Assembly (NCBI GenBank): GCA_965203445.1
Contig: OZ241883.1
Coordinates: forward strand, 2,304,001 to 2,368,000
Direction: 5' to 3'
Source of the DNA: Candidatus Oxydemutator sp.
GTDB lineage: Bacteria > Pseudomonadota > Gammaproteobacteria > Poriferisulfidales > Oxydemutatoraceae
DNA: 64,000 bases
The position numbers and the translations under genes are program-made. The notes below the pieces were generated by a model. The model was not told where the DNA came from, searched no databases, and worked only from the letters and a program-made list of their open reading frames with translations. Shown in pieces: positions 1-64,000 of this stretch. The first letter of the stretch is position 1. Each line of letters begins with the position of its first letter.

Positions 1-731
1 TAAGTGATCAACGGGCGCCCGAAGCGCGGGTACAACTCGCGCACGGTCGCGTCCTCGTTGCAGACCACCGCCGGGCTGTAGAAGGGCAGGTTTTGGACGA
101 AATCCACGAAGCCGCGCTTGAGCGCGTCGAAACTGCCGCCGTAGGAGACCAGATGATCGTTGTCCACGTTGGTTACGACCGACAGCATCGGTTGCAGGTG
201 CAGGAAGGAGGCGTCGCTCTCGTCGGCCTCGGTGACCAGGTAGCGCCCGCGGCCGAGACGCGCGCCGGCGCCGTGGCTGTTGACCCGGCCGCCGACGACG
301 AACGTCGGATCCAGCCCGGCTTCCGACAGGATCGCGGCGATCAGGCTGGTCGTCGTCGTCTTGCCGTGGGTGCCGGCGACCGCGATGCCGAAACGAAAGC
401 GCATCAGTTCAGCCAGCATCTCGGCGCGCTTCAGCACCGGCATGCGGCGCTCGAGCGCGGCGCGGATCTCGACGTTGTCCGGCGACACCGCCGACGACGC
501 GACCACGACGTCGCAGTCGGCGACGTGCTCGGCGCGGTGGCCGCCGAACACCCTCGCACCCAGCGAGCGCAGGCGCGCGGTCGCGGCGTTCTCGTTGAAA
601 TCGGAGCCTTGTACGGTGCAGCCGAGGTTCAGCAGCACCTCGGCGACGCCGCTCATGCCGACGCCGCCGATGCCGACAAAATGCACGACGCCCATGTTGC
701 GCGAAATCCTCCGGAAGTCCTCGAACGTCAT
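1..731 (-). CDS. murC: UDP-N-acetylmuramate--L-alanine ligase (5' part; runs off the window edge)
   Basis: Manual translation from ATG 731, which overlaps the murG stop (ATGA): [28 protein letters not shown]...GTHGKTTT...EADESD...TNVDNDHL. Expected position in the dcw cluster. Confidence 0.95.
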
Positions 732-1816
732 CGCCCGATCTCCTCGAGACAGACACCGGCCACGCGCGCGGCGGCGTCGGGCACCGCCAAGCGCCGCGCG
801 GCGCGCGCCATGTCGCCCAGCAGTCGCGGGTTCGCGCACAGGCGTTCGAGTTCCCGCGCCAGCGTCCGGGGCGAGAACTCGGACTGCGGCATCAGCACCG
901 CGGCGCCGCGTTCGGACAGGAAGCGCGCGTTGTGCGTCTGGTGGTCGTCCGCCGCATGCGGGTACGGCACCAAAATCGCGGCGGCCGCGAACGCCGCGAG
1001 TTCGGCCACCGTGATCGCGCCGGCGCGGCACAGCACCAGATCGCTCCACGCGTACAAGGAACCGACGTCCTCGTCGAACTCGAAGAACTCGACGTCGGCG
1101 CCGCAGGCGGCGGCGCTCTCGAGCGCCTCCTGCAGGCGCCCGCGCCCGGTCTGCTGGCGCACCCGGGGGCGCAACGCCGGGTTCATCAGCGCAATCGCCC
1201 GCGGCACGACCCGGTTCAAGACCGCCGCTCCGAGACTGCCGCCGAGCACGAACAGGCGCAGGACGCCCGCGCGCGCGCGCGGCGCGGCGCGCCCGATCAA
1301 CGCGCGGCGCAACGGGTTGCCGACGTGCGTGCCGCCGTGCTTTTCCAGCACCCGGGGAAAGCCGGTCAGCACGCGCTTGCTGAGCGGAGCGAGCCAGCGG
1401 TTGACCAACCCGGGCGCGGCGTTCTGTTCGTGGATCACGAGCGGCACGCCGAGCACGAAAGCGGCGACGCCGCCCGGCGCGGCGGCAAACCCGCCCATGC
1501 CGAGCACCAGCGCCGGGCGGCGGCGGACGAACACCGCCAACATCCGCCAAAACGCGAGACTCAAGGTCCACGGCGCCAGGAGCTTGCGCACCGGCCCGGT
1601 GCCGCGCAGCCCGCCGACGCGCACCGTCTCGAACGCGAAGCCCGCGCCCGGCGCGACCTCGCTTTCCAACCCGGCCGCGGTGCCGAACCACGACACTTCC
1701 GCGCCGGCCGCGCGCAGCCGCTCGGCGACCGCGAGCCCCGGGAACACGTGGCCGCCGGTGCCGCCCGCCAGCAGCACGACGAGCGGCCGCGCGCGGCCGC
1801 GAACGTCAGCGTCCAC
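728..1816 (-). CDS. murG: Undecaprenyl-PP-MurNAc-pentapeptide GlcNAc transferase
   Basis: [26 protein letters not shown] and RAGA motifs. Confidence 0.97.
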
Positions 1817-2990
1817 GGCGCCCCCCGGCGACGCGCGCGCGCGGCGACGGCGTGCGACACTGCGCCTCGTAATGCACGCGCATCAGCAGGCCGACGCACA
1901 GCAGCGAGGCGACCAGGCTGCTGCCGCCCGCGCTGATGAACGGCAGGGTAATGCCCTTGGTCGGCAGCATGCCCATCGCCACCGCCATGTTGGTGAACGC
2001 CTGCAAGCCGAACCAGATTCCGGCGCCGTGGCAGAAGTACGCGCACGCGACCAGATTTTCGCGCCGCGCGCGCGCGGCGATCGCAAAGCAACGCCACACC
2101 AGCAGCCAGAACACCGCGACGACGGCGCACACGGCGATGAAACCCAGCTCCTCGGCGACGACCGAGAAAATAAAATCGGTGTGCGCCTCCGGCAGATAAA
2201 ACAATTTCTGCACGCCGTTGCCGAGGCCGACGCCGCCGAAGCCGCCGCTGCCGAACGCGATCAGCGACTGCGTAAGCTGATAGCCGCCGGCGAACGGATC
2301 CTGCCACGGGTCGAAGAATGAGACGACGCGCCGCCAGCGGTACGGCGACGACACCATGAACAGCACCGCGAGCGCCGCGAACACCGCCGCGAAGGAGAAA
2401 AAATAGCGCAGCCTGACGCCCGCGATCCACAGCAGCGCAAGGGCCACGGCGCTGATCAGCGCGGCGCCGCCGTAGTCCGGCTGCAACAACAGCAGCGCGG
2501 CGATGGCCGCGACTATCAGCAGCGGCCTGACGAAGGCGGACATCGTCTCGCGCACGTCGTCGCCGCGTCTTGCGACGTAGCCGGCGAGATAGATCAGCAG
2601 CGCCAATTTGGCGAACTCGGACGGCTGAAACGCGAAGCCGGCGAGACTGATCCAGCGGCGGCTGCCGTTGACCTCCCTGCCGACGAGCAGCACCGCGATC
2701 AGCAGCAGCAGCGACACGGCGACGAGCCAGCCGCCGCCGCGAAACACCGTTTGCGGCGCGATGAAATAGACGACAACCGCGGCGCACGCGCCGAGCAGCG
2801 CGTAGGCGATCTGGCGCTCCACGTAATGCAGCGGGTCGTGCGCGTTGCGCGCGGCGATCTCGAGCGACGCCGACGCCACCATGACCAGGCCAAACGACAG
2901 CAGCGCGACCACGCACAACAGCGCCCGGGCGTCCACCCACGCGGCCGACCCAGTGCGCGCACCCGGCATCCAGCCGACGAAACCGGTCAC
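1806..2990 (-). CDS. ftsW: Peptidoglycan glycosyltransferase FtsW (SEDS family)
   Basis: NGSRRWI, FQPSEFAK, LQPDYG, LPEAHTDFIF and KGITLPFIS.GGSS motifs. Start placed at GTG 2990, overlapping the murD stop; the ORF-track extension to 4214 is spurious. Confidence 0.95.
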   Translation of the reverse strand: MTGFVGWMPGARTGSAAWVDARALLCVVALLSFGLVMVASASLEIAARNAHDPLHYVERQIAYALLGACAAVVVYFIAPQTVFRGGGWLVAVSLLLLIAVLLVGREVNGSRRWISLAGFAFQPSEFAKLALLIYLAGYVARRGDDVRETMSAFVRPLLIVAAIAALLLLQPDYGGAALISAVALALLWIAGVRLRYFFSFAAVFAALAVLFMVSSPYRWRRVVSFFDPWQDPFAGGYQLTQSLIAFGSGGFGGVGLGNGVQKLFYLPEAHTDFIFSVVAEELGFIAVCAVVAVFWLLVWRCFAIAARARRENLVACAYFCHGAGIWFGLQAFTNMAVAMGMLPTKGITLPFISAGGSSLVASLLCVGLLMRVHYEAQCRTPSPRARVAGGRRGR

Positions 2991-4336
2991 CGGCGCAACT
3001 CCCGAAACGCCGAGGCGAAGGCGTCGCCGCGCTCGCGGTAATCGCGGTACATGTCGAGACTCGCGCACGCCGGCGACAACAGCACGCGGTCGCCGGGCAG
3101 CGCGGCGCGGCGCGCGGCGCGCGCCGCGCCGCGCATGTCCGCGACCTCGACGACCGGCACGCGCGCGCCGACGGCGCGCGCGATCCCGCCGGCGTCGCGC
3201 CCGAACAACACCACCGCGCGGGCGCGTTCGGCCGCGGCCTCGCCGAGCGCGTCGAAACGGGCGCCCTTGCCGTCGCCGCCGCAGATCAGCACCGCCTTGC
3301 CCGGCGCGGCGCGCAACGCGCTGACCGCGGCGGCGACGTTGGTCGCCTTGGAGTCGTTGATCCACTCGACGCCGTCGAGGCTGCCGAGAGACTGCATCCG
3401 ATGCGCCAATCCGCGAAAGGCGCGCGCTTCGGCGACCATGGCCGCGCGCGGCACGCGCAGCGCGCATCCCAGCGCAAAGGCCGCCTGCACGTTGAGCAGC
3501 CCGGCGTCGCCCGCAAGCGCTACCTCGTCGCAGGCGAGCCACGCTTGCGCGCCGCGCGCGATACAGCGGCGCGCGCCGTCGGTGACGATCCCGAAGTGGC
3601 CGGCGTCGCCGCGCCCGAGGCCGAAGGAGACGACGTCGGCGACGCGCGCGGCGACCGCGAACGCCTCCTCGCGGTTGACGACGACGGTGCCGCTGTTGCG
3701 ATGTACGCCGAGCTTGGCTTGCAGATATTCGTCGCGCGTGGCATAGCGGTCGAGATGGTCGTCGCTGACGTTGAGCACCACCGACGCCGCCGGGCGCAGC
3801 GAGCGCGTCGTCTCCAGCTGGAAACTCGACAACTCGAGGATATAGACGTCGGCGGCGACGCGCCGCTCGAGCAGGTCGAGCGCCGGCGTGCCGAGATTGC
3901 CGCCGGCGGCGACGCGCAGGCCGGCGGCCGCGGCCATCGCCTCGAGCAGGCGGGTGACGGTGCTCTTGCCGTTGGAGCCGGTGATGGCCGCGACCGGACG
4001 CCGTGCCACGCAGCGCGCGAACAACTCGACGTCGCCCATGATCGGTATACCCCGGGCCGCGGCGCGGCGCAGCGCCGGCGTGTTCAACGGCACGCCCGGG
4101 CTTACGACGATGTCGTCGGCCTCGAAGAAACGCGCCTCGTCGAAGGCGCCGAAATACACCTCGGCGTCCGGGTCGAGCCGCCGCAAGCCGGCGTACGCCG
4201 GCGGCGACCGGCACTCGTCGGCGACCGCGAACGCGATGCCGCGCCGGTGCAGGAAGCGCGCCACCGACAGCCCGGTCGCGCCCAGGCCGACTATCAGCGC
4301 CTTGTGTCCGGGCGGAAGTGGGGTGGCGGCGGGCAT
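2987..4336 (-). CDS. murD: UDP-N-acetylmuramoyl-L-alanine--D-glutamate ligase
   Basis: GLGATG, TGSNGKST, ELSSFQLE, DHLDRY, NDSKATN and SPACASLD motifs. Start ATG 4336 (alternative GTG 4345). Confidence 0.96.
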   Translation of the reverse strand: MPAATPLPPGHKALIVGLGATGLSVARFLHRRGIAFAVADECRSPPAYAGLRRLDPDAEVYFGAFDEARFFEADDIVVSPGVPLNTPALRRAAARGIPIMGDVELFARCVARRPVAAITGSNGKSTVTRLLEAMAAAAGLRVAAGGNLGTPALDLLERRVAADVYILELSSFQLETTRSLRPAASVVLNVSDDHLDRYATRDEYLQAKLGVHRNSGTVVVNREEAFAVAARVADVVSFGLGRGDAGHFGIVTDGARRCIARGAQAWLACDEVALAGDAGLLNVQAAFALGCALRVPRAAMVAEARAFRGLAHRMQSLGSLDGVEWINDSKATNVAAAVSALRAAPGKAVLICGGDGKGARFDALGEAAAERARAVVLFGRDAGGIARAVGARVPVVEVADMRGAARAARRAALPGDRVLLSPACASLDMYRDYRERGDAFASAFRELRR

Positions 4337-4341
4337 CGGCG

Positions 4342-5421
4342 TCACCTGATCTTGAGGGTCGCCAGACCGACCAGCACCAGCAACAGGCTGATGATCCAGA
4401 AACGCACGATGACGCGCGGTTCGGGCCAGCCGCGCAACTCGAAATGGTGGTGCAGCGGCGCCATCCGGAAGACGCGCCGCCCGGTGGACTTGAACGACGC
4501 CACCTGCAACATGACCGACAAGGTCTCGACCACGAACACCCCGCCCATGATCACCAGCACCAGTTCCTGGCGCACCAGCACCGCGACCACGCCGAGCGCG
4601 GCGCCGAGCGCGAGCGAGCCGACGTCGCCCATGAATACCTGCGCCGGGTACGTGTTGAACCACAGAAAACCGAGCGCGGCGCCGGCCAGCGCGCCGCAGA
4701 AAATCACCAGTTCGCTCGCCGACGGCAGGTGCGGAATCGCAAGGTAATGCGAGAAGTTCGCGTGGCCGCTGGCGTAGGCGAAGATGCTCAACGCGACCGC
4801 TATCAACGCCACCGGCAGCACCACCAGGCCGTCGAGGCCGTCGGTCAGATTGACGGCGTTGCTGGCGCCGACCATGGTCAGGTAGGCGAGCACGATGAAC
4901 CACGGCCCCAGGTCCACCATCACGTCCTTGACGAACGGCACTATCAGCTGGAGTTCGTTCGGATATTCGGCGCCGTCGAACAGCAGCACCGCGACCAGCA
5001 GGCCGGCCACCGACTGCCAGAAGAACTTGACGTGCATCGCAAGGCCGCGTCCGTCACGCCGCAGTTTCAGATAATCGTCGGCGCCGCCGACGGCCGCGAA
5101 CAGGAGCGTTGCAAGCAGCGCGGTCGCAACGTAGCGGTTCGAGACGTCGGCCCACAGCAGCGTCGTCAACACTATCGTCACTATCATCAACACGCCGCCC
5201 ATGGTCGGCGTGCCGTGCTTCGGATAATGCGACTTCGGGCCGTCGTCGCGCACGTTCTGGCCGACTTTCATGCGCGCCAGCGCGGCGATGATGCGCGGCC
5301 CCAGAACCAGGCTCAGCAACAGCGCGCTGATCGCCGCCATCACGCCGCGAAACGTGATGTACTGAAACAGATGAAAGCCGCTGTACGACGACGCCAGCCA
5401 TTCCGTGAGCCGCGTCAACAT
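4342..5421 (-). CDS. mraY: Phospho-N-acetylmuramoyl-pentapeptide transferase
   Basis: [26 protein letters not shown] and MAPLHHHFE motifs. Confidence 0.98.
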
Positions 5422-6773
5422 TCGGCGTCCCTCGCGTCCGCGCCGCCGGGCGACAGCGCCGCCACCAGCCTTTCCATGCGCGCCGAACGGGAGCCCTTGA
5501 CCAGCAGGAACACGTCAGGCGCGGCCTGTCCGATGATCCTGCCGGCCAAAGACTTCAGGGAGGTAAACAGTTCGGCGCCCTCGCCGAAATGGGCGCCGGC
5601 CTCGGCCGCGCCCGCGCCCAACGCGAACAGCCGCTCTATGCCCGCGCTCTTCGCGCGCAGTCCGGCGGCGGCGTGCAGCGCGCGCGCGTCGGCGCCGAGT
5701 TCGGCCATGTCGCCCAGCGCGAGCCAGCGTCTGCCGGGACATTCCTTCAATACCTCGAGCGCGGCCTCGAGCGAGCCGGGGTTGGCGTTGTAACTGTCGT
5801 CTATCAGGTGCAGACCGCCCACGCCGCGGCGGTTCTGCAGGCGCCCGCGCACCGGGCGCACCGCCTCGAGACCGGCGATGATCGCGTCGGCGTCGGCGCC
5901 GGCGGCGTGCGCCGCGGCGCCCGCGGCGAGGGCGTTGCAGACGTTGTGGCGCCCGGGCAGGCGCAGGCGGCAGGATCGCACCGCGCCACCCAGGCTCAGT
6001 TCGACGGAATCCGCACCAGTCGCGGTCGCGCGGAAGTCGGCGTTCCCGGAAAAGCCGAAATCCAGGGTGCGCCGGGCGCCGAGCAGGCGGCGCCAGTAGT
6101 CATAGTAGGCGTCGTCGCGGTTGACGACGCCGGTCGCCGACGGTCGCAGCGACTCGAACATCTCGCCCTTGGCGCGCGCGACGCCGTCGAGATCGCGAAA
6201 GCCCTCGAGGTGCGCGCGCGCCGCGTTCAGCACGACGCCGACGTCGGGGCGCGCGAGCGCGCACAAACGCCGGATCTCGCCGGGATGGTTGGCGCCCATC
6301 TCGACGACCGCAAACCGGTGGCGCGGGCGCATCGCCAGCAAGGTCAGCGGCACGCCGACGTGGTTGTTCCGGTTGCCCTCGGAAGCGAGCACCGCGTGCG
6401 AGCGCGCCAGGATCGAGGCGATCATCTCCCTGGTCGTGGTCTTGCCGTTGCTGCCGGTCACTCCGATGACCAGCGCGCGCAGGCGCCCGCGCCAAGCCCC
6501 GGCGAAGCGCGCCAGCGCGCGCAGCGTGTCTTCGACGCGCACCTGCGGCAGCGGCACCGCGACCGCTCTCGACACCAGCGCCGCGCGCGCCCCGGCGGCC
6601 GCGGCGCGCGCGACGAAATCGTGCCCGTCGAAACGCTCGCCTCGGAGGGCGACGAACAACGCGCCGGGGGACAGCGCGCGGGTGTCGGTCGCGACGTGCT
6701 CGACCGGCACGTCGTCGCCCTCGAGCAGGCCGCCGGCCAGGGCCGCCACTTCCGACAGGGCGAGCCAGCTCAC
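5415..6773 (-). CDS. murF: UDP-N-acetylmuramoyl-tripeptide--D-alanyl-D-alanine ligase
   Basis: [43 protein letters not shown] and KGSR motifs. Start at GTG 6773, overlapping the murE stop. Confidence 0.96.
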
Positions 6774-8248
6774 GGATGCCCTCCGGCGCCGGCCAGCGCG
6801 CGCCGTATCACGTCGGCGTCGTCGAAAGGCAGCGCCGCGCCCGCCACTATCTGGCGGGTCTCGTGCCCCTTGCCCGCGACCAACACCACGTCGCCGGCGG
6901 CGCAGACCGCGATCGCGCGCGCGATCGCGCGCGCGCGATCGCGGATGATCTCGACGTGGGCGCGGTCGCCGATACCGGACAGCACGTCGGCGACGATTGC
7001 GTCCGGATCCTCGGCGCGCGGATTGTCGTCGGTGACGACCGCGTGGTCGCACAGGCGCGCCGCGGTCTCCCCCATGCGCGGGCGCTTGTCGGCGTCGCGC
7101 TCGCCGCCGCAGCCGAACACGCACGCGACGCGGCGCGCGGCCAGTTCGCGGCAGCAGGCGAGCGCCCCGGCCAGGGCCTCGGGCGTATGCGCGTAGTCCA
7201 GGACGACGAGCGGCTTGTCGCCGCCGCCGAAGCGCTGCATGCGCCCGCGCACCGGGCGCACGCGCGACAGCAGGGACGCGGCTTCGGGCGCGGCGACGCC
7301 GACCGCGGTGAGCGCGGCCAACGCCGCCAGCAGATTGGCGACGTTGAATCTTCCGAGCAGCGGCGCGCTTATCGAGAGCACCTCGCCGTGCGCGCGCGCG
7401 GTGATCTCGAGGCCGACGGCGGAGGCCTCGGCGCGCTCGACGCGGACGTCGGCCGCGGCCGCGGTCGAGTAGGTGACGACGCGCGTGCCCGGCGCGCAGG
7501 CGGCGATGAACGACGCGGCGTAGTGGTCGTCGGCGTTGAGCACCGCGCAAGCGAGGCCACGCGTCTGGAACAGGCGTCTTTTGGCCGCCACGTAGTTCTC
7601 GCGCGTGCCGTGGTAATCGTGGTGATCCGATCCCACGTTGGTGAGCACCGCGACCTCGATCGCAAGCCCGTTCAACCTTCCCTGGACGATGCCGTGCGAC
7701 GACGCCTCGAGCACGACGTGGCCGACGCCGTCGTCGCGCAGGCGGCGCAGTTCGCGGTTCAGCGCGAGCGCGTCGGGCGTCGTGTTGGCGGCGGGCGCCA
7801 AGGCGCCGAACTCGCCGCCGCCGAGCGTGCCGAACAAGCCGCAACGGCGTCCCGACAGCGACAGCGCCTCGGCCACGAAGTGGCTGACCGAGGTCTTGCC
7901 GTCGGTGCCGGTTACCGCGACCACCGACATCTCGCGCGACGGATGCGCGAAGAAGCGCGCGGCGATGACGCCGGCCTTGGCGCGCAGCCCCTCGACGCGC
8001 ACCATCGGCACGTCGTCCGTGGCGGCCGCGTGCGCGCCCTCCCAGGCGACCGCGTGCGCGCCGCGCTCGATGACCTCGGGCAGAAAGTCGAGGCCGTGCG
8101 CGCGCGCGCCCTGCAGCGCGAGGTAGAGGTCGCCGCGGCGCACCCGGCGGCTGTAATTCGCAACGCCGGTCACCGACACGCGCGGCGCGCGGCGCGGCGC
8201 GGCGAGGCCGTCTAGCAGCAGCGGCAACGGCATGCCGGCGGCCATCAC
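6770..8248 (-). CDS. murE: UDP-N-acetylmuramoyl-L-alanyl-D-glutamate--2,6-diaminopimelate ligase
   Basis: TGTDGKTS, EASSHG, DYAHTP, FGCGGERD, DNPR (meso-DAP type) and GKGHE motifs. Confidence 0.97.
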   Translation of the reverse strand: MMAAGMPLPLLLDGLAAPRRAPRVSVTGVANYSRRVRRGDLYLALQGARAHGLDFLPEVIERGAHAVAWEGAHAAATDDVPMVRVEGLRAKAGVIAARFFAHPSREMSVVAVTGTDGKTSVSHFVAEALSLSGRRCGLFGTLGGGEFGALAPAANTTPDALALNRELRRLRDDGVGHVVLEASSHGIVQGRLNGLAIEVAVLTNVGSDHHDYHGTRENYVAAKRRLFQTRGLACAVLNADDHYAASFIAACAPGTRVVTYSTAAAADVRVERAEASAVGLEITARAHGEVLSISAPLLGRFNVANLLAALAALTAVGVAAPEAASLLSRVRPVRGRMQRFGGGDKPLVVLDYAHTPEALAGALACCRELAARRVACVFGCGGERDADKRPRMGETAARLCDHAVVTDDNPRAEDPDAIVADVLSGIGDRAHVEIIRDRARAIARAIAVCAAGDVVLVAGKGHETRQIVAGAALPFDDADVIRRALAGAGGHP

Positions 8249-9975
8249 ATCGGCGCCCCGGCCACGGCGGCGCCCGGCGCGTCGTCGGAGCGCTCGTCGT
8301 CGGCGACGTTCATCAGCCGCAGCGACTCGAACATCACGCGCGAAAACACCGGGGCCGCGACCTGGCCGCCGAAATAACCGCCGCGCGACGGCGCGTCAAT
8401 CAGCACGACGGCGACCAGGCGCGGTGCGCGCGCCGGCGCGAAGCCGGCAAACAACGAGAAGTATTCATTGTCCCGGCCGAGGTCGGCGGCGCTCTTGCGC
8501 GTCGTGCCGGTCTTGCCGGCGGTCGTGAAACCGCGCACCTTTGCGAGACGCCCGGTGCCCTCGTCGCTGACGACGCGCCGCAGCATCGCGCGCACCACGC
8601 GCGCGGTGCGCGGTTTGAACACCTGGCGCTGGTCCAGGTACGGGTTGTCCTTCAGGAAGCTCAGCGTCGGCTGCCAGCCGTCGTTGGCGAACGCGGTGTA
8701 CATGTGCGCAAGTTGCAGAGGCGACACCGACACGCCGTATCCGTACGACACGACGACGTGGTCGGTCTCATGCCATTCGTCGTAATAGCGCAACTTGCCG
8801 CCGGCCTCGCCGGGGAAACCGGTGCCCGGAAGGTGTCCGAAACCGAGCCTGTCGAGCATACCCCACAGCTTGTTCTCCGGTATCAGCCCGACCGCCTTGC
8901 TGACGCCGACGTTGCTCGACTTGACGAGTATGCCGCCCAGGTCGAGACGCCCGTAGTCGCGGACGTCCTTGATCGTCTTGTCGCGCGAAATCTTGTAATA
9001 GCCGGGGGAGGTCTCTATCGTCGTCTCCGGCTCGGCGTAGCCGCCGTCCAACAACGCCGCGATGATGAACGGCTTGATCGCCGAACCCGGCTCGAACACG
9101 TCTATGAAGGCGCGGTGGCGGCGCTCGCCGGGAGGATAGGCGCGGCGCTCGTTCGGGTTGAAGGACGGGTGGTTGACCGAAGCCAGTATCTCGCCGCTGC
9201 GCGCGTCGAGCACCACGACCGAACCGGCCGCGGCGGCGTGTTTTTCTATCGCCTCCTTCAGCGCGCGGTACGCGTGGTACTGGATGCGCTGGTCAAAGCT
9301 CAGTTCGAGGTCGCGTCCGTAGCGCGGCGCCTTGATCAATCCCAGATCGCGCACGCTGCGCGCGCGGCGGTCGCGCAGCACGCGCTTGGCGCCGGGCCTG
9401 GCGTGCAGGATCTCGTCGTACGCCTTCTCGATGCCCTCGATGCCGACGCCGTCGACGTCGGTAACGCCGACGACGTGGGCCGATACCTCGCCGGCCGGGT
9501 AATAACGGCGGTACTCGCGTTTCAGATGCACCCCGCCGAGACGCAGACGCCGCAGGCGCCCGGCCACGTCCGGGGTCACGTGGCGCTTGACGTAGAGAAA
9601 ACGCCGCCCGGAGGCGCCCGCAAGGCGCTCGCGCAAGCGGCGGTGCGGAATCGAGAGCACCTCGGCCACCGCGCGCGCGTCGCCCGCGTCGAAGCGCGCC
9701 GGATCTATCCACGCGGCGTGCACCGGCGTGCTGACCGCAAGCTGGGCGCCGTTGCGGTCGAGGATGCGGCCGCGACGCGCCGGAATCTCGACGATCCGCA
9801 GCTGGCGCTGGTCGGCCTCGTTTTGCAGCCTGTCCTGCTGGTAATGCTGCAAGTGCAGCGCGCGCGCGACGAGCGCCGCCATCGCGGCCGACAACAGCAA
9901 CAGCACCACCGCGCCGCGCCAGCGGCCGCCGCGCGTGCGCGCGCGGCGGCGCGAGTGATCGGGCGCGCGCCTCAC
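8245..9975 (-). CDS. ftsI: Penicillin-binding protein 3 (septal transpeptidase)
   Basis: RGRILDRNG, EPGSAIK (SxxK), SSN and KTG motifs, plus an N-terminal TM helix. Start placed at GTG 9975, overlapping the ftsL stop. Confidence 0.95.
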   Translation of the reverse strand: MRRAPDHSRRRARTRGGRWRGAVVLLLLSAAMAALVARALHLQHYQQDRLQNEADQRQLRIVEIPARRGRILDRNGAQLAVSTPVHAAWIDPARFDAGDARAVAEVLSIPHRRLRERLAGASGRRFLYVKRHVTPDVAGRLRRLRLGGVHLKREYRRYYPAGEVSAHVVGVTDVDGVGIEGIEKAYDEILHARPGAKRVLRDRRARSVRDLGLIKAPRYGRDLELSFDQRIQYHAYRALKEAIEKHAAAAGSVVVLDARSGEILASVNHPSFNPNERRAYPPGERRHRAFIDVFEPGSAIKPFIIAALLDGGYAEPETTIETSPGYYKISRDKTIKDVRDYGRLDLGGILVKSSNVGVSKAVGLIPENKLWGMLDRLGFGHLPGTGFPGEAGGKLRYYDEWHETDHVVVSYGYGVSVSPLQLAHMYTAFANDGWQPTLSFLKDNPYLDQRQVFKPRTARVVRAMLRRVVSDEGTGRLAKVRGFTTAGKTGTTRKSAADLGRDNEYFSLFAGFAPARAPRLVAVVLIDAPSRGGYFGGQVAAPVFSRVMFESLRLMNVADDERSDDAPGAAVAGAPM

Positions 9976-10244
9976 GGCACGACCACCGTTATCACCTCGC
10001 GCGGATACTCCATGCCGAGTTTCTCGCGCGCGCGCATCTCGACGTGGCCATAGGTTTGAAACGTGCCGCGCTCGAGTTGCAGGCGCTCCCATTCGACGCG
10101 CAATTCGTCGCGCTCGTACTGCAGGCGCTGCGACTCGATGAACTCGGCGCGCCCGTGGTGGCGCACGATGACGACGGCCAGCGCCGACAGCAGCGTCGCC
10201 GCCGCCAGCACGTGCGCGACGACGGCGTCGCGGCGCAAGATCAC
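9972..10244 (-). CDS. ftsL: Cell division protein FtsL
   Basis: About 90 aa: a TM helix, then a coiled coil (ERDELRVEWERLQLE...VEMRAREKLGM). Lies between rsmH and ftsI; GTG 10244 overlaps the rsmH stop. Confidence 0.9.
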   Translation of the reverse strand: MILRRDAVVAHVLAAATLLSALAVVIVRHHGRAEFIESQRLQYERDELRVEWERLQLERGTFQTYGHVEMRAREKLGMEYPREVITVVVP

Positions 10245-11176
10245 GCCAGCCTCCGCGCGAGCCTGAGGCGCGCGCTGCGCGCGCGCGGATTGGCGGCGAC
10301 TTCCGCGTCGCCGGGAACCACCGGCCTGCCGATGCCGTGCAACGTTACCGCGCCGGCGTCGTCGGCCACGGGCATGCCGCGCGGCGCGCGCCGCGGTTCG
10401 GATTGGGAACGAATGAAGCGTTTGACGATGCGGTCCTCTAGCGAATGGAAGGTGATCACGGCCAGGCGCCCGCCGCCGCGCAGCAGGCGCGGCACCGCGG
10501 CCAGCGCGGCTGAGAGTTCCTCCAGTTCGCGGTTGACGAACAGGCGAACGGCGAGAAAGGAGCGCGTCGCCGGATGTTTCCCCCTGCGCCGCCCCGACGC
10601 CCCCTCGACCAGCGCCGCCAGTTCGCCGGTGGTGCGCAATGGGCGGCGCCCGACGATGGCGGCGGCGATGCGCCCGGCGTTGCGCTCCTCGCCGTAGTCC
10701 CTGAGCACGCGCGCGATCTCGGTCTCGGCGGCGGCGTTGAGCCATTGCGCCGCGGTCGCGCCTCGGCGCCGGTCCATGCGCATGTCGAGCGGGCCGTCGC
10801 GCAAGAAACTGAAGCCGCGTTCGGGCGCCTCGAGTTGCGCCGACGACACGCCGAGATCGAAGAACACGCCGGCGACCGTGCCGGCCAGTTCGTCGTCGGC
10901 GAGCGTTTGCAACGCGGCGAACGAATCGTGGCGGATCGAGAAACGGGCGTCGGTGCCGAAAGTCGCGCGCGCGTGGCGGCATGCCTCGGCGTCCTTGTCG
11001 AAGGCGATGACGCGCCCGGCGGCGCCGAGACGTCGCAGCAGCGCCGCGCTGTGGCCGCCGCGTCCGTAGGTCGCATCCACGTAGCAGCCGCGCGCGTCCA
11101 CGTTCAGCCCCTCGAGCAACTCCGCCACCAGCACCGGCCGATGGCGATCCCTGAGGTCGTCGCGGTCGTCGCGCAC
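10241..11176 (-). CDS. rsmH: 16S rRNA m4C1402 methyltransferase
   Basis: HRPVL, DATYGRGGHS, DLGVSS, DGPLDMRMD, FHSLEDRIVK and NPRARSA motifs. Confidence 0.98.
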   Translation of the reverse strand: MRDDRDDLRDRHRPVLVAELLEGLNVDARGCYVDATYGRGGHSAALLRRLGAAGRVIAFDKDAEACRHARATFGTDARFSIRHDSFAALQTLADDELAGTVAGVFFDLGVSSAQLEAPERGFSFLRDGPLDMRMDRRRGATAAQWLNAAAETEIARVLRDYGEERNAGRIAAAIVGRRPLRTTGELAALVEGASGRRRGKHPATRSFLAVRLFVNRELEELSAALAAVPRLLRGGGRLAVITFHSLEDRIVKRFIRSQSEPRRAPRGMPVADDAGAVTLHGIGRPVVPGDAEVAANPRARSARLRLARRLA

Positions 11177-11185
11177 CGGCGGCTC

Positions 11186-11653
11186 CTACAGGCGCACGTT
11201 TTCCAACGCTTCATCAAGGTGCCCGTCGTCGCCGGCCTCGTTCATGCGCAGTTCGCGTTGATGCGCCCATTGCCGCTGATCCCACAGCTCGAAGTATTCG
11301 CCCTGGCCCAACAACAGCGCGTGCTTGCCTAGGCGCGCAAACTCGCGCAACGGAGAAGACAGCAGTATGCGCCCCTGCCCGTCGAGTTCGCACTCGGTCG
11401 CGTGCCCGAGCATCAGGCGCTGGATGAAGCGAGCGCCCTGGTTCAGCGACGGCAACTGGAGAACCTGCGCCTCGACCTCATCCCATCGCCCGCGCGGATA
11501 GATCAACAGGCAGCCGTCGCGGTCGGCGGTCACCATCAGGCACCCGCCACAGGACTCCGCCAGAGACTGGCGATAGCGAGACGGGATACCCAGCCGCCCT
11601 TTGGTGTCGACGGTGACCTGGCTGACCCCCCTGAAAAACAAACCGTTCTGCAT
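11186..11653 (-). CDS. mraZ: Transcriptional regulator MraZ
   Basis: FRG...DTKGRL.IP and LDGQGRI motifs. First gene of the dcw cluster. Confidence 0.97.
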   Translation of the reverse strand: MQNGLFFRGVSQVTVDTKGRLGIPSRYRQSLAESCGGCLMVTADRDGCLLIYPRGRWDEVEAQVLQLPSLNQGARFIQRLMLGHATECELDGQGRILLSSPLREFARLGKHALLLGQGEYFELWDQRQWAHQRELRMNEAGDDGHLDEALENVRL

Positions 11654-11659
11654 TCCCTA

Positions 11660-11708
11660 CTCCACTGGAACACCACAATACTACATTAAAAACCATAAAT
11701 CACCACCT
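11660..11708 (-). promoter_or_regulatory. Putative MraZ operator (GTGG-like repeats at ~10-bp period)
   Basis: Plus-strand CCAC/CTAC/CCAT at 11662, 11673, 11681, 11693 and 11703, in an AT-rich tract directly upstream of mraZ. Confidence 0.6.
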
Positions 11709-11800
11709 TTTTTCAAGAATACCGGCCCCCTCCCCCGGAGCAGGGCCGGCAAAAGCCAAAGAAATATATGAATAACAGCAGTTTAGATAAGTCGACGCAG

Positions 11801-13234
11801 CTACCCGGTCGCGGGCTGGCCCCCTTGTGCCTGCACGTTGCGTTCCGTGCCGTACCATTGGAGTTTGTCGTGTAGTCGGACGACTTCGCCTACGATCAGC
11901 AGCGTCGGGGCGGCTATTTGCCGGGTTTTTGTCAGCGCGGGCAGGGTGGACAAGTCGCCTAACAGCACGCGCTGGTCGGGTAGCGTGCCGCGCGTGACCA
12001 ATGCGGCCGGGGTGCGCGGCGGCAGGCCGTGGCCCATCAGGCGCGCGCAAATCCCCTCCAGGCCCACGAAGCCCATGTAAAACACCAACGTCTGCGACGG
12101 ACGCGCGAGCATTTCCCAGTCGAGGCCGGCGTCGCGGTCCTTGCGGTGGCCGGTGGCGAAGATACAGGCGTGGGCGTAGTCGCGGTGCGTCAGCGGAATG
12201 CCCGCGTACGCGGCGCAGCCGAGCGCCGCGGTGATGCCGGGCACCACCTGGAACGGGATGCCGCGCTCCATCAGCGTCTCGATCTCCTCGCCGCCGCGCC
12301 CGAACACGAACGGATCGCCGCCCTTCAGGCGCAGCACCTTTTTGCCCCGCGACGCGAAGCGCACGAGCAGTTCGTTGATCCGCTCCTGCGGCATCGTGTG
12401 GCGCGCGCGCTCCTTGCCGGCGTAGATTTTCTCGACGTCGTCGCGCAGCAGTCTCAGGATCGAGTCCGAGACCAGACGGTCGTAGAGCACGACGTCGGCC
12501 CGTTGCATCAGGCGCAACGCCTTGACCGTCAGCAGATCGGGATCGCCGGGGCCGGAACCGACCAGGTAGATCTCGCCGACGGGCGCGGTGTCGCCGGCGC
12601 ACAACAGCGTCTCGAGCTCGGCCTCGGCCTGGTCGTAGCGACCGGCGAAAATCTGATCGGCGACGCGCCCGCGCAGCACCTTGTCCCAGAAACGGCGGCG
12701 CTCGCGCGGCGCGGCGAAGCGTTGTTTGACGCGCGGGCGGTAACGCGCCGCGAGTTCGGCGAGACGCCCGTAGGCCGACGGTATGCAGCCGGACAGGTAC
12801 GCCTTCAGCAGCCGCGCGAGCAGCGGCGACACGCCCTCGGTCGAGATCGCGACGCGAATCGGCGCGCGGTTGATCAGCGACGGGAAAATGACGTCGCCCA
12901 AACGCGGTTCGTCGGCGACGTTGATCGGCACGCCGGCGGCGCGACACGCCTCGGCTATACGACGGTTGACGCCGGCGTCGTCGGTGGCGGCGACGACCAG
13001 CGCGCGGCCCTCGAGGTCGGCGCGCACGAACCGGCGGCGCTCCACTCGGCACGCCGCGCGCGACGCCGCGGTCTCGACGGCCTCGCGCATGGGGCGCGAA
13101 ATCGAGGGGGCTACGACGGTCACGCGCATGCCGCCCTCGAGCAGGCGGCGCGCCTTGCGCGCGGCGACCTCGCCGGCGCCGACGACCAGCGCGGGACGCC
13201 CTTTCATCTTCAGGAAGAACGGCAGGTAGTCCAC
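11801..13234 (-). CDS. cysG: Siroheme synthase (precorrin-2 dehydrogenase/ferrochelatase plus uroporphyrinogen-III C-methyltransferase)
   Basis: MDYLPFF...VVGAGEVAARK N-domain, GSGPGDPDLLT, RLKGGDPFVFGRGGEE and VPGITAA motifs. Confidence 0.96.
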   Translation of the reverse strand: MDYLPFFLKMKGRPALVVGAGEVAARKARRLLEGGMRVTVVAPSISRPMREAVETAASRAACRVERRRFVRADLEGRALVVAATDDAGVNRRIAEACRAAGVPINVADEPRLGDVIFPSLINRAPIRVAISTEGVSPLLARLLKAYLSGCIPSAYGRLAELAARYRPRVKQRFAAPRERRRFWDKVLRGRVADQIFAGRYDQAEAELETLLCAGDTAPVGEIYLVGSGPGDPDLLTVKALRLMQRADVVLYDRLVSDSILRLLRDDVEKIYAGKERARHTMPQERINELLVRFASRGKKVLRLKGGDPFVFGRGGEEIETLMERGIPFQVVPGITAALGCAAYAGIPLTHRDYAHACIFATGHRKDRDAGLDWEMLARPSQTLVFYMGFVGLEGICARLMGHGLPPRTPAALVTRGTLPDQRVLLGDLSTLPALTKTRQIAAPTLLIVGEVVRLHDKLQWYGTERNVQAQGGQPATG

Positions 13235-13256
13235 GGCGGCGGCGCCACGACGCGCG

Positions 13257-13730
13257 TCACAAAAGGCGCGCGAGCACGACCGCGTCCTCGCGCCCGTGGC
13301 TGGACGGGTAATAGTTCCTGCGCCGGCCTATGCGACGGAAGCCTTCGGACAAGTACAGCTGCATCGCCGGCGGGTTGCTGACGCTGACTTCGAGGATCGC
13401 GCGCACGACGCCGCGCGAGACGGCGATGCCCAACATCCGCCGCAGCAGGTCGCGGCCGTGGCCGAGGCGCTGGAAACGCGGGTCTATGCACAGATTCAAC
13501 AGGTGACATTCGCCGGCACCGACGTCCATCAGGGCGTAACCGATGATCCCGCGGCGGCGCCCGAGCACGCGGCACTCGCAACCGGCGCCGATGCAGTCGA
13601 CAAACACGCCGTGCCCCCACGGCTTCTCGTAGGCGCGCCGTTCGATCGCCTGCACCGCGTCGAGATCGCACGCACGCATCAATCGCAGCGGCGGCGCGGC
13701 GCGCGCCGCGTCTTTCGGCGACGCGCTCAC
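13257..13730 (-). CDS. rimI: Ribosomal protein S18 N-acetyltransferase (GNAT)
   Basis: IERRAYEKPW, HLLNLCI, FQRLGHG, LEVSVSN and GRRRNYY...EDA motifs. Start at GTG 13730, overlapping the UDG stop. Confidence 0.9.
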   Translation of the reverse strand: MSASPKDAARAAPPLRLMRACDLDAVQAIERRAYEKPWGHGVFVDCIGAGCECRVLGRRRGIIGYALMDVGAGECHLLNLCIDPRFQRLGHGRDLLRRMLGIAVSRGVVRAILEVSVSNPPAMQLYLSEGFRRIGRRRNYYPSSHGREDAVVLARLL

Positions 13731-14521
13731 GGCAACTCCCTGCCGACCGTGCGGCACGCCAGTTGCAGGTCGTCCCACGCGGCGCGCTTTTGTTGCGGCG
13801 CACGCAGCAAGTAGGCGGGATGGTAGGTCACGACCACCGGTATCTCGGCGCCGGGCAGCGTATAGACGCGCCCGCGCATCCGGCCCACCGGCGTCTGCTC
13901 GCCCAACACCGCCGTGGCCGCGACGCCGCCGAGCAACAGAATGAGCCGCGGCCGGATCAGCTCGATCTGGCGTTGCAGGTAACCGCTGCAATGCACGACT
14001 TCCTCGGGCCTCGGGTTGCGGTTGTCGGGCGGACGGCACTTGATCACGTTGGCGATATAAACGTCGGCGCGCGCGAAGCCGATGGCCTGCAACATGCGGT
14101 CGAGCAGCTTGCCGGCGCGCCCGACGAAAGGCTCGCCGCGCTTGTCCTCCTCGAAACCGGGCGCCTCGCCGATCAGCATCCACTCGGCGGCGCGCGCACC
14201 GACGCCGAACACGGTCTGCGTGCGCGTCTCGCACAGGGCGCAACGGCGACAGGCGCGAACTTCCGCTTCGAGCGATTGCCAGGGGCCGTCGCCGGGCGCG
14301 CCCGCGGCGGCGGGTGCCGCCACCGGTGGCGGCGTCGTTTGCGCGCCGACCGCGGGCGCGGCCGCGGGTGGCACCGCGCCGGAAGCGGGGAACTCGTCGG
14401 GGTGCTCACCGGGAGACTCTCCGGGAGAGTCGCCCACGCGCGGCCGCCGGCGCCCGCGACGCGCGTACACCTGCACGCCGATGCGTTCCAGGTACGCAAG
14501 TTTTCGCCGGCGCGCGTCCAA
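13727..14521 (-). CDS. Uracil-DNA glycosylase family 4 (4Fe-4S)
   Basis: [33 protein letters not shown] and YHPAYLLR motifs. Start approximate (TTG 14521). Confidence 0.92.
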
Positions 14522-14526
14522 ACCCG

Positions 14527-16077
<1,551 letters not shown>

Positions 16078-16150
16078 CGGTTTCTCCGTCTAAGGGATTC
16101 GGTAATGACGTTTTGCGCGTACCACGCCCGCCGGCGACGATAGAATGCCG

Positions 16151-16243
16151 CTAACGCGGCAGTCGCAGTCTGAGGAGAAAGGAACGGGTGACCGCGGCGC
16201 GCGAGGAGGCGCCGAAGACGGAAGTTATGGGCCGGTGGCTCAT
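16151..16243 (-). CDS. Putative leucine-sensing leader peptide (30 aa) upstream of leuA
   Basis: MSHRPITSVFGASSRAAVTRSFLLRLRLPR*: 4 Leu in 6 codons near the end. The ATG lies 7 nt after a perfect -10 box. Confidence 0.45.
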   Translation of the reverse strand: MSHRPITSVFGASSRAAVTRSFLLRLRLPR

Positions 16244-16250
16244 GGACGGG

Positions 16251-16280
16251 ATTATAGGGCGGCACGGGGAGAAATTGCAA
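16251..16280 (-). promoter_or_regulatory. Sigma70-type promoter for leuA
   Basis: TTGCAA (16280-16275), an 18-nt spacer, then TATAAT (16256-16251) on the minus strand. Confidence 0.65.
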
Positions 16281-16363
16281 GCCGTTGTATAAGGATTCCA
16301 TTCGCGTCGGCAGCCACGGCGACGCTTTATTTTCTTTCAGCTAATGTGATGCCCGCGAAAACT

Positions 16364-19300
16364 TCATCGTCCACTTGACCGGCAAATCATCCCACGAGTG
16401 AGACCGGATGGACGCCTTAATTGCGTCAACACACGATCGAAATCAGATGAGACTAGCAATTCGTCAAGGCTGACGTTCGCGCTTGGCATATAAAACTCCG
16501 TGCCCCTAAATCTGAGAATCCTGAACGAAGCCGGATTATTTGTGGCCTGAAGCCCCAAACTGATAGCACGCCTAAGAGCCTCGTCTGCGAATTCAGCATC
16601 CGCCGATACTATCGTGCCGTCAGCATTCACGTCGCCGGTTATCATGAACAAACGGTCATTGTTACGGAACATCGGGCAGCTCCCATTATACAAATCCGCA
16701 GAGGCTCCCACCTCTCGGTAGTCTACGCAATAGTTCGCACCTGAATCACCGCAATCCGTGGACAATGGCCGCGCCGACAATATCGGCAGGTGGTTGCGAT
16801 GCTGCAACAGCAGATACACGTCCTTGTTCGGCTCTATCTCGGCGTCAAAGCGCACCCCTTGCCGAGCCAACACATCCGTCGTCGTCGTCGCATTCTCGTT
16901 CACGCCTGCTATGCTGCCGTCGGACAAAAGCAAGCCCGCCTTCACCCCGCCCGCGGGCACGCTGTCCGGATCCGCGGCGCTCGGCGCGGAACCCGTGTCC
17001 ACCACCCGCAACTCCAACAACATCCAGTCCACCACATTCGACGGCATGCCGTTGGCGTTGGCGGCGCCCTCTATACGCGGCACCGTCGTCGTCGCCGCGT
17101 GGTTCCAGGGCCTCACGTTATACGGTTGTACACGTGGCAGCGCTCGATTCAAAAACGTGCCCATGTCGCCAGTCGCGACACGATACGCTCCCTCCAGATA
17201 CACGCCCGCGGCCACCACCAGACCTCGCTCGCTGCGGATGCGGGCTTCGGCGGACGACGTTGTTCCTATTTCCGCGGGATGATCGCTGCCGCAGTTCGGG
17301 CAGTTCGTCAGGCGCAAACGAAATCGCTCGTTGCTTTCCTTCGCTACCTCGTCGGCCACAACCGACACACCCACTTCCGCGCTACCGTCCGTGCGCAACG
17401 TTATGCTCCCGGTGACCGGCAGCGCATTCAAACTCACATAGTTGGTGCCGTTGCGGTCTATCACGGTGGCTTGCCCCAGATCTCCGGCCGTCAGATCTTC
17501 GGACACGGCCGCAAGCTCATACTCCACCGTAACGGCCCGATCAGCGCCGCTGCTCAACGACACCGTGAACGTTGCGGTAGTCCCTTCCGCCACCACCGCA
17601 GGCGCCACCGCCACCGTCACCTGCTCCAGTTCGTTGGCCGCTATCGTCGTCCGCGCAACGGTGCCCGGCACCTCCAGCGTCACGTCGTCAGGCGCCCCGG
17701 TAAGCCGCGCGTTGCTCATGGTCACCTCGAAGGCCTCGTCCAGCTCGGCGACACCGTCAACGGCCACCGTCAGGGAAAACGACGCGCTGCTCCCACCCGG
17801 TGCGATAACCACGCTGCCTCTGCTGGTGCCGCCAAAATCGGCGACGCCAATTCCAGTGCCGCCCACCGACCAATCCCAACTCGCACCAATGCCCGCGGGC
17901 AAGACCCCCGGCAGACGCACCACGTAGGTCGCCGCCTCGCCTTCCGACACCGTCTTGCTGCCGCCAAGCGTCGGCGTCAGCACCACCGCGGGCTGCGCCT
18001 GCTGTTGCGACGTGCGACGCGCCTGCCTGGTATCGGTAGAACCACCAAACACCAGCACCGGGTAATCAAACACACTACCAAAATCCCACGGAGCGTCGTC
18101 GTTGTAGTCGCCGTCGCCCCCCTGATCCACGTCGTTCACGTTCAACCTGTCCCAGCCCTCGTAGATGGTGCCCGCCGCCATCGTCGGGACGCGCAACTGA
18201 GCGGAAGTCCTGGGCGCGTTGTCCATAGTTGGCTTATTGCTGCCGCAACACGCGGATTGGCCGCTGCGCCCTTCGTCAAAATAGCTTGTCTGTATCGTAC
18301 CGGCATTATAGTCCCCCACCAGACCACCGGACGGAAACCCTTGCAGGCCGTGCTGCCTGCCCAGCCTCGAGACCGCGTAGCTGGCACTGACTATGCCGCC
18401 ATTCGCAACGCCGCCTATCAAACCCCCCACGCTTTCCCCCGGCGGCCACTGATGCACCCGCACGTCCGCATAACTGGCAATCACGACACCCCCGTCCAAT
18501 CTGCCTACCAGACCGCCCAAGGCCCAACCACCGCGCACTTGCCTGCTGTCGCCCACCACGTAACACGCCGCCACCTTGCCCGCGTTGTATCCCACCAACG
18601 CGCCCGCCCCTACGCTGCTGCCGGCCATGTCCATATGCACGTTGTTCAAGCCCACGTTGCGGATCCTGCCTGTGACGCCCACGGCACCAAAAAAGCCCAC
18701 GTTATCGAACCGGTCGGCCGCATTGTTTGCGCTGCGGATCGTTATATTGCTGATGACGTGGCCGTTGCCTTCAAAAACGGCCTGGTAACGTCTGTTCGAG
18801 GGAGGAGTACCCCAAGGAGCCTGTGTAAGCCCCCCGCCTATCGGCTTCCAGTTCGGTATGCCGGACAGATCCAGGTCGGCCGATAACTCGTAGCCGGTGC
18901 ACGTGCTGGGACAGGTGCGCCTCTCGTCGAAAAAGGGAAACGCCGCCAAGTATGCATCCCTGTCGCTGACGCCGGCCAGCCCGACACCGTCCAGGTCGTA
19001 GCGTATCGCCTCCAACTGGGTCGTCGTCCTCACGTCTATCAGATTATCGTCGTCGGTGTCGTAGTCTATGCCGTCGCTGAACCCGATGGTGGTGGTTACC
19101 GCGGAATCCGCGACACCCAATACTATCCGCACTCCCGCATCCGCGACACCGCCCGCGCTCACCGAGAACCGCTCCGCGTACTCCGCGTCCCGGTCATCGA
19201 AAACATATACCGAAAACGTTGTCTTGCTGCTGCCCGCCGAGATAGTCGCGGTGCCGGTGGGGAAACCAGCGAGCCGCATTCCGGCGTCGTCGGCAAAATC

Positions 19301-20527
19301 CCCGGCCTCGGCACCGTCCTCCCCCACTGCGCCGACGCTCCAACGCACCGTCGCCGCGTAAGGCAGCGCGAAAGGCACGCGCACCGTGTACTCCACGGCC
19401 CCGTTCTCGGCCACCGTCGCGGCGCCCGTCAGCGTGACCGGCAGCGTTATCTGCGGCTGCAACAAAAACTGCCTGGCCACGTTGGCGCCGCCACCACGCA
19501 ACACCGGGTAGTCGAGAAACGTGCCGAATCTCCACGGGTCGTCGGCGGCGCCGTCTCCATCCACGTCCACGTTCCAGGCGGCGTAGATGCCGGTGTAGGT
19601 CGTCGGCATTTGCAGGACGGCGGTGTCGGTGCCGCTGCCGCCGCCGGCACCGAAGGTGAGGAAGTTATTGACGCTGACAGTCAGCCCGCTGACCTGACTG
19701 TCCCAATAACTGTCGGTCACCGTGTTTGCGCTACCCGTTCCCGCCAAGCCGCCCGCGAGTCCCGACACTCTGCGGCTTCTCGAGTAGCTCGCCCGTATCG
19801 TCGCGCCCACGGGGTTGCCGATCAGACCGCCTGAGTACGTGCCGCCATCTACGTCGCAGTCGGCGTAGCTCGCTACTGCCAGGCCGACGCTGCCGCCTGC
19901 CAAACAGCCCGCATAAATGGAACCTGTGACCTTGCCCGTTACGAAACTGCCCGCCAAGGTGGCCGAGTTATAGCCCAATATGCCACCCGTCCATGAGCCC
20001 CCGGTTACATCCGCGTTGACCAGACCAATCCCTTCTACCCTCACGCTGGCGGCATTATTGGAGAATTGCATATTGGCGAACAAGCCCACCTGTTGCACCT
20101 GGGGACGGTTGATGTACAGGTTTTCGAGGAAATAGCCGTTGCCGCGAAAAACGGCGTTGTAGCGCGCGCCGATAGGTTCCCAGCCCAGCCCGTTATTCCA
20201 ATAGAGGTCGTCGGTGCGGGTGCTGGCGCTGCCGGTGTTGAAATCCAGGTCGTTCAACAACTCGTAGCCGTTGCAGGAAGCCGCGGTGCACGTCGTCGCA
20301 AAGGCCGCGGCGTAGTTCGCAGCGTTGCCCTGGGAATCCGCGACGCCGTCGCCGTTCAAATCCCAGCGTATGGCGTTCATCTGTTGCAGCGTGGTTACGT
20401 CAATCAGACTGGAGTCGTTCTGCGTCTGCGCCGCGAGCGGTTGTGACATAAGCGCCAGCAGCAACGCGACAAAGAGCGACGTCCAGGCAAGCGATTCTGA
20501 ACGCGCGAAGCACCGGTGCACGCCCAA
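16364..20527 (-). CDS. Secreted GLUG/Calx-beta repeat surface protein, paralog 1, with C-terminal dockerin-like domain; true start probably ATG 20573 via a poly-C tract (out of frame as assembled)
   Basis: Signal peptide ...LLLALMSQPLAA|Q, two GGLVG-rich modules, three Calx-beta-like domains (DDRDAEYAERFSV, DGVAELDEAFEV), and the shared tail YLEGAY...VVDWMLLELR...HRNHL...GDVNADG. Confidence 0.85.
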   Translation of the reverse strand: MGVHRCFARSESLAWTSLFVALLLALMSQPLAAQTQNDSSLIDVTTLQQMNAIRWDLNGDGVADSQGNAANYAAAFATTCTAASCNGYELLNDLDFNTGSASTRTDDLYWNNGLGWEPIGARYNAVFRGNGYFLENLYINRPQVQQVGLFANMQFSNNAASVRVEGIGLVNADVTGGSWTGGILGYNSATLAGSFVTGKVTGSIYAGCLAGGSVGLAVASYADCDVDGGTYSGGLIGNPVGATIRASYSRSRRVSGLAGGLAGTGSANTVTDSYWDSQVSGLTVSVNNFLTFGAGGGSGTDTAVLQMPTTYTGIYAAWNVDVDGDGAADDPWRFGTFLDYPVLRGGGANVARQFLLQPQITLPVTLTGAATVAENGAVEYTVRVPFALPYAATVRWSVGAVGEDGAEAGDFADDAGMRLAGFPTGTATISAGSSKTTFSVYVFDDRDAEYAERFSVSAGGVADAGVRIVLGVADSAVTTTIGFSDGIDYDTDDDNLIDVRTTTQLEAIRYDLDGVGLAGVSDRDAYLAAFPFFDERRTCPSTCTGYELSADLDLSGIPNWKPIGGGLTQAPWGTPPSNRRYQAVFEGNGHVISNITIRSANNAADRFDNVGFFGAVGVTGRIRNVGLNNVHMDMAGSSVGAGALVGYNAGKVAACYVVGDSRQVRGGWALGGLVGRLDGGVVIASYADVRVHQWPPGESVGGLIGGVANGGIVSASYAVSRLGRQHGLQGFPSGGLVGDYNAGTIQTSYFDEGRSGQSACCGSNKPTMDNAPRTSAQLRVPTMAAGTIYEGWDRLNVNDVDQGGDGDYNDDAPWDFGSVFDYPVLVFGGSTDTRQARRTSQQQAQPAVVLTPTLGGSKTVSEGEAATYVVRLPGVLPAGIGASWDWSVGGTGIGVADFGGTSRGSVVIAPGGSSASFSLTVAVDGVAELDEAFEVTMSNARLTGAPDDVTLEVPGTVARTTIAANELEQVTVAVAPAVVAEGTTATFTVSLSSGADRAVTVEYELAAVSEDLTAGDLGQATVIDRNGTNYVSLNALPVTGSITLRTDGSAEVGVSVVADEVAKESNERFRLRLTNCPNCGSDHPAEIGTTSSAEARIRSERGLVVAAGVYLEGAYRVATGDMGTFLNRALPRVQPYNVRPWNHAATTTVPRIEGAANANGMPSNVVDWMLLELRVVDTGSAPSAADPDSVPAGGVKAGLLLSDGSIAGVNENATTTTDVLARQGVRFDAEIEPNKDVYLLLQHRNHLPILSARPLSTDCGDSGANYCVDYREVGASADLYNGSCPMFRNNDRLFMITGDVNADGTIVSADAEFADEALRRAISLGLQATNNPASFRILRFRGTEFYMPSANVSLDELLVSSDFDRVLTQLRRPSGLTRGMICRSSGR

Positions 20528-20553
20528 ACCCAGACTTCGTTTGTAACGGGATT

Positions 20554-20566
20554 GGGGGGGGGGGGG
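20554..20566 (-). repeat. Homopolymer C13 (G13 on plus), candidate phase-variation tract
   Basis: Minus strand reads ATG ACT A + C13 + AATCCCGTTAC. C12 or C15 would put ATG 20573 in frame with paralog 1. Confidence 0.8.
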
Positions 20567-20712
20567 TAGTCATTGGTTCAGCGAAGGGTGTAAGCGAACA
20601 AGCATTTTGTCATTTTGGGACAGGTTTTTGTCATCGCTATTTAACAATAATCCGAAAAAACGAAGTTCGCGCCGGCTGCTGCGGGCGCTGGCAGAAGCCT
20701 GCAAGAACTTCA
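20567..20712. repeat. Intergenic/5' cassette duplicated at 24518-24663
   Basis: Near-identical ~145 bp (tagtcattggttcagcgaagggtgtaag...gcctgcaagaacttca) upstream of paralogs 1 and 2. Confidence 0.9.
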
Positions 20713-23700
20713 TTGCCCACTTGACCGGCAAATCATCCCACGAGTGAGACCGGATGGACGCCTTAATTGCGTCAACACACGATCGAAATCAGATGAGACT
20801 AGCAACTCGTCAAGACTGACGTTCGCGCTTGGCATATAAAAAGCCGTTCCCCTAAATGTGAGAATCCTGAACGAATCCGGATTATTTGTGGCCTGAAGAC
20901 TCAAACTGATAGCACGCCTAAGAGCCTCGTCTGCGAATTCAGCATCCGCCGATACTATCGTGCCGTCAGCATTCACGTCGCCGGTTATCATGAACAAACG
21001 GTCATTGTTACGGAACATCGGGCAGCTCCTATTATACAAATCCGCAGAGGCTCCCACCTCTCGGTAGTCTATGCAATAGTCCGCGCCCAAATCGCCGCAT
21101 TCCGCGGACAGCGGACGCGCCGACAATATCGGCAGGTGGTTGCGGTGCTGCAACAGCAGATACACGTCCTTGTCCGAACCTATCTCGACGGCAAAACGCA
21201 CCCCTTGCCGAGCCAGCACCGCCGACGTCGTCGTCGCGTCCTCGACCACGCCCGCTATGCTGCCGTCCGACAAAAGCAAGCCCGCCTTCACCCCGCCCGC
21301 GGGCACGCTGTCCGGATCCGCGGCGCTCGGCGCGGAACCCGTGTCCACCACCCGCAACTCCAACAACATCCAGTCCACCACATTCGACGGCATGCCGTTG
21401 GCGTTGGCGGCGCCCTCTATACGCGGCACCGTCGTCGTCGCCGCGTGGTTCCAGGGCCTCACGTTATACGGTTGTACACGTGGCAGCGCTCGATTCAAAA
21501 ACGTGCCCATGTCGCCAGTCGCGACACTATACGCCCCCTCCAGATACACGCCCGCGGCCACCACCAAGCCTCGCTCGCTGCGGATGCGGGCTTCGGCGGA
21601 CGACGGCTCTCCTATTTCCGCGAGATGCACGCTGCCGCAGTTCGGGCAGTTCGTCAGGCGCAAACGAAATCGCTCGCTGCTTTCCTTCTCTACCTCGTCG
21701 TCCACAACCGACACACCCACTCTCGCGGTACCGCCCCTGTCCAACGTTATGCTCCCGGTGACTGGCAGCGCATCCACACTCACATAGATGGTGCCGCTGC
21801 GATCTATCACGGTGGCTTGCCCCAGATCTCCGGCCGTCAGATCTTCGGACACGGCCGCAAGCTCATACTCCACCGTAACGGCCCGATCAGCGCCGCTGCT
21901 CAACGACACCGTGAACGTTGCGGTAGTCCCTTCCGCCACCACCGCAGGCGCCACCGCCACCGTCACCTGCTCCAGTTCGTTGGCCGCTATCGTCGTCCGC
22001 GCAACGGTGCCCGGCACCTCCAGCGTCACGTCGTCGGGCGCCCCGATAAGCCGTGCGTTGCTCATGGTCACCTCGAAGACCTCGCCCAGCTCGGCGACAC
22101 CGTCAACGGCCGCCGTCAGGGAAAACGACTCGCTGCTCCTACCCGGCGCGATGACCACGCTGCCCCTGCTGGTGTCGGCAAAATCGGCGGCGCCGATTTC
22201 AGTGCCGCCCACCGACCAATCCCAACTCGCACTCATGCCCGCCGGCAAGACCCCTGGCAAACGCACCACGTAGGTCGCAGCCTCGCCTTCCGATACCGTC
22301 TCGCTGCCGCCCAGCGTCGGCGTCAGCACCACCGCGGGCTGCGCCTCCTGTTGCGATGCGCGCCGCGCCGCCCGACTGCCGGCGTCGCCGCCGAACACCA
22401 GCACCGGGTAATGAAGAAAATTGCCAAAATCCCACGGCGCGTCGTCGTTCAACGTCAAAACGCCCATCACCGTGCTCGACGTATCGTCCACGTTCAGCCG
22501 ATCCCAACCGGCGTAGATGCCTTCCGCCGCGGTCGGGGAGCGCAACTCGGCGGAGCTCCGAGGCGCCGTGTCCGTCACAGGCGCACCCTCGCCGCAGCAG
22601 GACGACTCCCCGCTGCGCTCGCTATCAAAGTAGCTTGACTGGAGCTCCACACCTCGACCATCCCTCCACCCCATCAGACCGCCTCTTTGATTCCCCCCGC
22701 CGGTCGGCTTCCCTATCGTATAGCTGGCTCTCACTATGGCTTCGCCCGCGGCGAAGCCTGCCAGACCGCCCACTCTTTGACCATCGCCGTGCACCGCCAC
22801 GTCGCTATAACTCGCAACCACAATTCCCCTCTCCACGGCGCCCACCAAACCGCCTACCACCGAGGAACCGCTCACCGCCCCGCTCACCACGTAACTCGCC
22901 GCTATCTTGCCGTAGTTGAACCCCGCCAACGCCGCCACCGCCGAGCTTTCAGGTGCATTTATGCTCACGTTCTCCATGCCTACGGAACGGATTCTGCCGG
23001 CTACGCCCAAGGCGCCGAACAAGCCCACGAAATCATAGCGACTACTGCCCGCTGTTCGTTGTATTCTCATATTCCTGATGACGTGGCCGTGACCTTCGAA
23101 TACGGCGTTGTAGCGGAGGGATTCTGGCACAATTCCGACGATCTCAGTACCCGTCCAGCCGCCGCCTATCGGCGTCCAGCCCGGGCCCGGGGCCGGTTCC
23201 ACACTGGACAAGTCCAGATCGTTCGACAATTCGTAGCCAGTGCACGCGCCGGAGCAGGTGCGCCTCTCGTCGAAAAAGGGAAACGCCGCCAGATAAGCGG
23301 CCCTGTTCGCACTGCTCACGCCCGCTATCCCGGCACCGCCCAGGTCATAGCGGATCGCCGCCAACTGCGACGTCGTCGCCACCTCTATCAGGGTGTCGCC
23401 GTCGGTGTCGTAGTTTTCCCCCTCGCTGACGCGCAAGAACGGATACTCGGAAGACGTGCCGAAGCGCCACGGATCATCGGCGTTGCCGTCGCCGCTAACG
23501 TCCACGTTCCAGGCGGCGTAGATGCCGCTGTAGGTCGTCGGCGTCTGCAACGACGCGGTGTCGGTGCCGACGCCGAGCGCGCTTGCGCTCTGGCCGCTTG
23601 CGAGCGTGTCCCAATAACTGGCGGTGACCGTAGTTAATTCATCCGTTCGTCGCCCGACCAGGCCGCCGACGTTGCTCGCCCCGGTGACCCCGCCCGCGGC

Positions 23701-24480
23701 GTAACTGGCGGTCAGTTCCCTGGACGCGCCGCCGCCGGAATGCCCCGCCAGACCGCCTACGTTGTTCGTGCCGCTGACCGCCACCGACGCATACACCGCG
23801 ATTGCATCATGGTTGAGGAGTCCGACCAGACCGCCCACGTCCTCTGCGCCCGTAACCAAACCGCCCGCCGCGTAGATCGTCGCAACCACCGTGTTGGTGC
23901 TGACCCAACCCGTCAGCGCACCGACCCGGTTGCGACCGGTAACGTCCACGTCGAGCAAACCAAGATTCTGGATCCTGTTTAGTCGGGTGCCAACAGACCC
24001 TCGGGATATGCGCCCAAACAGGCCGACGTAATCCGAGGACGGACGGTTGATGTAGAGGCCCGTGATAACGTGGCCGCGACCGTCAAAATCGGCGTCGTAG
24101 CCAGTGTTCTCACCGCCTATCGGCTGCCAGCCTGCGCCGGCGTTCCAGTAGAGGTCGTCGCTGCGGGTGCCGAAGCTGCCGGTGTTGAAATCCAGGTTGT
24201 TCAGCAACTCATAGCCGTTGCAGGAAGCCGCGGTGCACGTCGTCGCAAAGGCCGCGGCGTAGTTCGCGGCGTTGTCCTGGGAATCCGCGACGCCGTCGCC
24301 GTTCAAATCCCAGCGTATGGCGTTCATCTGTTGCAGCGTGGTTACGTCAATCAGCCGGGGGGCGTTCTGCGTCTGCGCCGCGAGCGGTTGCGAGGTCAGC
24401 ACCAGCAGCGACGCGACCAGGAGTAGTCCAGACACCAGCAATCCTGAACACGCGCAACGCCGACGCATGTTCAAACCCAT
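20710..24480 (-). CDS. Secreted GLUG/Calx-beta repeat surface protein, paralog 2, with C-terminal dockerin-like domain; probable true start ATG 24524 via a poly-C tract (out of frame as assembled)
   Basis: Signal peptide ...LLVLTSQPLAA|Q, two GGLVG modules, two Calx-beta-like domains and the same tail domain. Confidence 0.85.
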   Translation of the reverse strand: MGLNMRRRCACSGLLVSGLLLVASLLVLTSQPLAAQTQNAPRLIDVTTLQQMNAIRWDLNGDGVADSQDNAANYAAAFATTCTAASCNGYELLNNLDFNTGSFGTRSDDLYWNAGAGWQPIGGENTGYDADFDGRGHVITGLYINRPSSDYVGLFGRISRGSVGTRLNRIQNLGLLDVDVTGRNRVGALTGWVSTNTVVATIYAAGGLVTGAEDVGGLVGLLNHDAIAVYASVAVSGTNNVGGLAGHSGGGASRELTASYAAGGVTGASNVGGLVGRRTDELTTVTASYWDTLASGQSASALGVGTDTASLQTPTTYSGIYAAWNVDVSGDGNADDPWRFGTSSEYPFLRVSEGENYDTDGDTLIEVATTSQLAAIRYDLGGAGIAGVSSANRAAYLAAFPFFDERRTCSGACTGYELSNDLDLSSVEPAPGPGWTPIGGGWTGTEIVGIVPESLRYNAVFEGHGHVIRNMRIQRTAGSSRYDFVGLFGALGVAGRIRSVGMENVSINAPESSAVAALAGFNYGKIAASYVVSGAVSGSSVVGGLVGAVERGIVVASYSDVAVHGDGQRVGGLAGFAAGEAIVRASYTIGKPTGGGNQRGGLMGWRDGRGVELQSSYFDSERSGESSCCGEGAPVTDTAPRSSAELRSPTAAEGIYAGWDRLNVDDTSSTVMGVLTLNDDAPWDFGNFLHYPVLVFGGDAGSRAARRASQQEAQPAVVLTPTLGGSETVSEGEAATYVVRLPGVLPAGMSASWDWSVGGTEIGAADFADTSRGSVVIAPGRSSESFSLTAAVDGVAELGEVFEVTMSNARLIGAPDDVTLEVPGTVARTTIAANELEQVTVAVAPAVVAEGTTATFTVSLSSGADRAVTVEYELAAVSEDLTAGDLGQATVIDRSGTIYVSVDALPVTGSITLDRGGTARVGVSVVDDEVEKESSERFRLRLTNCPNCGSVHLAEIGEPSSAEARIRSERGLVVAAGVYLEGAYSVATGDMGTFLNRALPRVQPYNVRPWNHAATTTVPRIEGAANANGMPSNVVDWMLLELRVVDTGSAPSAADPDSVPAGGVKAGLLLSDGSIAGVVEDATTTSAVLARQGVRFAVEIGSDKDVYLLLQHRNHLPILSARPLSAECGDLGADYCIDYREVGASADLYNRSCPMFRNNDRLFMITGDVNADGTIVSADAEFADEALRRAISLSLQATNNPDSFRILTFRGTAFYMPSANVSLDELLVSSDFDRVLTQLRRPSGLTRGMICRSSGQ

Positions 24481-24498
24481 ACTTCGTTTGTACAGAAA

Positions 24499-24517
24499 GG
24501 GGGGGGGGGGGGGGGGG
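24499..24517 (-). repeat. Homopolymer C19 (G19 on plus), candidate phase-variation tract
   Basis: Minus strand reads ATG ACT A + C19 + TTT CTG TAC AAA CGA AGT ATG. C17 or C20 restores the frame. Confidence 0.8.
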
Positions 24518-24660
24518 TAGTCATTGGTTCAGCGAAGGGTGTAAGCAGAGAAGCATTTTGTCATTCTGGGGCAGGTTTTTGTCATCGCTATTTAATAATA
24601 ATCCGAAAAAACGAAGTTCGCGCCGGCTGCTGCGGGCGCTGGCGGAAGCCTGCAAGAACT

Positions 24661-27600
24661 TCACTGCTCACTTGACCGGCAAATCCTCCCACGAGTGAGA
24701 CTGCCGGATGGACGCCTTAATTGCCTCACCACACGCTCGAAATCAGATGAGACTAGAAATTCGTCAAGACTGACGTTCGCGCTTGGCATATAAAACTCCG
24801 TGCCCCTAAATCTGAGAATCCTGAACGAAGCCGGATTATTTGTGGCCTGAAGTTGCAAAACGGCAGCAAGCCTAAGAGCCTCGTTTGCGAAATCAGCATC
24901 CGCCGATACTATCGTGCCATCAGCATTCACGTCGCCGGTTATCATGAACAAACGGTCATTGTTACGGAACATCGGGCAGCTCCCATTATACAAATCCGTA
25001 GAGGCTCCCACCTCTCGGTAGTCTATGCAATAGTTCGCACTTGAATCACCGCAATCCGTGGACAATGGCCGCGCCGACAATATCGGCAGGTGGTTGCGAT
25101 GCTGCAACAGCAGATACACGTCCTTGTTCGGCTCTATCTCGGCGTCAAAGCGCACCCCTTGCCGAGCCAACACATCCGTCGTCGTCGTCGCATTCTCGTT
25201 CACGCCTACTATGCTGCCGTCGGACAGAATCAAGCCTGCCTTTACGCCGCCTACGGGCACGCTGTCCGGATCCGCAGCACTCGGCGCGGAACCCGTGTTC
25301 ACTACCCGCAACTCCAACAACATCCAGTCCACCACATTCGACGGCATGCCGTTTGCGTTGGCAACACCCTCTATACGAGGCACCGTCGTCGTCGCCGCGT
25401 GGTTCCAGGGCCTCACGCTATACGGTTGTACACGTGGCAGCGCTCGATTCAAAAAAGTGCCCATGTCGCCATCCGCGACACGATACGCCCCCTCCAAATA
25501 CACGCCCGCGGCCACCACGAAACCTCTCTCGCTGCGGATGCGGGCTTCGGCGGACTTCGGCTCTCCTATTTCCGCCAGATGCTCGCTGCCGCAGTTCGGG
25601 CAGTTCGTCAAAGTCAAACGAAATCGCTCGCTACTTTCCTTCTCTACCTCGTCGGCCACAACGGACACACCCACTTCCGCAGTACCGTCCTCGCGCAACG
25701 TTATGCTCCCGGTGATCGGCAGCGCATTCACGCTCACGTAGTTGGTGCCGCCGCGATCTATCACGGTAACTTGCGACAGATCTCCGGACGTCAGGCCTTC
25801 GGACGCGGTCGTAAGCTCATATTCCACCGTAACGTCCCAACCAGCGCCGCCGCTCAACGTCACCGTGAACGTCGCGGTAGTCCCTTCCGCCACCACCACA
25901 GGCGCCACCGCCACCGTCACCTGATCAAATTCGTTGGCCGCTATCGTCGTCCGCGCAACGGTGCTCGGCGCGTCCAGCGTCACGTCGTCGGGCGCCCCGG
26001 TAAGCCGCGCGTTGCTCATGGTCACCTCGAAGGCCTCGTCCAGCTCGGCGACACCGTCAACGGCCGCCGTCAGGAAAAACGACGCGCTGCTCCCACCCGG
26101 TGCGATAACCACGCTGCCTCTGCTGGTGCCGGCAAAATCGGCGGCGCCGATTTCAGTGCCGCCCACCGACCAATCCCAACTCGCACCGACCCCCGCCGGC
26201 AAGACCCCCGGCAGACGCACCACGTAGCTCGCCGCCTCGCCTTCCGACACCGTCTCGCTGCCGCCCAGCGTCGGCGTCAGCACCACCGCGGGCTGCGCCT
26301 GCTGTTGCGACGTGCGCTGTGCCGCCCGACTGTCGGCGTCGTCGCCGAACACCAGCACCGGGTATTGATAAAAAGTACCAAAATCCCACGGCGCGTCGTC
26401 GTTCAAGTCGCCGTCGTCCTCCTGATCCACGCCGTCCACGTTCAACTTGTCCCAACCCTCGTAGATGGTGCCCGCCGTGGTCGGAGCGCGCAACTGGTTC
26501 GACGTCTTCGGGCTGTTGTCCGGACTCGGCACATTCGCTCCTCCGCAGCAACCACTCTGGCCGCTGCGCTCGTTATCAAAATAGCTTGCCTGGATGTCGG
26601 TGGCAACGGCACCGCTTGTATCACGCCGTCCTAACAAGCCGCCCCTTACAGTATCTCCCATATGGGATCCGCCTTTCACCACCCCGATAGAATAACTGGC
26701 GCTCACCACCGAACCCACACCAGCCTCCCCGATCAGGCCGCCCGACGTGTGAAACCTCGAATCCACTTCCACATTGGCATAACTTGCTATCACCTTGCCA
26801 AAATTAGACCCCGCCAAACCACCCGCTCCCCAAGCACCATACACTCTCCCACCTATCACGTAGCAGGCCGCCACTTTGCCGTCGTTACGCCCCACCAGCG
26901 CACCCGTATGAACACTATGTTGCCCTATATTCAGATTCACGTCCCTCAAGCCCACGTTGCGGATGACACCGTCGCCGTCCAAGACGCGGAACAAGCCCGC
27001 AAAGTGCCATACATTATTCGGGGAGAGCAGTTCCATATTGCTGATAACGTGGCCGTTGCCCTCAAACACCGCTTTGTAACGGTGCTCCTTGGACAGCCCG
27101 CTGCCACTGACAAAGGACGTGCCCACCCCGCCCCCTATCGGTACCCAGTCCGTCCCCGCCAAGTCTATATCGTTCGACAGCTCGTAGCCGGTGCACGTGC
27201 TGGGACAGGTGCGCCTCTCGTCGAAAAAGGGAAACGCCGCCAGGTATGCATCCCTGTTCGCATCGCTGACACTCGCCAACCCGGCACCGCCCAGGTCGTG
27301 GCGTATCGCCGACAACTGTGTCGTCGTCGTAACGTCTATCAAACCGTCGTTGTCGCGGTCGTGGTCCATCCCGTCGCTGAGCCCGATGATGGTTGCCGCG
27401 GAACTCGCGGCAACCGCATCGCCGCTTACGCCGACAGAGAATTGCTCGGCGTACTCCGGGGCCTGATCGTCGAAAACATATACCGAAAACGTCGTCCCGG
27501 TGGTGCCCGCCCGGATGATCACCGTGCCGCTCGGAAAACGGGCAAGCTGCATTCCGACGTCATCGGCAAAATCCGCGGCCACGACGCCGTCGGTCCCCGT

Positions 27601-29055
27601 AGCCGTGCCAACCTGCCAACGCACCACCACGTCTATCGGCGCAGCCATGGACAAACTCACGGTGTACGTCGCCACACCTCCCTCCAAAACGCGCTCGCTT
27701 CCCGTTATCGTCAGCGGTAGCACGAAATCGGCGATACGAAAGTCGCGCGCGACGCCGTACGTGGCGCCGAGTGCGCCGCCGCCAGCGGGCGCCGACAAAG
27801 CGACGGCGAAGCGCTCGACGGACTCCTTCCTGTAATCAACGACGACGGCGAACTCGCAGCTTGCCGTCGTTTGGGCCGTGAAGACCGCGGTGGCGGTGGC
27901 TGCAAGGAAATCATTCCCGTCGGCGGAAGCACCCGAACCGGCGCCGGGAATTATCGTGCACAGCACGTCGTCGGTGACGGAAGCGTCGCTTTGCACGACG
28001 ACCGTCAACGTGGCGCCTTCTACAACTTCGGCGGCGGGCGCGGGGCCGGCTATCGCGTATTGCGGACCGTCGTTGGCAAGGATGGTGAAAGTGGCGGAAA
28101 CGTCCCTGAGATCGAAACCAAACGCGGCCGGCACCGCTCCAAAATTAAAAAGCCAATTACTGAGGCGCAAGGTGACGCTCTCCTCCCCTTCCACCGTCGA
28201 ATCGTCCGCAACCGTTACAATATGATTCGCTCGGAGAATGATTTTCTCGGCAAGTACATCATTCACTATTATTTGAAAAAAGGTCAGGCCACTAGATGGC
28301 GTACTCTGCAAGTCAAGCGCGTTGAAGGCGTCGCCGGACCATGCCCCATCGTATAGGTAACTCCCCGCATACTGGCTCTCCAACGGATGAATGACCCGGG
28401 CAAAGAAGGCCACCGTATCCCCCTCGCGCACCTGCAAACCGGGCCTCGCGGGATCCCGATCGAGGAAATTGCGACTGATGTAGCCGCTGGTCGAACCTCG
28501 GAAATACCGGGGCAGGTCCTCCGCCGGCCGGGTCTGGGACAGGGGCGCGGCCACGGCCTCGCCGTTGCGGACGACAATCGGGCGCCCGCCCGTGGTCGCA
28601 ATGGCGGCAATAAACGACAGCGCCGGCACGACGACGAAACTACTACTGGACTGTATGCCGACCATAACGCTGTCCGCGCCGCTCACGCGCCGGTATCCGT
28701 GCGCTTCCATGACGTTCCCGGTCGGGGTGTACGCAAGGAGAGGAAACGGGAATCTTTCCGACGGTTCCGCTACGCTATCATGGGTGACGGCTTGAAACCG
28801 CGCTTGAGTTCTGACGGCTATCGAGTTGTGGGAACCTCTGACAATTACTTTTTCAAGAGGGCATGCTTGAAAACCGTCGCCGGCACCGCTTCGACACGCC
28901 TCGTTTTCATTGGTATTCATCTGAATTCTTGAAACAGGTGGACTGATGAAATGGGTTTCAGGGGTTCCCTTGTCGTTATTTTCATCATAGTCAATCGAGT
29001 TTTGGGCCGCGGCGTCGGCGCCGAAAGCCATCAACAACAGGCACACAATTCTCAT
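24661..29055 (-). CDS. Secreted Calx-beta/GLUG repeat surface protein, paralog 3, with rearranged N-terminus, in-frame MITE and C-terminal dockerin-like domain
   Basis: Short signal peptide MRIVCLLLMAFGADAAA|Q, several Calx-beta-like domains, one GGLVG module, and a tail almost identical to that of the giant gene. Confidence 0.8.
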   Translation of the reverse strand: MRIVCLLLMAFGADAAAQNSIDYDENNDKGTPETHFISPPVSRIQMNTNENEACRSGAGDGFQACPLEKVIVRGSHNSIAVRTQARFQAVTHDSVAEPSERFPFPLLAYTPTGNVMEAHGYRRVSGADSVMVGIQSSSSFVVVPALSFIAAIATTGGRPIVVRNGEAVAAPLSQTRPAEDLPRYFRGSTSGYISRNFLDRDPARPGLQVREGDTVAFFARVIHPLESQYAGSYLYDGAWSGDAFNALDLQSTPSSGLTFFQIIVNDVLAEKIILRANHIVTVADDSTVEGEESVTLRLSNWLFNFGAVPAAFGFDLRDVSATFTILANDGPQYAIAGPAPAAEVVEGATLTVVVQSDASVTDDVLCTIIPGAGSGASADGNDFLAATATAVFTAQTTASCEFAVVVDYRKESVERFAVALSAPAGGGALGATYGVARDFRIADFVLPLTITGSERVLEGGVATYTVSLSMAAPIDVVVRWQVGTATGTDGVVAADFADDVGMQLARFPSGTVIIRAGTTGTTFSVYVFDDQAPEYAEQFSVGVSGDAVAASSAATIIGLSDGMDHDRDNDGLIDVTTTTQLSAIRHDLGGAGLASVSDANRDAYLAAFPFFDERRTCPSTCTGYELSNDIDLAGTDWVPIGGGVGTSFVSGSGLSKEHRYKAVFEGNGHVISNMELLSPNNVWHFAGLFRVLDGDGVIRNVGLRDVNLNIGQHSVHTGALVGRNDGKVAACYVIGGRVYGAWGAGGLAGSNFGKVIASYANVEVDSRFHTSGGLIGEAGVGSVVSASYSIGVVKGGSHMGDTVRGGLLGRRDTSGAVATDIQASYFDNERSGQSGCCGGANVPSPDNSPKTSNQLRAPTTAGTIYEGWDKLNVDGVDQEDDGDLNDDAPWDFGTFYQYPVLVFGDDADSRAAQRTSQQQAQPAVVLTPTLGGSETVSEGEAASYVVRLPGVLPAGVGASWDWSVGGTEIGAADFAGTSRGSVVIAPGGSSASFFLTAAVDGVAELDEAFEVTMSNARLTGAPDDVTLDAPSTVARTTIAANEFDQVTVAVAPVVVAEGTTATFTVTLSGGAGWDVTVEYELTTASEGLTSGDLSQVTVIDRGGTNYVSVNALPITGSITLREDGTAEVGVSVVADEVEKESSERFRLTLTNCPNCGSEHLAEIGEPKSAEARIRSERGFVVAAGVYLEGAYRVADGDMGTFLNRALPRVQPYSVRPWNHAATTTVPRIEGVANANGMPSNVVDWMLLELRVVNTGSAPSAADPDSVPVGGVKAGLILSDGSIVGVNENATTTTDVLARQGVRFDAEIEPNKDVYLLLQHRNHLPILSARPLSTDCGDSSANYCIDYREVGASTDLYNGSCPMFRNNDRLFMITGDVNADGTIVSADADFANEALRLAAVLQLQATNNPASFRILRFRGTEFYMPSANVSLDEFLVSSDFERVVRQLRRPSGSLTRGRICRSSEQ
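28830..28969. mobile_element. 140-bp MITE (IS5/IS1182-like ends) inserted in frame in paralog 3
   Basis: TIRs GGGAACCTCTGA (28830-28841) and TCAGGGGTTCCC (28958-28969), one mismatch. 4-bp TSD TTGT at 28826-28829 and 28970-28973. 140+4=144 nt = 48 codons. Confidence 0.85.
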
Positions 29056-29097
29056 TAGTCCGCGCTCAATAGGAGGGAGAACAATTAGGGGATTATA

Positions 29098-29540
29098 TGA
29101 ACCTATCTCAAAATTGCCTAATCAATATCATCATGGCGGCCAGCTGCACAAAACCAAAAAAGTTATGCGCGTAATACTCCCACCGTGTTAACACTCGTCG
29201 TTGCCATTGTAGCCATGCAAAAGTTCTCTCCACTATCCAGCGTCTTTCACAGCGGCGCAGCCTGCGACCATCCTGTGTCTTGCGTTTCTAACGGCGGTGC
29301 ACTGTTTTGTAATTCGGCTAACATTGCGGCAGCATCTTCCATTGCGCACCCGTGTTGAGGATCCACAGGACGCCTTCGAGAACCTTTCTTGTCGGCACCG
29401 GCTTGCGACCGGCCCGACCCGGCGGGATGTTTTCTTCTGGGAAGTGCTTGCGTATGCGTTCCCATTGCTCGTCGCTCAATCGTACCATGCAATGGATCAT
29501 ACACGATAATCAGCAGATATTCGATTTTGAGATAGGTTCA
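29098..29540 (-). mobile_element. Internally deleted IS5-family element (443 bp) with intact ends
   Basis: Perfect 17-bp inverted repeats TGAACCTATCTCAAAAT (29098-29114) and ATTTTGAGATAGGTTCA (29524-29540), enclosing N- and C-terminal transposase remnants. No clear TSD. Confidence 0.9.
29108..29488 (-). pseudogene. IS5-family transposase pseudogene
   Basis: MVRLSDEQWERI...[27 protein letters not shown] joined to KTQDGRRLRR.ERRWIVERTFAWLQWQRR...FVQLAAMMILIRQF*. Two in-frame stops, and the central DDE region is missing. Confidence 0.88.
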
Positions 29541-29610
29541 GGTTTCATTTGCGTTGGCAGTTACGGCGACGCTTTATTTTCTTTCAGGTGATGCGATGCC
29601 CGCAGAAACT

Positions 29611-32600
29611 TCAGCGTCCGCTTGACCGGCAAATCCTCCCACGAGTGAGACTGCCGGATGGACGCCTTAATTGCCTCACCACACGCTCGAAATCAGATGA
29701 GACTAGAAATTCGTCAAGACTGACGTTCGCGCTTGGCATATAAAACTCCGTGCCCCTAAATCTGAGAATCCTGAACGAAGCCGGATTATTTGTGGCCTGA
29801 AGTTGCAAAACGGCAGCAAGCCTAAGAGCCTCGTTTGCGAAATCAGCATCCGCCGATACTATCGTGCCATCAGCATTCACGTCGCCGGTTATCATGAACA
29901 AACGGTCATTGTTACGGAACATCGGGCAGCTCCCATTATACAAATCCGTAGAGGCTCCCACCTCTCGGTAGTCTATGCAATAGTTCGCACTTGAATCACC
30001 GCAATCCGTGGACAATGGCCGCGCCGACAATATCGGCAGGTGGTTGCGATGCTGCAACAGCAGATACACGTCCTTGTTCGGCTCTATCTCGGCGTCAAAG
30101 CGCACCCCTTGCCGAGCCAACACATCCGTCGTCGTCGTCGCATTCTCGTTCACGCCTACTATGCTGCCGTCGGACAGAATCAAGCCTGCCTTTACGCCGC
30201 CTACGGGCACGCTGTCCGGATCCGCAGCACTCGGCGCGAAACCCGTGTTCACTACCCGCAACTCCAACAACATCCAGTCCACCACATTCGACGGCATGCC
30301 GTTTGCGTTGGCAACACCCTCTATACGAGGCACCGTCGTCGTCGCCGCGTGGTTCCAGGGCCTCACGCTATACGGTTGTACACGTGGCAGCGCTCGATTC
30401 AAAAAAGTGCCCATGTCGCCATCCGCGACACGATACGCCCCCTCCAAATACACGCCCGCGGCCACTACCAGACCTCGCTCGCTGCGGATGCCGACTTCGG
30501 CGAACTTCGGCTCTCCTATTTCCGCGGGGTGATCGCTGCCGCAGTTCGGGCAGTTCGTCAGGCGTAAACGAAAGCGTTCGCTATTTTCCTTCTCTACCTC
30601 GTCGGCCACAACCGACACCTGCACTCTCGCGGTGCCGTCCTCGCCCAACGTTATGCTCCCGGTGACCGGCAGCGCATTCACACTCACACCGGCGCTGCCG
30701 CCGCGATCTATCTCGAGAACTCCCCCCAGATCTGCGGACGTCAGACCTTCGGACGCGGTCGTAAGCTCATATTCCACCGTAACGGCCCAATTTGCGCCGC
30801 CGCTCAACGACACCGTGAAGGTCGCGGTCGCCCCTTCCGCCACCACCGCCGGCGCCGCCGCCACCGTCACCTGATCAAATTCGTTGGCCGCTATCGTCGT
30901 CATCGCCTCCAACGCCTCGGTGCTCAAACGAAGAGTACCCGCCGCGCCGGAAAGCATCGCGTTAGTCAGCTCCACCGAGAACGTCTCGGCCAATTCCGCT
31001 CCATCGTCGTCTTTTATTGCCACCTGGAACGACTGGGAAGAATTGCCCGCCGTGATGCTGACGTTGCCGTTGTTCGCTCCGTCAATGTCATCAAGCTCCG
31101 AAGTTCCTCCGCTTGTGTCCACGTTCCAATTCCAACTCGCAGTCACGCCCGACGGAAGGGCACCCGGCAGACTAACCGTGTACCTCGCTCTCGCGCCCTC
31201 CGAGACCATCGCGGAACCGGCGAACGCAGCCTTGACCGCGGGTTGCGATTCTCGTTGCGCCCTGATTTCGGTAGTGTTGCCAGACGGGAAAAAATCACTG
31301 ACGCCCTTCAACACCGGATAATCAAATGCCGTTCCAAAATCCCACGGGTTGTCGTCGTTCAAGGTCTCTATGCCCATGACCGTGCCCGTCGTATCGTCCA
31401 CGTTCAACTTATCCCAACCGGCGTAGATGCCGTCCGCCATCGTCGGGATATGCAAGTCGTAGGAAGTCTTGGGCGAATTGTCCGGCGACGGCGCGGTCGT
31501 GCCGCCGCAGCATGACGACTCCTCGCTGCGCTCCAGGTCAAAGTAGCTTGACTGAATCTCCATGGATGTACGATACCCTATCAAACCGCCTCTATGTGGC
31601 CCCCCGCCGGTCGGTTTCCCTATCGTGTAGCTGGCGCTCACTACGGAATTGCCCGTGTCGCTGCCTATCAAACCGCCCGCTCTTTCCCCCGCGCCGTGCA
31701 CCCTCACGTTGCTATAACCGGCGATCACAATTCCCCCGTTCATCTCGCCCACCAGACCGCCTACCGCCCAGGAACCGCTCACCGACCCGCCCGCCACGTA
31801 ACTCGCCGCTATCTTGCCGAAGTTATATCCCACCAGCGCCCCCACCCCCACGCTGTCGGGCGCACTCACGTTCACGTTCTTCATGCCTACCGAACGGATT
31901 ACGCCGTCGGCGCCCAAGATACCGAACAAGCCCACGTAATCAGAACGAGCACCGCTGCGCGTCAGATTCATATTCCTGATGACGTGGCCGTGACCTTCGA
32001 ATACGGCGTTGTAGCGGAGGGATTCCGGCTGCATGTTCCAACCATTCCACACGGACAACGCCTGTGCATACCCTCCGCCTATCTGCTTCTCCGCCCAGTT
32101 CGGCACGCTCGACAGGTCTATGTCGTTCAACAATTCGTAGCCCTTGCAGGTGTTCGGACAGGTCGCACTCTCATCAAAAGAGGGAAACGCCAAGTCATAA
32201 TCAGCCAGGTCTCCATCATCCACGCCGAGCCGGCCCTCGCCCCTCAAGTCATGGCGTATCGCCTCCAACTGCGTCGTCGTCCTGACCTCTATCAAACCAT
32301 CACCGTCGACGTCATAATCCATCCCCTCGCTCGAGGCGATGGTGCTTACGACCGCGGAACTGACGGTGCTCAAACGCAAACCGTCCGGGCCTTGCAAATT
32401 GCTTAAGCGCACGCGGAACGTCTCTCTTGGCTCCGGCGCCGCGTCCCCCGCTATCGCCACCCCGAAAACCACGCTGTCGGTGCCCGCCAGAACCACCTCA
32501 CCGCTCGTCGCCCCGTCAAAATCGAACGCATCGGCGTGGCCGTCACCGTCACCGGTCAATTCCACGGTCCAACTCATCGTAACCGGTTCGGCAGCGCGAC

Positions 32601-35600
32601 TACCCAGTTCCACCGCGTACGTCGCCGCAAAACCCTCCACGACCACCCTGCGGCCTCGCTGCGACAACGTCGCCAATACCGGCGGCTGCCTCTGGCGCTG
32701 CACGCGGATAGCGGTGGTATTGCCGGCGGGATAACGTTCGCCTTGGCCATGCAACACCGGGTACTGAAGACTACTCCCGAAATCCCACGGACTGTCGTCG
32801 TTCAGCGTCTCCACGCTCATGACCGTGCCCGTCGTATCGTCCACGTTCAGCCGATCCCAACCGGCGTAGATGCCGTCCGCCGCAATCGGGGCGCGCAACT
32901 TGGCGGGCGTCTGCGGCGTCTCGTCCGGCGACGGCGCGGTCGTGCCGCCGCAGCATGACGACTCCCCGCTGCGCTCGCTGTCAAAGTAGCTTGACTGGAT
33001 CTTCACCGCGGACCCACGATGCCCTATCAAACCGCCTCTATGAGAACCCCCGCCGGTCGGTTTCCCTACCGTGTAGCTGGCGTTCACTACGGAGCTGCCT
33101 TCGCCGGTGCCTATCAAACCACCCGCTCTTTGCCCCACGCCGTGCACCGCCACGTCGCTATAACAGGCAATCACAATTCCCCCTTTCATCTCGCCCACCA
33201 AACCGCCTACATCCCAGGAACCGCTCACCGTCCCGCTCACCGCGTAACTCGCCGCTATCTTGCCGTAGCTGACCCCCACCAACGCGGCTACCCCCTCGCT
33301 GTCGGGTGCGTTCACGTTCACGTTCTCCATGCCTACGGAACGAATTACGCCGGTGTTGCCCAAGGTGCCAAACAAGCTCACGTAATCATAGCGGTTACCG
33401 CTGTCGCGCGTTATCTTCATATTCCTGATGACGTGGCCGTTGCCTTCAAAAACGCCTTCGTAGCGGATGGACGTCGGGTACTGGTTCCAAGATCCCGTCC
33501 ACGCGGGCGACGCCGGCGAATACCCCCCGCCTATCGGCGTCCAGTTCTCCACGCTCGACAAATCCAGGTTGTTCGACAATTCGTAGCCCTTGCAGGTTGC
33601 GGCGCAACCCATGTTCAGTTCCGCTCGCGGGAACGCCGCGGTGTACGTAGTGACGTACGCTTGTTCGTCGGGCATACCGTCGCCGTCCAAGTCATAGCGG
33701 ATCGCCGACAACTGCGACGTCGTCGCAACCTCTATCAAATTATCGCCGTCGTCGTCGTAATCTATCCCGTCGCTCCTTTCGATGGTGCCGACGACGGCGG
33801 AACTGGCGACACTCAGACGCAGCCTGTCCAAACCCCTCGGATTGCTCAGGCGCACGCGAAACGTCTCTCTCGGTTCCGACACGTCGTCATCCTCGATAGT
33901 GACACTGAAAACCGCGCTGTCGGTGCCCGCCAGAACCACCTCGCCGCTCGTCGCCCCGGCAAAATCGGCCGCATCGGCGTGCTCCGCGCCGACGCCGGTC
34001 AACTCCACGGACCAACTCAACGTAACCGGGGTGGCGCCGTGATCGTCCAATTCCACCGCATACTCGGCCGCCGAACCCTCCGCTATCGCTTCGACGGTTC
34101 GCTGCGACAGCGTCGCTAATACCGGCGTCTGCCTCCGTTGCTGCACGCGGATACTCGTGCTGTTGCCGTCGGGATAACGCGCGCTTGCGCCGCGCAGCAC
34201 CGGATAATCAAAACTCGTCCCGAAATCCCACGGCGCGTCGTCATGCAAGCCGTCCACGTCCAACTCGTCCCAACCGGTGTAGATGCCGTCCGCCGCGATC
34301 GGGGTGCGCAAATCCTCGGACGTCCTGGGCGTCTCGTCCAACGACGGCGGGTTATGGCCGCAGCACGAAGACTGCCCGCTACGCCCGCTGTCAAAGTAGC
34401 TCGCCTGTATCTCGTCGGTATTGCCGGCACGCTCCCCCACCAAGCCGCCGATTCTGCCGTTGCTCCTTTGCACGCTCACTCTGCCGATGGCGTAACTGGC
34501 GCTCACTATGCTCGCATCGTTCATTGCTCCCACCAGACCGCCCGCCGCAGTTTGGGCAATCACGGGCACGTCCGTATAACTGGCAATCACAACCCCCCCG
34601 ATCATCCTGCCCACCAGACCACCCACTACGGAATAACCGCGCACCGGCGCTGCTTCCCTCGCCGATTTCCCCACTACGTAACTCGCCGCTATTGTGCCGT
34701 AGCCAGTCCCCACCAATCCGCCCGTATTGACGCTGTCCGTGGCGGATATATTCACGTTCACGTCCACCAGGCCCACGGAACGGATCATGCCAAAAGCACC
34801 CAACGCACCGAACAAACCCACGTGATAATAGCCGGTGGCACCGCTTCGCGTTATCGTCATACTGCTGATGACGTGGCCGTTGCCCTCGAATACCGCCTCG
34901 TACCGAGTATTCGCGGGCGCGCCCTCGCCCGCCTGGGTAATGCCCCCGCCTATCGGCGTCCAATTCCGCACGCTCGACAGGTCTACGTCGTTCAACAATT
35001 CGTAGCCCTTGCAGGTGTTCGGACACGTCGCACTCTCATCAAAAGAGGGAAACGCCACGTCATAATCAGGCAAGTCTCCATCACCTACGCCGAGCCTGCC
35101 TCCGCCTCTCAAGTCATAGCGTATCGCCGCCAACTGCGCCGTCGTCCTGACCTCTATCAGACCGTCATTGTTGGCGTCATAATCCGTCCCCCCGCTCGAG
35201 GCGATGGTGCTCACGACCGCGGAACTGACGGTGCTCAAACGCAAGTTGTCCGCGCCTTGCAAATTGCTCAAGCGCACGCGGAACGTCTCTCTCGGCTCCT
35301 CCATCGCGTCCCCCGCTATCGCCACCCCGAAAACCGCGCTGTCGGTGTCGACCAGGGTTATCGTCCCCGTCGTCGCGGGAAAATCGGCCGCATCGGCGTG
35401 GCCGTCGCCGACACCGGTCAATTCCACGGACCAACTCATCGTCACCACGTCGGCGGCGCCACCACCAAGTTCCACCGCGTACGTCGCCGTAGAACCCTCC
35501 GCTGTCACCTCGTCGCCCCGTTGCGACAACGTCACAAATACCGGCGGCTGCCCTCGTCGCTGCACCCGGGTAGCGGTGGTATTGCCGCCGAGATAACGCA

Positions 35601-38600
35601 CGCTTACGCCGCGCAGCACCGGATAATCAAAACCCGTCCCGAAATCCCACGGGTTGTCGTCGTCCAACGTCAAAACGCCCATGACCGTGCCCGTCGTATC
35701 GTCCACGTTCAGACCGGCCCATGCCGCATAAATGCCCGTAGCCGCGGTCGGCGAGCGCAACTCCCGGCTCGTCCGTAGCGACGACGACGGCACGTTCGTG
35801 CCGCCCGACGATAAGCCGCTGCGATCTCCGTCGAAGTAACTGCTCTCTATCGCGGTTGACGCAGCCCGGTTCTCGCCCACCAGACCGCCAAGGTACGGCG
35901 TTACCGACAGACGCGGCAGCGTCCGCCGCACCCTTCCCGAGGAATAACTCGCTATGATCTTCCCGCCAGAGTAGTTCTCACCTACCAGACCACCGACCCT
36001 GGAGTTGCCCGCATCCACGGTCACGTCGGTGTAACTGGCAATGATCGTCCCCCCGTTGCCGGCCACCAGACCGCCCACGCCCAAACCGCCGCGCACCGTA
36101 CCGCCCGCCACGTAACTCGCCGCCACCTTGCCGCCGTAGTTGGCACCCGCCAACGCGCCCGTCAGCGTGCTGCTTATATGCACCTCCACGTTCACGTTCG
36201 CCAAACCCACGTTGCGGATGACACCGCCTGCGCCCAACGCGCGGAACAAACCCACAAAGTGCCAAATGTCATTCCGGGCGAGCACCTCCATATTGCCGAT
36301 AACGTAGCCGTTGCCCTCGAACACCGCGTTGTAACGATGCTCCTCCGGCAGCACCTTGCCGCTAAGCCCGCGCGCCCCGCCCCCTATCGGTTCCCAAGCC
36401 ATGCCGGACAGGTCCACGTCGTTCAACAATTCGTAGCCCTTGCAGGTGCCCGGACACGTCGCACTCTCATCGAAAGAGGGAAACGCCAAGTCATAATCAG
36501 CCAGGTCTTCACCGCCTACGCCGAGCCGGCCCTCGCCTCTCAAGTCATAGCGTATCGCCGCCAACTGCGTCGTCGTCCTGACCTCTATCAGACCGTCATC
36601 GTTGGCGTCATAATCCATCCCCCCGCTCGAGGCGATGGTGCTCACGACCGCGGAACTGACGGTGCTCAAACGCAAACTGTCCGGGCCTTGCAAATTGCTC
36701 AAGCGCACGCGGAACGTCTCTCTCGGTTCCAGCGCCTCGTCCCCCGCTATCGCCACCCTGAAAACCGCGCTGTCGGTGTTGACCAGAACCACCTCCCCGC
36801 TCGTCGCACCGTCAAAATCCAACGCATCGGCGTGGCCGTCGCCGTCACCGGTCAACTCCACGGACCAACTCAACGTAACCGGGGTGGCGCCGTGACCGTC
36901 CAATGCCACCACGTACTCCATCGCCGAATCCTCCGCTATCGTCCCGGTAGTCCGCTGCGACAGCGTCGCAAATACCGGCGGCTGCCCCCGTCGCTGCGCG
37001 CGGATAGCGGTGGTATTGCCGTCGAGATAACGCGCGCTTACGCCGCGCAGCACCGGATAATCAAAACTCGTCCCGAAATCCCACGGACTGTCGTCGTTCA
37101 AGTCGTCGTCGCCGTTCTGATCCACGCCGTCCACGTCCAACTTGTCCCAACCGGTGTAGAAGTCGTCCGCCGCGATCGGGGTGCGCAACTCGGCGGACGT
37201 CTTGCGCGTGTCGCGGTCCGTCGACGGCGGGTTATGGCCGCAACACGACGACTCCCCGCTGCGCTCGCCGTCATAGTAACTCGACTGAATCTCCAGAGGA
37301 ATCACCAAAGAAGGCTGCTCTTGAAAAAGTTGACGATACCCTAGCAGACCGCCTCTATGAGGATCGCCGCCGCTCGGAACCCCTATCGTGTAGCTGGCGC
37401 TCACTATGGAACCGCCGCCGTCGTCGTTGCCTATCAAACCGCCCACTCTCTGAGCATTGGCCACGCCGTGCGCCGACACGGCGCTATAACTGGCAATCAC
37501 AATTCCCCCGCCCACGCCGCCCACCAGACCCCCGGTCGCCCAGAAACCACGCACGGAACCGTTCACCGCGTAACTCGCCGCTATCTTGCCAAAGTTATAT
37601 CCCGCCAACGCGCCCACCCACACGCTGGGGGAGGCATTCACGTTCACGCCCTCCATGCCTACGTTGCGGATTGCGCCGGTGCTGCTCAGGATGCTGAACA
37701 AGCCCATGTAATCATCACGCTCGCCGTCGCGCCGTATCCTCATATTCCTGATGACGTGGCCGTTGCCTTCGAATACGGCGCTGTAGCTGATGTGTAGCGG
37801 CCGCTGTTGCCAACTCGACCAGCCAGGCGACCCCTGCGTAATGCCCCCGCCTATCGGCGTCCAATTCCGCACGCTCGACAGGTCTACGTCGTTCAACAAT
37901 TCGTAGCCCTTGCAGGTGTTCGGACACGTCGCACTCTCATCAAAAGAGGGAAACGCCAAGTCATAATCAGCCAGGTCTTCATCATCCACGCCGAGCCGGC
38001 CCTCGCCTCTCAAGTCATAGTGTATCGCCGCCAACTGCGTCGTCGTCCTGACCTCTATCAGACCGTCATCGTTGGCGTCATAATCCATCCCCCCGCTCGA
38101 GGCGATGGTGCTTACGACCGCGGAACTGACGGTGCTCACACGCAAGTTGTCCGCGCCTTGCACGTTGCTCAAGCGCACGCGGAACGTCTCTCTCGGCTCC
38201 AGCGCCGCGTCCCCCGCTATCGCCACCCTGAAAACCACGCTGTCGGTGTCGACCAGGGTTATCGTCCCCGCGGTCGCGGGAAAATCGGCCGCATCGGCGT
38301 GGCCGCCGCCGTCGCCGGTCAATTCCACGGACCAACTCAACGTAACCGGGCTGGCACCGTGACTATCCAATTCCACCACATACTCGGCCGCCGAACCCTC
38401 CGCTATCGCTCCGATAGTTCGCTGCGACAGCGTCGCCAATACCGGCGGCTGCCCCCGTCGCTGCACGCGGGCAGCGGTGGTATTGCCGTCGGGATAACGC
38501 GCGCTTACGCCGCGCAGCACCGGATAATCAAAACTTGTCCCGAAATCCCACGGACCGTCGTCGTTCAAGTCGTCGTCGCCGCCCTGATCCACGCCGTCCA

Positions 38601-41600
38601 CGTCCAACTTGTCCCAACCGGCGTAGATGCCGTCCGCCATCGTCGGGGTGCGTAACTGGACGGACGTCCGCGGCGTCTCGTCCGGCGACGGCGCGGTCGT
38701 GCCGCCGCAGCATGACGACTCCCCGCTGCGCTCGCTGTCAAAGTAGCTCGACTGGATCTTCACCGTGGATTCACGATGCCCTATCAAACCGCCTCTATGA
38801 GAACCCCCACCGGTCGGAATCCCTACCGTGTAGCTGGCACTCACTATGGAATCGCCCGTGCCGCTGCCTATCAAACCGCCCGCTCTTACCCCCCCGCCGT
38901 GCACCGCCACGTCGCTATAACCGGCAATCACTGTTCCCCCGATTATCTCGCCTATCAAACCGCCTACCGCCCAGGAGCCACTCACCGTCCCGCTCACCGC
39001 GTAACTCGCCGCTATCTTGCCGTAGCTGACCCCCGCCAACGCGGCCGCTCCCCCGCTTCCGCTGCCAGGCGGTACGTCCACGCTCACGCCCACCATGCCT
39101 ACGGAACGGATTACGCCGGCGCTGCCCAAGGTACCGAACAAACCCACGTAATCATAGCGGGAGGCTCTGCTTATACGCATATTCCTGACGACGCGGCCGT
39201 TCCCTTCAAAAACGCCTTCGTAGCGGATGGATTCCGGGAACGCGTTCCAAAGCCCCGTCCACGCAGGCGACGCCGGCGAATACCCCCCGCCTATCGGCGT
39301 CCAATTCTGCACGCTCGACAGGTCCATATCGTTCAGCAATTCGTAGCCCTTGCAGGTATTCGGACACGTCGCACTCTCGTCAAAAGAGGGAAACGCCAAG
39401 TCATAATCAGGCAAGTCTCCATCACCTACGCCGAGCCGGCCCCCACCTCTCAAGTCATAGCGTATCGCCGACAACTGCGTCGTCGTCCTGACCTCTATCA
39501 GACCGTCATCGTTGGCGTCATAATCCATCCCCCCGCTCGAGGCGATGGTGCTTACGACCGCGGAACTGACGGTGCTCAAATGCAAGTTGTCCGCGCCTTG
39601 CACGTTGCTCAAGCGCACGCGGAACGTCTCTCTCGGCTCCAGCGCCTCGTCCCCCGCTATCGCCACCCTGAAAACCGCGCTGTCGGTGTCGACCAGGGTT
39701 ATCGTCCCCATCGTCGTGGGAAAATCGGTCGCATCGGCGTGGCCGTCGCCGACACCGGTCAACTCCACGGACCAACTCATCGTCACCACGTCGTCGCTGT
39801 GGCCGTCCAATTCCACCGCGTACTCCGCCGCCGAACCCTCCGCCGTTACCTCGTCGCCTCGCTGCGACAACGCAACCAATACCGGCGGCTGGCTTTGTCG
39901 CTGCACGCGGGTAGCGGTGGTATTGCCGCCGGGATAAAGCGCGCTTACGCCGCGCAGCACCGGATAATCAAAACCCGTCCCGAAATCCCACGGACTGTCG
40001 TCGTTCAAGTCGTCGTCGCCGCTCTGATCCACGCCGTCCACGTTCAACTTGTCCCAACCCGCGTAGATGGTGCCCGCGGCCGCGGTCGGGGCGCGCAACT
40101 GGACGGACGTCCGCGGCGTCTCGTCCGGCGACGGCGCGGTCGTGCCGCCGCAGCATGACGACTCCCCGCTGCGCTCGCTGTCAAAGTAGCTTTTTTGTAT
40201 CCTGGCCTGGGAATCACGCTCCCCGATCAAACCGCCATCCTGGTCCCCCACGGCCGTCGTCCTCCCGATCGCGTAGCTGGCGCTTACTATGCTGCCGCTT
40301 TCAGCGACGCCGATCAAACCGCCCGCCGAGTTCCCCTGGTCGTTCTCGTTCCGGGCGCGCACCTCGACGTCGGTATAACTGGCGATCATGGTTGCACTCG
40401 TATGCAACGTGCCCACGAGACCGCCCACTCTCCAAACACCATTGACCAATCCGCCCACTACGTAACTCGCCGCTATTCTGCCGCGGCTTGCCCCCGCCAA
40501 CGCGCCCGTCTGAGAGCTGGCGCCGCGCAATTCCATATGTACGTCGCTCAGGCCGACGTTGCGGATTGTGCCGCCGGCACCCAGGAAGCCGAACAAGCCT
40601 CTGTAGTGATAATCGTCGTTGTCGGGGGCGCGTATCTCCATATTGCTTATGACGTGCCCGTTGCCTTCAAAAACGGCCTGGTAACGATTGGTGTCGTCCC
40701 CTATCGGTTCCCAGTTCGTACCGCTCGCCACACTGGACAGGTCCACGTCGTTCAACAGCTCGTAGCCCCTGCAACCGTCCGGACACGTCTCATCCTCGTC
40801 AAAAAACGGAAATGCCTCCTGATAAGCGGCCGTGGCCAAATCTCCACCATCTACGCCGGCCAACCCGGCGCCTCTCAAGTCGTAGCGGATCGCCGACAAC
40901 TGGGTCGTCGTCCTCACGTCTATCAGATTGTTGCCGTCGAGGTCGTAATTCATCCCATGCGACGCGATGACGCTGACGACCGCGGAACCGGGGGCGCTCA
41001 AACGCAAGTTGTCCGGCGCCAGCAGATTGCTCAAGCGCACTCGGAACCTTTCTGCCCGTTCCGGCGTCCCGTCCTCTATTATCTGCACCTCCAAAACCGC
41101 ACTGTCGGTGTTGATGAGAACCACCTGCCCTCTCGTCACGCCGGAAAAATCGGCGGCCTCGGCGTGGCCTGGGCCGACGCCACTCAACTCCACGGACCAG
41201 CTCATCGTAACCGGGATGGCGCCGCGACCGTCCAATTCCACCGCATACTCGACCGCCGAACCCTCCGCTATCGCCCCGGAAGTTCGCTGCGACAACGTGA
41301 CCAATACCAGCGGCTGCCCCCGTCGCTGCGCGCGGATAGCGGTGGTATTGCCGTCGGGATAGCGCGCGCTTACGCCGCGCAGCACCGGATAATCAAAACT
41401 CGTCCCGAAATCCCACGGACTGTCGTCGTTGTAGTCGCCGTCGCCGCTCTGATCCACGCGGTCCACGTTCAACCTGTCCCAGCCCTCGTAGATGGTGCCC
41501 GCCGCGGTGGTCGGGGTGCGCAACTCGGCGGACGTCTTCGGGGCGTCGTCCGGACTCGGCCATCTCTCTCCGCAGCATCGCTCCTCGCCGCTGCGCCCGC

Positions 41601-44600
41601 TGTCGAAGTAACTTACGCTCAATACGCTGCTTCCCGAGCGGCTGCCTACCAGACCGCCTACCGTACGTGAATTGGTGCTTCTCACCACCCTGCTCACCGA
41701 GTAACTCGCGCTCACCACCCCGGAACCAGACAAACTGCCCACCAATCCGCCCAATGACCGATCCGTCGCAGCCACCGATACGTCCGCGTAACTCGCTATC
41801 AACGTGCCGTCGTTGACCCCCGTCAGGCCCCCCACCGCCCAACCACCGCTCACCGATCCACCCGACACGTAACTCGCCGCCACCCGCCCATAGCTATAAC
41901 CCACCAAGGCGCCCGCTCCTATGCTCCCGCTGTAGCCTCTCTGCACGTCCACGACCACGTCCCGCAGACCCACGCCCCGCACCCAGCCGGCCTCGCCCAA
42001 CGCGCCGAACAAGCCGACGTAATGCCAATTCTGCGACGGGCTGCGGATACGCATGTTCCTGATCACGTGACCGTTGCCCTCGAAGCCCCCCTGATAGCGG
42101 CCATCCAGGGGCGGGGTGTTGCTGTTGTCCGGCCCCACCCGGCTCTGCCGAGTAGCACCGCCTATCGGCGTCCAGTCCGCGTCGGACAGATCCAGGTCGG
42201 CCGACAACTCGTAGCCGGTGCACGTGCTGGGACAGGTCTTTGCCTCGTCGAAGAGATCGAACGCCGCCAGATAATCAGCCTCGTTCGCACTGCTGACGCC
42301 CGCCAACCCGACGCCGCCCAAGTCGTAGCGCATCGCCGACAACTGCGACGTCGTCGCAACGTCTATCAGATTATCGCCGTCGGCGTCATAGTTGGTTCCA
42401 CCGAACGCGATGGAACTGACGACGGACGAACTGGCGTCGCTCAAACGCAGCCGCTCCAAACCCCTCGGATTGCTCAAGCGCACGCGGAACGTCTCCGGCA
42501 CTTCCGACTCGTCGTCATCCCCGACGGTTATCCTGAAAACCGCGCTGTCGGTGTTGACCAGGGTTACCGTCCCTCTGGTCACCTCGGTAAAATCGGCCGC
42601 ATCGGCGTGGCCCGCGCCGACGCCGGTCAACTCCACGGACCAACTCAACGTAACCGGGATGGCGCCGCGACCGTCCAATTCCACCGCATACTCGACCGCC
42701 GAACCCTCCGGTGTCGTTCCGGAAGTTCGCTGCGACAACGTCGCCAATACCGGCGGCTGCCCCCGTCGCTGCGCGCGGATAGCGGTGGTATTGCCGTCGG
42801 GATAACGCGCGCTTACGCCGCGCAGCACCGGATAATCAAAACCCGTCCCGAAATCCCACGGACTGTCGTCGTTCAAGTCGTCGTCGCCGTTCTGATCCAC
42901 GCCGTCCACGTTCAACTTGTCCCAACCGGCGTAGATGCCGTCCGCCATCGTCGGGGCGCGTAATTGGGCGGAAGTCCTGCCCGTACCCGAGTCCGACTGC
43001 CGTGTATTCTGGCCGCAACAGTCGGATTGTCCGCTGCGCCCGGTGTCAAAGTAGCTTTTTTGTATCCTGGCCTGGGAATCACGCTCCCCGATCAAACCGC
43101 CGTCCTCGTCCCCCACGGCCGTCGTCCTCCCGATCGCGTAGCTGGCGCTTACTATGCTGCCGCTTTCGGCGGTGCCGATCAAACCGCCTGCCGCGCTCCC
43201 GTCGTTTTCTTCGTTCCGGGCGCGCACCTCGACGTCGGTGTAACTGGCGATCATGGTTGCATTCGTATACAACGTGCCTACGAGACCGCCCACTCTCCAA
43301 ACACCGTTGATCAACCCGCCCGCTACGTAACTCGCCGCTATTTTGCCGCGGCTTGCCCCCGCCAACGCACCCGTCTGAAAGCTGTCGCCGCGCAATTCTA
43401 TATGCACGTCGCTCAGGCCGACGTTGCGGATCGTGCCGCCGGCGCCCAGGGAGCCGAACAAGCCTCTGTAGTGATAATTGCCGTTGTCGGGGGCGCGTAT
43501 CTCCATATTGCTTATGACGTGCCCGTTGCCTTCAAAAACGGCCTGGTAGCGATTCGCGTCGTCTCCTATCGGATCCCAGTTCTGGCCGGACGGCAGATCC
43601 AGGTCGGCCGACAACTCGTAGCCGGTGCACGTGCTGGGACAGGTTTGCACCACGTCGTAAAGGGGAAACGCCGCCAGATAATCAGCCTCGTTCGCACTGC
43701 CCACGCCCGCCAACCCGACGCCGCCCAAGTCGTAGCGTATCGCCGACAACTGGGACATCGTCGTCACCTCTATCAAGTTGTCATCGTCAACGTCGTAGTC
43801 TATCTTGCCGCTCGCCTCGATCGTGGTCCTGACGGAAACCGGCACGCCTAAACTCACGCGCGCAGGCGCCCCCGTGATCTTCGCGCCCGTCAACGTCACC
43901 ACCATAACCTCGGCCAACTCGGTAACGAGGTCGTCGCGCACCCTCAACGAAAACGACGCGCTGACGGCGCCCGAGGCGATGACCACGCTGCCCGCGGTCG
44001 TGCCGACAAAGTCGTCGGCGCCGACTTCGCCGCCGCCCACCGCCCAGCTCCAACTCGCGCTCACCCCCGCCGGCAAGGCCCCCGGCAAACTCACCACGTA
44101 ACTCGCGGTGCCGCCTTCCGACACTGCCGCGCTGCCGGCGAACGTCACCGCAAGACTTACCTCCGGCTGCGTCTCCTGCTGCGACGTGCGACGCGCCGCC
44201 TCCGTGTCGGTAGCGCCGCCGAACACCAGCACCGGGTAATCGAACACGCTGCCGAAGTCCCACGGACTGTCGTCGTTCAAGTCGCCGTCGTCGCCCTGAT
44301 CCACGCCGTCCACGTCCAACTTGTCCCAACCCGCGTAGATCGTGCCCGCGGTCGTCGTCGGGACGTGCAACTCGCTCGACATCCTCGGGGCGACGTTGTC
44401 CAGATTCTGCGGGTCCGTTCCGCAGCAACTGGCCTGGAGGCTGCGCTCCACGTCAAAATAACTGGACTCCACCACGCCGCCGACGAACTGCCCCATCAAG
44501 CCGCCGACTGCATCATTCCCCGTCGGTTTCCCGACCGAGTAACTGGCGTTCACCACCGACGGGGCACGGACTTCTCCCACCAGACCGCCCACGGTGCCTC

Positions 44601-47600
44601 CGCCGGCATGCACTTCCACGTCGGCGTAACATGCCACCAACCTACCGTAATTGACCCCTATCAAACCACCCACCCCCCATACGCCGGATATGCGACCGCC
44701 ACTGACGTAGCTCGCCACCACTTCGCCCCTGTTCAGGCCCACCAGCGCGCCTATAAAAGTGCTGTGGTCAGCATCCACGGACACCCGCGCGTTGCGCAAG
44801 CCCACGTTGCGGATTGTGCCGGTGGCGCTCACGGCGCCGAACAAACCCGTGTGAGAGAACCGTCCATCCCTGGCCACCCGCATATTGCTGATGACGTGGC
44901 CGTTGCCTTCAAAAACAGCGGTGTAATAATCATCATCCAGAAGGGCGTTAACCCCCCCGCCTATCGGCGTCCAGCCCGGGCCCGGGGCCGGTTCCACGCT
45001 GGACAAATCCAGGTCGGCCGATAACTCGTAGCCGGTGCACGTGGTGGGGCAGGTCTGCTCCATGCCGAAAGCGGGAAACGCCGCCAGATAATCATCCCTG
45101 TTCGCCTTGCCCACCACGCCCGCCAACCCGACACCGCCCAGGTCGTGGCGGATCGCCGCCAACTGCGACGTTGTCGCCACCTCTATCAAGGTGTCATTGT
45201 CGAAGTCGTAGTCTATCGCGCCGCTTGCCTCGATCGTGGTCCTGACGGAAGCCGGCACTCCTAAACTCACGTGCGCAGGCGCCCCCGTGAGCCTCGCGCC
45301 CGTCAACGTTACCACCAGTACCTCGGACAACTCGGGCTCGTCGTCGTCGCGCACCCTGACCGAAAACGACGCGCTGACGGCGCCCGAGGCGATGGCCACG
45401 TTGCCCGTGGTCGCGCCGACAAAGTCGGCGATGCCGACTTCGCCGCCGCTCACCGACCAATCCCAACGCGCGCTCACCCCCGGCGGCAAGGCCATCGGCA
45501 AACGCACCACGTAACTCGCGGTGCCGCCTTCCGACACCGTCGCGCTGCCGGTGAACGTCACCGCAAGACTTATCTCCGGCTGCGCCTCCTGCTGCAACGT
45601 GCGACGCGCCGCCTCCGTGTCGGTAGCCCCGCCGAACACCAGCACCGGGTAATCGAACACGCTGCCGAAGTCCCACGGACTGTCGTCGTTCAAGTCGTCG
45701 TCGCCGCCCTGATCCACGCCGTCCACGTCCAACTTGTCCCAACCGGCGTAGATCGTGCCCGCGGCCGTCGTCGGGGCGCGCAACTGGTTTGACGTCTTCG
45801 GGGCGACGTTGTCCGTATCACCCGGCGCCGTTCCGCAGCAACTGGTCTGGAGGCTGCGCCCCGTATCAAAATAACTGGACTCCACCACGGCGCCGGCCAG
45901 CCTCTGCCCTATCAAGCCGCCGGCCGTGGCCCCCGTCAGTTTCCCGACGGAGTAACTGGCGCTCATCACCGACGCGCCACCGGCTTCGCCCACCAGACCG
46001 CCCACGTTGGCTCCCTCTGCTGTATGCACTTCCACGTTGGCGTAACTCGCCACCAACCTGCCGAAGTTGCCCCCTATCAAGCCACCCACCGCCCATACGC
46101 CGGATATGCGACCGCCACTGACGTAACTCGCCACCACTTGGCCCTCGTTGCGGCCCACCAGCGCTCCTATATAAGTGCTATGGGCAACTACGGACACCCA
46201 CGCGTTACGCAAGCCCACGTTGCGGATGGTGCCGACGGCGCTGACGGCGCCGAACAAACCCGTGTGAGACAACCGTCCATCAGCCCTGACCACCCGCATA
46301 TTGCTGATGACGTGGCCGTTGCCTTCAAAAACAGCGGTGTAATAATCATCATCCAGAAGGGCGTCCCCCCCCCCGCCTATCGGCGTCCAGCCCGGGCCCG
46401 GGGCCGGTTCCACGCTGGACAAATCCAGGTCGGCCGATAACTCGTAGCCGGTGCACGTGCTGGGGCAGGTCTGCTCCACGCCGAAAACGGGAAACGCCGC
46501 CAGATAATCATCCCTGTTCGCATCGCTCACGCCCGCCAACCCGGCACCGCCCAGGTCGTAGCGGATCGCCGCCAACTGCGACGTCGTCTCCACGTCTATC
46601 AAGGTGTCATTGTCAAAGTCGTAGTCTATCTCGCCGCCCGCCTCGATCGTGGTCCTGACGGAAACCGGCACGCCTAAACTCACGTGCGCAGGCGCCCCCG
46701 TGAGCCTTGCGCCCGTCAACGCCACCACCAGAACCTCGGACAACTCGGGCTCGTCGTCGTCGCGCACCCTGACCGAAAACGACGCGCTGACGGCGCCCGA
46801 GGCGATGGCCACGTTGCCCGTGGTCGCGCCGACAAAGTCGGCGGCGCCGACTTCGCCGCCGCCCACCGCCCAATCCCAGCTCGCACTCACCCCCGGCGGC
46901 AAGACCATCGGCAAGCGCACCACGTAACTCGCGGTGCCGCCTTCCGACACGGTCTCGCTCCCGGCGAGCGTCGGTACCAGTAGCGCCAGCGCCCTCTGCT
47001 GCGATAGGCGACGCGCCGCCCTCGTCTCGGTAGCGCCGCCGAACACCAGCACCGGGTAATCGAACACGCTGCCGAAATCCCACGGACTGTCGTCGTTGTA
47101 GTCGCGGTCGTCTCCCTGATCCACGCCGTCCACGTTCAACTTGTCCCAGCCAGCGTAGATGGTGCCCGCGGCCGTGGTCGGGGTGCGCAACTCGCTCGAC
47201 GTCTTCGAGGTGCGGTCCGGATCCGGCGCATTGAATCCGCAGCAACGGTCCTGGCCGCTGCGCCCCGCGTCAAAATAACTGGACTCCACCACGGCGCCGA
47301 CTGGCATATTCCCTATCAAGCCGCCACTCGGGAGAGAACCCCCCGTCGTTTTCCCGACCGAGTAGCTGGCGCTCACCACCGACGCGAAACCGGCCACCCC
47401 TACCAGACCACCCGCGTTACTTGCATCTGCATGCACTTCCACGTCGGCGTAACTCGCCACCAATCTGCCGTTATGATTTCCTATCAAACCGCCCACGTAC
47501 AATTCGCCGGATATGCGACCGCCACTGACGTAACTCGCCGCCACTTCGCCCTCGTTGGTTCCCACCAGCGCACCTATATGATTGCCATCACTGCCCAGGT

Positions 47601-50600
47601 CCACCCGCGCGTTACGCAAGCCCACGTTGCGGATCCTGCCGTCGGCGCCTACGGCACCGAACAAACCCATGTGATACCATTGCCCACTCCTGGCCATCCG
47701 CAAATTGCTGATGACGTGGCCGTTGCCTTCAAAAACGGCGGTGTAATAATCCACCGGAGAGTCGTCACGCGGGATGCCCCCGCCTAGCGGCGTCCAGCCC
47801 GGGCCCGGAGCCGGTTCCACACCGGACAGGTCCAGGTCGGCCGATAATTCGTAGCCGGTGCACGTGCTGGGACAGGTCAACCTTTCGTCGAAAAAGGGAA
47901 ACGCCGCCAGATAATCATCCCTGTTGGCATCGCTCACGCCCGCCAACCCGGCACCGCCCAGGTCGTAGCGGATCGCCGCCAACTGCGACGTCGTCTCCAC
48001 GTCTATCAAACCGTCGGCGTCGTCGTCGTAATCCGTCCCGCTGCTCGCCTCGATGATGGTCCTGACGGAAGCAGCCGGCACGCCTAAACCCACGTGCGCA
48101 GGCGCCCCCGTGAGCCTCGCGCCCGTCAACGTTACCACCAGTACCTCGGACGACTCGGGAGCGGCGTCATCGCGCACCCTCAGCGAAAACGACGCGCTGC
48201 TTGCGCCGGAGCCGACGACCACGGTGCCCGTGATCGCACCGACAAAGTCGGCGATGCCGACTTCGCCGCCGCCCACCGCCCAATCCCAACGCGCGCTCGC
48301 CCCCGGCGGCAGGACCACCGGCAGGCGCACCACGTAACTCGCGGTGCCGCCTTCCGACACGGTCTCGCTCCCGGCGAGCGTCGGTACCAGTAGCGCCAGC
48401 GTCTCCTGCTGCGATATGCGACGCGCCGCCCTGGTCTCGGTAGCGCCGCCGAACACCAGCACCGGGTAATCGAACGCGCTGCCGAAATCCCACGGACTGT
48501 CGTCGTTCAAATCGCCGTCGCGCCCCTGATCCACGTCGTCCACGTTCAACTTGTCCCAGCCCGCGTAGATGGTGCCCGCGGCCGTGGTCGGCGTGCGCAA
48601 CTGGTGTGACGCCTTCGATCCGCAGCAATCACTCTGGACGCCGCGCTCTTTGTCAAAATAACTGGACTCCACCACCGAGGTGCGAAACCCACTCCCTATC
48701 AAGCCGCCAATCGGGGGAAAAATTCCCGTCACTCTCCCGACCGAGTAGCTGGCGCTCACCACCGACGCGGGACCGGCGGCCTGGCCTACCAGGCCGCCCA
48801 CTGTACTGAATGCATACACTGCCACGTCGGCGTAACTCGCCACTACCCTGCCGGAGTTAATCCCTATCAAGCCGCCCACCGCATATCCGCTGGATATGCG
48901 ACCGCCACTGACGTAGCTCGCCGCCACTTTGCCCCGGTTGTCTCCCACCAGCGCGCCCACAAAAGGGCTTTGGCCAGGGCCAGAGGCCGCCACCTCCACC
49001 CGCGCGTTACGCAAGCCCACGTTGCGGATTGTGCCGCTGGCACTCACGGCACCGAACAAACCCACCTGATACCACTCCTCGTCCCTATTTACCCGCAAAT
49101 TGCTGATGACGTGGCCGTTGCCTTCAAAAACAGCGGTGTAGTAATCCCCTGGAAAGTCTTGAACCTCAACCCCCCCGCCTAGCGGCGTCCAGCCCGGCCC
49201 CGGGTGCGGCTCCACGCTGGACAAATCCAGGTCGGCCGATAACTCGTAGCCGGTGCACGTGCTGGGACAGGTCTGCCTCCTGCCGAAAGAGGGAAACGCC
49301 GCCAGATAAGCGGCCCTGTTTGCATCGCCGCTCACGCCCGCCAACCCGACACCGCCCAGGTCGTGGCGGATCGCCGCCAACTGCGACGTCGTCGCCACCT
49401 CTATCAAGGTGTCATCGTCAACGTCGTAGTCCATCATGCCGCTCGCCTCGATCGTGGTCATCACGGAAGAAACCGGCACGCTGAGACTCACACGCGCAGG
49501 CGCCCCCGTGATCTCCGCATTGCTCAACGTTACCACCATAACCTTGGACGACTCGGTAACGTCGTCGTCGCGCACCCTCAACGAAAACGACGCGCTGAGG
49601 GCGCCGGAGCCGATGACCACGCTGCCTGCGGTCGTGCCGACAAAGTCGTCGTCGCCGACTTCGTCGCCACCCACCGACCAATCCCAATGCGCGCTCGCCC
49701 CCGGCGGCAAGGCCCCGGGCAAACTCACCACGTAACTCGCGATGCCGCCTCTCGATACCGTCACGCTCCCGCCCAGCGTCGGCGTCAGAGTCACCGCGGG
49801 CTGCGCCTGCTGCTGCGACGTGCGACGCGCCATCCTTGTGCCGGCAGAGCCGCCGAACACCAGCACCGGGTAATCGAACACGGTGCCGAAGTCCCACGGA
49901 CTGTCGTCGTTCAACGTCAAAACGCCCATGACCGTGCTCGACGTATCGTCCACGTTCAGCCGATCCCAGCCCTCGTAGATGGTGCCCGCCGCGGTGGTCG
50001 GGGTGCGCAAATCGTTCGACGTCTTCGGGGCGTCGTCCGGACTCGGCCATCTCTCTCCGCAGCATCGCTCCTCGCCGCTGCGCCCGCTGTCGAAGTAACT
50101 TGCGCTCAATACGCTGCTTCCCGAGCGCCCGCCCACCAGACCGCCTACCGTACGTGAATTGGTGCTTCTCACCACCCTGCTCACCGAGTAACTCGCGCTC
50201 ACCACCCCGGAACCAGACAAACTGCCCACCAATCCGCCCAATGACCGATCCGTCGCAGCCACCGATACGTCCGCGTAACTCGCTATCAACGTGCCGCCGT
50301 TGGCCCCCGTCAGGCCCCCTACCTCCCAACCGCCGCTCACCGATCCACCCGACACGTAACTCGCCGCCACCCGCCCATAACTATGACCCACCAAGGCGCC
50401 CGCTCCTATGCTACCGCTGTAGCCTCCCCGCACGTCCACGACCACGTCCCGCAGACCCACGCCCCGCACCCACCCGGCCTCGCCCAACGCGCCGAACAAG
50501 CCGACGTAATGCCAATTCTGCGACGGGCTGCGGACACGCATGTTCCTGATCACGTGACCGTTGCCCTCGAAGCCCCCCTGGTAGCGGCCGTCCAGGGGCG

Positions 50601-53600
50601 GGGTGTTGCTGTTGTCCGGCCCCACCCGGCTGCGCCGAGTAGCGCCGCCTATCGGCGTCCAGTCCGCGTCGGACAGATCCAGGTCGTTCGACAGCTCGTA
50701 GCCGGTGCACGTGCTGGGACAAGTCTTCGCCTCGTCGAAGAGATCGAACGCCGCCAGATAATCAGCCTCGTTCGCACTGCTGACGCCCGCCAACCCGACG
50801 CCGCCCAAGTCATAGCGTATCGCCGACAACTGCGACGTCGTCGCAACCTCTATCAGATTATCGCCGTCGGCGTCATAATTGGTTCCACCGAACGCGATGG
50901 AACTGACGACGGACGAACTGGCGTCGCTCAAACGCAAGTTGTCCGGGCCCTGCACATTGCTCAAGCGCACGCGGAACGTCTCCGGCACTTCCGACACGTC
51001 GTCATCCCCGACGGTTATCCTGAAAACCGCGCTGTCGGTGTTGACCAGGGTTACCGTCCCTCTGGTCGCCTCGGTAAAATCGGCCGCATCGGCGTGGCCC
51101 GCGCCGACGCCGGTCAACTCCACGGACCAACTCAACGTAACCGGGTCGGCTCCGCGACCGTCCAATTCCACCGCATACTCGACCGCCGAACCCTCCGGTG
51201 TCGCTCCGATAGTTCGCTGCGACAGCGTCGCTAATACCGGCGGCTGCCCCCGTCGCTGCACGCGGGTAGCGGTGGTATTGCCGTCGAGATAACGCGCGCT
51301 TACGCCGCGCAGCACCGGATAATCAAAACCCGTCCCGAAATCCCACGGACTGTCGTCGTTCAAGTCGTCGTCGCCGTTCTGATCCACGCCGTCCACGTCC
51401 AACTTGTCCCAACCGGTGTAGAAGTCGTCCGCCGCGATCGGGGTGCGCAACTCGGCGGACGTCTTGCGCGTGTCGCGGTCCGTCGACGGCGGGTTATGGC
51501 CGCAACACGACGACTCCCCGCTGCGCTCGCCGTCAAAGTAACTCGACTGAATCTCCAGAGGAATCACCAAAGAAGGTTGCTCTTGAAAAAGTTGACGATA
51601 CCCTACCAGACCGCCTCTATGAGGATCGCCGCCGCTCGGAACCCCTATCGTGTAGCTGGCGCTCACTATGGAACCGCCGCCGTCGTCGTTGCCTATCAAA
51701 CCGCCCACTCTCTGAGCATTGGCCACGCCGTGCGCCGACACGGCGCTATAACTGGCAATCACAATTCCCCCGCCCACGCCGCCCACCAGACCCCCGGTCG
51801 CCCAGAAACCACGCACGGAACCGTTCACCGCGTAACTCGCCGCTATCTTGCCAAAGTTATATCCCGCCAACGCGCCCACCCACACGCTGGGGGGGGCACT
51901 CACGTTCACGCCCTCCATGCCTACGTTGCGGATTACGCCGGTGCTGCTCAGGATGCTGAACAAGCCCATGTAATCATCACGCTCGCCGTCGCGCCGTATC
52001 CTCATATTCCTGATGACGTGGCCGTTGCCTTCGAATACGGCGCCGTAGCTGATGTGTAGCGGCCGCTGTTGCCAACTCGACCAGCCAGGCGACCCCTGCG
52101 TAATGCCCCCGCCTATCGGCGTCCAATTCCGCACGCTCGACAGGTCTACGTCGTTCAGCAATTCGTAGCCCTTGCAGGTGTTCGGACACGTCGCACTCTC
52201 GTCAAAAGAGGGAAACGCCAAGTCATAATCAGCCAGGTCTTCATCATCCACGCCGAGCCGGCCCTCGCCTCTCAAGTCATAGTGTATCGCCGCCAACTGC
52301 GTCGTCGTCCTGACCTCTATCAGACCGTCATCGTTGGCGTCATAATCCATACCCCCGCTCGAGGCGATGGTGCTTACGACCGCGGAACTGACGGTGCTCA
52401 CACGCAAATTGTCCGCGCCTTGCACGTTGCTCAAGCGCACGCGGAACGTCTCTCTCGGCTCCTCCGCCTCGTCCCCCGCTATCGCCACCCTGAAAACCAC
52501 GCTGTCGGTGTCGACCAGGGTTATCGTCCCCGCGGTCGCGGGAAAATCGGCCGCATCGGCGTGGCCGTCGCCGTCGCCGGTCAATTCCACGGACCAACTC
52601 AACGTAACCGGGCTGGCACCGTGACTATCCAATTCCACCACATACTCGGCCGCCGAACCCTCCGCTATCGCTCCGATAGTTCGCTGCGACAGCGTCGCTA
52701 ATACCGGCGGCTGCCCCCGTCGCTGCACGCGGATAGCGGTGGTATTGCCGTCGGGATAACGCGCGCTTACGCCGCGCAGCACCGGATAATCAAAACTTGT
52801 CCCGAAATCCCACGGACCGTCGTCGTTCAAGTCGTCGTCGCCGCCCTGATCCACGCCGTCCACGTCCAACTTGTCCCAACCGGCGTAGATGCCGTCCGCC
52901 ATCGTCGGGGCGCGCAACTGGACGGACGTCCGCGGCGTCTCGTCCGGCGACGGCGCGGTCGTGCCGCCGCAGCATGACGACTCCCCGCTGCGCTCGCTGT
53001 CAAAGTAGCTCGACTGGATCTTCACCGTGGATTCACGATGCCCTATCAAACCGCCTCTATGAGAACCCCCGCCGGTCGGTTTCCCTACCGTGTAGCTGGC
53101 ACTCACTATGGAATCGCCCGTGCCGGTGCCTATCAAACCACCCGCTCTTTGCCCCACGCCGTGCACCGCCACGTCGCTATAACAGGCAATCACAATTCCC
53201 CCTTTCATCTCGCCCACCAAACCGCCTACATCCCAGGAACCGCTCACCGTCCCGCTCACCGCGTAACTCGCCGCTATCTTGCCGTAGCTGACCCCCACCA
53301 ACGCGGCTACCCCCTCGCTGTCGGGTGCGTTCACGTTCACGTTCTCCATGCCTACGGAACGAATTACGCCGGTGTTGCCCAAGGTGCCGAACAAGCTCAC
53401 GTAATCATAGCGGTTACCGCTGTCGCGCGTTATCTTCATATTCCTGATGACGTGGCCGTTGCCTTCAAAAACGCCTTCGTAGCGGATGGACGTCGGGTAC
53501 TGGTTCCAAGATCCCGTCCACGCGGGCGACGCCGGCGAATACCCCCCGCCTATCGGCGTCCAATTCTGCACGCTCGACAGGTCTATATCGTTCAACAATT

Positions 53601-56600
53601 CGTAGCCCTTGCAGGTGTTCGGACACGTCGCACTCTCATCGAAAGAGGGAAACGCCAAGTCATAATCGGCCAGGTCTTCATCATCCACGCCGATCTTGCC
53701 CTCGCCCCTCAAGTCATGGTGTATCGCCGCCAACTGCGTCGTCGTCCTGACCTCTATCAAACCATCACCGTCGACGTCATAATCCATCCCCTCGCTCGAG
53801 GCGATGGTGCTTACGACCGCGGGACTGACGGTGCTCAAACGCAAATTGTCCGGGCCCTGCAAATTGCTTAAACGCACGCGGAACGTCTCTCTCGGCTCAT
53901 CCATCGCGTCCCCCGCTATCGCCACCCCGAAAACCGCGCTGTCGGTGCCCGCCAGAACCACCTCACCGCTCGTCGCCCCGTCAAAATCAGCCGCATCGGC
54001 GTGGCCGTCACCGTCACCGGTCAATTCCACGGACCAACTCATCGTCACCACGTCGTCGCTGTGGCCATCCAATTCCACCGCGTACGTCGCCGCAAAACCC
54101 TCCACGACCACCTTGCGGCCTCGCTGCGACAACGTCGCCAATACCGGCGGCTGCCCCCGTCGCTGCGCGCGGGTAGCGGTGGTATTGCCGCGGGGATAAC
54201 GCGCGCTTACGCCGCGCAGCACCGGATAATCAAAACCCGTCCCGAAATCCCACGGACTGTCGTCGTTCAACGTCAAAACGCCCATGACCGTGCTCGACGT
54301 ATCGTCCACGTTCAGCCGATCCCAACCCTCGTAGATGGTGCCCGCCGCCATCGTGGGAGCGCGCAACTGGGAGGAAGTCCTGGGCGCGTTGTCCGGAGTT
54401 GGTTTATTGCTTCCGCAACACGCGGACTGGCCGCTGCGCCCTTCGTCAAAATAGCTTGTCTGTATCGTACCGGAAATATAGTCCCCCACCAGACCGCCGG
54501 ATGGAGATCCTTGCAGGCCGTGCAGCCTGCTCAGCCTCGAGATTGCGTAGCTGGCACTGACTATGCCCCCGTTCTCAACGGCGCCTATCAACCCCCCGAC
54601 GTTTCGCCCCGGCGGCCACTGATGCACCCGCACGTCCGCATAACTGGCAATCACGACGCCCCCGTCCAATCTGCCTACCAGAGCACCCAAAGACCAACCA
54701 CCGCGCACTTGTCTGACGTCGCCCACCACGTAACACGCCGCCACTTTGCCCGCGTTGTATCCCACCAACGCGCCCGCCCCCAGGCTGCTGCCGGCCATGT
54801 CCGTATGCACGTTGTTCAAGCCCACGTTGCGGATTCTGCCTGTGACGCCCACGGCACCAAAAAAGCCCACGTTATCAAACCGGTCGGCTGCATTGTTTGC
54901 GCTGCGGATCGTTACATTGCTGATGACGTGGCCGTTGCCTTCAAAAACGGCCTGGTAACGTCTGTCCGGGGGAGGAGTACCCCAAGGAGCCTGTGTAAGC
55001 CCCCCGCCTATCGGCTTCCAGTTCGATATGCCGGACAGATCCAGGTCGTTCGACAGCTCGTAGCCGGTGCACGTGGTGGGACAGGTCCTCCTCTGATCGA
55101 AAGAGGGAAACGCCGCCAGATAGGCGAGCACGTTCGCACTGCCCACGCCCGTCAGCCCGGCGCCGCCGAGGTCGTGGCGGATCGCCGACAACTGCAACGG
55201 CGTCGCCACCTCTATCAAGGTGTCGCCGTCGGTGTCGTAATCTATCTCGTCGCTCCTTTCGATGACGCTGACGACGGCGGAACTGGCGGCGCTCAACCGC
55301 AGCCCGCCCAAACCCCTCGGATTGCTCAAGCGCACGCGGAACGTCTCCGTCGTTTCCGACGCGTCGTCATCCCTGATGGTTATCCTGAAAACCGCGCTGT
55401 CGGTGCCGACAAGAACCACCTCGCCGCTCGTCGCACCGTCAAAATCCAACGCATCGGCGTGGCCCAAGCCTGTGCCGGTCAACTCCACCGACCAACTCAT
55501 CGTCACCGCACCGGCGCCGTAAGCGCCCAACGTCACCGCGTACTCCGCCGCCTCGCCCTCCAATTTTCTTCCTTCGTCCTGCGACAACGTCACCAATACA
55601 TCGGCTGCCGTACGCTGCGCCAGGACGCCGGTGGTGTTGCCGTTCGGGTAACGCGCGCTTATCCCGCGCAGCACCGGATAATCCAGATTCGTCCTAAAAT
55701 CCCACGGGTTGTCGTCGTTCAACGTCTCCATGCCCATGACCGTGCCCGTCGTATCGTCCACGTTCAGACCGCCCCAAGCGGCATAAATACCCTCGGCCGT
55801 GACCGGCGAGCGCAACTCCCGGGTCGTCTTGACCGTCGTCGCCGACACGTTCGTACCGCCCGACGATAATCCGCTGCTATCCGTATCAAAGTAACTGTTC
55901 TCTATCAAGTCCGATGCAGCTGTGTTATTGCCCACCAAACCGCCAATGTGCCGAGGCTCGGAAATGGGCCAGTTGGCACCCGTCAGCCCCACATTTCCCA
56001 ATGAATAACTCGCTATGATCTTCCCGCCGGAGGCGTTACCACCCACCAGACCACCGGCCTCGGATCCAGGAAACCACACGGTCACGTCGGCGTAACTGGC
56101 TATGATCGTCCCCCCCACGTTGCTATTCACCAGACCACCCACTCCCCAAGCGCCCTTGACACTACCGCCCGCCACGTAACACGCCGCCACCTTGCCGCCG
56201 TAGTTGGCCGCCGCCAACGCGCCCGTCTGTATGCTGTTCCGGCTCACGGACACGTTCACATTCGCCAAACCTACGTTGCGGATGACGCCGTCACCGCCCA
56301 AAGCGCGGAACAGGCCCACGAAATCATAGCGAGAAGCCGTATGTTCATTGCCATATACCATCTTCATATTCCTGATGACGTAGCCGTTGCCCTCGAACAC
56401 CGCGTTGTAACGGTGCTCCTCAGGCAGCACGTCGTTGGAAAACCCGGTTCGCGCACCGCCCCCTATCGGTTCCCAGTTCTCGTCGGACGGCAGATCTATT
56501 TCGTTCAGCAATTCGTAGCCCTTGCAGGTGTTCAGACACGTCGCACTCTCGTCAAAAGAGGGAAACGCCCGGTCATAATCAGCCAGGTCTCCATCACCTA

Positions 56601-59600
56601 CGCCGAGCCGGCCCTCGCCTCTCAAGTCATAGCGTATCGCCGCCAACTGCGTCGTCGTCCTGACCTCTATCAGACCGTCATCGTTGGCGTCATAATCCAT
56701 CCCTCCGTTCGAGGCGATGGTGCTCACGACCGCGGAACTGACGGTGCTCAAACGCAAACCACCCAGGCTTGGCAAATCGCTCAAGCGCACGCGGAACGTC
56801 TCTCTCGGTTCCATCGCCTCGTCCCCCGCTATCTCCACCCTGAAAACCGCGCTGCCGGTGTTGACGAGCACCACCTCGCCGCTCGTCGCCCCGTCAAAAT
56901 CAGCCGCATCGGCGTGGCCGTCACCGTCACCGGTCAATTCCACGGACCAACTCACCGTCACCACGTCGGCAACGCCATTACGAAGTTCCACCGCGTACGT
57001 CACCGCAGAACCCTCCGTTATCACCTCGTCGCCCCGCTGCGACAACGTCGCCAATACCAGCGGCTGCCTCTGGTGCTGCGCGCGGATAGCGGTGGTATTG
57101 CCGGCGGGAAAACGTTCGCTTTGGCCGTGCAACACCGGGTACTGAAAAGGACTCCCGAAATCCCACGGACTGTCGTCGTTCAACGTCAAAACGCCCATCA
57201 CCGTGCTCGACGTATCGTCCACGTTCAGCCGATCCCAACCGGCGTAGATGCCGTCCGCCGCCGTCGGGCTGCGCAACTGGACGGTCGTCTGCGGCGTCTC
57301 GTCCGGCGACGGCGGGTTATGGCCGCAGCATGACGACTCCTCGCTGCGCTCCAGGTCAAAGTAGCTTGACTGAATCTCCATGGATGTACGATACCCTATC
57401 AAACCGCCTCTATCTGGCCCCCCGCCGGTCGGTTTCCCTATCGTGTAGCTGGCGCTCACTACGGAATTGCCCGTGTCGCTGCCTATCAAGCCGCCCGCTC
57501 TTTCACCCGCGCCGTGCACCCTCACGTTGCTATAACCGGCAATCACAATTCCCCCGCTCATCTCGCCCACCAGACCACCTACCGCCCAGGAACCGCTTAC
57601 CGACCCGCCCGCCACGTAACTCGCCGCTATCTTGCCGAAGTTATATCCCACCAGCGCCCCCACCCCCACGCTGTTGGGGGCACTCACGTTCACGTTCTCC
57701 ATGCCTACCGAACGGATTACGCCGTCGGCGCCCAAGATACCGAACAAGCCCACGTAATCAGAGCGAGCACCGCTGCGCGTCAGATTCATATTCCTGATGA
57801 CGTGGCCGCGACCTTCGAATACGGCGTTGTAGCGGAGGGATTCCGGCTGCATGTTCCAGCCATCCCACACGGACAACGCCTGTGCATACCCTCCGCCTAT
57901 CTGCTTCTCCGCCCAGTTCGGCACGCTCGACAGGTCTATGTCGTTCGACAATTCGTAGCCCCTGCAGGTGTTCAGACACGTCGCACTCTCATCGAAAGAG
58001 GGAAACGCCAAGTCATAATCAGCCAGGTCTTCATCATCCACGCCGAACCGGCCCTCGCCCCTCAGGTCATGGCGTATCGCCTCCAACTGCGTCGTCGTCC
58101 TGACCTCTATCAGACCGTCATCGTTGGCGTCATAATCCATCCCCCCGTTCGAGGGGATGGTGCTTACGACCGCGGAACTGACGGTGCTCAAATACAAATT
58201 ATCCGGGCCTTGCAAATTGCTTAAACGCACGCGGAACGTCTCTCTCGGCTCCATCGCCGCGTCCCCCGCTATCTCCACCCTGAAAACCACGCTGTCGGTG
58301 TTGACCAGAACCACCTCACCGCTCGTTGCCCCGTCAAAATCAGCCGCATCGGCGTGGCCGGCAACGCCGCCGGTCAATTCCACGGACCAACTCATCGTAA
58401 CCGGTTCGGCAGCGCGACTACCCAGTTCCACCGCGTACGTCGCCGCAAAACCCTCCACGACCACCCTGCGGCCTCGCTGCGACAACGTCGCCAATACCGG
58501 CGGCTGCCTCTGGCGCTGCACCCGGGTAGCGGTGGTATTGCCGGCGGGATAACGTTCGCCTTGGCCATGCAACACCGGGTACTGAAGACTACTCCCGAAA
58601 TCCCACGGGCTGTCGTCGTTCAACGTCAAAACGCCCATGACCGTGCCCGTCGTATCGTCCACGTTCAGCCGATCCCAACCGGCGTAGATGCCGTCCGCCG
58701 CAATCGGGGCGCGCAACTTGGCGGGCGTCTGCGGCGTCTCGTCCGGCGACGGCGCGGTCGTGCCGCCGCAGCATGACGACTCCCCGCTGCGCTCGCTGTC
58801 AAAGTAGCTTGACTGGATCTTCACCGCGGACCCACGATGCCCTATCAAACCGCCTCTATGAGAACCCCCGCCGGTCGGTTTCCCTACCGTGTAGCTGGCG
58901 TTCACTACGGAGCTGCCTTCGCCGGTGCCTATCAAACCACCCGCTCTTTGCCCCACGCCGTGCACCGCCACGTCGCTATAACTGGCAATCACAATTCCCC
59001 CTTTCATCTCGCCCACCAAACCGCCTACATCCCAGGAACCGCTCACCGTCCCGCTCACCGCGTAACTCGCCGCTATCTTGCCGTAGCTGACCCCCACCAA
59101 CGCGGCTACCCCCTCGCTGTCGGGTGCGTTCACGTTCACGTTCTCCATGCCTACGGAACGAATTACGCCGGTGTTGCCCAAGGTGCCAAACAAGCTCACG
59201 TAATCATAGCGGTTACCGCTGTCGCGCGTTATCTTCATATTCCTGATGACGTGGCCGTTGCCTTCAAAAACGCCTTCGTAGCGGATGGACGTCGGGTACT
59301 GGTTCCAAGATCCCGTCCACGCGGGCGACGCCGGCGAATACCCCCCGCCTATCGGCGTCCAGTTCCCCACGCTCGACAGGTCCACGTCGTTCCACAATTC
59401 GTAGCCCCTGCAGGTTGTGGCGCAACCCATGTTCGGCCGCGCGCTCGGGAACGCGGCGGTGTACGACGTGACGCGCGCCTGGTCGTCGGGCATACCGTCG
59501 CCGTCCAAATCCCAGCGCATCGCGTCCAACTGCCCGACCGTGCGCACGTCTATAAGATCATCGCCGTCGTCGTCGTAACTGACGCCGCCGTCGTCGTCCA

Positions 59601-61899
59601 CTATCGTCACCGTGAGCGCGCTCTTGTCCGGATCTATAGTCACCCTCTCGGGAGCAGACGCCTGCGAAACAAAGCCCAAATTCACGGTGAACGTCTCCGC
59701 ACCCTCGGCGACGTCGTCATTGATCAGAACCACGCTGCCACACGAGCTGTCGACGCTTCTGCCAAAGGGGCCTATCATCACCGTGGCGGAAGACACGTAG
59801 TCGTCGCCCGCCACGGCGCTGCCGTCCGCCACATTCAACGCCAAACTGAAGTCACTTCTCTCTATCAGCCCGCCAGTGCTCGGATCCGTGATTGCGACGC
59901 ACACGGAAGCCGACGAATCAACGCCCTCGGTCACCGTCAGCGTGGTCTGCTCGAAACCGATTGTGATTCCGTCGTCTTCCGCTATTGTGACCTCCGCCAC
60001 CGCGGGATTGATGGTGACTCTTTCCAGCGTCTGGCCCGGGGGCGCGGTCAAGTCCAGAAAAAAGCTCTCAGCGTCTTCACGTATCGCATCGTCCGTGATC
60101 TCAACAGCGAAGCATTGACGCCGAGTCCTATCCGAGAACGGCCCGACGTCCTGCTGATTGATCGAAGTAAAGTCGTTGGTGCCGGCGGTGCCCGGCCTGG
60201 TCGAGAGCTTCATCCCGATCCGCCGATCCAGAGGCTGCGTACTCAACGGCGTGGTTGCATCCACGCATACAGAATCACCACGAGCGTCCTCATCTATACT
60301 ATAGGAGGTTCTTGCAAAACCGACTACAACCGGGTCGTCGTCCTCTATCGTCACCGTCGCCATCTGCGTGGATTCCGAATAACCGGCGCTCACCAGCCGC
60401 AACGGGATGGTCTCCGCTTCCTCCGGTATCGCGTCGTCAATGATGCTTATCGTTACATCGGCCCGCGGGGCGCCCGACGCATTCAACGAAAACACGACCG
60501 ACGACGTCGACACGTCGTAATGAAAGAACGTGGCGCCTCCCGGCAGCGTCAGCATCGTGCCGTCGTCCAACGCCGCCACCGTGCCGGTGACCGAAAAATC
60601 GCTTATCCTCAGCGCTTCGTCCGAAAGCCGCACCGTCACCGTGACGACGGCGCCGGAACTTTCCACCGCCGAATACATCGAACTGGTGAAAACCACCGGC
60701 GGCCCCGTCAACTCGGCCGCCACCGCGCCGCGCTGCCGCGCGACCGAAAAACTGCTCGCCTGCAACACCGGATACTGCATCGAAGTGCCGAAGTCCCACG
60801 GATCGTCGTTGCCGTCCACGCCGGTCCTGGTGCTGCCGTCCACGTCTATATTCCAGTTCGCGTAGATGCCGCTGTAGGTCGTCGGCGTCTGCAACGACGC
60901 GGTGTCGGTGCCAATCGCGCCGCTGCCGGCGCTTTCGGCCAAGCCGCTGGCCTCGGTATCCCAGTAGGAGTCCTTATAGTTGTCGCCGCCGGACATAGTT
61001 GTACTCCACCCCACCAGACCGCCCGCGTTGGTCGTGCCGGTGACTTGGCCCGCCGCGTAACTGGCTATTATTCTTTCTCTACCCATAGCCGCGTTCCCTC
61101 CCAACAAACCGCCCGCCCCATTGCCACCGCGAACGTCTACTATCGCGTAGCTGGCCTTGATCCTCACGCCAACTGAAAACGCCAGGTACCCCACCAAACC
61201 ACCTGTGTTAGACGTGCCGGATACGTCGCCTCCCGTTACGTGGCTGGTTACTACCGTTCCGGTGCTGACGTATCCCACTAACGCGCCAACCCACTGCCGC
61301 CCGGTTACGTCCACGTCCTCCATACCGACGTTTCTGATGCCCGGAGTGTCTTCCCCGGAGTGATCGGCACTGACCTTGAAGCCGAAGTGGCCGAATAAAC
61401 CCACGCGATCAGAGGTTGGGCGATTGATAAACAGGTTTTCAATGACGTGCCCCCTGCCGTCAAAGTCGGCAATATAAGGATCGTCCGCACTGCCTATCGG
61501 CTGCCAGCCTGCGCCGTCGTTCCGATAGAGGTCGTCGCTGCGGGTGCTGGTGCTGCCGGTGTTGAAATCCAGGTTGTTCAACAACTCGTAGCCGTTGCAC
61601 GAAGACGCGGTGCACGTAGTGGCAAAGGCCGCGGCGTAGTTCGCGGCGTTGTCCTGGGAATCCGCGGCGCCGTCGCCGTTCAAATCCCAGCGTATCGCGT
61701 TTAATTGTTGCAGCGTGGTTACGTCAATCAGTCGGGGGTCGTTCTGCGTCTGCGCCGCGAGCGGTTGCGGGGTCAGCACCAGCAGCGACGCGACAAAGAG
61801 CGACGTCCAGGCAAGCGGTTCTGAACGCGCGGAACACCGGCGCACGCCCAGGCCCATACTCCGCTTGTAGAGGAAGGGACAGGTAATAGAAAATGCCAT
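29611..61899 (-). CDS. Giant (~10,760 aa) secreted GLUG/Calx-beta repeat adhesin-like protein with C-terminal dockerin-like domain
   Basis: Uninterrupted 32.3-kb ORF. Start placed at ATG 61899 (MAFSITCPFLYKRSMGLGV...; alternative ATG 61857). Signal peptide ...LLVLTPQPLAA|Q, a head module, 3 Calx-beta-like domains, 20 units of ~480 aa, and the shared tail. Confidence 0.9.
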   Translation of the reverse strand: MAFSITCPFLYKRSMGLGVRRCSARSEPLAWTSLFVASLLVLTPQPLAAQTQNDPRLIDVTTLQQLNAIRWDLNGDGAADSQDNAANYAAAFATTCTASSCNGYELLNNLDFNTGSTSTRSDDLYRNDGAGWQPIGSADDPYIADFDGRGHVIENLFINRPTSDRVGLFGHFGFKVSADHSGEDTPGIRNVGMEDVDVTGRQWVGALVGYVSTGTVVTSHVTGGDVSGTSNTGGLVGYLAFSVGVRIKASYAIVDVRGGNGAGGLLGGNAAMGRERIIASYAAGQVTGTTNAGGLVGWSTTMSGGDNYKDSYWDTEASGLAESAGSGAIGTDTASLQTPTTYSGIYANWNIDVDGSTRTGVDGNDDPWDFGTSMQYPVLQASSFSVARQRGAVAAELTGPPVVFTSSMYSAVESSGAVVTVTVRLSDEALRISDFSVTGTVAALDDGTMLTLPGGATFFHYDVSTSSVVFSLNASGAPRADVTISIIDDAIPEEAETIPLRLVSAGYSESTQMATVTIEDDDPVVVGFARTSYSIDEDARGDSVCVDATTPLSTQPLDRRIGMKLSTRPGTAGTNDFTSINQQDVGPFSDRTRRQCFAVEITDDAIREDAESFFLDLTAPPGQTLERVTINPAVAEVTIAEDDGITIGFEQTTLTVTEGVDSSASVCVAITDPSTGGLIERSDFSLALNVADGSAVAGDDYVSSATVMIGPFGRSVDSSCGSVVLINDDVAEGAETFTVNLGFVSQASAPERVTIDPDKSALTVTIVDDDGGVSYDDDGDDLIDVRTVGQLDAMRWDLDGDGMPDDQARVTSYTAAFPSARPNMGCATTCRGYELWNDVDLSSVGNWTPIGGGYSPASPAWTGSWNQYPTSIRYEGVFEGNGHVIRNMKITRDSGNRYDYVSLFGTLGNTGVIRSVGMENVNVNAPDSEGVAALVGVSYGKIAASYAVSGTVSGSWDVGGLVGEMKGGIVIASYSDVAVHGVGQRAGGLIGTGEGSSVVNASYTVGKPTGGGSHRGGLIGHRGSAVKIQSSYFDSERSGESSCCGGTTAPSPDETPQTPAKLRAPIAADGIYAGWDRLNVDDTTGTVMGVLTLNDDSPWDFGSSLQYPVLHGQGERYPAGNTTATRVQRQRQPPVLATLSQRGRRVVVEGFAATYAVELGSRAAEPVTMSWSVELTGGVAGHADAADFDGATSGEVVLVNTDSVVFRVEIAGDAAMEPRETFRVRLSNLQGPDNLYLSTVSSAVVSTIPSNGGMDYDANDDGLIEVRTTTQLEAIRHDLRGEGRFGVDDEDLADYDLAFPSFDESATCLNTCRGYELSNDIDLSSVPNWAEKQIGGGYAQALSVWDGWNMQPESLRYNAVFEGRGHVIRNMNLTRSGARSDYVGLFGILGADGVIRSVGMENVNVSAPNSVGVGALVGYNFGKIAASYVAGGSVSGSWAVGGLVGEMSGGIVIAGYSNVRVHGAGERAGGLIGSDTGNSVVSASYTIGKPTGGGPDRGGLIGYRTSMEIQSSYFDLERSEESSCCGHNPPSPDETPQTTVQLRSPTAADGIYAGWDRLNVDDTSSTVMGVLTLNDDSPWDFGSPFQYPVLHGQSERFPAGNTTAIRAQHQRQPLVLATLSQRGDEVITEGSAVTYAVELRNGVADVVTVSWSVELTGDGDGHADAADFDGATSGEVVLVNTGSAVFRVEIAGDEAMEPRETFRVRLSDLPSLGGLRLSTVSSAVVSTIASNGGMDYDANDDGLIEVRTTTQLAAIRYDLRGEGRLGVGDGDLADYDRAFPSFDESATCLNTCKGYELLNEIDLPSDENWEPIGGGARTGFSNDVLPEEHRYNAVFEGNGYVIRNMKMVYGNEHTASRYDFVGLFRALGGDGVIRNVGLANVNVSVSRNSIQTGALAAANYGGKVAACYVAGGSVKGAWGVGGLVNSNVGGTIIASYADVTVWFPGSEAGGLVGGNASGGKIIASYSLGNVGLTGANWPISEPRHIGGLVGNNTAASDLIENSYFDTDSSGLSSGGTNVSATTVKTTRELRSPVTAEGIYAAWGGLNVDDTTGTVMGMETLNDDNPWDFRTNLDYPVLRGISARYPNGNTTGVLAQRTAADVLVTLSQDEGRKLEGEAAEYAVTLGAYGAGAVTMSWSVELTGTGLGHADALDFDGATSGEVVLVGTDSAVFRITIRDDDASETTETFRVRLSNPRGLGGLRLSAASSAVVSVIERSDEIDYDTDGDTLIEVATPLQLSAIRHDLGGAGLTGVGSANVLAYLAAFPSFDQRRTCPTTCTGYELSNDLDLSGISNWKPIGGGLTQAPWGTPPPDRRYQAVFEGNGHVISNVTIRSANNAADRFDNVGFFGAVGVTGRIRNVGLNNVHTDMAGSSLGAGALVGYNAGKVAACYVVGDVRQVRGGWSLGALVGRLDGGVVIASYADVRVHQWPPGRNVGGLIGAVENGGIVSASYAISRLSRLHGLQGSPSGGLVGDYISGTIQTSYFDEGRSGQSACCGSNKPTPDNAPRTSSQLRAPTMAAGTIYEGWDRLNVDDTSSTVMGVLTLNDDSPWDFGTGFDYPVLRGVSARYPRGNTTATRAQRRGQPPVLATLSQRGRKVVVEGFAATYAVELDGHSDDVVTMSWSVELTGDGDGHADAADFDGATSGEVVLAGTDSAVFGVAIAGDAMDEPRETFRVRLSNLQGPDNLRLSTVSPAVVSTIASSEGMDYDVDGDGLIEVRTTTQLAAIHHDLRGEGKIGVDDEDLADYDLAFPSFDESATCPNTCKGYELLNDIDLSSVQNWTPIGGGYSPASPAWTGSWNQYPTSIRYEGVFEGNGHVIRNMKITRDSGNRYDYVSLFGTLGNTGVIRSVGMENVNVNAPDSEGVAALVGVSYGKIAASYAVSGTVSGSWDVGGLVGEMKGGIVIACYSDVAVHGVGQRAGGLIGTGTGDSIVSASYTVGKPTGGGSHRGGLIGHRESTVKIQSSYFDSERSGESSCCGGTTAPSPDETPRTSVQLRAPTMADGIYAGWDKLDVDGVDQGGDDDLNDDGPWDFGTSFDYPVLRGVSARYPDGNTTAIRVQRRGQPPVLATLSQRTIGAIAEGSAAEYVVELDSHGASPVTLSWSVELTGDGDGHADAADFPATAGTITLVDTDSVVFRVAIAGDEAEEPRETFRVRLSNVQGADNLRVSTVSSAVVSTIASSGGMDYDANDDGLIEVRTTTQLAAIHYDLRGEGRLGVDDEDLADYDLAFPSFDESATCPNTCKGYELLNDVDLSSVRNWTPIGGGITQGSPGWSSWQQRPLHISYGAVFEGNGHVIRNMRIRRDGERDDYMGLFSILSSTGVIRNVGMEGVNVSAPPSVWVGALAGYNFGKIAASYAVNGSVRGFWATGGLVGGVGGGIVIASYSAVSAHGVANAQRVGGLIGNDDGGGSIVSASYTIGVPSGGDPHRGGLVGYRQLFQEQPSLVIPLEIQSSYFDGERSGESSCCGHNPPSTDRDTRKTSAELRTPIAADDFYTGWDKLDVDGVDQNGDDDLNDDSPWDFGTGFDYPVLRGVSARYLDGNTTATRVQRRGQPPVLATLSQRTIGATPEGSAVEYAVELDGRGADPVTLSWSVELTGVGAGHADAADFTEATRGTVTLVNTDSAVFRITVGDDDVSEVPETFRVRLSNVQGPDNLRLSDASSSVVSSIAFGGTNYDADGDNLIEVATTSQLSAIRYDLGGVGLAGVSSANEADYLAAFDLFDEAKTCPSTCTGYELSNDLDLSDADWTPIGGATRRSRVGPDNSNTPPLDGRYQGGFEGNGHVIRNMRVRSPSQNWHYVGLFGALGEAGWVRGVGLRDVVVDVRGGYSGSIGAGALVGHSYGRVAASYVSGGSVSGGWEVGGLTGANGGTLIASYADVSVAATDRSLGGLVGSLSGSGVVSASYSVSRVVRSTNSRTVGGLVGGRSGSSVLSASYFDSGRSGEERCCGERWPSPDDAPKTSNDLRTPTTAAGTIYEGWDRLNVDDTSSTVMGVLTLNDDSPWDFGTVFDYPVLVFGGSAGTRMARRTSQQQAQPAVTLTPTLGGSVTVSRGGIASYVVSLPGALPPGASAHWDWSVGGDEVGDDDFVGTTAGSVVIGSGALSASFSLRVRDDDVTESSKVMVVTLSNAEITGAPARVSLSVPVSSVMTTIEASGMMDYDVDDDTLIEVATTSQLAAIRHDLGGVGLAGVSGDANRAAYLAAFPSFGRRQTCPSTCTGYELSADLDLSSVEPHPGPGWTPLGGGVEVQDFPGDYYTAVFEGNGHVISNLRVNRDEEWYQVGLFGAVSASGTIRNVGLRNARVEVAASGPGQSPFVGALVGDNRGKVAASYVSGGRISSGYAVGGLIGINSGRVVASYADVAVYAFSTVGGLVGQAAGPASVVSASYSVGRVTGIFPPIGGLIGSGFRTSVVESSYFDKERGVQSDCCGSKASHQLRTPTTAAGTIYAGWDKLNVDDVDQGRDGDLNDDSPWDFGSAFDYPVLVFGGATETRAARRISQQETLALLVPTLAGSETVSEGGTASYVVRLPVVLPPGASARWDWAVGGGEVGIADFVGAITGTVVVGSGASSASFSLRVRDDAAPESSEVLVVTLTGARLTGAPAHVGLGVPAASVRTIIEASSGTDYDDDADGLIDVETTSQLAAIRYDLGGAGLAGVSDANRDDYLAAFPFFDERLTCPSTCTGYELSADLDLSGVEPAPGPGWTPLGGGIPRDDSPVDYYTAVFEGNGHVISNLRMARSGQWYHMGLFGAVGADGRIRNVGLRNARVDLGSDGNHIGALVGTNEGEVAASYVSGGRISGELYVGGLIGNHNGRLVASYADVEVHADASNAGGLVGVAGFASVVSASYSVGKTTGGSLPSGGLIGNMPVGAVVESSYFDAGRSGQDRCCGFNAPDPDRTSKTSSELRTPTTAAGTIYAGWDKLNVDGVDQGDDRDYNDDSPWDFGSVFDYPVLVFGGATETRAARRLSQQRALALLVPTLAGSETVSEGGTASYVVRLPMVLPPGVSASWDWAVGGGEVGAADFVGATTGNVAIASGAVSASFSVRVRDDDEPELSEVLVVALTGARLTGAPAHVSLGVPVSVRTTIEAGGEIDYDFDNDTLIDVETTSQLAAIRYDLGGAGLAGVSDANRDDYLAAFPVFGVEQTCPSTCTGYELSADLDLSSVEPAPGPGWTPIGGGGDALLDDDYYTAVFEGNGHVISNMRVVRADGRLSHTGLFGAVSAVGTIRNVGLRNAWVSVVAHSTYIGALVGRNEGQVVASYVSGGRISGVWAVGGLIGGNFGRLVASYANVEVHTAEGANVGGLVGEAGGASVMSASYSVGKLTGATAGGLIGQRLAGAVVESSYFDTGRSLQTSCCGTAPGDTDNVAPKTSNQLRAPTTAAGTIYAGWDKLDVDGVDQGGDDDLNDDSPWDFGSVFDYPVLVFGGATDTEAARRTLQQEAQPEISLAVTFTGSATVSEGGTASYVVRLPMALPPGVSARWDWSVSGGEVGIADFVGATTGNVAIASGAVSASFSVRVRDDDEPELSEVLVVTLTGARLTGAPAHVSLGVPASVRTTIEASGAIDYDFDNDTLIEVATTSQLAAIRHDLGGVGLAGVVGKANRDDYLAAFPAFGMEQTCPTTCTGYELSADLDLSSVEPAPGPGWTPIGGGVNALLDDDYYTAVFEGNGHVISNMRVARDGRFSHTGLFGAVSATGTIRNVGLRNARVSVDADHSTFIGALVGLNRGEVVASYVSGGRISGVWGVGGLIGVNYGRLVACYADVEVHAGGGTVGGLVGEVRAPSVVNASYSVGKPTGNDAVGGLMGQFVGGVVESSYFDVERSLQASCCGTDPQNLDNVAPRMSSELHVPTTTAGTIYAGWDKLDVDGVDQGDDGDLNDDSPWDFGSVFDYPVLVFGGATDTEAARRTSQQETQPEVSLAVTFAGSAAVSEGGTASYVVSLPGALPAGVSASWSWAVGGGEVGADDFVGTTAGSVVIASGAVSASFSLRVRDDLVTELAEVMVVTLTGAKITGAPARVSLGVPVSVRTTIEASGKIDYDVDDDNLIEVTTMSQLSAIRYDLGGVGLAGVGSANEADYLAAFPLYDVVQTCPSTCTGYELSADLDLPSGQNWDPIGDDANRYQAVFEGNGHVISNMEIRAPDNGNYHYRGLFGSLGAGGTIRNVGLSDVHIELRGDSFQTGALAGASRGKIAASYVAGGLINGVWRVGGLVGTLYTNATMIASYTDVEVRARNEENDGSAAGGLIGTAESGSIVSASYAIGRTTAVGDEDGGLIGERDSQARIQKSYFDTGRSGQSDCCGQNTRQSDSGTGRTSAQLRAPTMADGIYAGWDKLNVDGVDQNGDDDLNDDSPWDFGTGFDYPVLRGVSARYPDGNTTAIRAQRRGQPPVLATLSQRTSGTTPEGSAVEYAVELDGRGAIPVTLSWSVELTGVGAGHADAADFTEVTRGTVTLVNTDSAVFRITVGDDDESEVPETFRVRLSNPRGLERLRLSDASSSVVSSIAFGGTNYDADGDNLIDVATTSQLSAMRYDLGGVGLAGVSSANEADYLAAFDLFDEAKTCPSTCTGYELSADLDLSDADWTPIGGATRQSRVGPDNSNTPPLDGRYQGGFEGNGHVIRNMRIRSPSQNWHYVGLFGALGEAGWVRGVGLRDVVVDVQRGYSGSIGAGALVGYSYGRVAASYVSGGSVSGGWAVGGLTGVNDGTLIASYADVSVAATDRSLGGLVGSLSGSGVVSASYSVSRVVRSTNSRTVGGLVGSRSGSSVLSVSYFDSGRSGEERCCGERWPSPDDAPKTSAELRTPTTAAGTIYEGWDRLNVDRVDQSGDGDYNDDSPWDFGTSFDYPVLRGVSARYPDGNTTAIRAQRRGQPLVLVTLSQRTSGAIAEGSAVEYAVELDGRGAIPVTMSWSVELSGVGPGHAEAADFSGVTRGQVVLINTDSAVLEVQIIEDGTPERAERFRVRLSNLLAPDNLRLSAPGSAVVSVIASHGMNYDLDGNNLIDVRTTTQLSAIRYDLRGAGLAGVDGGDLATAAYQEAFPFFDEDETCPDGCRGYELLNDVDLSSVASGTNWEPIGDDTNRYQAVFEGNGHVISNMEIRAPDNDDYHYRGLFGFLGAGGTIRNVGLSDVHMELRGASSQTGALAGASRGRIAASYVVGGLVNGVWRVGGLVGTLHTSATMIASYTDVEVRARNENDQGNSAGGLIGVAESGSIVSASYAIGRTTAVGDQDGGLIGERDSQARIQKSYFDSERSGESSCCGGTTAPSPDETPRTSVQLRAPTAAAGTIYAGWDKLNVDGVDQSGDDDLNDDSPWDFGTGFDYPVLRGVSALYPGGNTTATRVQRQSQPPVLVALSQRGDEVTAEGSAAEYAVELDGHSDDVVTMSWSVELTGVGDGHADATDFPTTMGTITLVDTDSAVFRVAIAGDEALEPRETFRVRLSNVQGADNLHLSTVSSAVVSTIASSGGMDYDANDDGLIEVRTTTQLSAIRYDLRGGGRLGVGDGDLPDYDLAFPSFDESATCPNTCKGYELLNDMDLSSVQNWTPIGGGYSPASPAWTGLWNAFPESIRYEGVFEGNGRVVRNMRISRASRYDYVGLFGTLGSAGVIRSVGMVGVSVDVPPGSGSGGAAALAGVSYGKIAASYAVSGTVSGSWAVGGLIGEIIGGTVIAGYSDVAVHGGGVRAGGLIGSGTGDSIVSASYTVGIPTGGGSHRGGLIGHRESTVKIQSSYFDSERSGESSCCGGTTAPSPDETPRTSVQLRTPTMADGIYAGWDKLDVDGVDQGGDDDLNDDGPWDFGTSFDYPVLRGVSARYPDGNTTAARVQRRGQPPVLATLSQRTIGAIAEGSAAEYVVELDSHGASPVTLSWSVELTGDGGGHADAADFPATAGTITLVDTDSVVFRVAIAGDAALEPRETFRVRLSNVQGADNLRVSTVSSAVVSTIASSGGMDYDANDDGLIEVRTTTQLAAIHYDLRGEGRLGVDDEDLADYDLAFPSFDESATCPNTCKGYELLNDVDLSSVRNWTPIGGGITQGSPGWSSWQQRPLHISYSAVFEGNGHVIRNMRIRRDGERDDYMGLFSILSSTGAIRNVGMEGVNVNASPSVWVGALAGYNFGKIAASYAVNGSVRGFWATGGLVGGVGGGIVIASYSAVSAHGVANAQRVGGLIGNDDGGGSIVSASYTIGVPSGGDPHRGGLLGYRQLFQEQPSLVIPLEIQSSYYDGERSGESSCCGHNPPSTDRDTRKTSAELRTPIAADDFYTGWDKLDVDGVDQNGDDDLNDDSPWDFGTSFDYPVLRGVSARYLDGNTTAIRAQRRGQPPVFATLSQRTTGTIAEDSAMEYVVALDGHGATPVTLSWSVELTGDGDGHADALDFDGATSGEVVLVNTDSAVFRVAIAGDEALEPRETFRVRLSNLQGPDSLRLSTVSSAVVSTIASSGGMDYDANDDGLIEVRTTTQLAAIRYDLRGEGRLGVGGEDLADYDLAFPSFDESATCPGTCKGYELLNDVDLSGMAWEPIGGGARGLSGKVLPEEHRYNAVFEGNGYVIGNMEVLARNDIWHFVGLFRALGAGGVIRNVGLANVNVEVHISSTLTGALAGANYGGKVAASYVAGGTVRGGLGVGGLVAGNGGTIIASYTDVTVDAGNSRVGGLVGENYSGGKIIASYSSGRVRRTLPRLSVTPYLGGLVGENRAASTAIESSYFDGDRSGLSSGGTNVPSSSLRTSRELRSPTAATGIYAAWAGLNVDDTTGTVMGVLTLDDDNPWDFGTGFDYPVLRGVSVRYLGGNTTATRVQRRGQPPVFVTLSQRGDEVTAEGSTATYAVELGGGAADVVTMSWSVELTGVGDGHADAADFPATTGTITLVDTDSAVFGVAIAGDAMEEPRETFRVRLSNLQGADNLRLSTVSSAVVSTIASSGGTDYDANNDGLIEVRTTAQLAAIRYDLRGGGRLGVGDGDLPDYDVAFPSFDESATCPNTCKGYELLNDVDLSSVRNWTPIGGGITQAGEGAPANTRYEAVFEGNGHVISSMTITRSGATGYYHVGLFGALGAFGMIRSVGLVDVNVNISATDSVNTGGLVGTGYGTIAASYVVGKSAREAAPVRGYSVVGGLVGRMIGGVVIASYTDVPVIAQTAAGGLVGAMNDASIVSASYAIGRVSVQRSNGRIGGLVGERAGNTDEIQASYFDSGRSGQSSCCGHNPPSLDETPRTSEDLRTPIAADGIYTGWDELDVDGLHDDAPWDFGTSFDYPVLRGASARYPDGNSTSIRVQQRRQTPVLATLSQRTVEAIAEGSAAEYAVELDDHGATPVTLSWSVELTGVGAEHADAADFAGATSGEVVLAGTDSAVFSVTIEDDDVSEPRETFRVRLSNPRGLDRLRLSVASSAVVGTIERSDGIDYDDDGDNLIEVATTSQLSAIRYDLDGDGMPDEQAYVTTYTAAFPRAELNMGCAATCKGYELSNNLDLSSVENWTPIGGGYSPASPAWTGSWNQYPTSIRYEGVFEGNGHVIRNMKITRDSGNRYDYVSLFGTLGNTGVIRSVGMENVNVNAPDSEGVAALVGVSYGKIAASYAVSGTVSGSWDVGGLVGEMKGGIVIACYSDVAVHGVGQRAGGLIGTGEGSSVVNASYTVGKPTGGGSHRGGLIGHRGSAVKIQSSYFDSERSGESSCCGGTTAPSPDETPQTPAKLRAPIAADGIYAGWDRLNVDDTTGTVMSVETLNDDSPWDFGSSLQYPVLHGQGERYPAGNTTAIRVQRQRQPPVLATLSQRGRRVVVEGFAATYAVELGSRAAEPVTMSWTVELTGDGDGHADAFDFDGATSGEVVLAGTDSVVFGVAIAGDAAPEPRETFRVRLSNLQGPDGLRLSTVSSAVVSTIASSEGMDYDVDGDGLIEVRTTTQLEAIRHDLRGEGRLGVDDGDLADYDLAFPSFDESATCPNTCKGYELLNDIDLSSVPNWAEKQIGGGYAQALSVWNGWNMQPESLRYNAVFEGHGHVIRNMNLTRSGARSDYVGLFGILGADGVIRSVGMKNVNVSAPDSVGVGALVGYNFGKIAASYVAGGSVSGSWAVGGLVGEMNGGIVIAGYSNVRVHGAGERAGGLIGSDTGNSVVSASYTIGKPTGGGPHRGGLIGYRTSMEIQSSYFDLERSEESSCCGGTTAPSPDNSPKTSYDLHIPTMADGIYAGWDKLNVDDTTGTVMGIETLNDDNPWDFGTAFDYPVLKGVSDFFPSGNTTEIRAQRESQPAVKAAFAGSAMVSEGARARYTVSLPGALPSGVTASWNWNVDTSGGTSELDDIDGANNGNVSITAGNSSQSFQVAIKDDDGAELAETFSVELTNAMLSGAAGTLRLSTEALEAMTTIAANEFDQVTVAAAPAVVAEGATATFTVSLSGGANWAVTVEYELTTASEGLTSADLGGVLEIDRGGSAGVSVNALPVTGSITLGEDGTARVQVSVVADEVEKENSERFRLRLTNCPNCGSDHPAEIGEPKFAEVGIRSERGLVVAAGVYLEGAYRVADGDMGTFLNRALPRVQPYSVRPWNHAATTTVPRIEGVANANGMPSNVVDWMLLELRVVNTGFAPSAADPDSVPVGGVKAGLILSDGSIVGVNENATTTTDVLARQGVRFDAEIEPNKDVYLLLQHRNHLPILSARPLSTDCGDSSANYCIDYREVGASTDLYNGSCPMFRNNDRLFMITGDVNADGTIVSADADFANEALRLAAVLQLQATNNPASFRILRFRGTEFYMPSANVSLDEFLVSSDFERVVRQLRRPSGSLTRGRICRSSGR
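31320..33560. repeat. Near-identical copy of ~57140-59380 (modules A+B; offset 25,818 bp)
   Basis: Shadow ORFs 33019 and 58837 begin identically, and the same loop sequences recur (SPASPAWTGSWNQYPTSIRY; AEKQIGGGYAQALSVW). Boundaries approximate. Confidence 0.85.
36960..38800. repeat. Near-identical copy of ~51220-53060 (end of A-type module plus module E; offset 14,262 bp)
   Basis: Shadow ORFs 38776/53038 and 37807/52069 share the same offset, and the loop GITQGSPGWSSWQQRPLHISY occurs in both. Boundaries approximate. Confidence 0.85.
41490..42880. repeat. Near-identical copy of ~49970-51370 (module F; offset ~8,487 bp)
   Basis: Shadow ORFs 42392 and 50879; loop ATR[RQ]SRVGPDNSNTPPLDGRY occurs in both. 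Boundaries approximate. Confidence 0.85.
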
Positions 61900-62031
61900 C
61901 CTGCTACAGTAGTAAATCAAAGTGGTTCGGGCTGATCCAGCCCTTGTCCCGTCATAATAACACGGCGAACACACAGTATACTTCGGGAACACCCATAGGG
62001 GCGTTCCCTTACCGATGTATAAGGCCGCAAC

Positions 62032-62065
62032 GGCCCTCACCCCGACCCTCTCCCCGAGGGAGAAC
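62032..62065. repeat. BoxC-like extragenic element (CCCTCACCCCGACCCTCTCCC...GGGAGA)
   Basis: Resembles the widespread CCCTCACCC-N3-CCCTCTCCC...GGGAGAGG palindromic repeat (recalled, not searched). Confidence 0.55.
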
Positions 62066-62095
62066 GTCAAATTGGCAGGATGTCGCGCGGTGCGA

Positions 62096-63109
62096 TCAGC
62101 CGCCGATGTACGACATCTCGACCTTCTCCAGCACCACGGTGTTTTCGTCGCGCAACTCGGAATAGCGGTCGTCCCTGCTCCGCCACCACTCGCGCAGGCG
62201 GTTTTTCAGAAACTCGTCCGAGTGGCGCTCGCGCAGCAGCGTGCGGAAGTCGTGGCCGCGGGTCGCGAACAGGCAGGTGTAGAGCCGGCCGTCCGCCGAC
62301 ATTCGCAGGCGCGTGCAGTCGCCGCAAAACGGCCGCGTCACCGACGAGATGAAGCCGATCTCGCCGCCGCCGTCGCGGTAGCGCCAACGCCGCGCGACCT
62401 CGCCGCGGTAATTCGCGTCCACCGGTTCGATGGGCAGCTCGGCGCCGATGGTTTCGATCAGTTCGGCCGACGGCACGACGTCGTCCATCCTCCAGCCGTT
62501 GCTGTGGCCGACGTCCATGTACTCGATGAAGCGCAGGATGACGCCACCGCCGCGAAAACGGCGCGCCATCGGCAGCACCTGGGCGTCGTTGACGCCCCGG
62601 CGCACGACCATGTTGACCTTGATCGGCGCAAAGCCCGCGGCCAGGCCGTTGTCTATCCCCCGCAACACCCGGCGCACCGGAAAGGCGACGCCGTTTACGC
62701 GCGAGAACACCGCATCGTCGAGCGCGTCGAGGCTGACCGTCAACCGCGACAGCCCGGCGGCGCGCAGCGCGCGCGCCTTGGCCGCGGTCAGCAGCGCGCC
62801 GTTGGTCGTAAGGCTTACGTCCGAGACGGCGCCGGGGTGCGCGATTTTTTCTATCAGCGTCTCGAGGTGGCTGCGGAGCAGCGGCTCGCCGCCGGTCAGG
62901 CGCACTTTTTCGACGCCGAGGTCGGCGAGCAACGACACGCCGCGCGCGATCTCCTCGAACGACAGCAACTCGGCGCGCGCCATGAAGCGGTAGCCGGCGT
63001 TGAACGTTTCCTTCGGCATGCAGTAGGTACAGCGGAAGTTACAGCGGTCGGTTACCGAGACGCGCAGGTCGCGGATTTTTCTGTGCAGGACGTCGGTTAC
63101 GGGGGCCAT
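62096..63109 (-). CDS. moaA: GTP 3',8-cyclase (molybdenum cofactor biosynthesis)
   Basis: LRVSVTDRCNFRCTYCMP (radical SAM CxxxCxxC), TGGEP, FCGDCTRLR...TCLF and a C-terminal MSYIGG. Confidence 0.98.
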   Translation of the reverse strand: MAPVTDVLHRKIRDLRVSVTDRCNFRCTYCMPKETFNAGYRFMARAELLSFEEIARGVSLLADLGVEKVRLTGGEPLLRSHLETLIEKIAHPGAVSDVSLTTNGALLTAAKARALRAAGLSRLTVSLDALDDAVFSRVNGVAFPVRRVLRGIDNGLAAGFAPIKVNMVVRRGVNDAQVLPMARRFRGGGVILRFIEYMDVGHSNGWRMDDVVPSAELIETIGAELPIEPVDANYRGEVARRWRYRDGGGEIGFISSVTRPFCGDCTRLRMSADGRLYTCLFATRGHDFRTLLRERHSDEFLKNRLREWWRSRDDRYSELRDENTVVLEKVEMSYIGG

Positions 63110-63198
63110 GGTTGCTAAAGCGGGGTGCGGCGGCTTTCACCCTTGGTTGCCGCCCCTTTGCGCTCCTTACGAATGAATGAAAGAAGCAAGCGCGACGA

Positions 63199-63272
63199 TG
63201 GAGCGGGCGAAGGGAATCGAACCCTCCTCACCAGCTTGGGAAGCTGGGGTAATGCCACTATACTACGCCCGC
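63199..63272 (-). tRNA. tRNA-Gly(CCC)
   Basis: 74 nt, GCGGGCGTAGTATAGTGG...CCAGC-TTCCCAA-GCTGG...GGTTCGATTCC...CGCCCGCTCCA. Anticodon CCC, encoded CCA end. Confidence 0.96.
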
Positions 63273-63390
63273 CGCTCGTGCTCGTCGCCGCGCTCACGAC
63301 CAGAACCACCCTGCCACACCGTCATCGGGCACCGCCATGGAGCGCTTGTCGTGGGATGCTCGCCATCGGGGCGCCGGGGAGCACCCGGCG

Positions 63391-63744
63391 TCACTTCCTG
63401 CGCAGTTTTTCCTTGACGCGCGCGGCCTTGCCGCTGCGTCCGCGCAGATAATACAACTTGGCGCGACGCACCTTGCCGCGACGCTTGACCTGGATGCCGC
63501 CGATCAACGGACTGTAGGTCTGGAAAACCCGCTCGACGCCCTCTCCGTACGAGATTTTCCTGACGGTGAACGACGAGTTCAGGCCGCGGTTGCGGCGCGC
63601 GATGACGATGCCCTCGAACGCCTGCATACGCTCGCGGCTGCCCTCGCGCACCTTGACCTGCACGACGACGGTGTCGCCCGGCGCGAACTCCGGGATTTCG
63701 GCGCGCGCCATTTCGTCCTCGATTTGACGCAGCAGTTCAGGCAT
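63391..63744 (-). CDS. rplS: 50S ribosomal protein L19
   Basis: [32 protein letters not shown] and [12 protein letters not shown] motifs. Confidence 0.98.
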
Positions 63745-64000
63745 CTTTCTCCTCCAGGTATTCGGACATGATTTGCTTCTCCTCGTCGCTCAGGCGGCGC
63801 GCGCGAAACAGATCGGGTCTTTTCTCGAAAGTTCTGACGAGCGACTGCGCAAGGCGCCAGCGCCGAATCGCCTCGTGGTCGCCGCTAAGGAGCACCCCGG
63901 GCACCTCGACGCCGCGGTAACTCGACGGACGAGTATAATGCGGGCAGTCAAGAAGTCCAACCATGAACGAGTCCCGGCGCGCCGACTCCTCGTGTCCGAG
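63737..64000 (-). CDS. trmD: tRNA (guanine-N1)-methyltransferase (3' part only)
   Basis: [11 protein letters not shown]...[10 protein letters not shown]...RPDL, immediately upstream of rplS. Confidence 0.95.

Follow-up and report, generated by a model that had tools for sequence, protein, structure and literature searches.

The run of 19 cytosines (C19) that lies between a candidate start codon and the body of P2, one of four related large-protein genes in a Candidatus Oxydemutator sp. genome, is probably a translational slipped-strand phase-variation switch placed within the extended signal peptide of P2. The analysis concerned a stretch of 64,000 nucleotides (GCA_965203445.1 OZ241883.1:2304001-2368000), hereafter the window, and positions are counted from its first letter. 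Under the proposed mechanism, C19 would act as a hypermutable homopolymer in the 5' coding region of P2, between ATG 24524 and the extended signal peptide, and replication slippage would lengthen or shorten it one base at a time. At C17, C20, or C23, reading from ATG 24524 would continue into the secreted repeat protein of 1256 aa, with MTT-(Pro)n-FLYKRSMGL at its front; at other lengths translation would stop early, 17 codons from the ATG at C19 and 49 codons past the tract at C18 or C21. The C13 tract of the paralog P1 would represent a sister switch. This reading draws on the geometry of the locus, the non-random nature of the tract, the coding-type constraint that follows it, and the recurrence of the layout in this genome and its relatives, all of which were directly observed; from these we infer that ATG 24524 is used, that the tract slips in vivo, and that expression is on/off.

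The features of the gene array are collected in Table 1. The ORFs of P1, P2, and P3 are intact over 1256–1464 codons, and a degenerate IS-like element is present upstream of P3, within the array. The 136 nt upstream of the P1 ATG and of the P2 ATG are duplicates with 94.9% identity. One of the small ORFs in the region between P3 and P2 ends as an ATGA overlap with ATG 24524. No terminator consensus was found and no Rfam family was matched in the P2 leader region.

Table 1. Features of the four-gene array, with positions in the window
Feature	Position	Strand	Remark
Four tandem related large-protein genes (P1, P2, P3, giant)		all minus
P1 ORF	16364..20527	-	1387 aa counted from TTG
P1 tract, C13	20554..20566	-	preceded by ATG 20573-20571 ACT A
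P2 ORF	20710..24480	-	1256 aa
Second in-frame ATG of P2 (MRRRCACSG...)	24466..24468	-	start in the recorded protein P0004, 1252 aa
TGA closing the ATG-24524 frame at C19	24471..24473	-	2 nt before ATG 24468
First in-frame ATG 3' of the P2 tract (MGLNMRRR...)	24478..24480	-	longest-ORF start
TTT CTG TAC AAA CGA AGT (FLYKRS)	24481..24498	-	between the tract and ATG 24480
P2 tract, C19 (G19 on the plus strand)	24499..24517	-	if in frame: ACC + CCC codons, Thr then poly-Pro
Candidate P2 start, ATG	24522..24524	-	7 nt before the tract, ATG ACT A
P3-P2 intergenic leader region	24525..24660	-	contains small ORFs
P3 ORF	24661-29055	-
Giant ORF	29611-62070	-
Giant leader, ATG GCA TTT TCT ATT ACC TGT CCC	61876..61899	-	no homopolymer

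Read along the minus strand, P2 presents ATG 24524, ACT, A, C19, the FLYKRS codons, ATG 24480, GGT TTG AAC, and ATG 24468. As the repeat separates a candidate start codon from the rest of the ORF, a change of one nucleotide in its length shifts the frame, and the two frames join when 7 plus the tract length is divisible by 3, that is at C17, C20, or C23, each of which gives MTT-P(n)-FLYKRSMGL. At C19, ATG 24524 and ATG 24480 are 44 nt apart and thus out of frame, and the frame from ATG 24524 comprises 17 codons (MTTPPPPPPFCTNEVWV*); at C18 or C21, the frame runs 49 codons past the tract before it stops. The original prediction had described this out-of-frame ATG ACT A-C19 arrangement, 44 nt from ATG 24480, and its rescue at C17 or C20; both statements hold in the sequence, and C23 can be added to the permissive lengths. 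It had also taken ATG 24480 as the called start, which is correct for the longest ORF and not for the recorded protein, which begins at ATG 24468. The TGA-ac-ATG arrangement formed at C19 is specific to P2.

ATG 24480 and ATG 24468 are in frame with each other and a workable signal peptide follows either of them. Among the six FLYKRS codons, the rare-type CTG is the sole possible start codon. No Shine-Dalgarno-like motif precedes ATG 24524. Such motifs are found at only approximately 16% of crude first-ATG starts in this genome, compared with 9% at control positions, and this weakens the objection that their absence raises.

The N-terminus of P2 resembles a signal peptide when read from the sequence, with RRR followed by LLVSGLLLVASLLVLT and then PLAA/QTQ, and its body consists of repeat modules (LIDVTTLQQMNAIRWDLNGDG and VGGL motifs). 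P2 itself has no match in Pfam, NCBIfam, or PDB (by sequence), while the families Calx-beta, GLUG, and fn3 occur in its homologues. Taken together, these features predict a surface or secreted protein, the kind of product expected of a contingency locus. The closest database homologues of P2 are P0005 and P0007. The distant homologue P0015 was called through a TPPPPPH stretch and four orthologues were called from a Met after it, which is the same annotation ambiguity as at P2. Neither an MTTPPP start nor YKRS was found among 10 near-length and 51 longer database homologues. When the leader was searched in the DNA of 41 relatives, matches outside this genome were to the run itself only, and a protein search of the leader in 19 genomes of the family (this genome and 18 others) returned, outside this genome, internal repeat modules in G004 only. 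A metagenome pattern scan returned 51 loci, none with a C run in the gap, and these were set aside as chance matches.

Chance is excluded as the origin of C19. The genome is a single contig of 2,378,814 bp with 63.6% GC, in which A/T runs stop at 9 nt and C/G runs number four of 10 nt, none of 11–12 nt, and 13 of 13–28 nt, while by our own arithmetic about 0.002 runs of at least 19 nt would be expected in such a genome. The tract was also recovered in a 31-mer-based short-contig assembly of sequencing run X1, where a 210-nt contig with a depth of 20.6 matches 24325-24534 without a difference or a gap and reads C19; X1 may be the source sample, and thus this reading is not independent. Sponge metagenome runs contain DNA of this bacterium. 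The X1 contig breaks at 24534 and 24517 were considered as a sign of heterogeneity and this was rejected, as 13 G and 29 nt of flanking sequence are also present in the P1 copy, which breaks the 31-mer graph at exactly these places. The relative X3 carries at least 8 G at the site of the P2 tract before the sequence diverges, and the sister tracts within the array are unequal in length, C13 in P1 and C19 in P2.

The leader of P1, with ATG ACT A followed by C13, is of the same type as that of P2 and was absent from the earlier description of the locus. At C13 its tract is out of frame, and C12 or C15 would bring it into frame; neither P1 nor P2 is in frame in the assembled consensus. No ATG is present 3' of the P1 tract, and its possible starts are TTG 20527, GTG 20521, or a codon before the run. 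The P1 codon that corresponds to ATG 24480 is CTG, and no stop interrupts the frame between it and the tract (..PPPPQSRYKRSLGLGVHRC..). YKRS-GL is kept in P1, whereas FL is changed to SR and M to L relative to P2, both non-synonymous, with a 2-nt difference in spacing.

The leader of the giant gene lacks a homopolymer, and its ACC TGT CCC occupies the position of the P1 and P2 tracts. It continues with TTC CTC TAC AAG CGG AGT, ATG 61857, and GGC CTG, and ATG 61899 is in frame. Similarity between the giant gene and P2 begins at CCC TTC (61878), exactly where the P2 run ends. The giant gene had been proposed to be a fixed-ON member of the array; the in-frame ATG and tract-free leader agree with this and a fixed-ON state may be suspected from them, but a G10 run lies inside its ORF (window 46365-46374).

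Over FLYKRSMGL, the giant gene and P2 differ at six nucleotides, 6/6 of which are synonymous and four of which lie before ATG 24480. Counted by first, second, and third codon position, the differences are 0, 0, and 4 in FLYKRS and 1, 0, and 1 in MGL, and the probability that 4/4 differences fall on third positions over 18 sites is 0.0049. In the 35 codons that follow, which make up the remainder of the signal peptide, the corresponding counts are 9, 8, and 7, and non-synonymous codons outnumber synonymous ones by 13 to 2. The third-position changes in FLYKRSMGL, set against this pattern beyond it, indicate that the peptide has stayed constant while its codons and neighbors drifted, and the FLYKRS codons between the tract and ATG 24480 thus appear to behave as coding sequence. 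The leader was found nowhere outside this genome, which leaves the constraint test three paralogous copies and six sites to draw on, and selection on the giant copy alone could be the source of part of the synonymous-only pattern.

The original prediction had counted these six differences as synonymous, with four upstream of ATG 24480, and the codon comparison agrees. It had argued from them that FLYKRS is under protein-level selection, a view that the third-position bias (4/4, P = 0.005), the open P1 frame with CTG in place of ATG, and the layout of related loci in G004 all favor. Against the switch stand the non-synonymous changes in P1 and the absence of YKRS from the 10 and 51 database homologues.

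The arrangement at P2 recurs elsewhere in the genome. At 10 of the 13 long tracts, an open ATG lies no more than 21 nt upstream in at least one orientation, compared with 17.3% of random positions per strand (approximately 32% for two strands). In two giant genes with PKD repeats, the ATG abuts a poly-G run that is followed by CVRSLLLLLGLSVVATVSA, one in frame and one out of frame, and a GTG after the tract is a possible alternative start in these genes. A start-type codon (Met/GTG) also follows the tract at locus 793242. Other runs precede a P3-like ORF of 2400 codons, a 2OG-Fe(II) oxygenase, a HAD-like protein, and a GT4/GT1-type glycosyltransferase, although the Pfam matches of the last three are below or near the cut-offs, with those of the HAD-like protein and the glycosyltransferase under them. 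Surface repeat proteins, glycosyltransferases, 2OG-Fe(II) oxygenases, and HAD-like proteins are gene classes typical of contingency loci. Of nine loci in this genome whose frame state could be scored, three are in frame and six are out of frame.

EF-P is needed for the translation of poly-proline, and efp is present in this genome along with mutS and mutL. A poly-proline segment should thus be translatable, and the long runs exist despite mismatch repair. Loss of mismatch repair as the cause of the tracts was rejected, as mutS/mutL were over the cut-off in this genome and in all f1 and f2 genomes searched. Both were over the cut-off in 30 of 41 genomes, and f3, the family without mutS/mutL, has no tracts.

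Runs of C15 or longer were found in 19 of 41 related genomes, distributed by family as 9/18 in f1, 9/11 in f2, 0/10 in f3, and 0/1 in f4. Their number per genome reaches 74 in G004 and 45 in G022, followed by 14 in G006, 8 in G010, 6 in G001, and 5 in G003, and the maximum lengths observed were C45, in G001, and C70, in G010. G004 belongs to the same family and another genus, and 38 of its 74 tracts were analysed. An ORF of at least 150 codons directly follows the tract in 38/38 cases, with a hydrophobic core within 45 residues in 36/38. An ATG lies within 30 nt of the tract in 28/38, and in 22 of these an AGGAG-type motif is located 6–10 nt before the ATG; the leaders comprise 7–8 codons (e.g., MNRQxFNT and MKQKTYNT). 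TA precedes the tract in 22/38, and 18 of these 22 carry ACTA, as in P1 and P2. No Met is found between the tract and the hydrophobic core in 30/36 loci. Given ORFs that extend from the tract and mostly have no Met after it, translation must, on this layout, cross the run in G004. The frame state in G004 is 11 in and 25 out, close to one third in frame.

The picture in the other genomes is mixed, with 18 of approximately 27 scorable loci showing an ORF of at least 150 codons that begins at the run. Six of the 45 tracts in G022 were analysed, and several runs in G022 lack an ORF of this length. In G001, a GTG located 3' of the tract is a possible alternative start, and a Met/GTG follows the tract at locus L069.

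At P2 itself, the absent Shine-Dalgarno motif, the in-frame ATGs 24480 and 24468, and the out-of-frame state of both P1 and P2 speak against a switch, and several alternatives draw on them. It is rather unlikely, though worth serious consideration, that the tract belongs to a 5' untranslated leader or promoter, that the protein always starts from ATG 24480 or 24468, and that tract length tunes transcription or acts on translation via a short upstream frame. The workable signal peptides after the in-frame ATGs and the start of the recorded protein at ATG 24468 would fit such an arrangement, as would ATG 24524 without its Shine-Dalgarno motif, the Met/GTG codons after the tract at several loci (793242, L069, and the PKD genes), and the calls of the P0015 orthologues. 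In Bordetella, promoter C-stretches that reach C19–C22 are known (PMC1891110). The TGA-ac-ATG at C19 favors a variant of this explanation in which termination at TGA 24473-24471 and reinitiation at ATG 24468 could provide three-level rather than on/off control; with the TGA 2 nt before ATG 24468, reinitiation could yield some product at C19. However, no sigma-70-like promoter was found on either strand in 24380-24760 by a scan that covers sigma-70 promoters other than weak ones, so that no placement of the run between an upstream promoter element or activator site and a -10 box, as in the Bordetella fim type, was found for P2, and TACAAA, 3' of the tract, is without the conserved final T of a -10 box. 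Differences confined to third positions are not predicted for an untranslated leader, P1 has no ATG after its tract, and 30/36 loci in G004 lack a Met before the hydrophobic core, with a strong ribosome-binding site before the upstream ATG in most. These observations favor a translational switch over regulation from an untranslated leader.

The remaining explanations are less probable still. P1 and P2 might be decaying or silent copies whose tract is a mutational relic without regulatory function, leaving the giant gene as the sole expressed one, as both tracts are out of frame, the internal ATG is gone from P1 and two of its leader residues are altered, the IS-like element upstream of P3 is degenerate, and the leader is absent from relatives. 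We regard this as improbable: P1, P2, and P3 have kept intact ORFs over 1256–1464 codons, and approximately one third of loci in frame is what would be expected of a working switch repertoire at any moment. It is an established view of contingency loci that long uninterrupted runs do not persist without selection, and runs of 13–28 nt would not be expected to do so here. Slippage of RNA polymerase on the run, which would produce mixed mRNA frames and a constant, reduced expression whatever the DNA length, seems to us a slim prospect. Transcriptional slippage has been proposed for the poly(A) tracts of insect endosymbionts and is best documented on A/T runs, which argues against it here, but tracts of 13–28 nt in this genome and of 45 and 70 nt in relatives are far beyond what a DNA switch needs, and such slippage is compatible with phase variation rather than exclusive of it. 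Finally, long homopolymers are difficult to call and the contigs of fragmented relatives break at such runs (G016), yet an assembly or sequencing artefact is highly improbable, as a 31-mer-based contig spans the run and both flanks and reads 19, the flanks are unique inside a closed contig, and the layout recurs at paralogues and in several genomes.

In the Opa genes of Neisseria, CTCTT repeats are located in the signal-peptide region, and the poly-G/C tracts of Campylobacter and Neisseria are typically 8–13 nt long. The tracts described here differ in measuring 13–28 nt, with 45 and 70 nt in relatives and up to 74 tracts in G004, and in occurring with mutS/mutL intact. Each genome of Campylobacter and Neisseria carries numerous poly-G/C tracts, with mixed frame states, in genes for surface proteins and for glycosylation (PMC8355987, PMC5084427), and our tracts, which are numerous, lie in genes of surface and glycosylation classes, and show mixed frame states, resemble these repertoires. 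Helicobacter pylori oipA contains CT repeats in the signal-peptide region (PMC10564699). P2 shares with oipA and Opa a repeat in the leader or signal-peptide coding region and membership in a surface protein family with many paralogues, and independent slipped-strand switching is established for theirs. Those repeats are di- and pentanucleotide repeats of human pathogens, whereas ours is a mononucleotide run that would encode poly-proline, or poly-glycine in the two PKD genes, in a bacterium with DNA in sponge metagenome runs.

In Bordetella fim2/fim3/fimX, a promoter C-stretch of 13 to 22 alters transcription (PMC1891110). Long C runs, a GC-rich proteobacterium, and a link to surface structures are common to both systems, but the P2 run is preceded by an ATG and followed by coding-type constraint, and no promoter consensus flanks it. 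A further parallel is the Gardnerella sialidase nanH3, in which a run of 8–14 C directly follows the signal peptide, approximately 100 nt into the ORF, and was shown to vary in length within cultures (10.1101/2020.09.16.300947). In both cases a C homopolymer is positioned in the 5' ORF of a secreted or cell-wall protein, the frame determines or would determine full-length versus truncated product, and automatic annotation starts the gene after the run such that the N-terminus is lost. The P2 run differs in that it is C19, precedes the signal peptide, lies 7 nt after the ATG, and would switch by inference from its sequence. We found no published description of such tracts in sponge symbionts in the main texts of the literature searched. 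The mechanism, slipped-strand phase variation, is already known and nothing new is required. What is unusual here is the lineage-wide scale, the length of the runs (C45 and C70), and their placement after the start codon and ahead of the signal peptide.

We tentatively propose, as a possibility that is still short of being the favored expectation, that P2 is one unit of a lineage-wide contingency system. Such a system would extend over two families and 19/41 genomes. In a genome of 2.5 Mb, as many as 74 genes for secreted proteins would each carry an uninterrupted C/G run, 15 to 70 nt long, after the start codon and ahead of the signal peptide; the runs would encode poly-proline or poly-glycine, with mismatch repair intact and approximately one third of the loci in frame at a time. 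P2 may have three outputs, a fusion at C20, reinitiation at ATG 24468 at C19, and off at C18. Gene callers start after the tract, as for P0004 at ATG 24468, or split the genes, and N-termini and pseudogene counts are therefore unreliable in this lineage.

If the tracts switch, dozens of secreted and surface proteins would vary from cell to cell in this bacterium and its relatives, which would bear on persistence in a filter-feeding, phagocytic sponge host and under phage pressure. A lineage-wide system, if true, would constitute stochastic surface variation of the mucosal-pathogen type in a symbiont of a marine animal, with tracts both denser and longer than those on record.

The genes P1, P2, P3 and the giant lie in tandem on the minus strand and encode related large repeat proteins, and the original prediction suggested that one fixed-ON giant is accompanied by stochastically switched short paralogs. 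However, the giant is not necessarily fixed ON, as a 1-nt change in its internal C10/G10 run would truncate it. According to a homopolymer census of the whole genome (G000), this run is one of only four C/G runs of 10 nt. The coordinates of the features considered here are listed in the table.

Table. Runs, repeats and related elements in the window and elsewhere in G000
Feature	Position	Location or context
ATG ACA AAA ACC TG(C/T) CCC	window 24590-24610 and 20640-20660	upstream of P2 and P1 (both copies)
Degenerate IS-like element	window 29099-29539	between P3 and the stop of the giant
C10 run (+ strand; G10 on the coding strand)	window 46365-46374	within the giant ORF, ~5175 codons from ATG 61899
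REP-like intergenic repeat	window 61980-62063	between a moaA-like gene and the giant's leader
G25 and C28 runs, 41 nt apart	genome 1381142-1381235 (locus L151 2642-2735)	Schlafen AlbA_2 / HATPase_c_4 gene, at its 3' end
Giant ORFs with LIDVxTxxQLxAIRYDL	genome, about 570-680, 710-800, 1265-1285, 1680-1700, 1769-1785, 2232-2240 and 2320-2366 kb	

The motif upstream of P1 and P2 is similar to ATT ACC TGT CCC of the giant, and a 9-mer match of the ACC TGY CCC type has a chance of ~0.02 by our own estimate. In the same upstream region, ATGACAAAA is present twice with a spacing of 24 nt. The upstream ATG may be the remnant of an earlier start, and the run may have originated by growth from ACC TGY CCC. 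The ATG of the P2 copy is in the P2 frame when the tract is C19, but this reading is blocked by a TGA that precedes the run by four codons. P3 lacks a homopolymer run and differs at its N-terminus (MRIVCLLLMAFGADAAAQ), while a P3-like gene elsewhere (genome 793242) carries a G21 run 27 nt upstream of its ATG. The neighboring IS-like element, putatively of the IS5 type, contains a disrupted transposase-like frame (MVRLSDEQWERIRKHF...) and is bounded by 16-nt inverted ends (gaacctatctcaaaat and attttgagataggttc).

Among 38 loci examined in the related genome G004, TA forms the two bases before the run in 22, mostly as ACTA. The same two bases precede 6 of the 13 runs in G000 (cta in five and tta in one), and the preceding base is mostly G in another relative, G022. 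Paralogy explains part of this pattern. At the Schlafen-type gene, one minus-strand frame would span both of the adjacent runs.

The module LIDVxTxxQLxAIRYDL occurs in dozens of copies in several giant ORFs across G000. Genes for giant repeat proteins therefore make up a large part of this small genome. The REP-like repeat has about 45 partial copies genome-wide.

Both mutS and mutL are present in all genomes searched from families f1 and f2, and runs occur in half or more of them. Family f3 (relatives in the range G020-G039) has small genomes of 0.9-1.2 Mb; none of those searched contains a run of C15 or longer, and mutS and mutL are absent from 9 of 10; in the tenth, each search gave no more than a weak hit below the cut-off. 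Thus, long runs accompany intact mismatch repair in these relatives.

Follow-up and report, generated by a model that had tools for sequence, protein, structure and literature searches.

The locus and its genes

The window, by which we mean the whole 64,000-nt stretch of DNA that was analyzed, carries a giant gene and three smaller paralogs, N1, N2, and N3 (Table 1). The longest open reading frame of the giant gene runs from 29611 to 62070 on the minus strand, with 10,819 codons from a TTG and zero internal stops, and this bears out the first-pass annotation, which had described a single frame of about 10.8 kaa. The same annotation ended the gene at 61899, which is indeed an in-frame ATG (codon 58), but comparison with the homologous starts of N2 and N3 points to the ATG of codon 72 (nt 61857). 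The gene is flanked by leuA, a GNAT gene, the dcw cluster, and moaA (20 flanking ORFs scanned), with no secretion genes beside it among these scanned flanks and no outer-membrane export system seen within the window. Between 16 and 30 kb, promoters and terminators were predicted no more often than by chance (4 vs. 3.9 and 14 vs. 13.5); one promoter-like site in that interval lies upstream of N1.

The giant gene product is a real and, by its signal-like N-terminus, secreted bacterial protein of roughly 10,750 residues, in which 21 complete beta-helix domains alternate with Calx-beta spacers. It is very acidic (D+E 1321 vs. K+R 714) and rich in Gly and Ser. The motif [YF]DxDxDxLI[ED]V occurs 20 times at a spacing of 466-490 aa (1398-1470 nt), PWDF[GR] occurs 21 times, and FEGxGxV[IV] occurs 20 times, its counterpart FDGRGHVI being found once, in the head module. 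These counts and intervals agree with the head module plus 20 units at ~1.4-kb spacing proposed earlier, module number and order resting on a single assembly with long near-identical repeats. When the 20 units were aligned, mean column identity was 61%, with ~90 invariant columns, far above chance, and the predominance of Gly, hydrophobic, and aromatic residues in these columns suggests structural roles.

Table 1. Features of the giant gene and its neighboring paralogs (positions in the window).
Feature	Position	Strand	Remarks
Probable CDS of the giant gene	29611-61857	-	ATG at codon 72, ~10,748 aa; start placed from the homologous N-terminal ends of N2 and N3
Putative Sec-type signal peptide (MGLGVRRCSARSEPLAWTSLFVASLLVLTPQPLAA/Q)	61753-61857	-	shape, and conservation in N2 and N3
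Head module M01	60751-61740	-	GLUG beta-helix, divergent; short loop, FDGRGHVI; Glug match at E 0.0013 (19.4 bits)
Calx-beta domains between M01 and M02	59581-60750	-	PF03160, best stretch aa 698-827
M02, type A	58138-59580	-	loop GGYSPASPAWTGSWNQYPTSIR at 59281-59346; unit chosen for the AF2 model
M03, type B	56698-58137	-	
M04, type C	55243-56697	-	without the CC motif
M05, type D	53785-55242	-	same cassette present in N3
M06, type A	52348-53784	-	mosaic: first half M20-like, second half M16-like
M07, type E	50881-52347	-	97-100% nt identity with M17 (alignment columns 1-400)
M08, type F	49432-50880	-	
M09-M12, types G1-G4	43801-49431	-	four tandem copies, mutual aa identity 72-82%
M13, type H	42394-43800	-	shortest loop, DDANR; search query
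M14, type F	40951-42393	-	
M15, type H	39526-40950	-	
M16, type A'	38086-39525	-	
M17, type E	36616-38085	-	
M18, type C'	35185-36615	-	
M19, type I	33763-35184	-	
M20, type A	32320-33762	-	99-100% nt identity with M02 over beta-helix and linker (columns 81-360)
M21, type B	30877-32319	-	Calx-beta of the N1-N3 kind
Extra Ig-like/Calx-like domain at the array-tail junction	30487-30876	-	PF03160 28.8 bits on 29614-31200; weak LapA, DUF7927, and PKD matches
Conserved 291-aa tail	29614-30486	-	~200-aa beta-rich domain outside Pfam, then dockerin-like end; common to N1-N3 and many unrelated secreted proteins
Dockerin-like tail segment (GDVNADGTIVSADADF..., second repeat degenerate)	29671-29886	-	profile of family A3 matches solved dockerins, best E 2.6e-4
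Paralog N1, 1464 aa	24661-29055	-	own signal peptide, different N-terminal region, one unit, tail 99% identical to that of the giant
Paralog N2, 1256 aa	20710-24480	-	head module, one unit, tail
Paralog N3, 1387 aa	16364-20527	-	head module, Calx-like domain, one type-D unit, tail

Fold of the repeat unit

Each unit consists of a complete 330-aa right-handed beta-helix domain of GLUG type and, after it, a single Calx-beta domain. In the beta-helix, an N-cap carrying DxDxDG and a conserved Cys pair leads into about six GGLxG rungs and a conserved C-terminal region that ends in PWDFG...YPVL. A profile of the module matched the IgA1 protease of S. pneumoniae in the PDB (6xjb, E 2.7e-5). The AF2 model of M02 reached pLDDT 80-94 across the helix and fell below 50 at residues 286-358, within the conserved 90-aa region after the helix; its best Foldseek match was 3N6Z, the beta-helix of a Bacteroides "putative IgA1 protease" (E 7e-7 over 305 columns), with 7UVL at E 8.4e-4. 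Among ESM Atlas clusters, 24 of the 30 nearest fell in one set with the three best matches, and PF07581 (Glug) is found on 10%, 92%, and 71% of the members of those three. Scanned singly, 9 of 23 units matched PF07581 at E <= 0.1 (best 8.8e-8); two units gave 15.2 and 19.4 bits against a curated cut-off of 20.5, most single-unit scores lying under this value, and the relative P0006 scored 42.6 bits. As every unit holds a full GLUG-class beta-helix, the protein is, as the first-pass annotation had argued, built differently from adhesins in which one tip domain sits on a uniform stalk.

The spacer, previously called Calx-beta-like, can be named with more confidence. Over the first 5000 aa PF03160 scored 162.5 bits (E 4.9e-48; cut-off 27), 13 of 23 units scanned singly matched it at E <= 0.1, and Foldseek placed the fold with CBD1 of NCX (2DPK, TM 0.77). 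Residues D429 and E433 (A1 numbering) of the Calx-beta motif DDxxxExxE(T)F are invariant in all 20 units, and we take them to correspond to the calcium sites of NCX.

Cassette types and their variability

The loop types and their order given earlier, A B C D A E F G G G G H F H A' E C' I A B from the N- to the C-terminus, were reproduced exactly. Types A, B, D, and E, making up 9 of the 20 units, have loops containing Trp. The first-rung loop is expanded here, to 19-26 residues against a mode of 9 in the family, and long aromatic-rich loop insertions are found in 14 of 21 modules compared with 34 of 427 across the wider family. No other indel is as large as the loop after PIG, which also ranks with the most variable segments; singled out earlier as the hypervariable site, it is one of about eight equally variable patches, the other seven or so recurring at fixed positions in each rung. 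The "constant frame" proposed around it is, in the beta-helix, 81% identical in pairs of the same type and only 49% identical in pairs of different types; same-type loops are identical or nearly so across copies. The loop type therefore marks an entire beta-helix cassette rather than a lone insert, and there are nine distinct cassette types.

Variability was mapped along the sequence, by position within the repeating rung. Entropy was high at the offsets next to GGLxG (H 1.76 and 1.72), lower in the middle of the rung (1.19), and lowest in the motif itself (0.37; Mann-Whitney p 1.2e-6), and the big first-rung loop occupies the same rung offset as the flanking variable sites (H 1.97). This phasing fits variable ridges that would run along the helix and border the invariant GGLxG strand on both sides. 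Selection focused on the loop, which had been put forward as something that dN/dS could reveal, was not detected: dN/dS, computed among the units of this array, was nearly the same for the loop (0.74) as for Calx-beta (0.73), with a helix value of 0.52, and all regions lay at 0.46-0.74 and therefore below 1. The single exception was one loop comparison at 1.15, a value derived from 27 synonymous differences. Since dN/dS shows no focus on the loop, much of the variation between modules may be relaxed constraint. No reverse transcriptase was found among the 20 scanned flanking ORFs and loops of the same type are identical, both of which disfavor the loops as targets of a diversity-generating retroelement.

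Paralogs and recombination

N1-N3 lie downstream of the giant gene and all share its ~290-aa tail. With two further paralogs on the same contig, the genome has six family members. The paralogs, the dockerin-like end of the tail, and the frequency of such arrays in other genomes are additions to the first-pass annotation. The distribution of near-identical stretches among units and genes (Table 1) shows a mosaic history of duplication and gene conversion that includes exchange with paralogous genes. Judged by these alignments, the cassettes are shuffled, recombining both relative to their own caps and spacers and between genes.

The C-terminal tail

The tail has 56 homologs, among them unrelated secreted enzymes and adhesin-like proteins, some with peptidase or glycosidase domains; of the 54 homologs encoded elsewhere than in the window, 41 have only 34-70 aa between the end of the domain and their C-terminus. 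Dockerins of the PF00404 type have two tandem repeats of ~22 residues, each with a DxNxDGxxxxxD loop. The consensus of the tail family has both loops, and the copy in the window keeps the first loop while the second is degenerate. A Pfam scan of this copy gave no match, Dockerin_1 included, and its single sequence returned nothing meaningful from the PDB. A fold search with the tail model gave no match at E <= 0.001, the best being the X-module-dockerin chain 4u3s_B (prob 0.80, E 0.06, not significant). Like the type II XDoc of cellulosomal scaffoldins, the tail would pair a beta-sandwich with a double calcium-loop module at the C-terminus, and its family profile matches dockerins; it differs from XDoc systems in its degenerate second calcium loop and in its host, a gammaproteobacterium and not a cellulolytic Firmicute. 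No cohesin partner was seen within the window. We also considered the tail as a cohesin and rejected this, as PF00963 sits elsewhere in the tail homologs that carry it.

Relatives and comparable systems

The giant protein is a member of a widespread, little-studied family and not a one-off. A search with a single module (M13) retrieved 16,819 representative proteins at E <= 0.001. At least two near-full modules, and at most 12, were present in 145 of the best 150 representatives, which include P0001, P0075, P0106, and P0139 from this same genome. Five or more modules per ORF were found in 13 of 75 genomic loci, all outside the genome of the window and with a best identity of 44%; these include loci from Dehalococcoidia, Chloroflexota, Ca. 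Oxydemutatoraceae, Ca. Porisulfidus, and Teredinibacter. Other genomes contain arrays of 11 near-full modules and an ORF of 7,250 aa that is open at both ends of its locus. In relatives, the module is combined with cadherin, fibronectin-III (FN3), and LRR domains, and proteins matched by the head region span 1330-3795 aa. These multi-module GLUG arrays of uncultured bacteria have the same module in tandem repetition and are nameless in the literature searched, but strict Calx-beta alternation together with the tail is limited to the nearest relatives (P0001-P0003, P0007, P0015, P0016, and P0019), and the 21 modules reported here exceed those of every protein among the matches listed. The module family is very large in sequence data and almost absent from the literature searched, where five papers name GLUG motifs, domains, or repeats or PF07581, and where nothing relevant on a GLUG array of a sponge symbiont, or on a giant Calx-beta protein of one, was found. 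GLUG domains are described as of "unknown function" in a passage of one report (PMC9723798).

Among solved structures, the N-terminal domain of M26 IgA1 protease (6XJB, 7JGJ, and 7UVL) and BACOVA_03286 of B. ovatus (3N6Z) have the same fold and GGLxG rung motif. The domain described here is no protease accessory; it is present in 21 copies, each followed by Calx-beta, and domain-family scans of the giant protein found no M26 catalytic domain. One report states that the beta-helix-containing N-terminal domain of the pneumococcal enzyme binds IgA1 Fab (PMC7695701).

A further comparison is with fibrillar or "periscope" adhesins and giant RTX adhesins of Gram-negative bacteria (LapA and MpIBP type), which are likewise giant, repetitive, calcium-binding, and extracellular, have Ig- or Calx-like spacers, and owe their copy number in part to recombination between repeats. 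In such adhesins the stalk is uniform and the ligand-binding domains sit at one of its ends. Those of the RTX class lack a Sec signal, end in C-terminal RTX nonapeptide repeats, and have type I secretion genes (ABC, MFP, and TolC) adjacent to them, whereas the protein described here has a Sec-like N-terminus, no flanking secretion genes, and a 330-aa beta-helix in each repeat. An RTX/type I identity was therefore rejected on the N-terminus, the non-secretion flanks, and Pfam scans that contained no RTX family. Fibrillar adhesins combine a repeated stalk and an export signal with an established adhesive domain and a cell-wall or membrane anchor. The giant protein has the first two, in the form of more than 20 Calx-beta domains and a signal-like N-terminus; GLUG, the candidate for the adhesive domain, has no proven adhesive role, and for the anchor the dockerin-like tail is the lead.

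A probable multivalent surface fiber and its alternatives

Our preferred reading, which we hold with moderate confidence, is that of a giant, very acidic fiber that an uncultured high-GC gammaproteobacterium exports through Sec to its exterior, with the beta-helices as candidate binding domains; it is probably a surface fiber that binds many targets at once. As to the host lineage, the LeuA encoded in the flank is 87% identical to a protein from a gammaproteobacterial MAG. From the N- to the C-terminus, the arrangement is a putative signal peptide, head beta-helix, several Calx-beta domains, twenty beads of one beta-helix and one Calx-beta domain each, Ig-like domain, and tail with a dockerin-like end. 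Docking of the fiber to a surface or matrix partner is the probable role of the tail. Calcium would stiffen the Calx-beta domains and their junctions, and the protein would therefore stand out from the cell as a rod. If the beta-helices are binders, the fiber would present many binding surfaces of several kinds, and its role may be adhesion to host matrix, glycans, or other cells. Three observations bear on such a role: the Fab binding of the related IgA1 protease domain, the phasing of the variable sites, and the cadherin, FN3, and LRR domains found with the module in relatives.

The most serious competitor holds that the protein is a hydrated, calcium-binding layer that shields the cell or sets the distance to its neighbors, with drift and gene conversion accounting for the differences between modules and no distinct ligands involved. 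The model would be the giant halomucin of Haloquadratum, a protective coat. We find this doubtful, though it deserves real weight. The uniformly high dN/dS, with a Calx-beta spacer as variable as the loop, is what such a coat would give, as is the very acidic, Gly- and Ser-rich composition; the near-identity of same-type loops argues against ongoing diversification; and a figure legend compares a region that includes a CDS with GLUG motifs with a halomucin homolog (PMC4330952). Yet the nine cassette types stay distinct despite frequent gene conversion, the variable positions are phased along the helix rather than scattered, and the long aromatic-rich insertions are rare across the wider family.

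Two other explanations carry less weight. Right-handed beta-helices often have lyase or hydrolase activities, and each unit could be an enzyme acting on polysaccharides, a lyase or hydrolase with a fold of the pectate-lyase class, making the whole a multi-catalytic degrader; dockerins usually tether enzymes, and the tail is also found on proteins with peptidase and glycosidase domains. We judge this very improbable, as searches of Pfam, NCBIfam, and the PDB matched no enzyme family, the closest relatives of known structure are domains without catalytic function, and the make-up of the invariant columns points to structure instead. It is also rather improbable that the size is partly artefactual, that is, that the coding sequence is real but in-register mis-joining of repeats inflated the number of units or scrambled their order, or paralogs were merged. 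Intragenic exact repeats of 382 and 347 nt are separated by one mismatch (730 nt together), units are 97-100% identical over 0.8-1.2 kb, and the genome has six family members. The open frame proves nothing about the assembly because in-register chimeras would stay in frame. Against an artefact, the window proteins lie on a contig of 2,378,814 nt that would be hard to assemble across such repeats without long reads, each unit is unique somewhere along its length, and long arrays, including the ORF open at both locus ends, are also present in other genomes.

If the multivalent fiber is real as assembled, it would be among the largest bacterial proteins and a clear case of a giant surface protein whose repeat is a full candidate binding domain and not a spacer. 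Beyond this, the gene family could serve as a cassette library, in which the ~35 beta-helix cassettes of six or more paralogs, representing nine or more types, are re-assorted by gene conversion independently of caps and Calx-beta, so that the displayed binding surfaces vary. We regard this as unlikely on present evidence. Its logic would be comparable to that of pilE/pilS and vlsE, built here from 330-aa beta-helix domains. The cassette shuffling observed in this locus also provides a model of repertoire evolution that can be tested.

The host of such a library may be an animal-associated symbiont, and identifying the ligands of the beta-helices would then give a handle on host attachment or evasion by uncultured symbionts. 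Among species-representative genomes, arrays were found under names suggestive of animals (Ca. Poriferisocius, Ca. Porisulfidus, and Teredinibacter), lineages that we take to be symbionts. Porisulfidus is also named in the abstract of a sponge genome note.

Reading Frame and Repeat Periodicity

The giant gene is a single open frame of 10,819 codons counted from a TTG, interrupted by the terminal stop only. The first-pass annotation had placed a 10.8-kaa protein at 29611..61899, and while the uninterrupted frame stands, the upstream end proposed there is an ATG at codon 58. We prefer the ATG at codon 72, since the starts of two short downstream paralogs, N2 and N3, align with it and since it is followed by a signal-like N-terminus (a basic segment, then a hydrophobic one, then LAA/Q), so that the product is likely to be of ~10,748 aa with a predicted Sec-type signal. 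The regular spacing of a head module (M01) and 20 units (M02 to M21), also proposed from the sequence, was borne out by three motif anchors, with [YF]DxDxDxLI[ED]V occurring 20 times at a spacing of 466-490 aa, PWDF[GR] 21 times and FEGxGxV[IV] 20 times, the head module carrying FDGRGHVI once. Across the 20-unit alignment mean column identity is 61% with ~90 invariant columns, and any two units share between 43% and 92% identity.

Coordinates of the features discussed (window positions)
Feature	Position	Strand	Remark
Giant gene, open frame	29611-62070	-	TTG to terminal stop
ATG at codon 58	61899	-
ATG at codon 72	61857	-	preferred start
N-cap motif DYDxDxDGLIEV, example	59545-59580	-
Vicinal Cys-Cys, example	58750-58760	-
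Tail of giant protein	29614-30486	-	last 291 aa
N1	24661-29055	-	1464 aa
N2	20710-24480	-	1256 aa
N3	16364-20527	-	1387 aa
N1 to N3, tandem	16364-29055	-
618-nt identity, N1 copy	24671-25288		3' end
618-nt identity, giant-gene copy	29621-30238		3' end
Four-gene block	16.4-62.1 kb		G+C 54-66%
Negative GC skew	16000-62100	+	strong
tRNA-Gly(CCC)	63199-63272
dcw cluster	1-11000	-

Composition of the Repeating Unit

Taken together, the matches described below show each unit to be made up of an N-cap, a GLUG beta-helix (PF07581), a conserved C-terminal region, and a Calx-beta domain. When the 20 units were turned into a profile, it matched the beta-helix of IgA1 protease from Streptococcus pneumoniae (6xjb, E 2.7e-5), while the last third of the profile matched the Calx-beta domains of Na/Ca exchangers. 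An AlphaFold model of M02, built on an alignment of 23 paralogous units (mean pLDDT 74.9), contains a beta-helix at residues ~10-265 (block pLDDT 74-94 outside the loop), a first-rung loop in coil at residues 79-100 (pLDDT 60-68) and a Calx-beta sandwich at residues 362-475 (pLDDT ~71-88); the conserved region ending in PWDFG...YPVL (residues 286-358) fell below pLDDT 50 and gave no usable model. The nearest Foldseek match was 3N6Z, the beta-helix of a Bacteroides ovatus "putative IgA1 protease" (E 7e-7, 305 columns), with NCX CBD1 (TM 0.77 on the target) and the IgA1 protease 7UVL coming next. Of the 30 nearest ESM Atlas clusters, 24 belonged to one set with the three best matches, in which PF07581 is carried by 10%, 92%, and 71% of the members. 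Pfam gave a weaker signal on single units, with GLUG in 9 and Calx-beta in 13 of 23 at E <= 0.1, and the GLUG scores of the two units scanned alone lay under the Pfam cut-off.

The N-cap opens with an acidic, DxDxDG-like DYDxDxDGLIEV motif, possibly a candidate calcium site at the Calx-to-helix junction, and holds two invariant cysteines in every unit. Behind the helix, a vicinal Cys-Cys follows SYFDxxRSG in 18 of the 20 units, being absent from M04 and M18. The acidic motif of the Calx-beta domain is invariant (D429, E433), and the giant protein as a whole is strongly acidic (1321 D+E vs. 714 K+R).

Variation Among Units

The loops after PIG had been described as hypervariable insertions in a constant frame, a description that holds only in part. 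Their types and order from M02 to M21 (A B C D A E F G G G G H F H A' E C' I A B) are exactly as first read, and the loop is indeed the largest indel and among the most variable stretches (mean column entropy 1.97 vs. 1.2-1.3 for the helix), however, at least seven further 8-residue windows are as variable (H 1.9-2.5) and loop type is tied to the whole cassette. Pairs of the same type are 75% identical in the loop and 81% in the beta-helix, against 25 and 49% for pairs of different types. The variable element is the beta-helix cassette as a whole, present in nine types, and not a loop carried by an unchanging scaffold. From the loop list, Trp is present in the loops of 9 of the 20 units, namely those of types A, B, D, and E. 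The variable windows are phased on the GGLxG rungs, with high entropy in the five residues that follow the motif (H 1.76) and the seven that precede it (H 1.72), compared with H 0.37 in the motif and 1.19 in the rung middle (Mann-Whitney p 1.2e-6), and in the first rung the big loop takes up the "before" position. Judged by register, such phasing should align the variable sites as ridges along the beta-helix, which is the arrangement sought by the structural check proposed in the first-pass annotation.

Nei-Gojobori estimates over all unit pairs gave dN/dS values of 0.46 for the cap, 0.74 for the loop, 0.52 for the helix, 0.58 for the linker, and 0.73 for the Calx-beta domain. Within types, loop dN/dS was 0.04-0.42 for B, C, F, and H, 0.81 for A and 0.83 for G, and the type E pair had no loop differences. 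Comparison among the long Trp-rich loops (A, B, E) was the only one to yield a ratio above 1 (1.15; 27 synonymous and 94 non-synonymous differences), and region-wise dN/dS over unit pairs of the giant gene gave no clear sign of loop-focused positive selection.

Paralogs and History of the Array

N1, N2, and N3 lie in tandem immediately downstream of the giant gene on the same strand, each with a predicted signal peptide and one beta-helix/Calx-beta unit, and share with the giant protein a C-terminal region of ~560 aa. The N-terminal region of N1 (560 aa) differs, Calx-beta being its sole match. Outside the window, the same 2,378,814-nt contig encodes P0001 (4087 aa), which has eight units, each with a Calx-beta domain, plus the tail, and P0106 (2932 aa), whose head region is 77% identical to that of the giant protein.

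Sliding-window nucleotide comparison revealed the units to be mosaics. M02 and M20 are 99-100% identical over beta-helix and linker (alignment columns 81-360) and 77-84% in the cap; M06 tracks M20 and then changes over to M16; M07 and M17 are 97-100% identical as far as the Calx-beta domain, from where M07 tracks M13. Two pairs of two-unit blocks (M02-M03/M20-M21 and M06-M07/M16-M17) look like segmental duplications. Cassette exchange crosses gene borders as well: the single unit of N3 joins a type-D cassette 92-97% identical in nucleotides to that of M05 (columns 81-240) with a cap and Calx-beta domain of other kinds. At their 3' ends, N1 and the giant gene have 618 identical nucleotides in common, within an overall similarity of 1282 nt at 95.6%, and this identity points to recent gene conversion between neighboring genes.

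Relatives of the Module

A full HMMER scan of one unit against 1.84 billion representative proteins recovered 16,819 proteins at E <= 0.001, 7,267 at E <= 1e-10 and 1,469 at E <= 1e-30. Among the best 150 representatives, which include four proteins of the same genome (P0001, P0075, P0106, and P0139), 145 have at least two near-full modules and none has more than 12. Counted from the glycine of PIG up to the phenylalanine of FxGxG, the loop segment is nine residues long in 189 of the 427 modules of these 150 and reaches at least 19 residues in only 34, vs. 14 of 21 in the giant protein; the expanded loop is therefore lineage-specific. Within the same 150, only the nearest relatives have the tail and alternate strictly between module and Calx-beta. 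Other relatives combine the module with cadherin, fibronectin-III, LRR, or He_PIG domains.

Species-representative genomes contain 120 stretches coding for a relative, from which 75 loci were kept (best identity 44%; the window's own genome is not among them). With ORFs delimited stop to stop, one or more near-full modules are present in an ORF of at least 250 aa at 55 of these 75 loci, and at 13 of them a single ORF has at least five. Five loci (L029, L045, L004, L023, and L034, the last from Teredinibacter) reach 6-11 modules per ORF, including 11 in a Dehalococcoidia ORF of 7,250 aa cut at both locus ends (L029) and 11 in a 6,074-aa ORF of a Ca. Oxydemutatoraceae genome (L045). Array-bearing or related organisms in this set are mostly Dehalococcoidia and other Chloroflexota, with further relatives in Ca. 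Poriferisocius and other Acidimicrobiia, Acidobacteriota, Latescibacterota, Ca. Porisulfidus, and Cellvibrionales including Teredinibacter, and more distant ones in gut Clostridia and Prevotella.

A Conserved Tail

The tail of the giant protein, which also closes N1 to N3, matched no Pfam family. A word-based protein search recovered 56 homologs. Apart from N1 and N2, these comprise 54 unrelated secreted proteins that bear peptidase, glycosidase, PKD, FN3, cohesin, or FG-GAP domains, 41 of which have the tail domain ending 34-70 aa short of the C-terminus. The family consensus has two terminal DxNxDG loops, the second being degenerate in the window's copy, and the family profile matches solved dockerins (best E 2.6e-4). 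The AlphaFold model is mediocre (pLDDT 66.5, pTM 0.73) and its best fold match, 4u3s_B, the X-module-dockerin chain of a type II cohesin-dockerin complex, is not significant (E 0.06, prob 0.80). The nearest ESM Atlas clusters are recorded mostly as Bacteroidota. Our reading of the tail as a beta-sandwich followed by a dockerin-like docking module is a lead and not a demonstration.

Possible Function

Architecture, folds, cassette types, and recombination history are matters of observation; as to function, we lean modestly toward a multivalent surface fiber of several specificities, as the first-pass annotation had proposed. To judge by its signal peptide and conserved Cys pairs, the protein would be extracellular; its acidic junction motifs and Calx-beta domains point to a rod of beads stiffened by calcium, and its dockerin-like tail to docking onto a partner. 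The beta-helices would most likely be the binding domains, by analogy with the pneumococcal IgA1 protease, where a beta-helix-containing N-terminal domain is described as contacting Fab (PMC7695701). Partner domains of adhesion type in relatives favor the same reading, as do the phased ridges and aromatic-rich insertions, which resemble an expected recognition surface, and the adhesion proposed for GLUG proteins in a paper that calls the motif itself "of unknown function" (PMC9723798).

The main rival, unlikely though worth taking seriously, is a passive protective coat whose variation would reflect drift and gene conversion. It is supported by the uniformly high dN/dS and by a possible link to halomucin, suggested by one figure legend (PMC4330952); the phasing of the variable sites and the long aromatic-rich loops weigh on the other side. 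That the paralog family serves as a gene-conversion cassette library varying displayed binding surfaces seems rather improbable. We see only a slim chance that the array is in part an assembly artefact, which would be compatible with the other readings: the longest exact repeat within the giant gene is 382 nt, joined to one of 347 nt to make 730 nt with one mismatch, and as in-register mis-assembly would keep the frame open, ORF continuity alone is no proof of module count, but the size of the contig argues for a long-read assembly. An enzyme array is very improbable, no match to an enzyme having appeared in any library searched.

The array does not make up a new category, as surface proteins of giant size and repetitive build are familiar and databases are rich in the module. 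In the literature searched, where the GLUG terms turn up in only five papers, we found no array in which complete GLUG beta-helix repeats alternate with Calx-beta, nor one with expanded first-rung loops, with nine types of cassette exchanged between six or more paralogous genes, or with a dockerin-like tail.

Genomic Setting

The four-gene block is lower in G+C than its flanks (66-74%) and may be an acquired island or reflect amino-acid composition. It also shows strongly negative GC skew on the + strand. Bounding it are leuA with a GNAT gene and moaA, the flank LeuA sharing 87% identity with a protein named "MAG: Gammaproteobacteria bacterium," and a tRNA-Gly(CCC) gene lies nearby. No secretion-system genes were found in the 64-kb window. 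Further downstream is the dcw cell-division/cell-wall cluster (an FtsW-like gene, Mur ligases, a class B PBP, and FtsL), a region with many long spurious ORFs on both strands due to its high G+C.
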